This document shows, in pieces, positions 1 through 64,000 of a DNA stretch of 64,000 nucleotides. Made by a program: the position numbers and the translations under genes. Numbering within the stretch: the first letter of the stretch is position 1; each line of letters opens with the position of its first letter. The notes under the pieces are model-generated. The model was given only the letters and a program-made list of their open reading frames with translations, was not told where the DNA came from and searched no databases. The DNA is from Octopus sinensis. Lineage: Eukaryota. The DNA lies in assembly GCF_006345805.1 (NCBI RefSeq), contig NC_043017.1, forward strand, positions 24,552,001 to 24,616,000, in the 5' to 3' direction.

Positions 1-649
1 AGAAACTCATTGTATGCATTCCCAGATTACAAACGCAAATTCACAGGTTTAATATGTATTTAAAAAATAAATAAATAAATTCATGAATGGTTGTTGTTTT
101 CACAGCGATAATGCTCTTCTCAGTATTATTATTATTATTGTTATTATTATTATCCCTTGAGCATTCAGATTTCTCTTATTAATGTAACGCAAAAGATAAA
201 GTAAAGACTCCCTTCATTCATGAATGACCATGGGATTGCACCTAGAAAGTTCTCTTCTGAGGCGTAAGTCTGGGCAAGGTTGTTTATGAAAGAGCAGCAA
301 TCGCCCATGGATACCAGCCTCACCTCTCCATGCCACCAGTGTTATCCAAGAGAAAGGCTGATACAGCGTGGCACCAATGACGTCACAACTCATTTCTACA
401 GCTGAGTGAACTGGAGCAATGTGAAATAAAGTGTCTTGCTCAAGAACACTGTTCATATTGATTTGAATTAGTCACCTTGTAGCTTTGAGCTTTCAATGAA
501 GTGATTGTATATTTTCAGAATAATATTGTAGAGTAAGTGTGAGAGGCTGGATCTGGCCAGTTTGAAAATAAAGCAGCTAGATTATTTTAACCAGGTATGG
601 CAGGTTTAGCCCTTCAGCATTCATGTTATCTATCAAATGTTGCTGAGAC

Positions 650-975
650 CCCCTTCAGTCATGACTGACCGTGGGATCACCTAGAAAGTTACCCTCCTAG
701 GGCAAGTCCGGGTAAGGTTGTTTATGGAAGACCAGCAGTCGCCCTTGCATACCGGCCTCCCCTCTTAACGCCACCAGTATTATCCAAGGGAAAGGCAACA
801 GCCGATACAGCTTGGCACCTATGATATCGCAACTCATTTCTACAGCTGAGTGAACTGGAGCAACGTGAAATAAAGTGTCTTGCTCAAGAACACAACACGT
901 AGCCCGGTCCAGGATTCTAACTCACAACCTCACAATTGTAAGCTCGATGCTCTAACCACTGAGCCATGCACCTTC
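650..975 (-). mobile_element. tRNA-derived SINE with conserved central domain (also about 215-449, 3126-3410, 3420-3680, 20489-20760)
   Basis: A/B-box-like head ggtgcatggctcagtggttagag...gagttagaatcc followed by ttgtgttcttgagcaagacactt. Confidence 0.75.
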
Positions 976-1910
976 GCTATCAAATGTAATGCTTATTTAT
1001 TTACATTGTTTTGAATTATTCATGTATTATCTTGTAGCTTTCAATTTCAATGATGTGATTGTTTATTTTCAGAATGGTATTGTAGGGTAGGCAGGAGAGG
1101 CCTGATATGGCCTGCTTGAATACTAATGGGTTAAATGCTAAAACTTAAGGCAGCAAACTGGCAGAATAGGTAGTGTATTAGACAAAACACTTAGAAGCAG
1201 TTCTTCTGAGTCATTATGTTCTGAGTTCAAGTCCAGCTGAAATCAACTTTGCTTTTCAGGGTCAATGAAGTGCCAATTAAGTAAAAGGTTTGGGGTAAAC
1301 AATTTGAATTCTCTCTTCCCAGTTGCTGGCATTGTACCAAAATTAAATACAATTATTTGGCCATGCACTCCTCTTTTTTTCCTTTTTTTCATTTTAATTT
1401 TCATTTTGGTTTCCATATATATCTATATGGACCCATATATACCACACATTAAAAGATGAATTATTTGACTTGTTAGATAGAAGAATTTTTCTAAAAATAC
1501 TGTGTTAATTGTCCATCAGCCAAGAAAATGAATAAAAATAAACTAAAAAAGAAAGGAAGAATGAAGAAAAGAACTTTTTTTTTTAAATCCTTGTTTCAAA
1601 TTACTCTTTGGGTATTTTAGAACTTACTTGTAGGTGCATATTTTAATCAAATTATAAGTCTTTCTCCTACACATATTGTATGCATGCCCACACATACACA
1701 TAATGCTTGCGTAACGTGTATATGTGTTGTGTGTGTATACATATTTATATACGTGTGTGTATGTGTGTGTGTGTGTGTGTATATATATAGATAGATAGAC
1801 ACATACTCACATATGGATGTATATACACATACATATAGAAATATATACATACATAGTCACATATAGAACATATATAATTTGTATATATAATGTACATGTG
1901 TGTAAGTATA

Positions 1911-1980
<70 letters not shown>

Positions 1981-2859
1981 TGTGTGTGTTGTGTGTATAT
2001 TAGATATATAGATAGATATATATATATATATACAGATATATATTAATATATAGAAGATATATGTATGGATATATGTGTATGTTTATATATATGAGTGTAT
2101 TTAGTGTACATTCATGATTTGTATATCATACACGTACGCACACACATGCTTATATATATATATATATATATATATACATACATGTGTGTGTGTTTGTGAT
2201 TTTGTAATCTAAAATTATATTTTTAGCTCTCAATTACACCTTTACATTCTCTCTCTCTCTCTCTTACGCACACACACGTGCACACACACACACGCACTCA
2301 TTCTTACACTGACACTTGGATGAGTTTAGCTAGCAACACATGCACATAATCGTCTCATTAGTTCTGTTCCTGTTTACAACAATAATTATTAGTGTGTGAT
2401 GTTCTGGTTACCCCCTTCTCTCTCCTCCTCCCCCACCCTTTATAACAAGGTCATAAAATAAAATAGAATAGAAATCTGTTCTAGCAACATCCTTTCAATT
2501 GAAGAGTTGGAAATTCGCCCTTTCCTTTTACATTAGAAACTGAAAGCTAATTCTATTATTACTTTTAAGCTGTTGGCATATCCAACCCCTATCTTTTTTT
2601 TTTTTTTTTTTTTTGCTATATTGGGGGTTGAATGGTGGGGGTTGGGAGCGTTGGAATCACTGCCAGTTGTAGGGGCTGGGCAGAGTTATTGGATTTACTT
2701 GGTGGCTGCGGAGAGTGGAGCAGAGTTGAGGGGGTGGGGGGGCTTTGCCATCCCCATTGTAACCCCTTTCCTTTTCCAAATCTATAAATGGCCTTGAAAG
2801 ACAGCTCTCGTTTCTATTTCCAATCTGACAAGTAAAATAAAATTGTCTCTTATCTACAG

Positions 2860-2909
2860 GGATTTCTGCCTAATTTTAATAGACTGTGTGTGTGTGTTGG
2901 ACTACTTGT
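2860..2909 (+). CDS. Possible further upstream exon of gene A (DFCLILIDCVCVLDYL) or a UTR exon
   Basis: Acceptor tctcttatctacag|G and donor T|gtaagt. A hydrophobic frame ends in phase 1. Confidence 0.25.
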
Positions 2910-5544
2910 GTAAGTATAGACAAATATCTACATATATATATTTCTTTATTGCCCACAAGGGGCTAAACATAGAGGGGACAAACAAGGACAGACAAAGGGA
3001 TTAAGTCGATTACATCGACCCCAGTGCGTAACTGGTACTTAATTTATCGACCCCAAAAGGATGAAAGGCAAAGTCGACCTCGGCGGAATTTGAACTAAGA
3101 ACGTAACGTGTGTGTGTGTGTGTGTGAAGGTGCATGGCCTATTGGTTAGGGTGTTACACTCATGATTGCTCAATCGTGGGTTCAATTCCAAGACTGGGTG
3201 GCATGTAGTATTCTTGAGTAAAACACTTCATTTCATCTTGCTCCAGTCCACTCATCTGTAAATGGATAACCTTGTGACAGACTAGCTTTCCGATCTGGGA
3301 GATTGTTGGCCTGCTCACCTAACCAGCAGGTGGCATCATTTGGAAGCTAAAACAATTTGTAACCAGCAATGTATAACAACATCCAATAGTCTGGTCAAAA
3401 CTATGACATATGTAAGAACCCCTTTGGTCATGAATGACCATGGGATTGCACCTAGAAAGTTCCCTTCCAAGGCACAACCCCAGGCAAGGTTGTTTATGGA
3501 AGACCAGCAGTCGCCCATGCATACCAGCCTCCCCTCTCTGCACCACTTATGTTATCCAAAGGAAAGGCAAAGGCCGATACAGCTTGCTCAAGAACACAAC
3601 ACACAGCCCAGTCTGAGAATCGAACTCACTACCCCATGATTGGGAGTCCGGTGCTCTAACAACTGAGCTATGTGCCATCACAACACATATCATCATCATT
3701 ATCATCATCATTTAACATCCATTGTCCGTGCTGGCATGGGTTGGACAGTTTGACTGGGCTGGCATGCTGGAAGGCTGCGCCAGGATCTAGTCTGATTGTA
3801 TATATATATTATTTATGTGCCCTTTTCAAGCCTAGCCGGGCTCATGGGCCCAGTTTCCCGGTTTCTATGGCATATGTGTTCCCCCCAGCTGGACGGGATG
3901 CCAATCCATCGCAGCATTACTCAAGAAACAGTGAGAGAAGGTTGGGGCAAAAGAGTACAACAGGGGTCGCCACCACCCCCTGCCGGAGCCTTGTGGAGCT
4001 TTTAGGTGTTTTCGCTCAATAAGCACACACAATGCCCGGTCTGGAAATCGAAACCACTATCCTCCGACCGTGAGTCCACTGTCCTAACCATTGGGCCATT
4101 GTGCCTCCACATATATATATCGTTGTTGTCATTGTTTTAATGTTTACTTTTTCCATGCTTGCATGGGTCAGATAAAGTTTATTGAGGCAGGTTTACTACA
4201 GTCAGATGCCCTTCCTGTTGCCAACCCTTACCTGTTTCCAGGCAAGGTAATGTTTTTGCAGAATACTGGAAATGACACTGCTTGTATGACAGTGACACTT
4301 GTTCACAACTGTCTGTCTGTGTCACGCTGAATTTTTCTGAGCACTATGTTAAGAGTACATGTGTCTGTGGGGTGCTCAGCCATTTGGAATTTAATTTCAT
4401 GAGCAGGCTGTTCTGCTGATCAGATCGACTGGAACACTCGTTATCATAACCGATAGAGTGCCAAAAAGAGAAAGGCAGAACATTTGTGCAAGATATAGCC
4501 AGTTTAAATGCTAAAGGATTCAAGAATTTGTTTTTGTCTTTTTGCTCTGAGATGATCCAAGATTTCCTAAGTTGTGTTGTTATATTTTCGGACTTTAGTT
4601 GTCTAAGTACCTTCTCCGGTCTCTGTTGCTGTTAGCAGTAGCTGAGTAAAAGCTGGAACGGTTTCTGGGAGAAGATTAGAAAACATCAATCAACTGAGGA
4701 GTCAGAACGTTAATAAATTTATACATTAAGTAAATGTGCCTCTTTTATTAGTAACTAGTGCAAGCTGACCTTTATAAAATCTGTGTGCAAATGTGCATGT
4801 GTGTGTGTGTTGCATTCACATGAAACTTCCCATTATTCAATTGCCTCATTATCCAAATTCAGTAATGGTTCATGCTTGCCAATTCTTACAGACAAATATG
4901 TAGAAATACTAAAAATGCTATGCGTAGATATGGAAAGAGAGATAGCATCCCAGGCACATTAATAAAGCCATATTAATAAATACATGTGTGTGTGTGTGAT
5001 TAAATTCTCTGGATATTTCACACATGTACATTTGCACATAAAAACATTCTCTTCTCTGTTCATACAGATTTGTATATCTAAGAGACTATTAACTGATCCA
5101 TTTTTCTTCCTGATTTTTCATGTTTTGGTTTTGTTTTGTTTTTTGTTTTTTTTTTGTTCTTTTTTTAATTCATTTATTTGTTTATTTTATTTATTTATTT
5201 TGTAAATTGATTTGTTTATTTTTTATTTTTATTTTTTATTTCCTCTTTTTTTTTTCTTCATTTGTTGCAATTTATTTTCAGATCTTCTTTCCTTGTAACT
5301 TTGTATTATACTTTTCTTTTCTTTTCTTTTTTTTTTTTTTGTTCACAATGTGTGTGTTTTGTATTTTTTTTTTAAACCTGACTGCTAACCAACAATCACT
5401 GAATAGATATGTAGTGAAATAAAGTATATTAAATTTCTCTTTTGGTCGACCGATCGGTTGGTTGGTTGGTTTGTCTGTTCATCTTAGCTGTATTGATGTT
5501 CCCATTGATTGCTTAGTAACTGAAATAAATAGCTTACTTCATTC

Positions 5545-5581
<37 letters not shown>

Positions 5582-5602
5582 ACACACACACACACATAAA
5601 CA

Positions 5603-5640
<38 letters not shown>

Positions 5641-6302
5641 TTATTTTGTGTGTATGTGTGTGTATATATATATATTTATATAAATACATTATATATATAT
5701 ATACACACACACACGTATATATATATAGATAGATAGATATACACATATATGTACATGCATACATACATACACACATCTATATACATGCATATACATATAT
5801 ATACACACACACATGTACATATATATGCAAACCGACATACATACATGCACACATAAACACATACACACACACACACATGCACGCATGCATGCATGTAGTC
5901 TTAACTTCGACTTGACAGCTGATGAAACTCACATATCGCATCATATATTTTAAATATTTAATTTATCATATACATGTGCAATAAGCTTAATCGATTTTCT
6001 GACCTTTTCCTAATTATTCAGTGATGTCCAACTGAGGGTAACCAGCCCTATTGGCTTTGTGGCAGGGGACCAATTATCTGTTGTTTAGAGAAGCTACACA
6101 GGAGTGGACTCCCGTTATGCCATTTCCATGACCCATGCAAACGCTTGTGGGGATCATTGGATCAATAACAAAAGAAAGCTATTTCATTAATTCAAGGAAG
6201 GATTAATCTGATGTAATATCTTATAACTAAATCCCTGGCATTTGTTAACAACTGTCACATGTAGTCAAAGTGAGGTGACAGTAACACACACACACATAAA
6301 CA

Positions 6303-6359
<57 letters not shown>

Positions 6360-6455
6360 TTCAGCAAAATTTTAGATTCAAATGAATGTGGTACTTAATT
6401 TAGATGCACCAGAATTCTGTATGGTGTTATCCATAAAAATCCGTGGGTGTTTATA

Positions 6456-6614
6456 ATCAAAATAAGCAACAAGAATGACTCTGGTAATTTGGTACGATCG
6501 TTTCATACTACATCATTTTATTAAATGTTGTAATACTTACAACATTTAATAAAATGATGTAGTACAAAACGACCGTACCAAATTACCGGAGTCATTCTTG
6601 TTACTTATTTTGAT
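6456..6614. repeat. Near-perfect inverted repeat (78-bp arms, 3-nt loop)
   Basis: 6456-6533 pairs with 6537-6614 with a few mismatches. Confidence 0.9.
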
Positions 6615-7207
6615 ATATATATATATATATATATTATCATTATCATCGTTTGATGGTCATCTTCCATGCAGGCATGAGTAGGACAGTTCACTGGAGTTAG
6701 TCAGGTAGAAAAACTACCCTATGCTACTTTGTCTCTTCTGGCAGGGTTTTTATGGCTGGATGCCCTTCCTACCACCAACCACTCTGCAGAGTGGACTCAG
6801 TGCCTTTTACGTGGCACAAGCACAGGCAAGGTCAGTTTTGGCATGGCTTTTACAGCTGGATGCTCTTCCAAATGCCAACCACTTTACAGTGTGGACTGGA
6901 TGCATTTTAAGTGGCACCAGCACTGGCAGGGTCACCTTGTTAGGGAACTGCCTTGAAGGGTTTAGTCAAACAAATCAAACTCAGTGCATTTTTTTTTTTA
7001 AGCCTGCTACTTATTCTGTTAGTCTCTTCCTGCCGAACAACTAAGTTATAAAGGACAAAAACAAACAAACACTGGTTGTCAGGCAGTGGTGAGGAACAAA
7101 CTCAAAGTCACACACTCATTTATATATATATATATATATGTGACTGCGTGTGTACCGTTGGCGATTTTTTTTCCTCTGTCTTCCCTTCTCTGGATCTTTC
7201 CTTCTAT

Positions 7208-7242
7208 GTTTCTGATGAAGAGCTCCGCTCGAAACGTTAAAC
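7208..7242 (+). ncRNA. Minimal hammerhead ribozyme motif (Penelope-type)
   Basis: GTTT-CTGATGA-A-GAGC/TCC/GCTC-GAAA-CG-TT-AAAC: stem I, core, stem II and palindromic stem III (AACGTT). Confidence 0.65.
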
Positions 7243-7397
7243 CCTCCTTCTTTCCTTCTTTCCTCAGTGTCCAATAATACTATATTTGTTCCATATCCTC
7301 GCGTTGTTGTGTTTTTTTGTGCTTTCTTGTTTGGATTAACTATATATATATATATATTTTTCTCTCCTTCTTTCTGTGTTTTTTTTCTCTCTGTGTA

Positions 7398-7435
7398 TCT
7401 TTCTGTTGAAGAGCGTAGGCTCGAAACGTTAAAGA
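7398..7435 (+). ncRNA. Second minimal hammerhead motif with a variant core (CTGTTGA)
   Basis: TCTTT-CTGTTGA-A-GAGC/GTAG/GCTC-GAAA-CG-TT-AAAGA. Confidence 0.5.
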
Positions 7436-7550
7436 CTTGTTTTATTTATATTTCCTGAGCGCCATACTAATACAATTGTTTGTTTGTTTTCCACCTGCCT
7501 TCGTCTTTTGTCTATTTTCATAAAGCTTCCCGTTATATATAAATATGTAC

Positions 7551-7608
<58 letters not shown>

Positions 7609-8464
7609 TCATACATACATACACACACACGACAGGATTCTTTTAGTTTCCATTCTCCAAATCCACTCACAAGATTTTGGTCAGCACAGGATTTTATTGG
7701 AAAAAAACTGGTCCAAGTTGGTGTGCAGTGGAACTGAACCCAGAACCATGTGGCTGGGAAGCAAACATCTTACCACACAGCCGTACCTGTGTCTGTGTCT
7801 CTTCAATGATTTGAGCTAAACGCTACAAGTTTTAATTAAATGCTTTTTTGTCTATGAGCTAATACCTACCATTGTTGTTTGCCGTAACGAGTGAAGCCTC
7901 TCTTCCCATGGAACCAGTTTGCAGTGAGATTGATTGAGGCGTTTAGTTTTTAACTGTCTTTGCAAGAGACACATCAGTAACAGGATGCAAAGCCTACTGG
8001 CTCTTCAGTGAAGCAGACCAGCATCTTAGCAACCCAGTTAGTGGCAACATTTCTAAATTATTTATGCTGTTATTTCCCTGTTTTAGTAGAGAAAACTGTA
8101 AATTGATATTGCTTCAGAATTGCTTTGACTGGCTTGTTTTTTGTTTTAATTATTCTTAGTTCGCTTCTTTTTCTTTCATTGATTGTTTAGCATATAAACT
8201 TTATAATGGGTGGTCTTCGTGAAAACAGTTAATGCATTTATAAATCGTATGTTTTAATGTGCTTGTACATGCATGTGTTGTCTGTTGAAAATTCCATAGG
8301 GCAGAAGGTCAAAAACAAGAACAGAAAGAATGTAAGTGTTGGCAAGAAAATGAATGAAAATCTAGGGTAGAGCTTTGTGTCACACAGAAACACATTATGA
8401 TTAAACACTGCAAAAACCATCTGAGATTTTTTCAACCTTCTGACATTTTCAATGAATGCTGGAA

Positions 8465-8890
8465 TATGTTTTGTTTACTCTCTTTACTCTTTACTCTTTT
8501 ACTTGTTTCAGTCATTTGACTGCAGCCATGCTGGAGCACCGCCTTTAGTTGAGCAAATCGACCCCGGGACTTATTCTTTGTAAGCCCAGTACTTATTCTA
8601 TCGGTCTCTTTTGCCAAACCGCTAAGTGACGGGGACGTAAACACACCAGCATCGGTTGTCAAGCAATGCTAGGGGGACAAACACAGACACACAAACACAT
8701 ACACACACATATATATATATACATATATACGACAGGCTTCTTTCAGTTTCCGTCTACCAAATCCACTCACAAGGTATTGGTTGGCCCGGGGCTATAGCAG
8801 AAGACACTTGCCCAAGATGCCACGCAGTGGGACTGAACCCGGAACCATGTGGTTGGTTAGCAAGCTACTTACCACACAGCCACTCCTGCG
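8465..8890 (-). mobile_element. Young full-length tRNA-derived SINE (also 18440-18607 -, 19337-19725 +, 54060-54740 +, 55935-56300 -)
   Basis: Head ggcgcaggagtggctgtgtggtaag...gggttcagtccc, internal (TA)/(TG) and a (AAAAGAGT)n tail, near identical between copies. Confidence 0.85.
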
Positions 8891-9314
8891 CCTATATATG
8901 TTTATATATTTTCTTTTTAAAAAATATTTGATATTGTTGTGTAGTTAAGAAGTTTGCTTCCCAACCACGTGGTTTTGGGTTCAGTCCCATTGTACAGTAC
9001 TTTGGACAGTTGTTGTCTTCTACTTTAGGCCCTGGTGAACCAAAGCTTCATCAATGGATTTGGTTGATGGAAACTAAAAGAAACTTGTGTGGTGTGTGTG
9101 TGTGTGAATATGAATGTGTTTGAATGTCACTGTCATTCATTCCCAATATTCTGTGAGAACATGTCAGACAACAGGAAAATATTATCTTTCTTGGAATCAG
9201 ATGAGCATTAGCAACAGGAAGAGCATCCTGCCATAGAAAATCTACCTGAATAAACTTTATTCAACTCATGCAAGTATAGAAAAGTAGATGTTAGAGTGGT
9301 GGTGGTGGTAGTGG

Positions 9315-9810
9315 TTGGACCTTCCCTCCAAAAAAAATCGTAATATTTTCTGACTTGGACCTTTCTTCTGATATAGACCCATATTTCCACTTGTTATTAT
9401 TATTTTTTCCCCACCAAAAAAAATCCTTATATTTTCTGACTTGGACCTTCCTTCTGATATGGACCCATATTTCCTCTTTTTATTATTACTTTTTTCCCCA
9501 CCAAAAAAAATCCTAATATTTTCTGACTTGGATCTACCTTCTGATATAGACCTATATTTCCACTTTTTATTATTATTTTTTTCCCCGTCAAAAAAAATCC
9601 TTATATTTTCTGACTTGGACCTTCCTTCTGAGATAGACCCATATTTCCACTTTTTATTATTATTTTTTCCCCCCACCAAAAAAAAATCCTTATATTTTCT
9701 GGCTTGGACCTTCCTTCTGATATAAACCCATATTTCCACTTATAATATTATTTTTTCCTCACCAAAAAAAATCTGACATGGAACCTTCCTTCTGATACAG
9801 ACTCTTATTT
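9315..9810. repeat. 87-bp minisatellite, about 5.5 copies
   Basis: The unit ttttctgacttggaccttccttctgatatagacccatatttcc... recurs at about 87-nt spacing. Confidence 0.9.
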
Positions 9811-10810
9811 CCTCTTTGATTTTTTTTTTTTTTTTTTTACAGTAACATAGAAGATATAAAATGTAAGGTAATGGTATTTCCACCCACCATTTAGCATTAG
9901 CACTGAATATACATTTTGCAGCAGCATTTCAATGAGAACTTGAACAACTCACCTCTCATGCTGCCCCAAAAGTCACACAGCACACTAACCATTCCTCCAC
10001 TATGTGCATCTGCACTGCAATTTTTTTTATTTCTCAGATCACTGACTAAGTTGTTCAATTGTTGATAGGTAGTTGCAGTGAATGCAACTGCTGTAAACAC
10101 AGCATGCATTGTTTCGGCTATACAGCACTACTTGGTTGCAATAATCACAAAAACTTCACTGCAGTGTACACTGCTGTTATTGTTCACTAACCAGGTATTC
10201 TCCTGTGCTCATTTTGCATACTAGGTACTACGCAGTACTGAGTTGCAAACTAGGTGCACCACAGTGCTTTGTTGCTCACTAGGGACACTACAAGTGCTTT
10301 GTTAATCACTGACTATACTGGTGCACTTTGTACAGTACTGAGCCACTATCTGGGTGCATTACAAGTGCCTTGTTAATCACTGCATACACTTTGAGTGCTT
10401 AGTTGATCACTAAGCAAATCACAATGTTTAGTTGTACCCTGAGTACCCTGCAGTAGATATTTACTAACTGGGTACACAGCTGTACTAAATTTCCGTGACT
10501 ATCTACACCTGCTGTGCTTAGTCATTAGGCAGAAATATTATTTTATTGTTGGTTAAGTAAAACACTACAATCACCAGCCAAGCACATGAGTAATGTTGGT
10601 AATCAAATACACAAGAGAAACAGTAGCAAATGTCTTATATTTCCTGTGTTCATGCTCCATTTATTTCATCTTTAACATCCAAGCCATGTTTGGATGGTCT
10701 GATCGAGTTGTTATTCAAAGGTCATGCTAATCCAACGCATCTTGATTGATTGCATTCAAGTTATAAACACCCTGTTTTGTATTCTTTTTATTTTGTTTCT
10801 TTTTTTGCAG

Positions 10811-10879
10811 GGATAGTATATCTAGGACTACAATATTCCATGTTTATTTCATTTTTAAAGACAGTAGAATATGATATTG
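10811..10879 (+). CDS. Possible upstream exon of gene A (IVYLGLQYSMFISFLKTVEYDI)
   Basis: Strong acceptor ttttttgcag|GG, open frame, phase 1-1 compatible with exon 13664. The donor (G|gtgata) is weak. Confidence 0.35.
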
Positions 10880-11397
10880 GTGATATTTGGTTGCTATTTC
10901 TAGTAGATTGAGAGACTACACAGAGGCTTCTATATTGACTTGTTCTCAACCAAGAATAAACATGCTACATCTCTATCATTCTGATAATGGCATGAACCTG
11001 ACGGTGTATCTAGACTGCACAGAGGCTCCTATATTGACTTTCAACCGACCAAGCATAAACATGTCAGGACCACCTTGCTCTGATGATAACATAAAACTTT
11101 ATCTGATACTTTGGTTTATTCAATTTCACTGGGTATCATATAAGAGTAACCAGATACTCTGATAATGACACAAACAAGAAATTCTAAAGTCATCTTTGAA
11201 CAGTCAGTCTACCTGGAAAGAAACCATGCAGCTATTAATAAAAAGAGTTGAAATTAATATATGCAAGATTTCACGGCTTTAACATCAATCCTTCATAGTC
11301 AGCCTAAGAAATTTGCAGCCCACCCTCATATCTGATAGAGTAATATGAAAGCGAAAGTATTAAGGATTCTGAATTATTAGTTCTACTATGATTTTGG

Positions 11398-11650
11398 ATC
11401 ACCAAGCATAGATTGGCATATTTCGGTCATATTATGCAGAGAAAATCCCTGGAGAAGGACATCATGCTCGGAATGGTCAGTGGCAAGAGAGGACGAGGCC
11501 GGCCAAGAACCCGCTGGCTTGACACCATCAAGAGTGATACCAGAATGGACATAGCCAATCTGAAAGAAGCGGCCCAGGATAGAACTGACTGGAGGACACT
11601 GATCCAATGAGTGACCGAGAGTCGACTTCGACTAAGCGGATAGAGAGAGA
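11398..11650 (+). mobile_element. RTE-clade LINE 3' end fragment
   Basis: RLAYFGHIMQRKSLEKDIMLGMVSGKRGRGRPRTRWLD, a typical RTE ORF C-terminus, with a (GA)/(GATA) tail. Confidence 0.85.
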
Positions 11651-12497
11651 TGATTTTAAACCAATCTCATGCAAACCCACCTGAGACCACCTGTAGTTCC
11701 ATTACAGAAAACCTCTTGCTTTTATTATTGCTTTTATTTTAAAGAGACTGATAAAACAAGTACTGGGCTTTAAAAATATAAGTCCTGAGGTCAGTTAGTT
11801 TGACTAAAACCCTTCGAGGTGGTGCTACAGTGCGGCCGCAATCAAATGACTGGAACAACTAAAAGAAAAAAAAGAATTGGAATTAAAATCTTCCATCATA
11901 ATTTTTTTATGTATGAATCCTTTCTTGTATTTCAGATAGCTGCTTATATTTCATAAAAAAAGTTAGTTATATTTATTAAATTCTTCAAAAATCTTAATTA
12001 TTTTAGCAAATTTATTGAAATACATGAGCAATGTAATATTCTATTAGAAACCATGACCTCCTCAACAGCAAGACTGTCTTTCTGTCACACTCTAATCTTT
12101 CATCATCTGGCACGAGATCACCTCCTCCAATACCCCCTCCCTTCTCAAAGATTTCTTGTTTTGCGCAGTTACTCGGTGACCCTACCAGTGCAGGTACCAC
12201 TTAAAAAGCACCAAGTCCACACTGTAAAGCGGTTGGCATTTGGAAGGGCATCCAAATGTAAAAATCCTGCCAAAACTGACCTCGCCTGTGTGAGTACCAC
12301 ATAAAAAGCACTCAGCCCACTCTGTGGAGTGGTTGGTGTTAGGAAGGGGCATCCAGCCATAAAAACCCAGCCAAAACAGACAGAAGCATGATGCAGGCTC
12401 CTGCCTGACCAGCTCCTATCAAACCGTCCAACCCATACCAGCATGGAAGGAGGATGTTAAACAATGATGATGATGAGGAAATCTGGTCATGAAAGGA

Positions 12498-12728
12498 TTA
12501 ACCCTTTAGCATTCAAATTATTCTGTTAAATGTAATGCTTATTTATTCACATTGTCTTGAATTAATCATCCATTATCTTGCTGTTCTGAGATTTTGATGA
12601 CATAAATGTTAATTTTTTAGAATGATATTGTAGGTTTGGTATGAGAAACCACATCTGGCCTATTTGAGCATAAAAAAAAGGTAAACTATTTGGACCAGAT
12701 ATGGCTGGTTTAAATGCAAACAGGTTAA
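12498..12728. mobile_element. piggyBac-like MITE (TTAA CCCTTTAGCATT...AATGCTAAAGGG TTAA); copies also near 978-1140, 31990-32205, 37020-37222, 37970-38185, 58310-58515, 63641-63838
   Basis: TTAA-flanked TIRs and a shared internal sequence across many copies. Confidence 0.75.
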
Positions 12729-13663
12729 AGAGAACAATAAATTTATTAAACAATTCCATATTGTTAAGCACTAATGTAAAATCTTGATATAAAATGTTGA
12801 TATCTGCTCTTGCTTTGTTTTGAAATTCAAAACAGACCTGTAGAAGAGAGCGCATGGCATTGATGAGATCATGAATAGCAATGAAAGGCCTTTGACAAAC
12901 AACTGATTGATTGTTTAGCAACAAATTAAACAAACGATTAGTTAGTTGGTTGGATAACTAACCAATTGATGAACAATAAAGGAGTGAAATTGAACCAGTG
13001 TGTTTATTATTATTGGTTTAATGACCCTCCCTAGATAGAGCAATGTCTACACTTTGTATTTTCATTTATTAAAATTTTTAGTTTGTGGCTAAGACCTGTT
13101 AAAGATGGAATTAGGACAAAAAAAATGAAACAAATGCTTTTCTTTGTCTTTATTTCACCATTGCACTGGTTTTTAACCCTTTTACAGCAGAAATCAGATA
13201 TATCCTCTCAAATTTCATTATCCTTAACTGCAGAAAGCAGTTTTACATACCAGTCTATCTTTTGTTGAGGAATGTCATGTTTGAACTATTTTTTGTTGAA
13301 ATTATATCGAGTTTATTGAGGCTATATGACTTACAGAAAATACAAATGCCATCTTTTGGTAGATATTCAACGTCATTACTGGAATAACCATGAAATTTAA
13401 TTTCCCAATTAATGGGTTAATTGCTCTTCATCGTTTATATTTTTTTAAAAACCCATGTTGCAAATTCACAACACAATGACAGAAGACCTTAATTTCCAGC
13501 TATTTGCTTCCATTATAATTGTGTAAAATTAATAAATAAAATTATGGATTGATTGATTTATTATTGTCATAATTTCACTGAATTGTCATTCTTTTCAATT
13601 AGTGATGGGTAAATTTAAAAAAAAAGATTTTTTTTTATCATTGTTTTTCTTTGTTTCTTTTAG

Positions 13664-13786
13664 GTTACTCTAATGAATGCAATGATACCGTTCCATGTGG
13701 TTGGAAAGCTTGGTGCAATAATAACTCCTGTAGCTGCCTTAACAACAACTCAGTTTTGCATGACAACAAAAGAGATTGCAGAAAAG
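13664..13786 (+). CDS. Receptor-like gene A, exon: Cys-rich EGF/EB-like module (GYSNECNDTVPCGWKAWCNNNSCSCLNNNSVLHDNKRDCRK)
   Basis: Polypyrimidine acceptor ...ttctttTAG|GT at 13663/4 and donor AAG|gtacgt at 13786/7. 123 nt, phase 1-1, open frame with 6 Cys in EGF/EB-type spacing. Confidence 0.8.
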
Positions 13787-15010
13787 GTACGTTAACAGCA
13801 ACCTTCTACAATTTCTCTCACAAAGCCTCTGTTGTTTTGTTTCCAGATATATTTTTCTTTGTCTTGTTATGGGTGGAGGCAAGACAGCAAGCTGGCAGAA
13901 TTGCTAGCATGCTGGGCGAAATGCTTAGCAGTATTTCGTGTCTTTACATTCTGAGTTCAAATTCCGCCAAGGTCAACTTTGCCTTTCATCCTTTGAGGGT
14001 CGATAGATTAAGTACCAGTTGAACTCAAAATGTAAAGACAGACCAAATACCAATAAGCATTTCGCCCGGTGTGCTAACATTTCTACCAGCTCACCACCTT
14101 CTTCCGCTATATTATATAACGCTCTACAATACTATACTGCACCCCACAGTACTATCTTGATATCCTATACTATAATGTTCTCCATACTATTTTGTTCTGT
14201 ACAATATTATATTGCACTTTACCATACTGTACAGCTGTATATACAGTAACATTCTGCCAGTTAGGTCATGTAGCATAAATTAGCAGAAAAGGAGAATTTT
14301 TGCAATGCAATAGTGACAGCTAGAAGGCCGGTCAGTTTGTACTAATATATCTTTTAGTAGATTGGACTTTTTGAGTCATACATTAAGTAGCATGAATAAG
14401 TAGAAAACAGTTCATTTACACACTTCTCTCTATTTCTCCCTTTCTCTTTATCTCTCTCAATCTCTCTTTTTTCCTCCTCCTGTCTCTTTCGCACACACAC
14501 ACACATTCGCAGTATGGAAAACAGATGTGTAATGATGATGATTGTGATGATAATGATGATGACGATGACATACATTCATATATACACATATGTATATACA
14601 CTCACACACACACACATATATATTTATATGTGCAACAACATATGTAAACAAACTTGTTTTGTCTTTTTTTGTTTTTGTTTTTGGAAGTGTCAAATGTGTA
14701 TCATACAGACAAGAAATTTAGTATTCTGAATGCAGTATAGCTATGAAAACAGCAGGAAGATTGTGTATTTTACCTTTATAAGATGGAAAAAGTGGTCAGC
14801 AAACAGCCACGGGACTCAATTTCACAGCTCTCAGATACTGGCTGAGTACTCCCATTTCCCTCTTTCTCTCTCTCTCTCAGCTTGATGGGTCTTCTTCTCA
14901 AGCACGACATAATGCCAAAGGTCTTGGTCATTACCTCCATGAGGCCCAACACTCAAAAGGAACTCAGCCACTTCGCCTCCATCAGATAAGATGGTCTTTA
15001 CATGCCAATG

Positions 15011-15330
15011 CTAGAGATTAATTGTAGATCCAATATAGTACCTAGTAGAATTGTGAAGTGTGTTATGAACCATGCATTTGTAGACAACATTAAACCTTCT
15101 GCAATGGGTTTGCAGCAGGCATCCATTCCTAGATTTGCAGTTGCAACCAGATCTATCTGGTCCATAGGAACTTGCTGTATGTGGATTGGATGCTGTACTA
15201 TTAGAGGGCATGCTAGGTTTTAGGGTAGTGTTCTTTGGCTTGCTCCCAGCATTATCACTATTATGTATGTCATTTGGACCTATAATTCTTTCCACTATAT
15301 TTCATTCAATACATTGCTCCAATAGCTGGG
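15011..15330 (-). mobile_element. Degenerate Penelope-like GIY-YIG endonuclease fragment
   Basis: Translation ...ERIIGPNDIHN...CNCKSRNGCLLQTHCRRFNVVYKCMV...YYIGST matches the PLE linker CNC..CPL..C..VVY..YIG pattern. Confidence 0.65.
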
Positions 15331-16359
15331 ATATCCCAGAAACAACTGTCAGAGATTATCTTTACCAGTTGGTACTATTTTTACCATTTGCTATGTAGCA
15401 AATTTTTTTAGATTGAATTCAATGAAATCTAATGTCCTTGTTCTGCCTTGACTAATTGTTTGCCTTTCCTCACTACTTTGACCTATATTTATATATATAT
15501 GTGTGTGTGTATGTATATATATGTGGTGTGTGTGTGTATATATATATATTTATCTATGTATATGTGTGTATGTATGTATATGTGTGTGTGTGTGAGTGTG
15601 TATAGTCATATATGTGTGTTTGAGAGTGAAAGAAAATCTGTGTCTATGTATCTCAAACAAAGGTAATACATTTCTCTAAGCCTTCCTTTACTTTTGCATA
15701 ATTAGTGACATTTGATTAACCTTTCACAGCTTCTTTAATTATACTCATGTCTGGGAACTTTACTAGTATTACTAGGATATGGCAGGTCAACCCATTCTTT
15801 TCAATTACTGCAAAACACTCTACCTGTTTGAATTAATTTTTCTCAAACTAAAACTACTCTACAAGTTCTTGTCACATTATCATTCACTCCTCCACTCCTT
15901 TTTGTTTTCGTTATTTTTTGTTTGTTTTTAATTAAAAAATGCACTGAATATTCATTATGACCATTTTTTTTATAAAGGATCTTTAAGTAAAAACACCATC
16001 TAAAAGTCCCCAATGCAATCTTTTACCTTTTTTTTTAAATCTTTTACTTGTTTCAGTCATTTGATTGCAGCCATGCAAGGGGACTGCCTTAAAGGGTTTT
16101 TAATCAAACAAATCAACCCCAAGATTTATTTTTTTAAAGCCTTGTACTTATTCTGTCGGTCTCTTTTGCCAAACTACTAACTTACGAGACATAAATACAC
16201 TAACTGCAGTTGTCAAGCAGTGGTGGGAGACAAACATTGACAGAAAGATCCATACACAAAGATATATGCATATATAGTTGCTCCCATAAATTCTAAAATA
16301 AAATTTAGAATTTACAGAGGGTCACATTTGGGAACAAAAAAGTGACAATGCAGACATAC

Positions 16360-16407
<48 letters not shown>

Positions 16408-16816
16408 TCATCATCATTATCGTTTAACATCCGTTTTCCATGCTAGCATGGGTTGGACGGTTCAACCAGGGTCTGGGAAGCCAGGAGGCTGTGCCGGTTT
16501 TCTTTTGTTGGTCCAAGGCTATAGTAGAAGACACTTGCTCAAGGTGTCACACTGTGGGAATAAACCCAGAGCCATGTGGCTAGGAACCAAGCTTCTTACC
16601 ACATAGCCATGCCTGCACCTATGCAATAATTAGAATAATTAGAAACATGTTAAGTTGCTGTACATGGCTTTTCTTTTGAATACTGAACAAGTTTTTTTTC
16701 TCTTTTTTGCATGAGAAAAAAATATGAATTGTATACGTAATTGTACAGAAAAATCAGCATTTGTATTAACAATTTCTTTATTTGACTATTTTCTCTCTCT
16801 TTTTTTTTTTTTACAG

Positions 16817-16874
16817 ATGGATGTGATCATATATCGAATTGCCTAGAATGTAATGCTGAAAATAAATGCATTCG
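16817..16874 (+). CDS. Gene A exon: start of a furin-like Cys-rich repeat (DGCDHISNCLECNAENKCIR)
   Basis: Long poly-T acceptor ttacag|AT, donor CG|gtatat, phase 1-2. C-x5-C-x2-C-x5-C pattern. Confidence 0.8.
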
Positions 16875-17009
16875 GTATATTGACGGAAATTTTATACTAA
16901 TTCATCATTCATAACATAAAACTTGCTACTTTCTTATCAGTCGATTGCCATGTCTTTTGAAAGTTGATGTGTTAGGCAGTAAATCACATTGAGACTATTT
17001 TTAGACAGC

Positions 17010-17475
17010 TGTGTGTGTGTACATGTGTGTGTGTGTGTGTACAAGTGTGTGTACATGTGTGTGTGTATGTGTACATGTGTGTGCGTGTGTACATGTGTGT
17101 GTGTACATGTGTATGTGTACATGTGTGTGTACATGTGTGTGTGTACATGTGTGTGTGTACATGTGTGTGTGTACATGTGTGTGTGTACATGTGTGTGCGT
17201 GTGTACATGTGTATGTGTACATGTGTGTGTACATGTGTGTGTGTACATGTGTGTGTGTGTACATGTGTGTATATACATGTGTGTGTGTGTACATGTGTGT
17301 GTGTACATGTGTACGTGTACATGTGTGTGTGTACATGTGTGTGTACATGTGTGTGTGCACATGTGTGTGTGCACATGTGTGTGTGCACATGTGTGTGTGC
17401 ACATGTGTGTGTGCACATGTGTGTGTGCACATGTGTGTGTGCACATGTGTGCGTGTGTGTGTGCGTGAGTGTATG
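17010..17475. repeat. (TG)n-TACA/CACA compound minisatellite
   Basis: Units of gtgtgt(gt)acat, 10-14 bp. Confidence 0.95.
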
Positions 17476-17595
17476 TGGTGGGGGTGTACCGCGTAATCAT
17501 ACCCAACCTTGCGAGATTTATTCATTCTTAGAATGGATATAAAATACAATCACATTATATCTGGTTGGGATAAGTTGCTTTAACCCTTTCATTGC

Positions 17596-18012
17596 CATTT
17601 GAGAGAAATGTTGTACCTAAGAAGCATCAGTTGTTCTGTGCAAGAGAGACGATTGCGCTGGTATGGTCATGTGGCGAGAATGGATGAAGATAGGTGTGTG
17701 AGAAAGTGCCAATCCCTAGCAGTTGAGGGAACCCGTGGAAGAGGTAGACCCAGGAAAACCTGGGACGAAGTGGTGAAGCACGACCTTCGGACGTTAGGTC
17801 TCACCATGGAAATGACTAGAGACCGAGACCTATGGAAGTATGCTGTGCGTGAGAAGACCCGGCAAGACTAGTGAAGCCATAAATCCGTGGCCCCTACCTG
17901 GGACGTAGTCAGTCCACCTGTGCATACCTTCCTTCTTGTGACACTTGTGAAGACCTGTTGAGGCAAGTGAGAATCGAATCGAATCAAATCAAATCAAATC
18001 GAACCAAATCAA
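17596..18012 (+). mobile_element. Young RTE LINE 3' end with (AAATC)n tail
   Basis: ERRLRWYGHVARMDEDRCV...GRGRPRKTWDEVV...DRDLW, with an intact 3' UTR. Confidence 0.9.
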
Positions 18013-18432
18013 AATAGATGAACATCAATGGAATTTGTATCCTTGTGGTACCAGTGCCGGTGGCACATAAGAAAACCATCCGAACGTGATCGTAGCCAGT
18101 ACCGCAACGACTGGCCTCCGTGCTGAGGGCACGTAACAAACACCATCCGAGCGTGGCCGTCCGCCAGCCCCGTCTGGCACCTGTGTCGGTGGTACATAAA
18201 AAACACCATCCGAGCGTGGCCGTCTGCCAGCCTCGTCTGGCACCTGTGTCGGTGGCACATAAAATCACCCACTACACTCTCGGAGTGGTTGGCGTTAGGA
18301 AGGGCATCCAGCTGTAGAAACACTGCCAGATCTGACTGGCCTGGTGCAGCCTTCGGGCTTGCCAGACCCCAGTTGAACCGTCCAACCCATGCTAGCATGG
18401 AAAGCGGACGTTAAACGATGATGATGATGATG
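18013..18432 (+). mobile_element. SINE-like element with internal about 60-bp tandem repeats and a (GAT)n tail
   Basis: The unit caccatccgagcgtggccgtc...ggtggcacat is repeated. Relatives lie at about 6640-6940 (-), 12170-12480 and 24390-24600. Confidence 0.7.
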
Positions 18433-19071
18433 ATGATATATACGATGGGCTTCTTTCAGTTTCCGTCTACCAAATTCACTCACAAGGCTTAGGTCAGCCC
18501 GAGGCTATAGTAGAAGACACTTGCCCAAAGTGCCGCGCAGTGGGACTGAACCCGGAACCATGTGGTTGGTAAGCAAGCTACTTACCACACAGCCACTCCT
18601 GCGCCTATAGTATTAAAAAGGATTAAAAAGATGATGAAAAATCCTCAATTAGTCTGGGAGTGTTGATCCATTTATAATTCTTGGATCTAAGCCATCCAGA
18701 AGATGACTCAAGTTGAACGGCATGGAAAAAACATAAAAAAAACAAAACAAATATAGAACCTAAAATAAAATTTTACTCTTAAACTTTTTATGGAATTTTT
18801 TCTCTTTTCCAAAATTCTGTTGTGTGATAAGAAGTTTGCTTCCCAAACACATGGTTCTGGGTTCAGTCCCATTGCATGGCATCTTGGGCAAGTGTCTTCC
18901 ATAGACCCTGGCTGACCTAAGCCTTGTGAGTGAAATTGGTAGGTGGAAACTGGAAGAAGCCCATCATGTATGTGTGTGTGTGTATGTATATATATAAGGA
19001 TATTACTATTAATAATTTACAATAATATCAGTGACTAGCATGCGTAAAAGAATCATAAAAGCAAAATTATC

Positions 19072-19324
19072 AATTAATATTGAAGGGTACCACTTGTAGC
19101 ACCAGCATGCTAAAGATAGCAGTCAAAACTACTCAAAACCACAGTTTTCATTTGTACACAAGAGTGAAATGAAGGGAACGGGCAGTAAAATTCTAAGGCC
19201 CTGTACCATAGACTCCCATTCCCTCGATTTCGCCTTTGTGTACAAGGGAAACTGTGGTTTTGAGTTATTTTCATTGCTTTCTTTAGCATACTGGTGCTAC
19301 AAGTGGCATCCTTCATTATTAATT
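19072..19324. repeat. Foldback/MITE-like inverted repeat (about 90-bp arms, about 75-nt spacer)
   Basis: aattaatattgaagggtaccacttgtagcaccag...gtacacaa vs ttgtgtac...ctggtgctacaagtggcatccttcattattaatt. Confidence 0.75.
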
Positions 19325-19509
19325 TTTACATATATATGGCGCAGGAGTGGCTGTGTGGTAAGTAGCTTGTTTACCAACCACATGGTTCTGGGTTCAGTCC
19401 CACTGCGTGGCACCTTGGGGAAAGTGTCTTCTACTATAGCCTTGGGCCGGCCAAAGCCTTGTGAGTGGATTTGGTAGACGGAAACTGAAAGAAGCCTGTC
19501 GTATATATG

Positions 19510-19540
<31 letters not shown>

Positions 19541-19727
19541 TTGTGTCTGTGTTTGTCCCCCTAGCATTGCTTGACAACCGTTACTTAGCGGTTCGGCAAA
19601 AGAGGCCGATAGAATAAGTACTGGGCTTACAAAAGAATAAGCCCTGGGGTCGAGTTGCTCGATTAAAAAGGCGGTGCTCCAGCATGGCCGCAGTCAAATG
19701 ACTGAAACAAGTAAAAGAGTAAAACAG

Positions 19728-19760
<33 letters not shown>

Positions 19761-21388
19761 TAAGGGAGTTCAAAAGGGGTCTCAGGGAGTAGCGTCCCTC
19801 CTTCCTGAGCTAGTTTGCCACCACATTTCTTAAAAGTTGTGGTAGAGGCTTTGGTCTCGGGACCATTTATGTCTAGAAACTGAGGCTGAAGGTAAGCAAG
19901 AGCATGTTCTCCATAGAAAATGATACAATATTTGGCATTCTAACAAAACAACCATGTTAAGTTGGATATAGAGATTGCTTTTTGATATAAAACTACATTA
20001 TGCTATATACCCTTCTTTTCTTTTTAAGAAGAAAGGATGTTATTTAAAGATTTGGCTGCTATTCTTAGTCAATTGGACAAACAAAACATTCTCTTCAGTA
20101 ATGATATGAACATCATAACTCTTAAAATCAATAGATGAATCATACAGTGATAGACATCTGATAACAAAAATAAAAAAAAAGGGGGGGGATCAAGCAGTTA
20201 GTTTTGGTTATTGCAATAACATGTGATAAATAAAGACAAATGTATAGATTGATGCCACATTTTATTAGTTTTCATTTTGTTGAAGCTTTGTTGTGTTGAT
20301 GGCCATAAAAAGTGTGTTACAGCAGTTAAGCAACAGCAAGTTGTATCCAATGTATTAAGTAGATAGATGTTTAAACTTAGTAAATGGCTCAGCCATTAGC
20401 AGCAAACAGCAAATGCCACAGATTGATAAATTAGAATTTTCTTTGTATATTGTATTGGGTGTACTTATTTATTTTATACTATTGATATGAAGGTGCATGG
20501 CTTAGTGGTTAGGGGTATTCAGCTCACAATCGTTAGGTGGTGGGTTCAATTCCCAGTGGTATGTTGTGTCCTTGAGCAAGACACTTTATTTTACGTTGCT
20601 CCTGTCCACCCAACTGGCGAAAATGAGTTGTGCCTGTAATTCAAAGGACCAGCCTTGTCACATTATGTGTCACACTGAATCTGAAAGTATGTGTGTCTGT
20701 GGAGTACTCAGCCACTTGCTTGTTAATTTCATGAACAAGCCATTCCATTGATCAAATCAGTGGAGGAGACTATTGATATGATTTTAAACTACATTCAGTT
20801 GTAGGACCCTGGTTTAGTACTTCTAAGGTCTTTGAAGAATTATGGAACTCCCTCTTAGTCACTATTGTTCTCAGGTCGACTCTCTGCGCCAGTGTAGTAG
20901 CACCTGTCAGCATCCCATCAATGGATTAATTAACTTATTGGGGCTTGCCTACCTATACATGTAAAGACTAGATCTGGTGGAATCTGTGAAAGAAACCTTT
21001 GTGGTTCAATGAAGGGGAAGGTGACTGCAGCAATGCATTGTAGAGTAGAGGGAGCAAGGTGAGGCTAGGTGATCCACTGCATCCATCTCCATCCCTAGTT
21101 GTCTTGACTCGGATTTGCCACTGTGAAGTCAGTGAAATTATAGTCATGGCAGATACTGGTACCATGCAACTGGCACCCATGCTGGTGGTACGTAAAAGTA
21201 CCCATTACACTCTTGGAGTGGTTAGCATTAAGATGTGCATCCAGCCATAGAAACCAGGCCAAATCAGACTGGAGTCTGGTACAACCCCTCAGCTTACAAG
21301 CTCTAGTCAAACTGTCCAAGTCATGCCAGTATGGACAACAGACATTAAATGTTGGTGATAATGATGATGATGAGTCAGAAAACAGCAC

Positions 21389-21600
21389 AGCTCCCATGAC
21401 TTTCGGAAACATTTTTTCACGCTCAGGGTTGCTGAAGTGTGGAATAAACTGCCTGCATCAGTTGTTGACTGCCATGACACTGCATCCTTTAAGGCCCTCA
21501 TGCTTCCCGAAATCTGTCGAAACTACACCTGATTATATATACACTTTAGATGAGTTGTAGTGCACCTGAGCACTGTACACAATTATTATTATTATTATTA
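21389..21600 (+). mobile_element. CR1/L2-type LINE 3' end with (ATT)n tail
   Basis: RKHFFTLRVAEVWNKLPASVV...FKAL. Confidence 0.8.
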
Positions 21601-21825
21601 TGATGAAAAGTTTAGGTTGACTATAAATTTTTATGCTCTCTAAATGTCAGATTATAAGGAAGGAAGTATTAAAGACTAAAAAATAAAAAATAAAAGTACC
21701 AATCGAGCCCTGGGGTCAATGTAACTGACTTATCTCCCCCACCCCCACCTCGAAATTGCTGGCCCTGTGCCAAAATAGGAAAACATTAATATCAACACCC
21801 TTATTGGCTTTTTCTCTTTCTATAG

Positions 21826-21929
21826 CTGTGTTAATTTTATCGACGAAACTACTCATACCTGTTTGGACAGCTGTAACGGAGTTTCTCAAGTTTCTCTGCA
21901 CGGACCTCTGCAGGGTATTCTTTGTAATG
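21826..21929 (+). CDS. Gene A exon: rest of the furin-like repeat (CVNFIDETTHTCLDSCNGVSQVSLHGPLQGILCN)
   Basis: Acceptor tctttctatag|C, donor AATG|gtaagt. Phase 2-1 matches the previous exon and completes the C..C.......C...C pattern. Confidence 0.85.
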
Positions 21930-22399
21930 GTAAGTGATTGACTTTGTTTTTTTTTGTTTTTTTCATCATATATTCCCAGGCCTGTTCTGACCAGACAGAC
22001 GCACGATTAAAGCCTTGAGTTATCAAGAACAATGTAGAGCCTACTGAGAAAGCATTCAAATGATTTTGGATGCAAAAAAAGATGACCAGTGGTGTCTATA
22101 GGATGACGCTTGGACACAGGCCTAGGCTTGACCGACCCACGTTGGGTCACCTTACTAAGGGTGTAAGGATGCAAGGCTCAAAAATAACCAGTAATTCCAA
22201 GTTACAATACTGATCGTTGTGTCCACATATTGCAACTGTTTGTCTATGTTGAACTGGTTCAATAAAGATTCACAGCAAATATTCAATCTGTACACAAATG
22301 GTTTCTCAGATTTTAAAAGTTATCAAATGAATTAGCAATCATTATTTGAGGCAGATTTGGTAATTATTCGTAATGGGTTGTTTGTGTATTTGGAGTGTG

Positions 22400-22557
22400 T
22401 GTGTGTATATATATATATAATATATATGTGTGTGTGTGTGTGCATATATGTATGTTTATATATATGTACATTATATATATATTTATATATATATATATGT
22501 GTGTGTATATATATGTATATATGTATATATATATATATATGTGTATATATATATGTA

Positions 22558-22610
<53 letters not shown>

Positions 22611-22850
22611 TGTGTGTGTATATATGTATATATGTATATATATATATATATGTGTATATATATGTATATATGTATATATATATATAATATATATATATAT
22701 ATATGCATATATGTATGTTTATATATATGTACATTATATATATATATATATATATGTGTGTGTATATATATATATATGTGTTGTGTGTGTGTGTATAAAT
22801 ATATATATATATATATACATGTATGTGTGTGTGTGTGCGTGCGTGCATGT
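22400..22850. repeat. (TA)n/(TG)n microsatellite field (similar fields at about 1720-2190, 5540-5900, 51000-51330, 52020-52260, 52630-53250)
   Basis: Direct inspection. These fields explain the YI/CV/HT-rich ORFs in the track. Confidence 0.95.
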
Positions 22851-23022
22851 CCTTAAGTTTATAAAAATGTGCTATGCAATACAATATAATTGATTTTTAA
22901 AGATTTTCCTATATATGTTTCTGATTATCTAATTGTAATCTACCAGCCAAAATCTCAGTTGTTACATCATTTTTATAATGATTTTTAAAAATGTCTGTAT
23001 TTCTTTGTTTTTCTTTGTCTAG

Positions 23023-23134
23023 AATCTCTAATCAACACGAGTCTATGGATCGGTTTAGGGGCTGGTTGTGGTGCTGGCATCATACTCTGCCTGCTGGTTC
23101 TACTGGCTGTGTTTGCCTGCAAAAAAAAGAAAAA
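23023..23134 (+). CDS. Gene A exon: transmembrane helix plus basic stop-transfer (ESLINTSLWIGLGAGCGAGIILCLLVLLAVFACKKKK)
   Basis: Acceptor ttgtctag|AA, donor AAAA|gtaagg, phase 1-2. About 24 hydrophobic residues followed by poly-Lys. Confidence 0.9.
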
Positions 23135-23439
23135 GTAAGGCTAAGTAATAATATATTCTGGAAACCTTATTTGTTACCTGTTGTTTTTGTCTAAATAAGT
23201 ATAACATCCATTTTGACTTGTTTTTTGTTTTTTCTCTGTAAAGTGGTTGGTGTTAGGACAAGGCAATTACGGCCACAAAACCTATGCCAAAACAGACAGT
23301 GAAAGTTGGTGCAGTCCTCTGGCTTGCCAGCTCCTGTCAAATGATCCAACCCCTGCCAAGCATGGAAGACAGATGTTAATTGATGATGATGTATGCGTAT
23401 GGCGATGTTCCAGTAGCATGAAGAGTGCACTGGGAAAGC

Positions 23440-23760
23440 TTTCTTGAGAAGACCAATGTCGCAGTCTCTGCAGCACTAACTCTCATCCCTGTCTTGCAGT
23501 ATTCAACAGCAGATCCATTCAGTGTATGCCGGAAATCACCTGATGAGCCAAGGAGCACCATGTTGTCATCAAATATAATCAGCTTACTCGGATCAGTTGT
23601 GATACTACCACTTACACAATGGCTGTGTATGTCAATCCAGTTCATAAAAAATATGAAAAGGAGAGGTAACAATACACCTCCTTGTCAAAGTCCAACACCC
23701 ATGTTGAAAGGTTTTGACTTGGTATTATTTACCTGAACACAAACATCTGTTTTGGCATGG
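23440..23760 (-). mobile_element. Degenerate non-LTR reverse transcriptase fragment
   Basis: QGGVLLPLLFIFFM...LIIFDDNMVLLGSS...TGMRVS resembles RT motifs QG..LSPLLF and FADD. Confidence 0.7.
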
Positions 23761-24840
23761 TTTCTATAACTGGATACCCTTCTTAATGCCAACCACTTCA
23801 CAGAATGAACTGGGTGCTTTTACGCAGTTCCAGGACAGGTACTTTTACATGGCTCCGGCACAGGTGCTTTTTATATGGCATCAGCACCCTTGAGCTCACA
23901 AGATTAGGGATCACTCAGCTGAAGAGGGATGCAGGGGACATGCCTGTATTTAAGGACATTGTTTTAATGTTAATTTTTTTATGCTTGCATGAATCAGATG
24001 GACTTTGATGAGAGATTTTCTATGGCTAGAAGCTCTTCTTGTTGGCAATCCTCCCATGTTTTCATGAATGAGAGGAAACGAATGACACTAATGCTCACTT
24101 ACAACTATCATGTGATGTCCAGACAAAGAGTTGCTTCCAAACCACATGGTTCTGGGCTCAGCTCCACTGTGTGGAATCTTACACTATAGCCTCTAGCCTT
24201 GGGTCAACCAAAGCCTTATGAGTGAATTTGGTAGACAGGCACTGAAAGAAGTTCATCATATATATGTGTGTTTGTGTTTGTCATGCATCTCAGTGGTTCT
24301 CAACTAGGGTCCACATGACCCTTAGGGGTCCACATAAGGTTTTGTTAAAGTTTATATGCAATAGATCAATTATACTTCTACAACGCCGTTGCCAGTACCG
24401 CCTGACTGGCCCGCATGCTGGTGGTACATAAAAGCACCTACTACACTCTCAGAGTGGATGGTGTTAGGAAGGGCATCCAGCTGTAGAAACTCTGCCAGAT
24501 CAGATTGGAGCCTAGTGCAGCCATCTGGTTCACCAGACCTCAGTCAAATCGTCCAACCCATGCTAGCATGGAAAGCGGACGTTAAACGATGATGATGATG
24601 ACAACACACAAAATATTTCAACAATTTTTTTTCATACAGTTCCTAAATATTTGATTATAAAAAATATAAGATTTTTTAAACATTGGATGGTTATGAGGAT
24701 CCACCTGAGTAAATAAGAATCAAAGGAATCCATAGGTGTAGAACAGTTGGGAAACACTGATTTGTCTATCATTTCTGTTAATAGTCTTTCTTTTTTTATT
24801 GTACTTTGTGATAACACCTTTTTTTATATATCAATAACAG

Positions 24841-24904
24841 GCAAAGTGCAAACTTTCAAGAAAACCTAAAAAGCAGACATCTTCCAAATGAAAAAATTAG
24901 GAAG
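24841..24904 (+). CDS. Gene A exon: juxtamembrane segment (QSANFQENLKSRHLPNEKIRK)
   Basis: Acceptor aataacag|G, donor AAG|gtaagc, phase 2-0, open frame. Confidence 0.8.
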
Positions 24905-25205
24905 GTAAGCCATTTTTTTTTTCCTCTAGAAGTTTGCATTTTTTGAGAAGTTTCTAAATTGGTGTATTTCATGGATTTATTTTAAAGATATTCTTTATTG
25001 AATTTTTTTTTTTCAAACTTATATTATGCATTTCATAAACAATAGTTGCTTCCCAACCACATGATTCCAGGTTCAGTCCCACTGCAAAGCATTTTGGACA
25101 AGTGTCTTCTACTATAGCCTTGGGACAACTAAAACATTTTACATGGATTTGGTTGGCAGCAACAGAAAGAAGCCCATCATACACGTTTTGTGTATGTGTG
25201 TGTGT

Positions 25206-25236
<31 letters not shown>

Positions 25237-25639
25237 GGTGTGGCTATGTGGCAAGAATTTTGCTTCCCAACCATATGGTTCTAGATTGTGTGGCATCTTG
25301 GGCGGTTGTCTTCTATTTTAACTTCTGACCAACCAAAGCCTTGTAAGTGGATTTAGTTGATGGAAACTGAAAGAGGCCCATCCTATGTGTGTATGTGTGT
25401 GTGCATGCATGCCTTTAAGTTTGTCCACCATCAACACTTAACAACCAGTGTTGGTTTGTTTATGTTCCCATAACTGAGTGGCACAACAAAAAGAAGCAGA
25501 TAGAATAAGTACCAGGCTTTAAAAATAATTACAAGTACTTAGGTTGACTTGCTTGACAAAAAAACTTCAAGGTGCTGCCCTAGCACAGCCGCAGTCCAAT
25601 GACTCAAAATAAAAGCATTTCTTGCAATAGGTCTTTAAC

Positions 25640-25967
25640 AGCCCAATCATTATTTTAGTATCACGTGATCACGTGACCGACCAGGCCATCAGATGTTGCT
25701 ACACATCGCTGGTCACATTGCATTTCGCGTAGGTTTAGCCTTCGAATGACGCCACCCCACTGGCAAAGCGAGTAGGCCAACAGAAGAAAGAGTGAGAGAA
25801 AATTGTGGTAAAAGAGTACAGCAGGGATCACCACCACTCCCTGCCGGAGCCTCTTGGAGATTGAGGTGTTTTCGCTCAATAAACACTCACAACACCTGGT
25901 CTGGGAATCGAAACCATGATCCTATGACCGTGAGTCCGCTGCCCTAACCACTGGGTCATTGCACCTC
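25640..25967 (-). mobile_element. tRNA-derived SINE, third family (also about 3826-4110 -)
   Basis: Head ggaggtgcaatgacccagtggttagggcagcggactc...ggtttcgattcc. Confidence 0.7.
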
Positions 25968-26097
25968 CTATTTCAACACACATGTATGTACATATGTATG
26001 TACATACAGATAGATAGATTGATACGCATACACACACACGCATACATAATTGTTCTGACTTTTTGTTAATTAGACATGTCTGTCTTTCTATTTTCAG

Positions 26098-26125
26098 ATA
26101 CCAGTGTTCGACAATAAGGGCTATG
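26098..26125 (+). CDS. Gene A 28-nt exon (IPVFDNKGY)
   Basis: Acceptor ctattttcag|ATA, donor ATG|gtaagt, phase 0-1. Confidence 0.8.
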
Positions 26126-27172
26126 GTAAGTATTTCTACAGAAATATTTAAATCCAATAATTGCAAAAAAAAAAAAAATCAATATTTGTCTTCTTTCCTC
26201 ATTACCAGTTAAAGGTTCCTTCCTGAGCTTTAGACTCGTAAGGCAGGTTTACCGGATTCTGTGGCAGCTATTTCATCCCCACTACCTGGGCAGAATACCA
26301 GTTCGTCAGAGGATTACTCATCGTGGAATGAAGTGCTTTGCTCAAGAACACAAAGCATTGCCTGGTCCAGGAATTGAAAACGCAATCTTATGATCATGAA
26401 TGCCTCCATTACCAGTAGACATTATAACGCTGTGTAACACGATTTTTGTCCTTGGGTTGCAACTGTTATTTCCTATGTGCTTACCCTAGAAAGTATGAAA
26501 AGGCTAATATTTCCTTCAAACTTTGCTTTTATTACATTTATTCAAATTCCTAAGAATCCCTTTCAACACATGGCTGTGATGTTCCCCTATTACTCCTGCT
26601 CATGATCAGAGATCAGCCGCTAAGCGACATACTCAAATGGTTATGGTCAAGCAACCAATAAGCAGATTTATGGTGTTCAGCAGAATATTTGCTATAATGA
26701 TATTTCTGCTTCAGCATCTCAGCACTGAATCTGTCTGAAATGTAATGGAAAATAGGTCAGTTTGAAAACATTGATGTCCAGGTCAGAAAAGCAAAGTTTG
26801 AAGGGAATGGTTGTCATTTCTTTTGATTTCTAGATGGAAACAAATAGGAAATAACACTTACCGACCGAAGACAAAATTAAAATTTTGTTACGCAGTCTAA
26901 TTTAATATCAAACCAGTGAGAGAACCTTGGCTTAGTAGAAATAGCAGTCATGCCTCCTTTAAATCACACTCACACTCTGCCCACTGAAAAAAAAGGAAGG
27001 TCCACTGGCAATAAACATATGGTCATAGATATACAAAAAGAGGAGAAAAATACGACAATGATGAAAGGTGCTTTCTTGTAACACTTATCTAACCTTCACA
27101 CATTTATTTATTTCTCCTTCATTCTCTCTCTCTATCTATCTATCTATCTATTTATCTGTATATATATGTATG

Positions 27173-27226
<54 letters not shown>

Positions 27227-27242
27227 GAGAGAGAGAGATAGA

Positions 27243-27274
<32 letters not shown>

Positions 27275-28433
27275 TAGATAGATAGATAGATAGATTGATT
27301 GATTGATTGATTAAAGCAGAAAAAAAAAGGCAAACAGTTTAGCAAGACTTGACAAGGACATTTAATGTAGCTATATAGTGAAAGGTTTGATAGTCTCCAA
27401 CAGCTGTTTCTAGGATATCTCAGCTATTCAAATACAAAATCACATTTTCAACTGCAGTTGAAACCGGAATGTTAATGGCATGCCAACTTAAGCACTCAGA
27501 GCTCATACCTATTATTTTGAGTCACCTTGATGAAAAATCCTTGTATCTTATACATATATATATCTGTGTGTGCAATATTGGACACACCTACACAAGGTGT
27601 GTGTTTTGCTAGTTCATGGGTAGGCTGTGCTTATCAGCGTAAGAGAATATATTCTCATCAATGCACCTGGTGTCGAAACATCTGGAAGTCATTGACAAGG
27701 GAGATAACTTGCATCAGGTTCTATTCAGAAGCAATGGATATTGATGTTTCGTGTTTGTTGTGACTTGTCAACACCACATGCCCGGACAAGGCCCAATGCA
27801 AGCTAAATCACTGTCTACAACTAAATGCAAAAGAGTGTAAGAACCATCTGCTGGTATGTCCCAACATTTTATACCACAGAAAAAAATTCAAATATATATT
27901 AGAAGTAGCTCAAGGGATATAAACGATATTGAACACATATACACAAGGTAGGTTTTGCTAGTGTGTGTATAGGCCGTGCTTATGACTTTCAGGTGTTTTA
28001 ACACCAGGTGCATTAATGAAAATATATTCTCTATCTTTCTATCTATCTATCTATCTTCAATCACACTGGCCTCTTTGACCTTCAAAATTTTTATATTGTG
28101 AATCTTTTTCTTGTTAGAAGCAAAAAGAAAAGGGGAAAAAAATCCTTCAACAATGGAAAGAAGTTCTTTGCTACTTTCATCTTACCTTTACACTTTTATT
28201 TCTTCCTCATTTTTTTTCTCTCCCTTTTTCTGCAATCACGTCGGCTTCTTCAACCACCACTACTACAACCACCACCACCGCCGCCGCCACCACCCCCACC
28301 ACAACCACCACCGCTGCTGCCGCCGCCGCCACTACCACCACCACCACCACCACCACCGACGACAACGACGACAACAACTCCGACACCAATGCAACTACGA
28401 ACTCACCAGAAACGGAAGAGGTCAACATTTCAG

Positions 28434-28578
28434 ATAGCTGCGTCATTGATGAACAAGTCTACTTTTACAAACTCGAGAAAATGCGACCTCACAAAAAAAC
28501 CCTAGAAGAGTTGCTAAGTCAGGTGCGGACACGTTTGCGAGCTATGAATTCAGATGATACACGAGTACCTACTTACAA
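28434..28578 (+). CDS. Gene A exon: first half of helical cytoplasmic domain (DSCVIDEQVYFYKLEKMRPHKKTLEELLSQVRTRLRAMNSDDTRVPTYK); 5' boundary uncertain (28410 is an alternative)
   Basis: Donor TACAA|gtacgt gives phase 2, matching the next exon. Two in-phase acceptors (ccag|28410, tttcag|28434). Confidence 0.75.
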
Positions 28579-29150
28579 GTACGTACATTAATTCCTTTAC
28601 ACTCACCAACTATTTCTGCTATTATCATGTGCTTCCTACTCTAAATTCTTTCAGAAAACTCCTGTTCTTTATCTTTATGATTGCTTTTTTAAAATCCAAT
28701 TCCCTTTTTTTTTTACTTCCATTATAAAAACGTTTCCATTGTGTTAATCTCATTCTTCTATGAATGAATGTTAATTAATTTTACTTCTGTATTTTCTATA
28801 TTTTTACTGTGTATGTAGGTATGTATGTATGCAAAGGTGGCGAGCTGGCAGAATTGTTAGCACGCCAGGCGAATTGCTTGGTTGTATTTCATCTACCTTG
28901 ATGATCTGAGTTCAAATTCTGCCGAAGTTGACTTTGCCTTTCATCCTTCTGGGATCAATAAAATAAGTACAATGTGATGCTCCAGAATGAGCGCAGTCCA
29001 ATGACTGAAACAAGCAAAATATAACAACCGTATACGAGGGGGTGCTGTAAGGTTCCTGGTTTTGGGTAAAAGAAAATACAGGCGGATCAGTTAATTAAAT
29101 AGTTTCCATCTACCAAAGATGCTTGCTGAAGGTGCTATGCAACGGGATTT

Positions 29151-29360
29151 TATGAGGGGTGCTAGAAAGTTCCTGGCTTTTTGAAAATAAGAAAATACAG
29201 GGGATCAGTTAATTATGATTTTATTCAACATATTCCCCTCTCAGATTCACACACTTATGGCAGTTTTTCTTAGCCCTGTAAAAGAATTTGGAAGGTTGAG
29301 CCTCCAATCAGGCTTTTTGTGACAATTTTAAAGCCAGGAACTTTTCAGCACCCCCTCGTA
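29151..29360. mobile_element. Mariner-type MITE (TA...TA, about 30-bp TIR); an extra left end lies at 29031-29100
   Basis: ta[c/t]gaggggtgct..aagttcctggcttt ... aaagccaggaacttttcagcaccccctcgta. Confidence 0.8.
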
Positions 29361-29514
29361 TATTTGCACATATATACTCTTTACTCTTTTACTTGTTTCA
29401 GTCATTTGACTGCGGCCATGCTGGAGCACCGCCTTTAGTTGAGCAAATCGACCCCGGGACTTATTCTTTGTAAGCCCAGTACTTATTCTATCGGCCTCTT
29501 TTGCCGAACCGCTA

Positions 29515-29690
29515 TACCGTTGGCGATTTTCTTTCCTCTGTCTTCCCTTCTCCTATGTTTCCGATGAAGAGCTCCGCTCGAAACGTTAAACCCTCCTTCT
29601 TTCCTTCTTTCCTGAGCGTCCAATAATACTATATTTGTTCCACATCCTCACGTTGTTGTGTTTTTTTGTGCTTTCTTGTTTGGATTAACT

Positions 29691-29695
<5 letters not shown>
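29515..29695 (+). mobile_element. Penelope-like terminal-repeat fragment
   Basis: Close copy of 7153-7340. Confidence 0.55.
29557..29591 (+). ncRNA. Minimal hammerhead motif with a variant core (CCGATGA), same family as 7208
   Basis: Identical to 7208-7242 apart from U4>C. Confidence 0.5.
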
Positions 29696-29742
<47 letters not shown>

Positions 29743-29837
29743 ATATGCATCATCACCTGTAAATTTATATCTAATGTGTAAATTTATATGTGGCTCTTTT
29801 TTTCTTTTTTCTTTTTTTTTTTGTTATTTTCCTCCAG

Positions 29838-29973
29838 GGGTGTAATCAACCAACTGTGTAGGGTCCTTGGACTTTTGAATAAAAATGAGCTCAACAACAG
29901 TGTTCCAGCTGATGCTTTAGGGCTTCTTGAATGGGCTAAACAGATGCTCAATGACTACTATGAACTGAGGCAG
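29838..29973 (+). CDS. Gene A exon: second half of helical domain (GVINQLCRVLGLLNKNELNNSVPADALGLLEWAKQMLNDYYELRQ)
   Basis: Acceptor ttttcctccag|G, donor CAG|gtcagt, phase 2-0, amphipathic helical pattern. Confidence 0.85.
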
Positions 29974-31202
29974 GTCAGTATCTTTGTGTGTTTTTCATCT
30001 TTTAATTGTATCAGTCCATTGAACTGTGGCCATGCTGGAGCACCACTTTGAAGAGTTTTAGTCTGGCAAATTGACTCCAGTCCACTGGGTTTTTTTCTTT
30101 CTTTTAAGTCTGGTACTTATTCTATCAGGCTGTTTTGTTGAACCGCTAAGTTAGTGGAATGTAAACAAACTGACATCGGTCATCAAGTGCTGGTGCGGAA
30201 CAAACACAAAGATGCACACACACACACACACACACACATACACGCATATATATTTATGTGTAACTGAGAAGACACGACAACTAAAGTGAGATTGCAGCCA
30301 TGGCCAATGCCAGTGTTGCATGTCCAGCCCATTTAAAAGTACCCTTGATGCATCAGGTGATATGCTATGCTTGAGAAGAGCTCTTGAATCAAGTAAAACC
30401 AAAATCGTAGCTGTAGCCAGTGCCCCCTGATTGGCTCCCGTTCCTGTGGCATGTAAAACCCATCATCTGAACATGGTCAGTGCTAGTGATTCCAATTGCA
30501 TACTGGGGTCAATTTAATGAACTGGCCCCCTCCCACAAAATTTTGGGCCTTGTGCCTAGAGTAGAAAAGTATATTTAAGCATTTCATCATCATGTTTCCA
30601 GTGAAATACTCAGCGTTTATGTTAGAGTTAATTTTGAAAATAATCAAGAATTCTAATGGATTCTGTAAAACAACAAATGTTTCCATTATTATGCTCTTAT
30701 AGTCTGCCCATATAGCTCAGTCAGTAGAGTATCGGACTATTTTAAGATGGCAAACTGGCAGAATCATTAGCACACCTGGCGAAATGCTTAACGGTATTTT
30801 GTCTACTGCTATGATCTGAGTTAAAATGCCGCCAAAGTCAACTATGCTTTTCGTCCTTTTGGGGTCGATAAGTTATCTACCAGTGAAACACTGGGAGTCA
30901 ATGTAATTGACTAGTTCCCTCCCCCAAAAATATCAGGCCTTATGCCTTTAGTAGAAAGGATTATTATGCTTTTGCTCTAGGTGGCAAGTTAGCAAACTCA
31001 TTACCCTGCCAGATAAAATGCTTAGTGGTATTTCCTCTGTAATTTTACAATTTGAGTTCAAATTCCACCAAGGCTGACTTTACCATTGATCTCTTTGAAT
31101 ATTTTGGCCGGATATAGCCAGTTTGAATACTAAAGGGCTAAACCTTACACTTTAGTCCATTTTTTTAAATATATTTTTTTTCTTTATCTTTTTTGTTTAC
31201 AG

Positions 31203-31621
31203 CAAGATTCTTCTACTTCTTCTGAGGCACCACGTGCTGAGATTTCATCCGTTGATGTCCAGCCGATATATGCAATTCCCCATGATAGTTGTCAAGATGC
31301 TGTCCGTATAGCTACAGACAATAAACCCTCAACGTTAGCCAACCATAGTGCTCCAAAAGCAGTAGGAACTGCTGATAGCGGATACTACAGTAGTGTATCG
31401 ATTCCTTATTTCAACAGTCATCAACCAAACAAACCGAGCAAGCCGCCAGCCTATTTAAAGAAAAATAAGCGCCATCTGAATGGCTATCATGTAAACGACA
31501 ATAATGACCGTGCAAACAACATTTATACATGTGCCAGCTCATACAGTGAAAGAAGTGGTAAATGTATGTCAACGTTTATCAAAGACGACATTTCTTACGT
31601 CAGCGAATGTTCTGAAAGAAG
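31203..31621 (+). CDS. Gene A exon: 139-codon Ser/Pro/Tyr-rich cytoplasmic tail
   Basis: Acceptor tttgtttacag|CAA, donor AG|gtaatt, phase 0-2. I translated it codon by codon and found no stop across 419 nt. Confidence 0.85.
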
Positions 31622-32287
31622 GTAATTGTTTTTTTACCATCTCGTCTTCTCCTATCTTTCTTATATTTATGTTGATGCTACTCCTGCTGTTGTTGTTTGT
31701 TTCTATTATTCTTGCTGTTGGTCCAACAATTATTTTTATAAAAACCAAATACCCTATTCTGTTTTGTTTCCCTATCAGAACCACCTCACTAATATTACTG
31801 GTGCCTACAAGAAATACATTGCCATTGTACTCTCTCTCCTCTCTCTCCCTCTCCCTCCCCCTCTCTCTCTGAGTTCAAATTCCACCGAGGTCAGCTTTGC
31901 TTTTCGTGGCTTCTAAAGCTGGATGCCCTTCCTAATACCAGCCATTTTACAGAGTGTCGTGGGTGCTTTTATGTGGCACCAGCCTTTGGCAGTCAGATTA
32001 TTTTTATTGATTGTAATATTTATTTATTCACATTCTTTTGAATTAATCATGCATTATCCCATAGCTTTGAGATTTTGATGATGCATCTGCTTATTTCTTA
32101 GAATGATATTGTGGGATAGTTATGAGAGGCCAGATCTGGTCAGTTTGAACATTGGACAGGTAGAATATTTAGGCCAGATATGGCCAGTTTAAGTGCTAAA
32201 GGGCTTCTTCGTGTTATATTGTTGTGAGGATATACAGATAATCTGACAACAAACAAACCACCCGACAGTATATAGTCTAACAATTGA

Positions 32288-32611
32288 CTGTTTGATGGCA
32301 ATTTAACAACAGCCAGTTTGACAGCGCACTATCTGGCAACTGACAATTTGACCACAGGCTATCTGGTAACGGTCACTTTGATAACTGACTATCAGGCAAT
32401 AGACAATTTAACAACAAACCATATAACAGAAAACCATCTAGCAACTGATAATTTGACAACAGGCTATCTAGCAAAAGACCATTTGGCAACAGATCACCTG
32501 GTAGCAGACAGCTTGACAACTGACCATCTGGCAATAGATAATAGGAGAACAGACTATTTCGATAATTGCCTGTCTAACAACAGACAAATCAACAAAGAAA
32601 GACTTTTCTAA
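32288..32611 (+). repeat. Degenerate 15-bp repeat with an open pentapeptide-repeat frame
   Basis: LATDN-LTTGY-LVTVT-LITDY..., 107 codons without a stop. Confidence 0.7.
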
Positions 32612-32868
32612 TAATATTTTCTACATTTTGCAAGGCAGCAAGCTGACAGAATTCTGCCAGGGTCGATTTAGCCTTTCATCCTTTTGGGGTTGATTAAATA
32701 ATTACCAGTTGATCACTGGGGTCAATTTAATCACCTCGGCTCCTCTTGGGGCCTTATACTGAAATTTGAAACCAATATTTTTCATTTTGCTATATATTTT
32801 TGCTTGTTTTGTTGTTGTTTTTTTTCCCTCATATTTTGTCATTTCTCTTACATTTTCTCTCTCCCTAG

Positions 32869-32947
32869 TTCCAACAGCAGCGCTGGGGCTTCACCAGAAG
32901 GGCTTCCATTCAACATGAAGGATGCAACTGAACCCATCGAAGTTTGA
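32869..32947 (+). CDS. Gene A terminal exon (SNSSAGASPEGLPFNMKDATEPIEV*)
   Basis: Acceptor ttttctctctccctag|T is phase 2 as required. TGA at 32945-32947. Confidence 0.8.
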
Positions 32948-33356
32948 AACGAAGATTTTTTTTGAAGTTCTGAATTTTTTTTTCCTTTCTCGTTTTTCTT
33001 TACCATTAATTTGTCTTCCCCCCTTCCTCCCCCCACCTTCTTCACATTCTTCACTCCCCTGACCACCACGACCACCACCCCAACCCATCCCTTGTATACA
33101 TCGAACTATGCATATTTCACCCTCACCACCACCACCACTACCACAAGACCTGAAACATACATACTCAGTTGTTCTTTAATTTGTAAACCTTCCTTCCTTC
33201 CTTTCTTTCTTTCTTTCTTTCTTTCTGAGCATGTGTGCTTGCATACGCACACACACACACACACACACCACACCTGTTGTTGTTTCCTCTTAACTTTGGG
33301 GCAAATATCAATGTATTTGATTTTTTTATTTGGGAGAAAAACAATTGTCTCACTTT

Positions 33357-33417
<61 letters not shown>

Positions 33418-33462
33418 GTATGTGCATATTCTCCAATATGGCTTTAACTTGTAACTGAAACC

Positions 33463-33468
33463 AATAAA
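33463..33468 (+). terminator. Candidate poly(A) signal of gene A
   Basis: AATAAA about 515 nt after the stop codon. Confidence 0.4.
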
Positions 33469-33662
33469 ATATAATTAAATGCATACATTCATGTATATAT
33501 ATGTATGTATAATATATACATATATATATATGTGTGTGTGTAATTAGATATGTACAAGCACATGCATACTCATGAATACATTATAAGCATACATGCATGC
33601 ACACAGCTATATATGTATATATATATATTTATATATCTATATAACCCATACATATATACATG

Positions 33663-33697
<35 letters not shown>

Positions 33698-36460
33698 ATT
33701 TATTGATTTATTTATTCATTAATCTTACTCAGATTTGTTAAAGAAACATGAACTTTTTATTTTTATTTTTTACTCCCTTTGTACTTTGTATTTTTAAAAA
33801 TATTGCCTGAAATCTGAATTTGTAAAAATTTCTAAATTTCTAAAATATATCGCAACCAGTTTAAATTATCGAATGGCAGTGACCATGACTATTTGCATAT
33901 TTTGTATCTTAGACCGTCTAAAATTATTATCAAGTAAGGAGTTGGTTTTTTTTTTTTGCCCCCTAAACTAGAATTATTTCATTGAAATGTATATATTTTT
34001 TCTTCTTCAAAAATTAAGCCCAAATTCTTATCATTCTTACAGTAATTTGGTTACAAGAGATAATAATTTTCTTTTTTTCCTTTTTTGTCTTTCTGCGAAA
34101 TTAAATTAAGTAGGAAACATCTACAATTGAATCCATATAAATACTTGCAAAGACAAAATGGTGAATCCTGTGAATGGTTTCGTCACACTTTCTTTGCTCA
34201 TATTTCAGTAAAAATGCTTCATATAATTAATTATTCTACAAGATCTTACTAACATATCAATATATTTTATAAATATATTTTCTGTTGAGGTGGGGGTTTT
34301 ATTTTTCCTCATAGAAAGAAGGGGTAAAAAATATATTCAGCTGATCTTCCTCCATTATAAAGAAAAAAAATTTTACATCTGGTCAAATACTGCTAAAAGA
34401 GAAAACCATTTTGTCTTTTATTTTTATTTTATTCTAACCAAATGTATAACAAAACCCTATTCTACACCCTCCTTTTTTTTTTTTTAGAATTTTTCTTTCA
34501 ATTTTTTATGATATGAGCTCTGTATTGTCTGTAATGAATCCAACCTGAGGGCTTGTTAACCTTTTGCCTGTTGGCATCCATGCATCATATATGATACATG
34601 TCCCAGTTTTTTTTCATCCACCAGAGCAACTTGGGTTTTATGAAAGGAAAGCTTTATATTACAAAGAGCATATGAGAGAAGGGTTAAGTAAAACTCCGAA
34701 GACAAGCATGGACATTTAGGGACAAACTTATGAAAATGCTTTGAACAGGCAAAAGGTTAAATTAAAATTATCTGAATAGGGCTATCGATTCAAAGATCTT
34801 AATTTCAAATTTGTACAACAACAGGTATTTTATTGTGTAATTTGGACAGTACAATTAACTCTACATTGCCTCAGTTTTGCCTAGCTTTCAGAATTACATA
34901 CCAGATTATCAAGGAATATTAACCTATAATAAACAAACTGGTGGCCCCTTTTGGGTATGGAGGGTTTTATTTCTTATCTTCTTAAAACTGTATATCTGAA
35001 AGTTAAGCACCTACCACTTAAACAGCATCCTTCTCCTTCACTTGAGAGCTTGAGAGACCCTTACATTTACATACTCTCTCTATTAGTTAAAATATACAAT
35101 ATGCTTGTTGAGTATTCAGATTTATTACTACGTTATTACACACACATTCATTCTTCATTCATTATTGTTAACCTACACCAGGGAGTCTCTGTGAGGTTGC
35201 TAAATCTGCAAGAAATAGAGCTGAATTTCCCTCAAATCACACTCATCTGTCATTAAAAAACAAACTGGAGACATGTCTATCCAAGATTATAATCCTGGAT
35301 TATACCTTTAACATATGACAGGATGATCATGGCTGGAATACCTTTGATCATAGATCAAGGATTTTCAACATGGAATGCAAATTGGTCACCTATGAAACTT
35401 GCCCAAAGCACAGTTCCTAAGGCTCAAGTTCATCACCAAAAATTTCAAATATCAAGTTAATTTAAATTACAGTCATTCTGTCACTTGAACCTCAAACTTC
35501 AGAATAGGGCAACCACAACAGCATCATGACTTTGCCTGATCAGGGCTGACCTAGGGCTAAACAGCAGCAGCAGCAATAACAATTACTTTCAAACCAATGA
35601 AGGAGCCTTTGTGTCATCATAGAAGCTCTTTTATTGGTTTGACAACTTGTTTGAAATAGCAACCAAATCTTCCATAAATCACATCCTACTCTCTTAAAAA
35701 TTGAAGGATACATTGAATAATGTAGTCCAAGGTATACAAAACAACAGGGATGGTCGTGGCTGGAAAGCTTTTGATCATAAGTATGTTTGATCAAGATTGA
35801 GCTAGAGCTTAACAACCGCTGGCGGTGACCCCTTTCTTCCATCATTAAACTCCTATTTCTGCTTGGCGGTGTGACCTGCTGCCTCCTTCAGTTATGTTCA
35901 GACAGCCCCTAATTAATTAGCTAGTTGCAAGTGTGTTTGGTATGTGTCTACCTGAGAAAGTATATGATGATATCAAACGGGTGTTTGCAAGAACCTAAAG
36001 AGGCTTGATTTGTACTTGTGGACTCACCTTGGCCTACAAGCAATTCCTAGTTCTCACCACCATCACCATCATCATCATCATCATAATCATCATCATCATT
36101 GCCATCATCATGAGCCAACTCAACAATGGAGGACTTCCACACTGTCACTCAACCTGCTCCAAATAGCAGCCAGGTTTCCATTGAATCACACCCTACCATT
36201 TTGAATAAGGAAAGGGCACATTTTAGATAACATAGCCCTGTAAACCCCTTAAAATATGGGTTGGTCATGGAGCAGTGAAGCCTTTGTTTATAGGGCTGCT
36301 CCGTCAGGATTGACATAGGGCTAAGCAACAACAACAACAACAACAATAGCAACATCTATAAAACATGCAATGACAAGATATCAATTTTGTCATATGTATC
36401 ATGAGCCTTGCTTGTTCATTGTACAAAGATTTTGTATCAATTGGTATAACAACAAAAACA

Positions 36461-36514
<54 letters not shown>

Positions 36515-39110
36515 ATGATAATAATAACTAGGCACTGAGCCAATTTCAAAGAAGAGCGGGTTTAGTTAATTGGATTAACCTTAATATTTTGTAAAAAACT
36601 AACATTGTGTGTCGGTTAATTATCTCTGGTTTAATTAATTAACAGAAGAGGAAAATTTATTATTTTAACATTAAACGTAATAGAGACATGAGGAGGAAAA
36701 AATATTATGATGCCTGAGACAATAATGATAATTCATCGACAGAACAATGGTTTAAGCATTAAGATTATTCATTCCAAGATCCATGTATGTTGTTTGTATT
36801 ATTTTGTCCTGAGAAACAAATGGTTTATTTCTTTATTTGCTGCCATTGTATAAAACAAGAAATAATAGATCCACTCTATACTTCTCAAAAAAAAATGTTA
36901 GAAAATCATTTTCTAGAGTATTTGCTTCTAATCAAGACAGATATGCCAATGCCTGACTTAACAAATTATCAAACTCCCTGTTAATGCTATCCTAATTTGA
37001 CAAAAGAGAAATACATTAATCTTGACCCTTTAGAATTCAGATTACTTTTGTCAGGTGTAAATGCTTATTCATTTACATAGCTTTGGGATTTTGATGGTGT
37101 GATTGCTTATTTTTAGAATGACATTGTAAGGTAGGTGAGAGAGACCAAATCTGCCTCATTTGAACATAAAACAGGTAGAAAATTATGGGTCAGATAAGGC
37201 AGGTTTAAATGATTAAGGGTTACAGTAGAAAGAAGCTTAAAAACACATCAGCAAGCTGGCAGGCTCAGCATGTTGGACAAAATGCTTAGCAGCCTTTTGT
37301 CTGTCTGTATATTCTGAGTTCAAATTCCAGAAAGGTTGACTTAATGTTTCATCCTTTTGAGGGTCGATAAAATAAGTATCTGTTAGTTACTGAGGTCGAT
37401 GTAATCGATTATTCCCTTCCCCTAATATTTCGGGCCTTGTGCCGATAGTAGAAAGGATCATTATTGTTATAAAGATGGCAAGCTGGCAGAATTGTTACCA
37501 CATGAAAAGATTTAAACTTAATACTGCAAACTAAGGAACCACTCATCAATCCTGTTGTGCCTACCCTTCCTCTGCTTTCAGTCTGTGTTCTGTATGATAC
37601 TTATTGGCAGCTAGTAAAGTTGTTTTAATCACAAACCCAGTGGAGTGCTACAAATGGCAATGCAAGTGTTGCTCATATGACCACTCAGTCAAACCCTACT
37701 TTCATCTGGCTGTCATCGAAATGTCATTCTTCAACATTTTCAGTCTGTTCTTCCTTTGGTCCTACAGATCATCTTCAAATCTCTCCCATTCTATAGCATT
37801 ACTCAGTAGTTCACACAATCATTACTCAGTAGTTCACACAATTCACATGGGGGATTATAGCATAGAACATTTCCAAAGGGTGTGTTCCCAATGCCTCCTG
37901 GTGAGGTGGGGACAATAGCAGTCCCATAGGAATCAATGGACTTATATGTTTAACCTCATTATATTCTCCTTAACCCTTTAGCATTCAGGTTTACTCTGTC
38001 AAATGTACTGTGTGTTTATTCAAATTGATTTGAATTAACTCATAGCTTTAAGATTTCAATGACATGATTGTTTACTTCTAGAATGACATTGTTGGGTAGA
38101 TGTGAGAGGCTGGATCTGGCCAGTTTGAACATTAAGCAGGTAGAATATATTTTGGCCAGATATGATCAGTTTAAATGTTAAAGAATTACAATCTGCTATT
38201 AACTCCCATTGTAAGCTCCTTATGTTTAATCTCAATATATGCTCCTTACATTCCACTATTAACTTCCAATATAAGCTCCTTAGTGTCCCTATGTAACTGT
38301 CTACAAGAAATTTATCCTCTTTACCTATATATAAGTCGCACTCATGTATAAATCACACCTCTAATTTGGTGTAAAATCTTGGTACAAAATGTTCTCCCTT
38401 CATAGTCTTAGCTATGCCCCATATATAAGTCACACCTGGGTTTTTTTTTCCAATTAAAATAAAATATAAAACAGTACAACTTATACACAAGTAAAAACAG
38501 TAATTAATTTCATTTTAGGTTTTATATAATGTCACAGTAGGCTCTTCTTTCCATTATGAAATTATTCACACAAACTCATGTTATATATGTATATTGGTGA
38601 CATTCACATTTTTACAATTACAATAACTAACAATATAATCTATAATACAATCTATAAAAAAAAGAAAAATGAAAAAGGAAAGAAATTTCGTCTGTGATTC
38701 TCTTTGCTAACTTATTGATTCTGTCTCTGTCATATGATTTTTTTTGTTTTATTTCATTGATTTTTTTTTCTATTTTCTACCCTGGCCCTATGTAAACTAC
38801 ACCACTGCCTTCTCTTAATAAGAGACATTCCTATGTGTTGGTCTTGTTATATTTTATTTTCGCTTTTTTTTTAAATATTTATATATAAGATTTTATTATT
38901 TATTTACAGAAGAAAAAAAACCAATAATTTTTCATGACGATTTATTTAACCACAGCATAATATTTTTTTTTTTTCAAAAATATTTTTTCAAATCTTAAAT
39001 TTTTTTTGATAATTTTTTATAAAAGCAAACTTTTTTTTTCTGCATTTGTTTATATTTATTCCTGTTCCCTGTGACAATTTATACATACATAATTATATAT
39101 ACATATATAC

Positions 39111-39171
<61 letters not shown>

Positions 39172-39859
39172 TATATATATATATCAATATTTCATTGAAA
39201 TGTTATTCTGTTGATAACTAAAAATTACCTAAAAATGCACCTTTTTGAGATTCCATTCCATTACTTTGACATTCCATTGCAAAACAATACAAATAAAACT
39301 TTGTTTTACAACTTTTTTCGATTGCATTTATTTAGTTTTTTTTAATACATTTATTAAAATTCTGTTTGTTAACCCTAAATCATGTTTTCAACCCCATTCT
39401 TGGACCACTGCTGCTACAACATTGAAGTTTTTGAAGGTACCCCAGAATATCAGCAATGGTATCAAGTGGTACTGCAAAATTTGCCCGTTTTAAATGATTG
39501 ATTTGTTCATAATAAGTTTGAAATATTAATTCTAAAAACATGAAGTTCTAATATTTAACATGATGATGTTGCACAATACAAATACACACTCACTTACACA
39601 CACACACACACACACACATGTACGTTAGTCTCTTGTGCTCCAAAAAAGATGGTTCTGCAATTGCTTACTAAAGAACCTTCACAAATGATTTGTTGATAGT
39701 GATCAAATGTTTGTGCTGTACATAAGTTCACTCCTACCATCAAATTGATGTTACCTGAACAGGTACACGTCAGGTGTCAAAGTGAACGCATACCAACGTG
39801 AGATGAAGTGTTTTGCTCAAGAACACAACCCACCACCCAATCCAGGAATATTGAAATCA

Positions 39860-39912
<53 letters not shown>

Positions 39913-40165
39913 CATGCAGTACCATCATGTTGAATATTGTAAATAAAAATATTATTATTTTAAAATAAGATTTTGAGTTGGATATATTTTATCAATATAG
40001 TTTATCTTATATTTTAAAAACAATAAAAACATTTTAATCAAATTCTTGCTCTGCTAAACACTGACATCTTATACATAAAAAGAAAAAAAACTATTGTTGT
40101 TTTTTACCTCCCATTCTGGATGTATTTCCAAGCTTTTCAAAGCTGACTTTCTAAAGTTTGATGTA

Positions 40166-40345
40166 TACCATATTTTAACATTTATAAGGAACCCTCGTGT
40201 ATAAGGAACCCCCTAATTTTGAGGGCTTAAAATTTGCAAAAAAGGTTTGTAAGGGATTATAATACCTTCCATGTAGAAGAAACTCCCATATTTTTAAACA
40301 AATTTTTGACAAAAAAGGGTTCCTTATGCACATTAAAATACGGTA
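40166..40345. mobile_element. pogo/Tigger-type MITE
   Basis: TIRs taccatattttaa...taaggaaccc / gggttcctta...ttaaaatacggta. A related element lies at about 38325-38502. Confidence 0.7.
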
Positions 40346-40410
40346 TTTATTTCAATTTTATTTAATTTGTTATCTGTTACATTTCCTAGAATAACTTCAA
40401 TTCTTTTTCG

Positions 40411-40477
<67 letters not shown>

Positions 40478-40577
40478 TGAAGTTTCATCAGGCAGCATTT
40501 GATGGAATTCCAAGTGTTTTTCTCATTTTAACACAAGCTACACTTCAGTTGATGTTACCATGCTTTCTACATGTGTG

Positions 40578-40612
<35 letters not shown>

Positions 40613-42132
40613 GTGTGTGTATGTATATATCTATTATATTTCAATGAATTTATTTCTACAGAATAGAATTAATAATCTGTGCAACGTCATCCATTGTATT
40701 GCAATATGTTTTGTAACAACTCATGTATGTGATAGACAGAGAGTGACTGGAGATGGGGCGGGGGGAAACCCTACCCTACCCTACACTAAAGGTAAATGTT
40801 TAGTGCAGCATCTGTATGTTTGGACCTCATAAATATTCCGGTGTCAAGTGAAACTACACACATAGAATCTATTGACAGCAACAATGATGATACTTAGAAT
40901 CATTAACATGGTGGTGAACTGACAGAATCGTTAGCATGGAATCATTAACAAAATGCTTAGTGGCATTTCTTCTGGCTCTTTATGTTCTGAGTTCAAATCC
41001 TGCAGTGGTCAAATTTACCATATACATCCCTTTTTAGGAAGTACCAGTTAAGTACTGGGGTTGATGTAATTGACTTTCTCTGCCTCCCTTTAAAATTGCT
41101 GTCTTTGTGCCCTGCAACAGACTAGCATCCCTTTCAGGAGAATATTGTGATCTCAGCCTGTTGTATGCCATGGAAACTGAATAACTGGCCCTTCGAGTCC
41201 TAGAGCTTAAAAGCAAAATAAGAATCAGTAACAGTGATATAAAATACAAACCAAAATAAGGATTTCCCACATTAATAATAATAATAATAATAATAATGAT
41301 AATAATAATGATTAAAACAAACATAATTTTCTTATGGTTTCTTAAACATTCTCTAGAACAACACTATGTACAAAACCAAATATATGGCACCCTAGGCATA
41401 ACACCAACATGAACTTCCAACTTGTTGTCTCTTGAGGTCTCTGGGTGAGACTTGGAGCCAACTTGTACAAATGTAAAGCAAAAGTCAAACATAAAATAAT
41501 AATAATGATAATGGGTTCAAATTTTGGCACAAGGCCAACAAGTTTGGGGCAGGGGTTAAGTTGATTACACCGACCCCAGTACTCAACTGGTACTTATTTT
41601 ATTGACCCCGAAAGGATGAAAGCTAAAGTTGACCTCAGCAGAGGTCTCACCACCTTAATAATAATAACAATAATAATGCTTTCTTTATTAACCGCAAGGT
41701 TAGCAAAAACATCGAGGATGGTACAAAACGATACACTGCGGGATTATATGTAAAGCTTGTGAAAAAGGGGATGACAAAATACATATTTAAATTCACTCCC
41801 TCGATAAAACAAGTACCAGTTATGCACTGGGGTAGATGTAATCGACTTGTCCCATCCCCCAAAATTTCAGGCCTTGTGCCTATAGTAGAAAAGATTATTA
41901 TTATTATTATCATCACTGAAGGTGGGAAGCTGGCAGAATCATTAGCTTGGTGGCATTTCATCCATCTTTATATTCTGAGTTTAAATTTTGCCAAGGTCGG
42001 TTTTACATTTGACCCACTCAGGGTCGATAAAATAAGTACCAGTTGAGCACTGGGGGACAATGTAAGTGACTTACTTCCTCCTTCGAAATTGCTGGCCTTG
42101 TACCAAAATTTGAAATCCTTATCATTATTATT

Positions 42133-42169
<37 letters not shown>

Positions 42170-42445
42170 TGATAATAATAATAATAATAATAATAATATG
42201 ATAATAATAATAATAATAATAATAATAGTGTTGAAGATGATTGTATAAAGATAGATCAGTAAATGGAGTTCATTAAACTTTTCCAACAAAATTGTGAATT
42301 ATTTTTAACTAGGCTAAAGCAATGACAAAACAAAGCATTAAAAATAAATGCAAACCAATATTCACCTTATTGACAGAAAAAAATAAGCTTGTCTCATTAG
42401 CACTTGACCTCAATTGTAAGTGATACACCTTTGCTCCATCTAGAG

Positions 42446-42584
42446 AAGGCATGGGCAACCTTTTTCAAGAAGCACGCTGCATGTAACAGGCTCATCAGGT
42501 GGGCTGCACTACTAAAAAAATTCAAGGTAATTTTTCGTTAATGACCCTTTCAAAAAGTCCTGCAGGCCACAATATGCCTGACTG
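42446..42584. mobile_element. Short hAT-type MITE
   Basis: Flanked by atctagag/atctagac (7 of 8 match). 5' end AGGCATGGGCAACC. Confidence 0.45.
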
Positions 42585-45500
42585 ATCTAGACATAACAAT
42601 TTTCCATTGCTCCATTCATTTATGACACACCAAGCACTTTCACCGATCTTTCATAAAAATCCTCCTGATGGCAAACTGACTCAGCCTTCCTCATCATTTT
42701 TTTTTTGTCTTGAAAAATTCCATGAGAGCTGTATTGAGGAAGCCCATGTTTTTCATCCTCACTACTCCCAGTTTTGACCATCTTATTACTTCCTTTGCAA
42801 CCACCACCACCACCACCACCACCACCACCATCATCACCACCACCATCCAGCTCAAGAATATTGTCCAGTCTTCTTGCCAAAAGACAGCAGCAGCAACAAA
42901 AATCTATTCTCAGAAATCTTGTTTCTAGCATTACTGATCCCACCCTCATTCTCAATAGTGACACCCCAACTCACTTTGAAAAGAAATCAAAGGATACATT
43001 AGATAAGGGTATAAAGGTTAATTTCTAGTTTCTGATCACATTCCAGACACACTTGGCTAACTGAACTACCCTTCGTTAGTTACAAACTTCTAGTTCAACT
43101 TGAAAAATCTTTGACAAACTAGTGGGGACAAGAGAACAACATAATACCCAAATTTGGCACCAATTCCACATAGGTTTCTGAGTTCTAAAGTTTCAGTCAT
43201 AGACTCCTTCCTATTTTGCTTAACCCTTAAATTTTATCCTAATGTGAAAGCATTTCTAAAATAAAATACTTTTTAATATATTAGCTTCCAGTCAGTTGAT
43301 TCCTATTTTTTTACACTTTTTTTTTTTAACACAGGAAATGGAAAGTGAAATAAGAAAAGCTTTTACACACACACACACACATATACAAACAAACAAACAT
43401 TCAGTTTTAGCAACATAATATTCTGTCCCAAGAGATGAAAAAAAACATTTGAAACTGCTGAATAATGTAGCATCTTGTAATACATATATATATAGAGAGA
43501 GAGATCCTTTGCCATTCATATTGGCTCATAGGGCTGGTTCCACACCCCCACTTCCTGGATAGGATGCCAGGCCATTGCAGGATTACTCCATTTTACCAGA
43601 TGGGTGGACTAGAGGAGGGTGAAATGAAGTGTCTTGCTCAAGAGCACAATATGTCTTCTAATCCAGGAATTAAAACCACAATCTTACGATCATGAATCCA
43701 ACATCTCCTAACCACTGAGGCACAATCAAGAGTCAAGTGAACTTGCCCATTAGCAACAGAAAATCCAATGTCTCAAACAGTCTTTTTCAGGAAAAAGGTT
43801 GAAAGGAGAGAAATTGATGAGACTCAGCAGAGTTTTACATACTCTCCCTTCTGTCTGTTATTAGTTTCCCTCCTTTCAGCTTTTCCTTGAAGAAGGACTC
43901 AGTCCAAAACATTTGATTTTCCACCTTCACAGCTTGTTCACCATACACTTTTTTGATTTTACTACATGTATGAGTGTGTGTGTGTGTGTGTGCGCACATG
44001 TTAATCTTCCCTTCTATTTTTTTTACTCTCATAACACTTGTTAAAGACAGTTTGTCTACCCTTTGTTTTTATATTGTTACTGTTTTTTGTCATGACACAA
44101 TATGAAATTGTCAAACGTCCCTGGCTTTCTCTCAAAGACATCTACACAGATTAATACAAACAAAGAAATGACACTCAAACAGTTTGTGTCTTCTAGGTTT
44201 ACGGCTTACGACAAAGATAAATGATTATTAGGTTTTGACAGAATCATTACAGCATAGGAAAGAAATACCTTGTGGTATTTATTCTGGCCATTTATATTCT
44301 GAGTCCCAATCCTGCAGTAATCAACTTTACATTTTCAGTCTCTTTAGGATCAATGAAACAAAATGCCAACCAAATAATGCTCAGTTTTGAAAGGAAGCCA
44401 TTCAGTCAATTACTTTGACTACAATGTTTGACCGGTACCTTATTTTATTGACTCCAGAGGGATGAAGAGCAAAGTTGACGTCGTCAGGATTTGAACTCAG
44501 AGCAAATAACACCAGACATATTTTCTTATGCTATAACAATCCTGTTGATTTGCTGCCCTTTACAGAATAATAAAGACAAGTATAATAGAACAGGGCGGTT
44601 CTCTTGTTGTTTCAAAGACTTTCCTTTGATTGATGGATTGAAGTTACTCTTTGTGAATCAAATCTCTAATTTCCTGTCAGAAGATTTTCATTCCACTTGT
44701 GTCACTGATTCTTTTGTGAAGCAGGATTTGGGCAAATTGTTTTAATACCCCCCTGCCTCTGTTTCCTTATACTCTTTAAACTCAAAAAGCATGATTTTAT
44801 TTGATTATATCCCTGGAAACCGCAGAAGAAATAGGGCTAGATGGTTTCATATTTACTGTTTGCTGATTGGGAGAAAAATAGTTATTTTCAGCCATAAACT
44901 CAAAAACACATGGCCAATTGCTTTTGTGTTTTACGGGGAGTATAGTCAAATAAAATTGTACCTGCAAGTTCAGAGGGTTAAAAAACAAAAAATCACTGTT
45001 CTTGTTTCATTGCTCTGTAAAATGGAAAATTTCAAACAATTCCTATTTATTATTGTTGTTGTTGTTTTGACATCATCATCATCATCATCATCATCATCGT
45101 CATCATCATTTCAATATAAGTTTTAACATTCCAATGGAAATATAATTGCCTTCCTTGTTCCTGTTTTATGTATATATTGTTATGCTACATTGAAACTAAT
45201 TCCTTTTTTTGTTAGTTTATTTTAAAGTTTTCGTTTTTGTTTATTCATCATTAAACAATGTAAATACAAAGATTCACTGATATGCTGCTGAATATGTAAA
45301 ATGTTGGGCTGTTGACATGTTGCTCATAAGGTTTAAAAGTCTTGTTTGCTGTTGGCATTGTGTTTTTTTTTCTCTGAGATCTAATTACAATACCTGTTCC
45401 AATCCAACGAACCTTTAAACAATGAGGTAACTAAGGAGCTTTTATGCGATTGCTCGATCTTCTACAAACAACAACTGAATTTTCCTACTGTCTTCAAAAA

Positions 45501-45759
45501 ACGAGACATTTGATTGGATAATGTAGTTTGAATTACAATCTTATGTATGCCAGATTTGGACTGACCTGGCGATAAAGCAATGACAACAACCATTTAAACA
45601 ATATCAGCTATGATTTTTATATCTGCTGGTATAAGAGGTTAATTTTAGAATAGCCAATGTATTTCCAAAACATGCAATTATACAAAATCTATGAATCCTT
45701 CCAATACATGCTAGTATGTAAAAAAGTTTTTAAAATGTAAAGAAATAATAATAATAATA

Positions 45760-46151
45760 CCAAGATCATAGATATTGCTGAACCTGGGAATGTATAAGTG
45801 AATGGTAAAGAACTGGAAAAAAATGAGAAATTCAGACCACGAGATTATGAGAATGAAGGCAATGAAGAACGTAATTGTCATCCTAGTAGTTGTTGAGGCA
45901 CTAGGAGCCTTGTAAACCAGGTTTGAGAAATTTGTTGGAGAAATTCAGATTGATATGAAGGTAGAAGCTGCTCAGGAAACTGCTATATTAGGAACAGTGA
46001 GTATTTTGAGGCTGGTACCTTGGATGTTAGGTATCGTGGAAGAAGACCCTGTGTGACCCTTGACAATGGGGTGTCTGCTCTTACAGAATTAGCTGAACCA
46101 AATGAAATCAAAAGTCCTGAGAATTTTATTAATAATAACAACAACAACAAC

Positions 46152-46182
<31 letters not shown>

Positions 46183-46290
46183 GTGAAATCCTGTATCCTG
46201 CAAGAATGCTAAGAAAGATTTTTGAAATTTGAGAACTTTTTGTCATTAAACCTCAGCCAGATGGACTTTATGTATTTGTCTAATAATAAT
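45760..46290 (+). mobile_element. Stacked 3' ends of R4/Dong-type (RLE) non-LTR elements within (TAA)n
   Basis: Frameshifted EKF..VIVILVVVEALGA..TAILGTVSILRLV and EILYPARMLRKIFEI*, each followed by (AAT)n. Confidence 0.6.
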
Positions 46291-46291
46291 A

Positions 46292-46322
<31 letters not shown>

Positions 46323-48295
46323 TAATAGGAAAACACCAATGATTTTTTAAAGAAGCTGAAAAACTTAAAAACAAATAGAGTTTATATTTGCAACTGCATA
46401 GGAAACAACTGTATGCCTGTTGTAAGTTGGATACAAAGTCATCATCAAGGAAACTAGTATAGCTGCTACTTTCACATGCAAGTGCTTCTTATAAGCATTT
46501 ACTATATGGTTGTGATATCTATTTTCTTTTTACCGATTCTAACTGGTGAGCTGTGGAGATCATTTATTTATCTTTTATGCTTTACCATGTTTCAGTCATT
46601 AGACTGTGGCCATGCTGGAGCACCACAGCTGAACAAATCAACACCAGTACATTTTTGTTTTTGTTAGCCAGGTACTTATTCTATTGGTTTCTTTTTTGCC
46701 AAACTAAGTTATGGTGATGTAAACAAACCAACACCAGTTGTCAAGTGGTGGGTGGGTGGGAACAAACACACACACATATATGACAGGCTTTTTTTCCATC
46801 TACTAAATCTACTCACTTTGGGCAGCCTAGAGCTATGCAGTGGGACTGAACCCTGAACCATGTGGTTGGGAAGCAAACCTTTTACCTCACAGCCATGCCC
46901 GAAACAAGTTTTTTTTTTTTTTAGTTGGGAATCTTTTATTTAAACCATTTTTATACCAGTCTGCCTAAGATCACCCTTAGTTTTAATGTGCAATATAAAA
47001 ATGTAAGACTTTTTTTTTTTTGATTTTTAAGTTAGATTTTCCAAACAGAAGTTTATTAATGACAATATTAGCCATGAACATTGCTTTAAAAAATCAGTTG
47101 AAACAGGTAGACTGTATTTTAATCATAAAGGGAGATAAATAGAATTTACAAGATATTGCACTCACTTTTCTGCTGATGAAACAACAAATAGTTGTCTGCT
47201 AAATTAAAGTTTGAATGGATTTATGTATTTGTATATTTTCTCGTTAATTCACACACACATACACACACATCAACCCCTATTATTTTTTTTTTAATGATAT
47301 TTTTCTCAAATATTTCTTTCCTATCTTTTGTCATTTTAACCATTACTCATTGTAATGGCCATATCACAAGTGAAACCTCTAAATGTTCACATATCCTGAA
47401 CATCAAAATCTCTTCCAAGTATCTCTTTGTGTGTATTAGTAGATCATTTCATTCTGCATGGCCTCAATCTCACATGGTTGTCAAGAATAGTTGTCTCACC
47501 TGGAAATGTTTTACCTGTGATAAACTAGATTCTAGATTCTTATCTATGATGGATTTTATCTAAAGATTTATTTCCAGTATGTATCATTCCTCAAAACTAG
47601 GTCTCACCATCAGTTTTCTAGAGGGGCCCCATTTACTTTTTTTTTTATATATAACTGTTAATTTCCCTTACATGTCATGTGAGCTTTTTAGAAAAAAAAT
47701 TCTCTTTTCCAAGTACCTTTTTTTTTTTTATAAAGTTTTGATTTAGAATTTGCTTTGTAAGAATTTTTATCTGAAGCTTTGTGTTAACAAAAATGTTCTT
47801 ATATTTGGGAAAAGTCATGATTGCATGATTAAAAAAGCCAACAAACATACTTGCCGGTTGTTCTTTGTCTATATTTCACTTCTTTTTTTTGGCAGAATAG
47901 TTGATATTTGTTTATGTCACAAAAAATATTTTGGTTACATAAACAAACATCAACACGACAAACAACCGATGAGTATGTTTATAGGATTAGTTTTTTAATT
48001 GATTGTGACTCTTTTCAAATATAACAATATTTTTTAATGACTAAAACTATAATTAATTTGATATTTTGATTAGAATGTGGAAAAGAAATTATTAGCTTTT
48101 TTTTTATTTGCTGGGTCTAGTGGAAGGTACTGCCCATAGCCTTTGTAAGCTCTTTGAGACCAGTAAGAATGATCCAACTTTGCCTTTCATCCTTTTGGGC
48201 TTGATAAATTAAGTACCAGTTGAGTACTGGGGTCGACGTAATCAAATTAATGCCTTCCCCAAATTTTCAGGCCTTGTGTCTTTAGTAAAAAGGAT

Positions 48296-48720
48296 TATTA
48301 ATGTTCCTTTTAAACCATTTATGTAGATCAACACTTGCAGGAAAGACATTAGCAGGGAAAAGATTCCAGAGGGATGGTGTTGTAGGGAAGAAGGAGAGCT
48401 CAGCATAGTAATTGTAGGATCTGGAGCAAGGGGTCGACATGACAAAGGTGTTGAAAAGTAAGAACAATTGGGTTAGGAGTACCTAAATGGAAAAGGTATA
48501 AGAAAAGCCAGCTCTGAGAAACAAAGGTTATTAAAGTAGTGGCAGAAAATAGCAGAGTGAAAGGACAACATGCTTGTAGGCTTGAGGCTGAAGTCTGTTT
48601 GTGAGCTGTGAACGATTTAATGCCAGTCAATGGAGAAGCTCTTCTCTGGATGCAGTTCAAGCTATCAGTATGTGTGGCAACAACACCATGTTTACTGTGG
48701 AAGCAATAATCCATTGTAAG
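48296..48720 (-). mobile_element. Degenerate CR1/Jockey-type LINE 3' end
   Basis: ...LNCIQRRA... and SFFPTTPSLWNLFPANVFP motifs with frameshifts. Confidence 0.6.
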
Positions 48721-48739
48721 TCACACTAGTGCTTTGTAG

Positions 48740-50235
48740 AGTCAGTAAAGTGTTGGGATCAGTGAAATATATTCTGGTCCCAAGTCCCACAAAAGATGAC
48801 TTTGTATTTCATTCATCCAAGGTCAATAAAATATGTACCATTAATATACTGAGGACTTCTAAAATCAACTGTGCTCTTCCTTTCCAAATTTAAGGGGGTT
48901 TTTTTTGTATCAGTCTTTGAAGAAATTATTATTATTATTATCATTATTAAGGTGGTGAAATGGCAAATTGGTTAGCATACTGGGAAAAATGCCAAGTGGC
49001 ATTTTGTCAGTCTTTACATTCTGAGTTCAAATTCTACCAAGGTCAACTTTGCCTTTTGTCCTTTCGGGGTCGATAAATTAAGTACTAATGAAACACTGGG
49101 GTCAATGTAATCAACTAGTTCCCACCCCCAAAATGTCAGGCCTTGTGCCTTCAGCAGAAAGGATTATTATTATTATTATCTTTTACTCAGCTTCTAATCC
49201 TGGGGATGTATTATGGTGTCAGCTGTTCCACTACCAGTGAACCGAGGTAGCACCCTTTATTTTCCAAGCACCTTCAAGAGTATTCAAGCTGTTTTCTGTA
49301 AGTGCTCCATGTGTGTTGCAAACCCTATTTGTCCAATATACCGCCCAAAGTCTTTACTTACTGTTCCTAAGACTCCAACAATTATTGTTATTATTATTAT
49401 TATTGTTAAGTTGGTGAGCTGGCAGAATTGTTACTGTACTGGATGAAATGTTTAGTGGCATTTCATCTGTCTTTAAGTTCTGAGTTCAAATTCTACTGAG
49501 ATTCACTTTGGGAGTTCATAAAATAAGTACCAGTTAAGCACTGAGGTTGATGTAATTGACTTATCTCCTCCCATAAAATTGCTGGCCTTGTGCCAAAATT
49601 AGAAACTATTGTTATTATTAAAGCAAGTGAAGGTGGCGAGCTGGCAGAATCGTTAGCATGCCGGGCAAAATGCTTAGTGGTATTTCGTCTGCTGCTATGT
49701 TCTGAGTTCAAATTCCGCCAAGGTCGACTTTGCCTTTCATCCTTTCAGGGTCGATAAAATAAGTACCAGTTGAACACTGGGCCCAATGTAATCAACTCAT
49801 CCCCTCCCCCAAAATGATTGCCCTTGTGGCAGATTTTGAAACCATTATTAAAGCAAGCTGCCAAAATCATTAATACAAGAAAGAAAATGCTAAGCAGCCT
49901 TTTATCCAACTTTTACAATCTGGGTTCAAATTCCACCGAGGTTGACTCTGCCTTTCATCATCTTGGGGTCAATAAAAATGAGAACCAGTCGAGAATCAAG
50001 GCCAAAATTTTAGGCCTTGTCCTTACAGAAGAAAGAGTTATTAAGCAGAGTCAGTAGAGCATTGGGCAAAATGCTGTGTGATATTTCTTCCAACTCTTTA
50101 CAATCTGATTTCAAATCCAACGCAAGTCAACTTAACCTTTTATCCTTTAGGAATTCATTAAAATAAAATACCAGTCACATACTGGTGTCGATGGCTTCAA
50201 CTTAATCCCTTCCTCTCAATATTGCTGGCCTTGTA
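48740..50235 (+). mobile_element. Head-to-tail array of about six SINEs of one family separated by (TAT)n
   Basis: Repeated ggtggcgagctggcagaatcgttagc...gagttcaaattc...taagtaccagtt...ggccttgtgcc units. The copy at 49632-49845 is the least diverged. Confidence 0.8.
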
Positions 50236-50651
50236 TCTAAATCAGAAACCATATTTATTACCATTATAAACTTTTATTTATTTATTTGTAATTAAAAGTT
50301 GTTATTCAAGAAACTGAAAAAAAAAAACAACATGCTAACATTAAACAAATATATAAATAAATAAATAAATAACAGCCATTTCCAACTTAACATTGTTTCA
50401 CTAATTCATGCTGCTTTTTAGCATCTTGCTACCCTCTATTCTTCTAAATCTTCAGCTCATATATAAACCATGTTGTATAGTTAATCTAGTAGTACACTTG
50501 TTGTAAACCTTTTTATTTTTGTATTTTTCTAAAACTGAGAAGAAAAAAAAAATGTTCATATAAAACTGACTGACAATGCTATGAGAAAACACTTTACTTT
50601 CAATTGTTGTGAATCAAAGTGTTTGTGTATGTGTATGCGTGTGTATATATG

Positions 50652-50714
<63 letters not shown>

Positions 50715-50716
<2 letters not shown>

Positions 50717-50948
50717 TGGAGTAAGCACATAAATGTGAAACAAGGTGGAAAAAAGAGTACTCAAATACTAGAGGTAGAGTCATATATGCTTTATTTAAAA
50801 GCAGCAGAAATATAACAAAAGCTGTTACTCAGAGTTTCACGTTTCTGTTCGTCGGACAATTTTAACAAAACTGTCCGAAGAACGGGAACATGAAACTCTG
50901 GGTAACAGCTTTTGTTATATTTCTGCTGCTTTTAAATAAAGTATATAT
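50715..50948. mobile_element. Penelope-like element forming an about 80-bp-arm palindrome with a hammerhead-like motif in each arm
   Basis: Arms 50782-50863 and 50867-50948 are reverse complements with few mismatches and a 3-nt loop. Confidence 0.6.
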
Positions 50949-50971
50949 ATATATGTATGTATGTATGTATG

Positions 50972-51002
<31 letters not shown>

Positions 51003-51158
51003 TTAATGTATGTGTGTATGTGTAATGAATATATTTATCTTTCTGTATTTTATTCTTAGTGGCCAGACATAGCTTCTTTTGAACTTGTCAGTCCCTGGAA
51101 TATGTACATACATACATACATACAGACATGTATTTACACACGTGTATGTGTGTACATA

Positions 51159-51189
<31 letters not shown>

Positions 51190-51218
51190 ATATTTGTATA
51201 CATGCATATATACATATG

Positions 51219-51252
<34 letters not shown>

Positions 51253-51585
51253 CACATACATATATACATGTATATATATATACACACATACATGTATATA
51301 TGTATATGCACACACATGCACATACACACGCACGTGCAAGATCGCATGTATATAGAATTTCATTTTGGTGATCTTTGTGATATTTACCCTATCCATAAAC
51401 TACCTATTCACTATATGTAGTTTCATATTAATTGTGACATAGTGTAAAATGTATATATTATATAATAAACTGAACTTCTATTAAAAATAAAGCAAAAAAA
51501 AACATAGAAACAAATTCCAAATTCCAACAGAAGCTGGTGTTGTATAACATGTTACTGTTTTTTTCTTTTCTTTTGTTGTGATCAG

Positions 51586-51755
51586 GCGATAGGGTTCGTG
51601 AGCAAATGATGCCCACTGCCTTCGCCAAAAGAAAAAAAATCATGCATGATGCAGGGGTAGCCATCACGAGCAAAGTAAAGGACAATGTCTGTTGCTGTAG
51701 TTGCGACGATGCGAGCCATCCATGCAATGCAGTAAATGCTGGACTATATGATTAA
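51586..51755 (+). CDS. Orphan candidate terminal exon (GDRVREQMMPTAFAKRKKIMHDAGVAITSKVKDNVCCCSCDDASHPCNAVNAGLYD*)
   Basis: Very strong acceptor (gttactgtttttttcttttcttttgttgtgatcag|G), open phase-1 frame, AATAAA near 51963. No partner exons found. Confidence 0.4.
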
Positions 51756-52039
51756 CTATTGTGCACCATGATGCAAAAACAGCGTCTTTAGGGTTGATAT
51801 TTATTGTTTGGAGATGGTGGTGTTTTTTTTTTTGTGTGTAAATCACCAAATAAGAAAATAATAGTTCAGATGCAGAATTATAGAGCTTAGATTTATTCTT
51901 GATTCAGTAATATATACATATACATAAACACACATACATATATATATATGTATATATATATATAAATAAAATCCAAAATTTAATGGATTGGGACAGGTAA
52001 TATGCAAGCTATATATATGTTTCTTAAATAGCTGAAGTG

Positions 52040-52072
<33 letters not shown>

Positions 52073-52779
52073 GTATGTATATGTACATACATATATATGT
52101 TTGTGTGTGTGTGTATATATATATATATGTATGCATGTATATATATGTACATACATATATGTTTGTATGTGTGTGTATATATATATATATATATATGTAT
52201 ATGTGTATATGTATACATTTACATACAATCATACATACATATATGTGTGTATATATATATATAATTTTGAGTTGTTTTTTTTTTACTCTATAAACCTTAA
52301 ACGAAATTTGAAACGAATAGAATTCTTTTAATAAATGAAGTGACAAAATAAACTATTAAGGTAAGATAAATGATGCATTATATCTTGTTACAACACTTTA
52401 TCAGAAAAATCAAATACATATTTAATCATAATTTCTGTAACTGCTAGTGGCAGTATAATAATAATATTATATATATAAGTCATATTCAGTTTCACAATAT
52501 GATATTTCTAAACCTAACTTTGTTGTGAATATTTTGCAGTTTTGTGTGAACTTCTATAGGGCAGTGGGGCAAAGAGAAAGCTTGTGCCAACCCAAGCTTT
52601 TGCTTGGAGCTTGTTTATCTCATTTATATTGCTAATGCCCTTGGTAAAGATATATATATATATATATGTCACAATATTGCACCCATCCTCGCTCCCCTAA
52701 TTGTGTATACAATATATACAAATATATTGCATATATATGTATATATAATATATGCATATATATATATATATAATATATG

Positions 52780-52814
<35 letters not shown>

Positions 52815-52860
52815 TATATGTATATATATATGTATGTATATATATATGTATATATATATA

Positions 52861-52892
<32 letters not shown>

Positions 52893-52921
52893 GTATATAT
52901 ATATATATATATATGTGTGTG

Positions 52922-52989
<68 letters not shown>

Positions 52990-53093
52990 ATATATATGTA
53001 TATATATATGTATATATATATATATATGTGTGTGTGTATAATATGTATATGTATATATATGTATACATGCATATATACATAGGTGTTTATATG

Positions 53094-53141
<48 letters not shown>

Positions 53142-53187
53142 ATATACACACACACATATACATATATATATATATACATATATATAC

Positions 53188-53236
<49 letters not shown>

Positions 53237-54252
53237 GTATATATACATAAGCCCTTTGCGTTAAGTAAAAACAGAAACAAAATAAATTGAAATATTTAAA
53301 CCCTGGAAACTTTTTATGCCAAATGTTTTGTTTTTTTTCATGATTTGGTTAAAAGAAAAAAAACACTTGTTTTTTGGGAAAAAAGTCCCCCTTTTTTTTT
53401 CTGTAAACAAAATACATGTAATACTCAGCTGTATAATCTTATCAAAATTGTTTGAAGGAGGCCAGTTAAAAAGTTCTGTTTCTCCTCACAGTTTATAAGT
53501 TCAAATACTGCAAAATAAGAAGTCATTTGAAGTAACTGACTACTAATAAATATATGGAAGGTAATACGAATAATTTTTCAAAGAAATACAAATATGTAGG
53601 GCAAAGCATTTTGTCTTTTTTTTTTATATATTTATAAAGATGGTGCAAGAAAACTGAAGAAAAAAAATGTATTCCACTGATTGCATAATTATTGATGTAG
53701 TAGTAAAACTATTGTGTGCAAATTGTTCTCTCTCTTGATTACAATGTTGTAATGAAAAAAATGTGTACAATAGATTTTCATCTGATGAAACCTTTCATGT
53801 TATCAATAATAAATTAAAGAAAATAAAATTTGAAAAAATAATACTAATAATCTATCCTAAATTTAATCTTTAATGTTTTTGTTATTTATAATTACTTTGG
53901 TGATGAGTGTTCCAAAAATAATTCCATTTCCCCTACTACTGAGGAAGAGGTTTACAGCACAATGTTCAAGCTGGCAGAATCATTAAGTATTGTACGAAAT
54001 GCTTAGAGATGTTTCGTTTGAGTCCAAATCCCACTGCATTCCAAACAATTTCATTTCACGGCGTAGGAGCGGCTGTGTGGTAAGTAGCTTGCTTACAAGC
54101 CACATGGTTCCGGGTTCAGTCCCACTGCATGGCACCTTGGGCAAGTATCTTCTACTATAGCCTCGGGCCGACCAAAGCCTTGTGAGTGGATTTGGCAGAC
54201 AGAAACTGAAAGAAGCTTGTCGTATATATGTATGTATATATATATATATATA

Positions 54253-54510
54253 TATCACCAAGCATAGATTGGCATATTTCAGTCATATTATGCGGAGAAA
54301 ATCCCTGGAGAAGGACATCATGCTCGGAATGGTCAGTGGCAAGCGAGGAATAAGCCGACCAAGAACCCGCTGGCTTGACACCATCAAGAGGGATACCGGA
54401 ATGGACATAGCCAGTCTGAAAGAAGCGGCCCAGGATAGAACTGACTGGAGGACACTGATCCAACGAGTGACCGAAAGTCAACTTCGACTGAGCGGATAGA
54501 TAGATAGATA
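54253..54510 (+). mobile_element. RTE-clade LINE 3' end fragment nested in a SINE microsatellite; sister of 11398
   Basis: Same peptide, same 5' boundary, (GATA)n tail. Confidence 0.85.
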
Positions 54511-57500
54511 TATATACATGTGCATGTGTGTGTCTGTGTTTACCCCCCCCCCCCGCCCCACACATTGCTTGACAACCGATGCTTGTGTGTTTATGTCCCC
54601 GTAACTTAGCAGTTTGGCAAAAGAGACCGATAGAAAGAATAAGTACTAGGCTTACAAAGAATAAGTCCTGGGGTCTATTTGCTCATCTAAAGGCGGTGCT
54701 CCAGCATGGCCACAATCAAATGACTAAAACAAGTAAAAGAGTAAAAGAGAAAGAGAGTAACGAAGCTAAAGCATTACATTTGAGCTGCCAAAATCATTAG
54801 AGCATTGGATGTAACTCTTCCAACTTGTTACATTCTGAGTTCAAATTCCTCAAGGTCAACTTCGTCTTTCAACTTTTCAGAGCTAATAAAATAAAGACCA
54901 TTGAAGTTCTGAGGGGGTTAATGTAAACAACTTACCCCCTCCTATCAAACTTGCTGGCCTTGTGCTAAAGTTAGGAAGAATTGATCTGCTAGAAATAACC
55001 GAACCGCTAAATTACTGGGACGTAAACACACCAGCATTGGCTGTCAAACGATGTTGTGGGGGAGGGAACAAACACAGACACACATACATATATATACATA
55101 TAAATTTAAATAATGATGGAGATAAATTGAATATTGATTTAATTAATATCAATTTAAAACCAGTAGCATAGCATACAAAAATCTGAAAAATCAGAGAAAA
55201 TTCTAATACATGTGTATATTTAAAGAGCTAAAAACCACTATGTGGACAGCCGTATGCTAGAAGTAGATCACCAACGATCAAACTACAAAGAAAAAGAAAA
55301 GAATGTTCTCTAGAGAGAACATATATATACATATATACGACAGGCTTCTTTCAGTTTCTGTCTACCAAATCCACACAAGGCTTTGGTCGGCCCGAGGCTA
55401 TAGAAGACACTTGCCCAAGGTGCCACGCAGTGGGACTGAACCTGGAACCATGTGGTTGGTAAGCAAACTACTTACCACACAGCCACTCCTATACCTGCAT
55501 AGTATGTTGGACAAATGTCATATTCTATTGCCTTAGATTGACCCATATCTTGTGAGTGAAATTGGGCAGATGGACACTGTTGGATGGATTGTATCTCCAA
55601 GTCAAAACATACTGCCAATTGCAGTGATTCTGTTGCAAAATCATGCTGCCTGCAATGTTCAGCTTGTCACACACTAATTCAGATGATAAAATGACGGATC
55701 CACTACCATGTATGTATATCTTTTACTTGTTTCACTCATTGGACGTTGACCATGCAGGGGCATTGCTTTGAAGAATTTTGTATTCGAATGATTTGACCCC
55801 AGTACTTATTTTATCAATCTATTTTGCCAAACTGCTAGGTAAGCTTGTGCCAACCCAACCTTTTGCTTGGAGCTCATTTATCCAACAGACCAACACTGAT
55901 TGTCAAGTAGTGGTAGGGGGCAAACACATACTCTCTTTACTCTTTTACTTGTTTCAGTCATTTGACTGTGGCCATGCTGGAGCACCGCCTTTAGTCGAGC
56001 AAATCGACCCCGGGACTTATTCTTTTGTAAGCCCAGTACTTATTCTATCGGTCTCTTTTGCTGAACCGCTAAGTGACGGGGACGTAAACACAACAGCATC
56101 GGTTGTCAAGCAGGGGGGGGGGCAAACACACATATATATATATATACATATATACGACAGGCTTCTTTCAGTTTCCGTCTACCAAATCCACTCACATGGC
56201 ATTGGTCGGCCCGGGGCTATAGCAGAAGACACTTGCCCAAGATGCCACGCAGTGGGACTGAACCCGGAACCATGTGGTTGGTTAGCAAGCTACTTACCAC
56301 AGTGGCCATGCTGGGGCACTGCTTTGAAGAATTCTTAGTTGAATGTATCAATCTCAGTACTTATTTTCTTAAAAGCCTGGTATTTATTCCATCAGTCTCT
56401 TTTGCTGAACTGCTAAGTTAAAGGGATGTAAACACACCAGCACAGGGTTGTCAAGTGGTGGTGGGCAGAACAAATATGACAGGCTTCTTTCAGTTTCCAT
56501 CTAGCAAATCCACTCACAGAGCTTTGGTCGGCCTGAGACTTTAGTAGAAGGCACTTGCCCAAGATGCCATTCAGAGCCACACCTGTATATATGATAGGCT
56601 TCTTTCAGTTTCCATATACTAAATCCACTCACATGGCTTTGGTTGGCCTGAGAGTATAGTAGAAGGCACTTGCCCAAGATGCCATGCAGTAGCACTGAAC
56701 CCAGAACCATGTTTGGGAAGCAAGCTTCTTACCACACAGCCATACATGTATATACGATTGGCTTCTTTCAGTTTCTATCTACAAAACCCACTCACAAGGC
56801 TTTGGTTGGCCCAAGGATATAGTGGAGGAGAATTGCCTAAGATGTCACATAGAGTTATAGTCCAAGCTGTGCCCTCACGAAGCACATATGTAGATTCGTT
56901 TTCCAAGTTGATATATCTGTAGATGTTAGGATCCACATGAGTTGAAAATACATTTAGTACTGGGACTATATTTTAATTCTCTATTTGACGAGTTGTTGTT
57001 TTCCTATATGTATACCACTGTAACATCAATTGGTAAAGAAACATGTACTATGGAATAGCATCTTCTACTATATATATATAATCACTTGATGTCCACTTTT
57101 CCATGTTTGTATGGATCAGATAGAATTTGTTGAGGCAAATTTCTCTTCAGCCTGATGTCCTTGTTGCCAACCCTCACCCATTTCCAAGTAAGACAATATT
57201 TACCCATGACCAGACATGTTTTCACGGAAGATTGGAAACGAGGGATACCAATTGCAAGATGGCAACATCTGTTTAACAACCATTACATTAAGCCAAGACA
57301 AGAAGACAGTAACACACATATATGATGGGCTTCTTAGCTTGTCTGTGAAATCCACTTCCAAGGCTTTGGTCGTCCAGGGGTTTGCCAAAGTACCAAAGTG
57401 TGCTTGGACCCAAGAGCAAACTTCATCACACAGCTGCATCTGATTTATAGTCATTGGCTGTCTTCTTCATGCTTGCATGGGTCAATTTCTTGAGGCAGAT

Positions 57501-58166
57501 TTTCCTACAGCCAGATGCCTAACCTGTTGACAAGCTAGGTAATATTTCCTCTCTGATCAGACGTCTTTCATAGAAGGCTGAAAACAATCATGTTCATTAA
57601 CAACCATTATGTAATATCAAAACGAGCCCACACACACATTTCCCAGTTTCTGTGGACCATCATTTAATGTCCAGCTTTCACGCAGGCAAGGTTCAGACTG
57701 TTTGACAGCAGCTAACCAGCTGAAGGGCTGTTGAGCCTACATCGGTTTTATCATGGTTTCCACATCTGGATGCCCTTCCTAATGCCAACCACTTTGGTGT
57801 GTATACTGGGTGCCTTTTACGTGGCACTGGCACCTACAAGATTAGGAATGCTCAGCAGGAGAGGATTGCATGGGACAAGCCTGCATGCAAGGGCAACCAT
57901 GCTTTTACTTAAGTTGACAGGTCTTTTCAAATACAGCAAACTGCCTGGAGCCATAGTTCCTTGAGTTCAAAAGCCTGTAGATCCTTTCTCACCACTGACC
58001 AATGTTAGGAAGCAAACTTCAGCCACACTTGTGCCTACATCTTCATCATTTAACACCCATTTCCCATACTGAGCAATATATCTAAATGTAGTCAGGCTTT
58101 TGTAAGTAAAAATCTACTTTATTGTAATATTTAAACATTTCAAGTTAGAGTGTTAACCATCTAAAC

Positions 58167-58986
58167 CAGTGTTTATCAACCATTTTTTTGCTTACTCTAC
58201 TGGATCCAGGCAAACAGTCAATGTTTAAAAGTCCCATATATTTTTATAATATTGTCACGAAAGAATATAAAGTCAACTATTTGCAGCAAATGGAAGAAAT
58301 ATTCTTATAAATTTAACCATTTAGTGTTCACATTATTCTGCCACAATCCTTTTTGATCCACATTATTTTGAACTAATCAGGCATTATCTTGTAGCTAAGA
58401 GATTTTGATGAGGTAGCTGTTAATTTTTAAAACGATATTGTAGGGTTGGTGTGAGAGACTAGATCTGGCCAGTTTGAACATAAAACAGGCAGAATACTTT
58501 TGGCCGGTTTAAATGGTACGGAAATAAGACTGCTCTGTCTCTAGTTCTACAAATAATGGATTCTTAATTCGTTGAAAAATAATGTTAGTGTCACCAATTT
58601 AAAGCATGCTGCATGGTTTTTGTGTTTTTCTGAGGTGGACAATTTAAATTGGCATGGGAACGTGCGGTGTCAATTGGTGATGTAAACCTGGGAAAGGAAA
58701 AACTAGTCAGTGTGAACCCGGGCAGCAAAGAACTACATTTCACAAGACATCTAGCTGTGTATGACTACTTCTTTCGCTCTAAGCAATATGACTTGCTAGG
58801 CTGGCCTGCATCTTCCCAGCTGCTGGAATCGTGTTGGTGTCAGGAGGCTACATTTTGCAACAATATTATTAAGAATTGTTGAAAAAAATTTTTAAAAAAA
58901 TATTTCTTGCATTGTAGAAATTTATTGCACATGAATTTTAACAGAAAAAACCTTATGTGGTCCGCCAAGGACCCTGGTTGATACTG
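58167..58986. mobile_element. hAT-type non-autonomous element with 8-bp TSD and a nested piggyBac-like MITE
   Basis: ATCTAAAC at both 58159-58166 and 58987-58994. TIRs CAGTGTTTATCAACC / GGTTGATACTG. Confidence 0.75.
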
Positions 58987-59055
58987 ATCTAAACTGACAG
59001 ATTATATTAAAAATAACAGTAACAAACATGATAAGTTCCACTTTTTTTTAGACCT

Positions 59056-59061
59056 TTTATT
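59056..59061 (-). terminator. RACK1 poly(A) signal
   Basis: AATAAA on the - strand about 52 nt after the stop codon. Confidence 0.7.
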
Positions 59062-59113
59062 GATATTAATCTGAACAGCCACTATCATACATTTTAGGGT
59101 GATTTTAAATTGT

Positions 59114-59287
59114 TCAGCGAGCGGCAGTAGACACTTGCCAGACACGGATATTATTATCTGTGTAACCAGCAAACAATGTTTGACCATCAGCAGACCAAGC
59201 CAAAGACATACAGTTGGGTTGTGACTTTGTACTTTGGGTAATAACTTCTGGACGAAGCTCATCAACAACATTTTTGCCTTCAAGATC
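59114..59287 (-). CDS. RACK1: RACK1 terminal exon ([57 protein letters not shown])
   Basis: Acceptor ttttctgattgcag, 58 codons ending in TGA at 59114-59116. Confidence 0.97.
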
Positions 59288-59683
59288 CTGCAATCAGAAA
59301 AATAAAATAATTCACATGTATTTATATATATACACCGGAAAAAAAATATAACAACAAGCATAAGTTCATATATATTCCCTACAAACATTTCACCATTGTG
59401 GTTAATTGCAACTTCTGCAGTGGGTGTTCTAAGTGCAATTGGATGCTGAGTCACAGCAGTTCAACAGAGGAACATTTTTTACATTTGCTCTGTATATTAT
59501 AACCAGTAATACTGATAAGTACAGTAGTAATTACACTACTGCAGTGGAAATATGCTGGATGTTGATACTTTACAAGGAGCTCTCAACCCACCTACAGCAG
59601 TTGTACATATAACTGTACACACAAGAAACACTATCTATGCAGAGGGTAATTCATTATTTCAAGAGAGAGAGAGGAACTTGATA

Positions 59684-59905
59684 TACGAAGAGATACTGAA
59701 AAGTTTCTGGCTTTGTGTAAAAAAAAAATACAGGCGGATCAGTTGACTATGATTTTACTCAACACATTTCCCTCTCGGATTCACACACTTATTGCAGTGG
59801 TCCTTCAGTTTTTCCAAACCCTGTAAAAGAACTCAGAGGTTTGAGCCTCCAACCAGGCCTTTTGCAATACCTTTGAAGCCAAGAACCTTTCAGTACCTCC
59901 TTGTA
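59684..59905. mobile_element. Mariner-type MITE, same family, in the last RACK1 intron
   Basis: Same TIRs and internal sequence as 29151. Confidence 0.75.
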
Positions 59906-60054
59906 CAGAAACATTCCTAAGTTTATTTCATAAAAGTTATGAATTACAAAATTAGTAAGTAGTCATCAGGAACTATTATGCATTTAGCTGGATTAGAAAG
60001 GTTAATCCATAGATCTACAAACTAAATAACTTGTGGTTTTGCAATACTAAATTA

Positions 60055-60225
<171 letters not shown>

Positions 60226-60496
60226 CTAAAAAAAAGAAGTAAAAAATAAAATCAATGTAATTATGAAGAAATATTGGTTAAAAAATATTAATTCCAAACT
60301 CCCAGAAATAGATATTCTCATATTACTGTTCTCTAAATCATCACCTAACTAGAAATACAAATCAGAGGCACAGTTTTACTTTCAGGTCAAATAATGGTAT
60401 TGTATTGTGAAGTATACATAATTGTAGAGCAGGAGTCTTTAAATATATTGTAAAAAAAAAAAAAAATAAATAAAAAAAAAAAAAACATGAACTTGC

Positions 60497-60607
60497 CTTG
60501 CCACCTGAGGCACAGAGAGAACCATCAGGAGAAACAGTAACAGTGTTCAAAAATCCAGCATGTCCATGGTGATTAGTCTTCAGCTTGCAGTTGGTAAGAT
60601 TCCACAC
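60497..60607 (-). CDS. RACK1: RACK1 exon ([37 protein letters not shown])
   Basis: Near identical to the known RACK1 sequence, 111 nt. Acceptor ttttctag, donor AAG|GCAAGT (GC type). Confidence 0.98.
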
Positions 60608-60731
60608 CTAGAAAACATCAGATTATATTAACAAAATAACAGTAAATAATTCATACCATTTATCAGGTTTCAGAAATATCAGAGAGCTTGCATAATGCAA
60701 TATTTATCTGAGTATGGAAACATCTACAAAC

Positions 60732-60827
60732 CTTTACAATTTTATCCCAGCCACAGGACACAATGATAGGGTGAGTGGTGCTAGGAGAAAAACGGACACA
60801 AGATGCCCAATCTGCGTGGCCCTCTTC
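60732..60827 (-). CDS. RACK1: RACK1 exon ([32 protein letters not shown]), equivalent to human exon 4
   Basis: Recognisable WD40 sequence, 96 nt, cag|...|gt boundaries, phase 0-0. Confidence 0.97.
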
Positions 60828-60900
60828 CTGAAATGGAGAAATGAAATAGTAAGGAAAAAAAAAACCCCTTTAAAATACTGATGCAATGTAACAAAGAAAC

Positions 60901-60974
60901 TTGCAAGTCCTCATAATTGCAGGATTATCAACATTTAAGATAATGAAATGAAAGTTTTAATCAGTGGACTGCAA
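60901..60974 (-). ncRNA. SNORD96: Box C/D snoRNA, SNORD96-like (5.8S rRNA Gm75 guide), copy 1, intronic in RACK1
   Basis: Terminal stem TTGCA-GTCC/GGAC-T-TGCAA, C box CTGATTA, C' ATGTTGA, guide TCCTGCAATT directly before D box ATGA. Ends about 70 nt upstream of the 3' splice site. Confidence 0.8.
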
Positions 60975-61329
60975 GGAACAATATATATCATGTACAAAAT
61001 TAACATCTGAGAAAAGGAGTAAATTTGCCAATTGAAAAAGAAACAAATTTTTTATCTTTCTGAAAACATGCCCCTCCCCACCATAATACATAACCATGCC
61101 TCGAACCCCAGAACTGATGCTACTTCAGAAGGTAAACGGTCAAGTGGAATCAGTGTCTAAAGGGACATAACTAAATATATTTTCTCCAATGCTGTACTGA
61201 TTGTTCCAAGACTAAAGGAAAAGCATTTTAAGATCTCTCAATAATTTTCATTTTTGAAACACAGGCAGCAAAGAATCCGCCGGGGACCTGTCAGTATGAT
61301 TGCAAATACAAGTGCCTGAAATGCAATTC

Positions 61330-61660
61330 CTTTGAAGGATAGCTGGAGTAATGTTACTAGATAGGATGCGTAACTTGGTAATCAAGGAGTCTCTCCAGGT
61401 CAAACCACTGCCTCTTTACACAGTTCTGGTACTACAGAAGTGTGATTGGAATACCAAAGAAATGGATTACAAAAATTCTTTGAACCAAGCTAAGCCAAGC
61501 AGCAGGAAACCTGATGGTAGACCAAGAACAAGATAGATGGGTAATATCCAGTCTCAGCTGGTTATACTTGGGAGACCAGGAAGAAATGACAGTTGCATCT
61601 GATAGGACCCAACAGAGGAGTATGTGAGGACTTTATCCCAATGACCCTCCCAGGAATTGT
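61330..61660 (+). mobile_element. Old RTE 3' fragment in a RACK1 intron
   Basis: RIAGVMLLDRMRN..IKESLQV...GRPRTR with stops. Confidence 0.5.
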
Positions 61661-62522
61661 GGGTAGAGAAGGTAAATGGAAAACATAGGCAGTGTATTTT
61701 ATTTAAAACAGAGTCACAAAAGGGCTTTATACATTGATTGATAAACCAAACAACATCAATATAATGTGAAGACTCTCAGAAAAAAGGTGTTCTCATTCCA
61801 TATCAATAGCTAATACAATTGTTTCCATCACTGAGTCTGAAATAGGGATTAATGTTGTTTGGTTAGCAAAGTATTAATTAGTACACTGCACACTAACCAT
61901 TCCTTCCCAGAACTTAAGTCCTCTAGAATTCTTAACTCACCAATGTTTTTCCAGGAAAAGTTCAAAATTAACATCAACCACAACTTTGCCCTAAGTTTGA
62001 GAGTGTCTACAAAACATGTTACTGCGATTAATTCATCAGCAGCAGCATCGGTTTGAGCATCTACTTTTCTCTGCCCACATGGTTTGGACAGAATGGTTTA
62101 AGGTAAATTTTATTTATGGCTAGATGCTCTTCCCGCCAGTAATCGTCAACTGTTTCCAAGGTAATATTTCTCCATGGCCAAACATGTTTAGAAGACTGGA
62201 ATTGAAGAACACCACTTGTATGACAGTGACACTCATTTACAGCTACCACAGGATGTTATGGCAAGGATTTGGCCAGTCTGGGGTTATAGTAAACACTTGC
62301 CTAAGGTGCCAAATAGTTGAACTGAACCTGAAAGCATATAGTTGGGAAGCAAACTTTTTGATCACACAACCATGCCTGTACCTATAACCAAGACTAATAA
62401 GGCAAAAAATTGAAGGAACTTGTACGAGACAAAATATAGCAGATTATGGAGTTAAGAAAAATTACTTCTAAACCATACAAATCTGTAAAAGCAAGCAAAG
62501 CAAATATAGCCATGAAGAAAAT

Positions 62523-62592
62523 TGCAAGTCCTCATAATTGCAGGATTATCAGCACAAAAGATAATGAAATAGGTTTAAATCATTGGACTGCA
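62523..62592 (-). ncRNA. SNORD96: Box C/D snoRNA, SNORD96-like, copy 2, intronic in RACK1
   Basis: TGCAGTCC-A-ATGATTT...CCTATTTCATT...GTGCTGA-TAA-TCCTGCAATT-ATGA-GGACTTGCA. Similarity to copy 1 is confined to the snoRNA body. Confidence 0.8.
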
Positions 62593-64000
62593 GAAAGAGA
62601 ATCCCACCCCACAAAATTTTTTCTGGTTAAAATACGAGTTTGCTATACAGCCTATCTTCACACTCCAAATTTGTCATTTCACAAGACTCACAAATTTTAA
62701 ATAGAGGAATTCAGAAAATTAGCAAAATACCTATATGAAATAAATAAAAAAAAAGGTTCTAATTCATATAGGCACAGATGTGGCTGTCTGACACCTCAGG
62801 CAAGAGTCTTCTACTATAACCCTGGTGGAAGCTGAAAGATCATAGTATATATGTTTTTTGTCTCCCACCGCTCAACAACTGGTGTTGGTTTGTCTACAAA
62901 CCCGTAACTTAGCAGTTCGGCAAAATAGACTGATGAAATAAGTACCAGGCTTCCAAAAATTTGTAAAGTACTTCTGTGGGTGGGTGAGGCAACTAAATCC
63001 TTTCACGGCAGTACCCCAGCATGGTCACATGCAAATGACTGAAACAATAAAATGATCTAGATATTAAGAACCAGGACAGTCTCGGGTGAAATGGTACTAC
63101 CTGATCAAGATCGTTCACATCCAGCTCAACCACATCATCCATCATAATACTGTACAGCATTCAGGAAGTCTGTAGGACAACCAATCTGTGTATGCATAAG
63201 GATGTACCAGTTGTATTTAGCTTTCCAGTAATGCCTTATAAGGCTTACACATGTCAAACAATATCAGTGCTTGTGAGAAGACTAACAAAGTCTTCACAAC
63301 AATGCCTCAAATACATACATCTGTTACAACCACGAGGGCTCAATAAACACAAACAAAACCTAAAATCTAGTCTCCTTCATATACTAATGAAGTAAACATC
63401 ACAACCACAGAAAAAAATGTAAAAAGTTCATTGTGTGAAAGAATGGACTGTTTTCTTCACAGCCCCCCATATCACCAGGATGTTGTAATTGCTACCTAAT
63501 AATTGAAAGTGAATCAGAGCTGTTGTATGGATTCACTGCCTGATAGATTAGTTATCAATCCTTTTAATACTAACCCCTTTGAGACCACCCTTGGGTTAAT
63601 GATACAAACCCATTTTGAAAGTTTTATGTATATATATATCACCCTTTAGCAATCAGATTATTCTGTCAAATGTGATGTTTATACACATTGATTTAAATTA
63701 ATCATGCATTATCTTATGATTGTTTATTTCTAGAATAATATTGTATGGTAAGTGTGAGAAGCCAGATCTAGCCAGGCTGAAGATAAAACAGAGATTATTT
63801 TGGTTAAATGTAGTCAGTTTAAATGTCAAAGGGTTAAATTCCAAATACCAGCTTTTTTTCTTCTCTCTAGTTTCAGCTCAGAGCTGCAGCCATGCTGATG
63901 CACCGCCGTTATAAAAGGTTAAGTCGACGTTGGAGGAATTTGAACTCAGAACGTAAAGCCTGAAGAAATGCCGTTAAACATTTTGCCTAACGTGCTAACA

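What the first reader, a model, noticed from the sequence alone, without database searches (positions are those of the whole stretch)
13664..32947. Unnamed single-pass signalling receptor built from ten small exons, mostly invisible to the ORF track
Seen: ten exons join with fully consistent phases (1-1, 1-2, 2-1, 1-2, 2-0, 0-1, 1-2, 2-0, 0-2, 2-stop) into about 422 aa. The product has an EGF/EB-like module, one furin-like Cys-rich repeat, a TM helix with KKKKK, and an about 290-aa cytoplasmic part with no catalytic domain. Inference: the very small ectodomain and large motif-rich tail suggest a co-receptor or adaptor-type membrane protein. I cannot assign it to a named family. Furin-like repeats are used by R-spondins to bind ZNRF3/RNF43/LGR, so a membrane-tethered ligand or decoy role is one hypothesis.
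Basis: partly seen in the sequence, partly recalled or inferred. Interest (0 to 1): 0.75.

Follow-up and report, generated by a model that had tools for sequence, protein, structure and literature searches.

The report
Octopus homologue of fly T48
The ten small exons are a real octopus gene for a single-pass membrane protein, and it belongs to the family of Drosophila T48, a scaffold that helps cells constrict during gastrulation and that the papers I read report only from winged insects.

Summary
They join into 1292 nt (429 codons plus a split first codon). The exons are conserved in O. bimaculoides and Argonauta, while the introns are not. A cDNA contig from another cephalopod runs colinear across all nine junctions. 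The signal-peptide exon lies outside the window, 47.7 kb upstream of E1.

The domain reading is also right: an EGF-like module, one furin-like (FU) repeat, a TM helix with KKKKK, and a non-catalytic tail. The protein is not family-less. A mollusc profile finds 114 relatives, including insect T48. Mollusc profile against dipteran T48 profile gives 99.7% probability and E 4e-26, over the FU repeat, the TM helix and a confidently predicted three-helix cytoplasmic domain. The family reaches sponges and choanoflagellates.

The likely mechanism, by analogy with T48, is that the C-terminal -EPIEV and the helical domain recruit PDZ proteins (RhoGEF2 in flies) to the membrane. This is inferred, not shown. 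The R-spondin-like decoy idea is not supported. Verdict: a new, currently unnamed or misnamed, member of a known kind.

The parts
13664..13786 (+). Exon 1 of the ten (phase 1->1). It encodes residues 33-73 (O. vulgaris P0002 numbering): the end of the signal-peptide region and an EGF-like six-Cys module (C38, C44, C50, C55, C57, C71).
   Evidence: AG/GT sites. tblastn to P0001-P0003. AF2 pLDDT about 94 with beta hairpins. cEGF and EB Pfam hits in a few relatives only.
16817..16874 (+). Exon 2 (1->2). First half of the furin-like (FU) Cys-rich repeat (C76, C82, C85, C91).
   Evidence: Profile match to R-spondin FU repeats.
21826..21929 (+). Exon 3 (2->1). Second half of the FU repeat (C94, C105, C109, C126).
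   Evidence: Top-scoring candidate in the phase-constrained splice search.. 100% match to the O. sinensis protein.
23023..23134 (+). Exon 4 (1->2). Transmembrane helix (about residues 134-158) followed by the basic stop-transfer KKKK; the fifth K is completed by exon 5.
   Evidence: AF2 helix 133-168.
24841..24904 (+). Exon 5 (2->0). Juxtamembrane linker QSANFQENLKSRHLPNEKIRK.
   Evidence: 100% identical in O. bimaculoides.
26098..26125 (+). Exon 6 (0->1). A 28-nt micro-exon encoding IPVFDNKGY, a motif conserved across molluscs.
   Evidence: 100% identical in O. bimaculoides and 89% in Argonauta.
28410..28578 (+). Exon 7 (1->2). Linker and helix 1 (residues 210-240) of the conserved cytoplasmic three-helix domain, ending in RVPTYK.
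   Evidence: AF2 pLDDT 96-98. Aligned to T48.
28233..28409 (+). Optional upstream extension of exon 7, used only by RefSeq isoform X1 (P0001). It is an (ACC/GCC)n microsatellite coding poly-Thr/Ala, and its acceptor dinucleotide is TG, not AG. This is a doubtful isoform.
   Evidence: Absent from O. vulgaris, O. bimaculoides, Argonauta and the cDNA contig.
29838..29973 (+). Exon 8 (2->0). Helix 2 (248-266) and most of helix 3 (278-302). It holds the family's only invariant residue, W284, and the P275-x-D277 motif.
   Evidence: 100% identical in O. bimaculoides.
31203..31621 (+). Exon 9 (0->2). Predicted disordered Ser/Asn-rich tail with short motifs conserved in molluscs: IYAIP (YxxP), DSGYYSS and ASSYSERS.
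   Evidence: AF2 pLDDT below 50.
32869..32947 (+). Exon 10 (2->stop). C-terminus LPFNMKDATEPIEV-COOH, a PDZ-ligand-like end, with stop TGA at 32945-32947.
   Evidence: 61 of 67 family members of at least 250 aa end in L, V, F or I.

Best explanation
The ten exons are the last ten coding exons of a real, expressed octopus gene (O. sinensis CM016879.1; orthologue of O. bimaculoides LOC106882014). It encodes a type I single-pass membrane protein of the T48 family.

Shown: the layout is signal peptide (exon outside the window), EGF-like module, one FU repeat, TM helix, a conserved three-helix cytoplasmic domain, a disordered tail with short linear motifs, and the C-terminus -EPIEV. The segment from the FU repeat through the TM helix to the three-helix domain is homologous to Drosophila T48.

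Inferred: it works as T48 does, as a membrane-anchored scaffold rather than an enzyme. The free C-terminus would dock a PDZ domain. In flies that is the PDZ domain of RhoGEF2, an RGS-RhoGEF of the LARG/PDZ-RhoGEF type. Docking would concentrate a Rho activator at a defined membrane domain and raise local actomyosin contractility during epithelial shape change. The much more strongly conserved three-helix domain probably binds a second, still unknown, conserved partner. The small ectodomain may localise or gate the protein through an unknown ligand.
For: Gene reality:
- Canonical splice sites and phases.
- Conservation confined to the exons in O. bimaculoides and Argonauta.
- pN/pS of 0.29 for the ectodomain and 0.02 for the cytoplasmic part.
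- A colinear cDNA contig in another cephalopod.

Family assignment:
- An exhaustive profile search from molluscs finds 114 relatives. They include proteins ending in RPQDEITTEL, such as P0036 (E 2.7e-13) and P0099, named 'uncharacterized protein T48 [Chelonus insularis]'.
- P0036 retrieves D. melanogaster T48, Q24548, at E 4e-92.
- hhalign of the mollusc profile against the dipteran T48 profile gives 99.7% probability and E 4.2e-26 over 194 columns.
- Direct BLASTP of octopus against fly T48 gives E 4e-13.
- NCBI already uses the name 'FU domain-containing protein T48' for a mantis shrimp, a horseshoe crab and Rhodnius proteins that my profile also hit.

Structure:
- AF2 with a 55-sequence alignment gives pLDDT 94-97 for the EGF and FU modules and 96-98 for helices 210-240, 248-266 and 278-302. 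The tail is disordered.

Mechanism:
- T48 is a TM protein whose PDZ-binding motif is thought to bind the RhoGEF2 PDZ domain, acting in parallel with Fog/Cta (PMC11151099, PMC7054018, PMC6794076).
- 61 of 67 family members end in a hydrophobic residue, and many have E at position -1 as in -TTEL and -PIEV.
Against: - No functional or expression data for the octopus gene were available here.
- The octopus C-terminus has Ile at position -2 (-P-I-E-V), whereas T48 has Thr (-T-T-E-L). The PDZ class differs, so the partner may not be an RGS-RhoGEF.
- The family's C-termini vary in class across phyla, and choanoflagellate members have no PDZ-type end. PDZ docking is therefore not the ancestral core function.
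- Identity to fly T48 is only 23%, and the long tails are not alignable.
- Even in flies the role of the conserved helical domain and of the ectodomain is unknown.
- Foldseek found no structural relative for the helical domain.
Confidence: 0.6

Rival explanations
1. It is a T48 homologue, but RhoGEF coupling is an arthropod specialisation. In molluscs the protein would act mainly through the ancient three-helix domain and the mollusc-specific tail motifs (YxxP, DSGxxS-like, ASSYSxRS). Its class-II-like -EPIEV end would dock a different PDZ scaffold, for example polarity or junction proteins. That would make it a junction or polarity adaptor, or a phospho-regulated receptor, rather than a contractility switch.
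For: - The helical domain is conserved from choanoflagellates to insects, while the C-terminal motif changes class and is absent in choanoflagellates.
- The mollusc tails carry their own invariant motifs that insects lack.
- pN/pS of 0.02 across the whole cytoplasmic part, including the disordered tail.
Against: - The only experimentally characterised member works with RhoGEF2.
- E at -1 with a hydrophobic residue at 0, and the LxFxxxD stretch before the end, are shared by molluscs and insects.
- From my own knowledge, PDZ domains of the LARG/PDZ-RhoGEF type accept varied ligands.
Confidence: 0.3
2. One reading: the FU repeat makes it a membrane-tethered R-spondin-like ligand or decoy that engages ZNRF3/RNF43 or LGR receptors and modulates Wnt signalling.
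For: The family profile's best matches among solved structures are the R-spondin-2 and R-spondin-1 FU repeats (9kb7_B, full-sequence E 2e-8). Pfam Furin-like_2 hits 5 of 55 members.
Against: - There is only one FU repeat, and it matches FU1 and FU2 equally weakly (each stretch at about E 1e-3).
- At the positions aligned to RSPO2 F105 and F109 the octopus has N86 and K90 (alignment; that these residues bind LGR is my own knowledge).
- Pfam finds no TSP1 domain.
- The ectodomain is the fastest-evolving part, while the cytoplasmic domain is nearly frozen. That points to an intracellular function.
- The family occurs in choanoflagellates. That they lack the R-spondin/LGR/ZNRF3 axis is my own knowledge.
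Confidence: 0.05
3. It is not a functional gene: a chance chain of open frames, a pseudogene or an annotation artefact.
For: The octopus protein has no Pfam, NCBIfam or PDB sequence hit on its own. One RefSeq isoform has a non-canonical acceptor and a spurious name.
Against: - Ten of ten canonical junctions with consistent phases.
- Conservation limited to the exons across octopods.
- Strong purifying selection.
- A spliced cDNA in a relative.
- 114 homologues across animals.
- A confident AF2 fold.
Confidence: 0.02

Closest known systems
Drosophila melanogaster T48 (Transcript 48; UniProt Q24548; named 'FU domain-containing protein T48' in recent NCBI annotations)
   Same: Both are type I single-pass proteins. 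Both have one FU repeat directly before the TM helix, a basic stop-transfer, and a homologous three-helix cytoplasmic domain (LRP..FL.ML...R ... Y..V...L.R.L.LL ... P.D...L..WA...L..Y). Both have a disordered tail that ends in a hydrophobic PDZ-type C-terminus with Glu at -1. Profile-profile probability is 99.7%, E 4e-26.
   Different: The octopus protein has an extra N-terminal EGF-like module. That module is also present in sponges, annelids and a nemertean, and absent in arthropods (ranges). Its tail is unrelated and longer, with mollusc-specific motifs. Its C-terminus is -EPIEV rather than -ITTEL. Identity is only 23% over 218 residues. No functional data exist for it.
R-spondins (RSPO1-4)
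   Same: They share the type of furin-like Cys-rich repeat. R-spondin FU repeats are the best hits of the family profile among solved structures.
   Different: R-spondins are secreted and have two FU repeats, a TSP1 domain and a basic tail. The octopus protein has one FU repeat, is membrane-anchored and has a large cytoplasmic part. At the positions of the LGR-binding Phe pair it has N86 and K90.
Plexin-B receptors (functional analogue only)
   Same: They are transmembrane proteins whose extreme C-terminus binds the PDZ domain of the RGS-RhoGEFs LARG and PDZ-RhoGEF and so raises RhoA activity (PMC2695464). This is the same logic as T48 with RhoGEF2.
   Different: They are unrelated in sequence and fold. 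Plexins have sema, PSI and IPT ectodomains and a GAP domain.

Membership tests
T48 family | Type I topology: N-terminal signal peptide and a single TM helix followed by basic residues. | tested here: met
   The signal-peptide exon (MALIRLQ...MFSSG) was found in the O. sinensis locus L004, 47.7 kb upstream of E1 and outside the window. The TM helix and KKKKK are in exon 4.
T48 family | One furin-like (FU) Cys-rich repeat immediately before the TM helix. | tested here: met
   An eight-Cys repeat in exons 2-3. It aligns to the T48 FU repeat and to R-spondin FU repeats. Furin-like_2 hits occur in relatives.
T48 family | Conserved cytoplasmic helical domain (fly: DFMRQLNEMRPNAEYFLAMLNDTRRQIRKL...YRPIVRDLAKLLILLNRP...PPDWSRLYAWSEQALERYKP). 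| tested here: met
   hhalign gives 99.7% probability and E 4.2e-26. BLASTP gives E 4e-13. A domain HMM built from molluscs scores fly T48 at E 5.5e-13 and 15 other taxa at E 1.7e-10 or better. AF2 predicts three helices at pLDDT 96-98.
T48 family | C-terminal PDZ-binding motif (-ITTEL in insects). | tested here: inconclusive
   The octopus ends in -ATEPIEV. It has a hydrophobic last residue and Glu at -1 as in T48, but Ile rather than Thr at -2. 61 of 67 members end in L, V, F or I. Binding was not testable.
T48 family | Binds the RhoGEF2 PDZ domain and promotes apical RhoGEF2 and myosin accumulation. | not testable with these tools
   Known for Drosophila only (PMC11151099, PMC7054018).
T48 family | One-to-one orthology with insect T48, as opposed to an older paralogue. 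| not tested
No phylogeny was built.
R-spondin family | Secreted protein with two tandem FU repeats, a TSP1 domain and a basic C-terminus. | tested here: not met
   One FU repeat, a TM helix and no Pfam match to TSP1.
R-spondin family | LGR-binding Phe pair in FU2 (RSPO2 F105/F109; their role is my own knowledge). | tested here: not met
   In the alignment, CFSKDFC of RSPO2 corresponds to CNAENKC in octopus, so the two positions are N86 and K90.
EGF-like / EB module | Six Cys with C-x-C between the fourth and fifth, and a two-hairpin fold. | tested here: inconclusive
   The pattern C-x5-C-x5-C-x4-C-x-C-x13-C is present, and AF2 predicts hairpins at pLDDT about 94. The octopus protein has no Pfam hit. 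cEGF hits 3 and EB hits 2 of 55 relatives, below the curated cut-offs.

The most novel reading that the evidence does not exclude
T48 is not an invention of winged insects. It would be one lineage of an ancient receptor family that predates animals, built from an EGF/FU ectodomain, a TM helix and a three-helix domain not yet described in the papers I searched. The octopus protein and its sponge and choanoflagellate relatives would then be ligand-sensing switches that couple an extracellular cue to cortical contractility. The PDZ tail that binds RhoGEF would be a later metazoan add-on.
Probability: 0.25. Interest if true: 0.8.

Novelty: new member of a known kind. Interest (0 to 1): 0.5.

Why it matters
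T48 is a textbook component of Drosophila ventral-furrow formation. The papers I could read place its origin in winged insects. [quoted passage not shown]

Here an octopus gene, named 'uncharacterized' or wrongly 'dokA-like', turns out to be a T48-family member. Profile evidence extends the family to crustaceans, chelicerates, annelids, a nemertean, an echinoderm, a hemichordate, an octocoral, sponges and three choanoflagellates.

This does three things:
- It gives the octopus gene a testable function.
- It shows that the most conserved part of T48 is a three-helix domain nobody has studied, rather than the PDZ motif.
- It opens non-insect systems for asking what T48's ectodomain senses.

It is not a new kind of system.

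Tried and rejected
- **Death-domain idea for the cytoplasmic helical region.** Rejected. AF2 gives three helices, not six, and Foldseek against the PDB gives nothing significant. The best E is 1.5, and the occludin C-terminal three-helix bundle scores E 1.6.
- **Pfam, NCBIfam and PDB sequence searches with the octopus protein or the six-sequence profile.** No hits.
- **First AF2 run with six sequences.** Uninformative, pLDDT 41.
- **Search for the signal-peptide exon inside the window.** Absent. It was found upstream in L004.
- **My first guess for the exon 7/8 region (28438-28522 joined directly to exon 9).** Wrong. It was corrected with the annotated proteins.
- **Pfam on nine intronic or flanking ORFs.** Nothing useful.
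- **Literature searches** for LOC106882014, 'FU domain-containing protein T48', and T48 homologues outside insects. No papers.
Full report
**What is in the sequence**

The window is eukaryotic, AT-rich and full of repeats. It is identical to Octopus sinensis chromosome CM016879.1 (GCA_006345805.1), positions 24,552,001-24,616,000.

I first read stop-free stretches and scored AG/GT sites under the stated phases. I then mapped annotated proteins back onto the window with tblastn.

The ten exons are 13664-13786, 16817-16874, 21826-21929, 23023-23134, 24841-24904, 26098-26125, 28410-28578, 29838-29973, 31203-31621 and 32869-32947. All acceptors are AG and all donors are GT. The exon lengths give exactly the phases 1-1, 1-2, 2-1, 1-2, 2-0, 0-1, 1-2, 2-0, 0-2, 2-stop. 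The joined 1292 nt encode 429 codons plus a split first codon.

**Is it real?**

- The product differs at one residue from the O. vulgaris protein and at eight from O. bimaculoides LOC106882014.
- Against O. bimaculoides, every exon aligns without gaps at 94-100% identity. The 150-nt flanks are 85-96% identical.
- Against Argonauta hians, DNA similarity begins and ends within a few bases of the splice sites for exons 5, 7, 8 and 10, and lies within or near the exon for the others. Exon 1 gave no hit.
- pN/pS between the two Octopus species is 0.29 for the ectodomain codons and 0.02 for the TM plus cytoplasmic codons.
- Three contigs of 1.7-1.9 kb, assembled from separate sequencing runs of another cephalopod, carry an uninterrupted 461-aa reading frame. 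It is colinear with the octopus protein across all nine junctions. This is transcript-level support from a relative.

The ten exons are not the whole gene. The signal-peptide exon (MALIRLQAIPALLCHKNQFLIINLIILLMFSSG) is absent from the window. It lies 34.0 kb before the window's first base, which is 47.7 kb upstream of exon 1.

**Protein anatomy** (O. vulgaris P0002 numbering, 462 aa)

| Residues | Feature | Exons |
|---|---|---|
| 1-32 | Signal peptide | outside window |
| 38-71 | EGF-like six-Cys module | 1 |
| 76-126 | Eight-Cys furin-like (FU) repeat | 2-3 |
| about 134-158 | TM helix, then KKKKK | 4 |
| 187-195 | Conserved IPVFDNKGY micro-exon motif | 6 |
| 210-240, 248-266, 278-302 | Three helices | 7-8, helix 3 ending in 9 |
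| about 303-448 | Disordered Ser/Asn-rich tail with conserved IYAIP, DSGYYSS and ASSYSERS | 9-10 |
| 449-462 | C-terminus LPFNMKDATEPIEV | 10 |

With a 55-sequence alignment, AlphaFold2 gives pLDDT 94-97 for the EGF and FU modules and 96-98 for the three helices. The tail scores below 50.

**What family is it?**

The octopus protein alone hits nothing in Pfam, NCBIfam or the PDB sequences. The word-indexed search found only cephalopod orthologues and one scallop protein. The names were 'uncharacterized', 'hypothetical', or 'hybrid signal transduction protein dokA-like isoform X1' for O. sinensis. That name probably comes from the poly-Thr/Ala insert of that isoform.

An exhaustive HMMER search of 1.84 billion representatives with the six-sequence profile found 114 relatives at E up to 1e-3. 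Many end in RPQDEITTEL. Cluster look-ups named the following:
- 'uncharacterized protein T48 [Chelonus insularis]';
- 'FU domain-containing protein T48' in Oratosquilla, Tachypleus and Rhodnius;
- uncharacterised proteins from Haliotis, Lymnaea, Owenia, Capitella, Paralvinella, Lineus, Pollicipes, Macrobrachium, Scylla, Thrips, Saccoglossus, Acanthaster, Paramuricea, Amphimedon and Oscarella;
- proteins from the choanoflagellates Salpingoeca rosetta, Hartaetosiga gracilis and Didymoeca costata.

One of the hits, P0036, whose closest relatives are Culex proteins, retrieves D. melanogaster T48 (Q24548) at E 4e-92 and 'Transcript 48 [Anopheles darlingi]'.

Direct tests agree:
- Mollusc profile against dipteran T48 profile: 99.7% probability, E 4.2e-26, 194 columns covering the FU repeat, the TM helix and the helical domain.
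- Octopus against fly T48 by BLASTP: E 4e-13, 23% identity over 218 residues.
- Dipteran T48 profile against the Amphimedon protein: 99.1%, E 9e-19.
- Dipteran T48 profile against S. rosetta PTSG_04816: 96.6%, E 5.9e-10.
- An HMM of the mollusc helical domain alone scores 16 of 17 tested proteins from other taxa between E 6e-27 and E 1.7e-10 in a 17-sequence test. The horseshoe-crab protein P0257 was aligned but is missing from the score table.

Among the proteins I could name, none was a vertebrate.

**The ectodomain**

The 55-sequence family profile matches R-spondin-2 and R-spondin-1 chains in the PDB. The best is 9kb7_B at a full-sequence E of 2e-8, and each FU repeat scores about E 1e-3 on its own. 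Pfam Furin-like_2 hits 5 of 55 members.

It is not evidence for R-spondin-like function, for four reasons:
- There is one repeat, not two.
- Pfam finds no TSP1 domain.
- CFSKDFC of RSPO2, which holds F105 and F109, aligns to CNAENKC in octopus. That this Phe pair binds LGR is my own knowledge.
- The ectodomain evolves about fifteen times faster, in pN/pS terms, than the cytoplasmic part.

The EGF module is present in sponge, annelid, nemertean and mollusc members. It is missing in arthropods and in Saccoglossus (matched query ranges). EGF plus FU is therefore probably the older ectodomain.

**How it most likely works**

[quoted passage not shown] It acts in parallel with Fog/Concertina to produce apical myosin activation and mesoderm invagination (PMC11151099, PMC7054018, PMC6794076). 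RhoGEF2 belongs to the LARG/PDZ-RhoGEF group. Plexin-B, LPA receptors and CD44 also use the PDZ domains of that group to raise RhoA activity (PMC2695464).

By homology I infer that the octopus protein is a membrane scaffold of the same kind. The inference is weakest at the C-terminus. -P-I-E-V shares the hydrophobic end and Glu at -1 with -T-T-E-L, but it has Ile at -2.

Across the family, 61 of 67 proteins of at least 250 aa end in L, V, F or I. The class of motif varies, and the three choanoflagellate proteins have no such end. The invariant part is the three-helix domain. W284 is the only invariant column in 55 sequences, and L258, L265, P275, D277, L281 and L289 are near-invariant. I therefore expect a second conserved partner. 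Foldseek found no solved relative of this domain.

**Comparison with what is known, and novelty**

The gene is already modelled in RefSeq, so the locus itself is not new. Its family assignment is. The papers I could read place t48 in winged insects. [quoted passage not shown] I found no paper on T48 homologues outside insects.

NCBI's recent product name for crustacean and chelicerate proteins shows that annotation pipelines have already moved past insects. Molluscs, other phyla and choanoflagellates are not so named. I rate this a new member of a known kind, with a wider family range than the literature states.

**Limits**

- There are no expression or binding data.
- Orthology versus older paralogy was not resolved by a tree.
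- Most of the 114 hits are unnamed assemblies.
- The species of the cDNA contigs is unknown.
- The roles assigned to YxxP and DSGxxS-like motifs rest on my own knowledge and are only leads.

Noticed in passing
window 28233-28409 (+): RefSeq isoform X1 (P0001, 'hybrid signal transduction protein dokA-like') needs an acceptor at 28232|28233, where the dinucleotide is TG, not AG. The extra 177 nt are an (ACC/GCC)n microsatellite coding poly-Thr/Ala. The insert is absent from O. vulgaris, O. bimaculoides, Argonauta and the cDNA contig. The isoform, and probably the name, look spurious.
   Followed up: yes
upstream of the window (locus L004 3001; 34.0 kb before window base 1): The signal-peptide exon of the gene lies 47.7 kb upstream of exon 1. 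The first intron is therefore very long, and window bases 1-13663 are intron.
   Followed up: yes
exons 1-3 versus exons 4-10 (13664-21929 versus 23023-32947): Between O. sinensis and O. bimaculoides, 7 of the 8 amino-acid changes fall in the ectodomain (pN/pS 0.29). The TM helix, helical domain and the predicted disordered tail have pN/pS 0.02. The 'disordered' tail is thus strongly constrained.
   Followed up: yes
window 31203-31621 (exon 9): Short motifs conserved in molluscs sit in the tail. IYAIP fits a YxxP phosphotyrosine-type motif. DSGYYS fits the DSGxxS pattern of beta-TrCP phosphodegrons (in cephalopods; DTG or TSG in other molluscs). ASSYSERS is also conserved. The functional reading is my own knowledge and is untested.
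   Followed up: partly
window-wide, e.g. 13887-14015, 18436-18605, 18821-18994, 19338-19528, 25043-25181, 29377-29514, 30782-30929, 54064-54245, 56586-56844: More than 30 stretches of about 100-440 bp match four or more other places in the window on either strand. They look like interspersed, SINE-like repeats filling the introns and flanks.
   Followed up: partly
window 16937-17549, 22357-22893, 51000-53080: Long TG/CA-rich and TA-rich microsatellite blocks give the longest 'ORFs' in the window (C/V/H/T or I/Y repeats). They are not coding.
   Followed up: no
window 17584-17868 (+) and 23376-23672 (-): Stop-free stretches inside introns 2 and 4 resemble, by eye, the C-terminal part of non-LTR retrotransposon ORF2 proteins. 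Pfam gave no meaningful hit, so this remains a lead only.
   Followed up: partly
family level (proteins P0025, P0034, P0063, P0071, P0111): The T48-type three-helix domain sits behind a Cys-rich ectodomain and a TM helix in two sponges and three choanoflagellates. UniProt labels the S. rosetta protein only as 'TNFR-Cys domain-containing'.
   Followed up: partly

What the first reader, a model, noticed from the sequence alone, without database searches (positions are those of the whole stretch)
60901..62592. Duplicated SNORD96-like snoRNAs in a RACK1 intron: snoRNA/host pairing shared between a mollusc-like genome and vertebrates
Seen: two about 70-nt elements (60901-60974, 62523-62592, - strand) match each other while their flanks do not. 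Each has a terminal stem, C, C' and D-type boxes, and the 10-mer TCCTGCAATT directly before the D box. Known: metazoan 5.8S rRNA contains AAUUGCAGGA. Human SNORD96A sits in a GNB2L1/RACK1 intron and guides 5.8S Gm75 with the same guide, and the D+5 rule here points to that same G. Inference: the RACK1-SNORD96 association may predate the protostome/deuterostome split, with a lineage-specific duplication. These RNAs are probably unannotated.
Basis: partly seen in the sequence, partly recalled or inferred. Interest (0 to 1): 0.85.

Follow-up and report, generated by a model that had tools for sequence, protein, structure and literature searches.

The report
SNORD96-type snoRNAs in octopus RACK1
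Two ~70-nt box C/D small nucleolar RNA genes in an intron of the octopus RACK1 gene are relatives of human SNORD96A, which sits in the same host gene and aims at the same G of 5.8S rRNA, so this RNA-host pairing most likely dates back at least to the common ancestor of molluscs and vertebrates.

Summary
Two elements on the minus strand (62592-62523 and 60973-60902) are 87.5% alike in otherwise unalignable intron. They occur nowhere else in the 2.7-Gb genome. Each has a terminal stem, a C box (UGAUUU or UGAUUA), a C' box, the guide UCCUGCAAUU and a D box (AUGA).

The genome is an Octopus of the vulgaris/sinensis group. The host is its single RACK1 gene, in the intron between codons 144 and 145. 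The octopus 5.8S rRNA carries AAUUGCAGGA, and the D+5 rule points to the G that matches human Gm75.

Rfam SNORD96 is the best family for both copies, but below its gathering score (30.5 and 26.6 bits against 43). A model built only from non-cephalopod RACK1-intron RNAs finds exactly these two elements in the 64-kb window.

The same kind of RNA lies in RACK1 introns of three Octopus genomes, Argonauta, Sepia, a scallop, Lingula, a nemertean, amphioxus and orangutan. I found none in RACK1 of abalone or two corals. The host gene is constant, while the intron and copy number vary.

The octopus intron also holds a second, 18S-directed snoRNA type in two copies.

Verdict: real, ordinary in mechanism, and new members of a known family. 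The evolutionary result is of moderate interest. No expression or methylation data were available.

The parts
62523..62592 (-). SNORD96-type box C/D snoRNA, copy A (70 nt)
   Evidence: Sequence read. Rfam SNORD96 26.6 bits, E 0.034. Model R2, built without cephalopods, 31.8 bits, E 9e-4. 69/70 identical in O. bimaculoides. Conserved island against Argonauta.
62577..62583 (-). C box of copy A, AUGAUUU (variant of RUGAUGA)
   Evidence: Position 6 (U) pairs with D-box position 1 (A).
62546..62552 (-). C' box of copy A, CUGAUAA
   Evidence: Aligned to the C' region of the SNORD96 consensus.
62536..62545 (-). Guide UCCUGCAAUU of copy A, complementary to 5.8S AAUUGCAGGA
62532..62535 (-). D box of copy A, AUGA (variant of CUGA)
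60901..60974 (-). SNORD96-type box C/D snoRNA, copy B (core 60973-60902). It ends 74 nt before the 3' splice site.
   Evidence: Rfam SNORD96 30.5 bits, E 0.003. R2 34.6 bits, E 2.5e-4. Conserved in O. bimaculoides and Argonauta.
60958..60964 (-). C box of copy B, CUGAUUA
60925..60931 (-). C' box of copy B, UUGAUAA
60915..60924 (-). Guide UCCUGCAAUU of copy B
60911..60914 (-). D box of copy B, AUGA
61771..61837 (-). Second kind of box C/D snoRNA in the same intron (C GUGAUGG, D' UUGA, C' AUGAGAA, D CUGA, stem GACUC/GAGUC). Its D' guide pairs with 18S AGCUAAUACA. A sister copy lies just outside the window at about 64160-64089.
60828..64000 (-). The part of the RACK1 intron between codons 144 and 145 that lies in the window. 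The intron runs on to about 65306.
   Evidence: tblastn and splice sites. The 3' splice site AG at 60829-60828 was read.
60732..60827 (-). RACK1 exon encoding residues 145-176 (EEGHADW...DKIVK)
60497..60607 (-). RACK1 exon, residues 177-213
60085..60225 (-). RACK1 exon, residues 214-260
59117..59287 (-). RACK1 last coding exon, residues 261-317

Best explanation
The two elements are intron-encoded box C/D small nucleolar RNA genes of the SNORD96 kind. Inferred from what is known of intronic C/D snoRNAs: they are transcribed as part of the RACK1 pre-mRNA and freed from the spliced intron by debranching and exonuclease trimming up to the 8-9 bp terminal stem. They would then be packaged with the kink-turn binding protein (Snu13/15.5K), Nop56, Nop58 and the methyltransferase fibrillarin. 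Shown from sequence: the 10-nt guide UCCUGCAAUU next to the D box pairs with 5.8S rRNA AAUUGCAGGA, and the fifth guide position faces the G of AAUUG. This is about G74 by the Rfam-defined 5' end, and it matches human G75 and Drosophila G74. Inferred: that G receives a 2'-O-methyl group. Only the D-box guide has an evident target; the 5' half has no clear D' box. The unusual boxes (UGAUUA with AUGA) keep the kink-turn pair through a U-A for G-C swap. The RNA and its residence in RACK1 were most likely inherited from the bilaterian ancestor. Since then there have been repeated duplications and moves between introns of the same gene. In octopods the intron carries two units, each made of an 18S-directed and a 5.8S-directed snoRNA.
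For: Anatomy and target; human numbering. Family: SNORD96 is the best Rfam family for both copies, and the orangutan RACK1 copy passes Rfam's cut-off at 52.5 bits. Independent model: R2, built only from Lingula, scallop, amphioxus and orangutan copies, finds exactly these two elements in the window (34.6 and 31.8 bits; next best 14 bits). Structure: all 5 terminal-stem pairs show double changes, 95% of cells are paired, and 0 of 500 shuffles reach this. The kink-turn pair covaries. Selection: against Argonauta, the only conserved pieces of the 4.5-kb intron are the four snoRNAs. Copy A is 69/70 identical in O. bimaculoides, while the surrounding intron is about 85-86% identical. Uniqueness in the genome. 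Distribution in RACK1 introns of 10 genomes from 5 phyla. The site is methylated in human (predicted guide, PMC7812721) and in Drosophila (Gm74 measured; guide snoRNA:Me5.8S-G74).
Against: I had no RNA evidence: no small-RNA reads, and no methylation map of octopus 5.8S. The Rfam scores are below the curated threshold. The guide duplex is only 10 bp in cephalopods, at the short end for C/D guides. Copy A has the weaker C box (AUGAUUU). No recognisable D' box is present. Much of the similarity between phyla is in parts constrained by function (guide, boxes), so homology leans partly on the shared host gene. The intron differs between lineages. RACK1 of abalone and two anthozoans has no copy. 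The 5.8S copies I read come from rDNA-like pieces scattered over many chromosomes, though all four read agree at the target.
Confidence: 0.85

Rival explanations
1. Convergence: snoRNAs guiding the same conserved 5.8S site were captured independently by RACK1 in several lineages. RACK1 is a broadly and highly expressed gene that readily hosts snoRNAs. The pairing would then not be inherited from the bilaterian ancestor.
For: The intron differs between lineages: 36|37, 94|95, 144|145 and 260|261. RACK1 hosts unrelated snoRNAs in different animals: SNORD95 in orangutan, and SNORD72-like and SNORD52-like candidates in Lingula and Tubulanus. The published view is that snoRNA-host links drift over deep time (PMC3511168). 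Abalone and corals lack a copy in RACK1.
Against: Copies share features not dictated by the target. All invertebrate copies have the UGAUUA/AUGA box variant. Octopus and amphioxus share the stem AGUCC/GGA. Sepia and Lingula share UGCCC/GGGCA. Lingula, scallop and Tubulanus share the 5' stretch AAAAAGACAC. Independent landing in the same one gene in five phyla is far less likely than inheritance with duplication inside the gene.
Confidence: 0.1
2. One of the two octopus copies, most likely copy A with C box AUGAUUU and 1.7 kb from the 3' splice site, is a decaying duplicate that is no longer processed into a stable snoRNA.
For: Copy A has the weaker C box and the lower model scores. In vertebrates the usual pattern is one snoRNA per intron placed near the branch point (my knowledge, not tested here). 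Only copy B, 74 nt from the splice site, fits that pattern.
Against: Copy A is 69/70 identical between the window and O. bimaculoides, against about 85% for the flanks. Argonauta also keeps two copies. The long terminal stem suits splicing-independent processing. Intronic clusters of snoRNAs are reported in Drosophila.
Confidence: 0.1
3. The conserved islands are intronic regulatory elements of RACK1 (splicing or transcription), or parts of a mobile element, and only resemble snoRNAs.
For: None beyond their intronic position. A short ORF on the opposite strand (62446-62700, 84 aa) overlaps copy A.
Against: They have full C/D architecture with covarying stem and kink-turn pairs, a guide matching rRNA, and no other copies in the genome. 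The ORF is a mechanical call in AT-rich intron.
Confidence: 0.03

Closest known systems
Human/vertebrate SNORD96A (U96a), Rfam RF00055
   Same: Box C/D snoRNA of about 70-80 nt in an intron of RACK1 (GNB2L1). It has the same guide core UCCUGCAAUU next to the D box and the same predicted target, 5.8S Gm75 (PMC7812721). The orangutan copy was read.
   Different: The vertebrate copy has canonical boxes (GUGAUGA, CUGA), a longer guide (UGUCCUGCAAUU) and a different terminal stem. It is a single copy in the intron at codons 94|95. Octopus has UGAUUA/AUGA boxes, a 10-bp guide, and two copies in the 144|145 intron together with two other snoRNAs. Octopus scores 26.6-30.5 bits against 52.5 bits for orangutan.
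Drosophila snoRNA:Me5.8S-G74 (snoRNA:CD34)
   Same: It guides the matching 5.8S Gm site, which has been measured in S2 cells (bioRxiv 10.64898/2026.05.21.726978).
   Different: I could not obtain its sequence or host gene from the papers held, so neither homology nor host sharing was tested.
Plant snoR39BY, grouped with RF00055; clan CL00072 with snR39B
   Same: The Rfam SNORD96 consensus carries the same 5.8S guide. A paper lists AtsnoR39BY under ~RF00055 (PMC3511168).
   Different: The consensus also has a D' guide to the large-subunit rRNA (CACCAUCUUUCGGGA-CUGA). Octopus keeps only CAUUAUCUU there, without a D' box.
U54-type box variant (Rfam RF00206)
   Same: Same compensated box pair, C box UGAUUU with D box AUGA. 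This explains the weak U54 hits.
   Different: Different guides and targets. The likeness is confined to the boxes.
Other snoRNAs hosted by RACK1 orthologues: SNORD95 in vertebrates; snR24/U24 in yeast ASC1 (my memory, not checked)
   Same: They show that RACK1 is a favoured snoRNA host.
   Different: Unrelated guides. I found no SNORD95 match in the octopus gene.

Membership tests
Box C/D snoRNA | C box (RUGAUGA) near the 5' end and D box (CUGA) near the 3' end, able to form a kink-turn | tested here: met
   UGAUUA or UGAUUU with AUGA. The deviating positions (C6, D1) pair with each other: U-A in 12 copies and G-C in orangutan, 100% paired.
Box C/D snoRNA | Terminal stem joining the 5' and 3' ends | tested here: met
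   UGCAGUCC/GGACUUGCA in both copies. Across 13 copies all 5 pairs show double changes, 95.4% of cells are paired, and 0 of 500 shuffles reach this.
Box C/D snoRNA | Internal C' and D' boxes | tested here: inconclusive
   A C'-like UGAUAA lies 10 nt before the D box. I found no recognisable D' box.
Box C/D snoRNA | Stable ~70-nt RNA bound by fibrillarin, Nop56, Nop58 and Snu13 | not testable with these tools
   No expression or binding data were available.
SNORD96 (RF00055) | Guide next to the D box complementary to 5.8S rRNA, with the D+5 position on the G matching human G75 | tested here: met
   The duplex with this genome's 5.8S is 10 bp, and position 5 faces the G of AAUUG.
SNORD96 (RF00055) | Score at or above Rfam's gathering threshold (43 bits) | tested here: not met
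   30.5 and 26.6 bits, with no hit at gathering. It is still the top family (E 0.003 and 0.034 in 2.1 kb). This is a curation cut-off, not a biological feature. A model that includes a bona fide member (orangutan, 52.5 bits) and no cephalopods recovers both copies at E 2.5e-4 and 9e-4.
SNORD96 (RF00055) | Located in an intron of RACK1/GNB2L1 (true of SNORD96A) | tested here: met
   The intron differs from the one in orangutan.
SNORD96 (RF00055) | The target G is 2'-O-methylated in this organism | not testable with these tools
   I found no methylation map for cephalopod rRNA.

The most novel reading that the evidence does not exclude
RACK1 has housed the guide for the 5.8S Gm75-equivalent site without interruption since the last common ancestor of protostomes and deuterostomes. 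This would be one of the deepest snoRNA-host associations on record, kept while the RNA hopped between introns of the one gene. In addition, the ancestral lophotrochozoan RNA would have been a dual guide (18S at D', 5.8S at D), as still seen in Lingula. In cephalopods it would have duplicated and split into two single-purpose snoRNAs, with Sepia preserving half-decayed intermediates.
Probability: 0.45. Interest if true: 0.6.

Novelty: new member of a known kind. Interest (0 to 1): 0.5.

Why it matters
The prevailing comparative picture is that snoRNA families are ancient but their genomic homes are not. Host associations are said to drift, constrained only by the need for broad expression (PMC3511168). 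Here one guide RNA stays in one host gene across at least five phyla, while its intron and copy number change freely. That is a clean natural case for asking what ties a snoRNA to a particular host. Candidate ties are co-regulation with a ribosomal protein gene, or simply easy duplication within a gene. It also adds snoRNA annotations for cephalopods, bivalves, brachiopods, nemerteans and amphioxus that Rfam's threshold would miss. It predicts a testable 5.8S Gm, and an 18S Um, in octopus ribosomes. Finally, it gives a possible worked example of a dual-guide snoRNA splitting into two. The mechanism itself is ordinary.

Tried and rejected
(1) Two RACK1 paralogues in Octopus. Protein clustering put the window's protein and the named Octopus RACK1 in different clusters. 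Alignment shows they are identical, and the cluster split comes from a 5' extension. The genome has one multi-exon locus plus fragments carrying stop codons.

(2) Dispersed repeat. Rejected.

(3) Genome-wide Rfam SNORD96 search of the assembly. It scores only 51 of about 790,000 first-look candidates and did not even list the window's copies. Its three weak hits lack the 5.8S guide. It is therefore not a census.

(5) A MAFFT alignment of non-cephalopod copies misplaced the C boxes (A3). I replaced it with a model-guided alignment (A4).

(6) A large-subunit rRNA target for the 5' half (CAUUAUCUU) and for the D guide of the 18S-type snoRNA (AACACCUUUUUU). The octopus LSU pieces I could fetch read GAAAGGGUGUC or GAAAGAGUGUC at the second site and lacked the first. 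Neither target is supported.

(7) Coding potential. Only short mechanical ORFs lie in the intron.

(8) Host gene of the Drosophila 5.8S-G74 guide. I did not find it in the papers or supplements held.

(9) Literature on invertebrate SNORD96 or on octopus snoRNAs. Nothing specific turned up.

Full report
**What is in the sequence**

On the minus strand, 62592-62523 (copy A) and 60973-60902 (copy B) read as follows:
- Copy A: UGCAGUCC A AUGAUUU AAACCUAUUUCAUUAUCUUUUGUG CUGAUAA UCCUGCAAUU AUGA GGACUUGCA
- Copy B: UGCAGUCC A CUGAUUA AAACUUUCAUUUCAUUAUCUUAAAUGU UGAUAA UCCUGCAAUU AUGA GGACUUGCA

The two are 87.5% identical over 80 nt, and the alignment stops at their ends. A search of the whole 2.72-Gb assembly with the 74-mer finds only these two places. 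The 15-mer that joins guide and D box has five places. The other three have no C box and no stem.

**Where it is**

The window is G000:C21:24552001-24616000. tblastn with RACK1 maps four exons in the window (59117-60827) and three more beyond its end, in a fetched extension (L003 = window 60001-70000).
- The spliced protein is 100% identical to the RACK1 protein of Octopus vulgaris and O. sinensis.
- The region is 99.3% identical to an O. vulgaris assembly over 10 kb.
- An apparent second RACK1 cluster was an artefact of clustering, and the assembly has one multi-exon locus.
- Both elements lie in the phase-0 intron between codons 144 and 145 (CKYTIT|EEGH). This intron runs from 60828 to about 65306, so its 5' end is outside the window.
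- Copy B ends 74 nt before the 3' splice site. Copy A lies 1.7 kb upstream of it.

**Target**

Rfam's 5.8S model finds many copies in this genome. The four I read all contain GCGAAUUGCAGGACUCAG.
- The guide pairs with AAUUGCAGGA over 10 bp, and the next position is an A:C mismatch.
- The fifth guide nucleotide from the D box faces the G of AAUUG. This is about G74 from the Rfam-defined 5' end.
- A paper states that SNORD96A lies in a GNB2L1 intron and is predicted to direct 5.8S Gm75 (PMC7812721).
- In Drosophila the matching Gm74 has been measured, and its guide is annotated as snoRNA:Me5.8S-G74.

**Boxes**

The C box is UGAUUA or UGAUUU and the D box is AUGA. In the box C/D kink-turn, C-box position 6 pairs with D-box position 1 (established knowledge of the motif). 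Here G-C is replaced by U-A. In my alignment of 13 copies this pair is U-A in all 12 invertebrate copies and G-C in orangutan. The same variant characterises Rfam's U54 family, which explains weak U54 hits. A C'-like UGAUAA precedes the guide. I see no D' box, so only the D guide has an evident target.

**Family**

- At gathering thresholds Rfam finds nothing in the window.
- With E-value reporting on 60700-62800, SNORD96 (RF00055) is the best family for both copies. The scores are 30.5 bits (E 0.003) and 26.6 bits (E 0.034), against a cut-off of 43.
- As a positive control, the orangutan RACK1 locus gives SNORD96 at 52.5 bits and SNORD95 at 93 bits.

**Relatives**

I fetched RACK1 loci of other animals through their proteins. 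I then looked for the guide pattern and for matches to a covariance model, with exons mapped by tblastn. RNAs with a C box UGAUUA, the guide (G/A/U/C)UCCUGCAAUU and a D box AUGA lie in RACK1 introns as follows:

| Animal | Copies | Intron (octopus codons) |
|---|---|---|
| O. vulgaris | 2 | 144\|145 |
| O. bimaculoides | 2 | 144\|145 |
| Argonauta hians | 2 | 144\|145 |
| Sepia pharaonis | 2, plus 2 diverged | 144\|145 |
| Ylistrum balloti (scallop) | 2 | 36\|37 and 94\|95 |
| Lingula anatina (brachiopod) | 1 | 94\|95 |
| Tubulanus polymorphus (nemertean) | 4 in tandem | 260\|261 |
| Branchiostoma belcheri (amphioxus) | 2 | 144\|145 and 260\|261 |
| Orangutan | 1 (SNORD96A) | 94\|95 |

With filters off, the model finds nothing in RACK1 of Haliotis, Stylophora or Paramuricea.

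**Is this more than circular?**

- The terminal stem covaries. All five pairs show double changes, 95.4% of cells are paired, no shuffle in 500 reaches this, and slid registers collapse to 9-51% paired.
- Model R2 was built only from the Lingula, scallop, amphioxus and orangutan copies. Run over the whole window and other loci, it returns the two claimed elements as the only significant hits in the window: 34.6 bits (E 2.5e-4) and 31.8 bits (E 9e-4), with the next best at 14 bits.
- Copies not used for either model were also found: the second Argonauta copy, two Sepia copies and all four Tubulanus copies.

**Selection**

Between the window and Argonauta, the only alignable pieces of the 4.5-kb intron are four snoRNA-sized islands. 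Between the window and O. bimaculoides the intron is about 85-86% identical, while copy A is 69/70 identical.

**A second snoRNA type in the same intron**

- At 61837-61771 there is a canonical C/D RNA: C GUGAUGG, D' UUGA, C' AUGAGAA, D CUGA, stem GACUC/GAGUC.
- A sister copy, 88% alike, lies at about 64160-64089, just outside the window.
- Both are conserved in O. bimaculoides, and one is conserved in Argonauta.
- Their D' guide pairs over 10 bp with octopus 18S AGCUAAUACA.
- The order along the intron is 18S-type, 5.8S-type A, 18S-type, 5.8S-type B. The two pairs are about equally diverged (88% and 87.5%). This fits one duplication of a two-gene unit (inference).
- The same D' guide, GUAUUAGCUA-UUGA, sits in the Lingula SNORD96-type RNA, which therefore carries both guides.
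- Two Sepia copies keep this 18S guide and the Sepia/Lingula-type stem and C box, but have a decayed 5.8S guide (UCUUGCAU-AUGA). They still score 42 and 35 bits with model R1.
- This suggests a dual-guide ancestor that duplicated and specialised in cephalopods. I hold that as a moderate-confidence inference.

**How it most likely works**

- Shown: the gene anatomy, the complementarity to this genome's 5.8S, the covariation, the conservation, the single host gene, and the distribution across animals.
- Inferred from the known biology of intronic box C/D snoRNAs: release from the RACK1 intron, assembly with Snu13, Nop56, Nop58 and fibrillarin, and 2'-O-methylation of the 5.8S G.
- Not shown: any RNA product or any methylation in octopus.

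**Comparison with what is known**

- The SNORD96A-RACK1 pairing in vertebrates and the Gm75 site are known.
- Rfam's SNORD96 family reaches plants (snoR39BY listed under ~RF00055; PMC3511168).
- The same paper argues that intronic locations of snoRNAs are not stable over deep time, a model it calls 'constrained drift'.
- I found no paper describing SNORD96-type RNAs in invertebrate RACK1, or octopus snoRNAs at all. The held library is incomplete, so this is not proof of novelty.

**Verdict**

These are real genes, and new members of a known family with a known mechanism. The added value is comparative: the host gene has stayed the same across at least five phyla while the intron and copy number changed, and a dual guide may have split in two. 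Convergent capture by a favoured host gene remains a minority alternative. Interest is moderate.

Noticed in passing
window 61771-61837 (-); sister copy at about 64089-64160, outside the window (L003 4089-4160): A second, canonical box C/D snoRNA type sits in the same RACK1 intron. Its D' guide pairs 10 bp with 18S AGCUAAUACA. It matches no Rfam family (best SNORD38/U54, 24 bits). It is conserved in O. bimaculoides and Argonauta, and the same guide occurs in the Lingula and two Sepia SNORD96-type RNAs.
   Followed up: partly
L008, L009, L010, L014, L015, L017, L019, L031 (upstream of RACK1): RACK1 lies head-to-head with a ~311-aa Metallophos (PPP-type phosphatase) gene in abalone, scallop, Lingula, Octopus, Sepia, Tubulanus and amphioxus. 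This is an old two-gene neighbourhood.
   Followed up: no
L010 3989-4073; L009 3780-3863; L031 3988-4073: The 5' halves of the Lingula, scallop and Tubulanus copies (UGAUUA-AAAAAGACAC, stem UUGCCC/GGGCAA in Lingula) give weak Rfam SNORD97 hits (27-29 bits, E 0.4-0.9). Whether this reflects kinship or chance is open.
   Followed up: no
window 62553-62576 and 60932-60957 (5' halves of copies A and B): Octopod copies keep CAUUAUCUU, which cmscan aligns to the large-subunit guide of the Rfam SNORD96 consensus (CACCAUCUUUCGGGA-CUGA). No D' box follows, and I could not confirm a target.
   Followed up: partly
L010 4973-5053; L031 3014-3088, 2355-2439, 3399-3486: Other sub-threshold box C/D candidates lie in RACK1 introns of Lingula (SNORD72-like, 35 bits) and Tubulanus (SNORD52-like, 35 bits; snoZ157-like, 29 bits). 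RACK1 appears to be a general snoRNA host.
   Followed up: no
G000, many contigs: 5.8S-like and 28S-like sequences are scattered over many chromosomes of the assembly (40 or more hits each, with varying scores). The stretch downstream of one 5.8S copy does not continue into canonical 28S. These are probably rDNA-derived fragments or assembly breaks.
   Followed up: no
window 58291-58488 and 63616-63791: Two stretches, one just downstream of RACK1 and one inside the snoRNA intron, share a 70-79% direct repeat. It is probably a dispersed element.
   Followed up: no
L016 5907-5991 (Argonauta RACK1 intron): A palindromic hairpin gives sub-threshold hits to a microRNA family on both strands (mir-7131, 41-44 bits against a cut-off of 74), right after the 18S-type snoRNA.
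   Followed up: no
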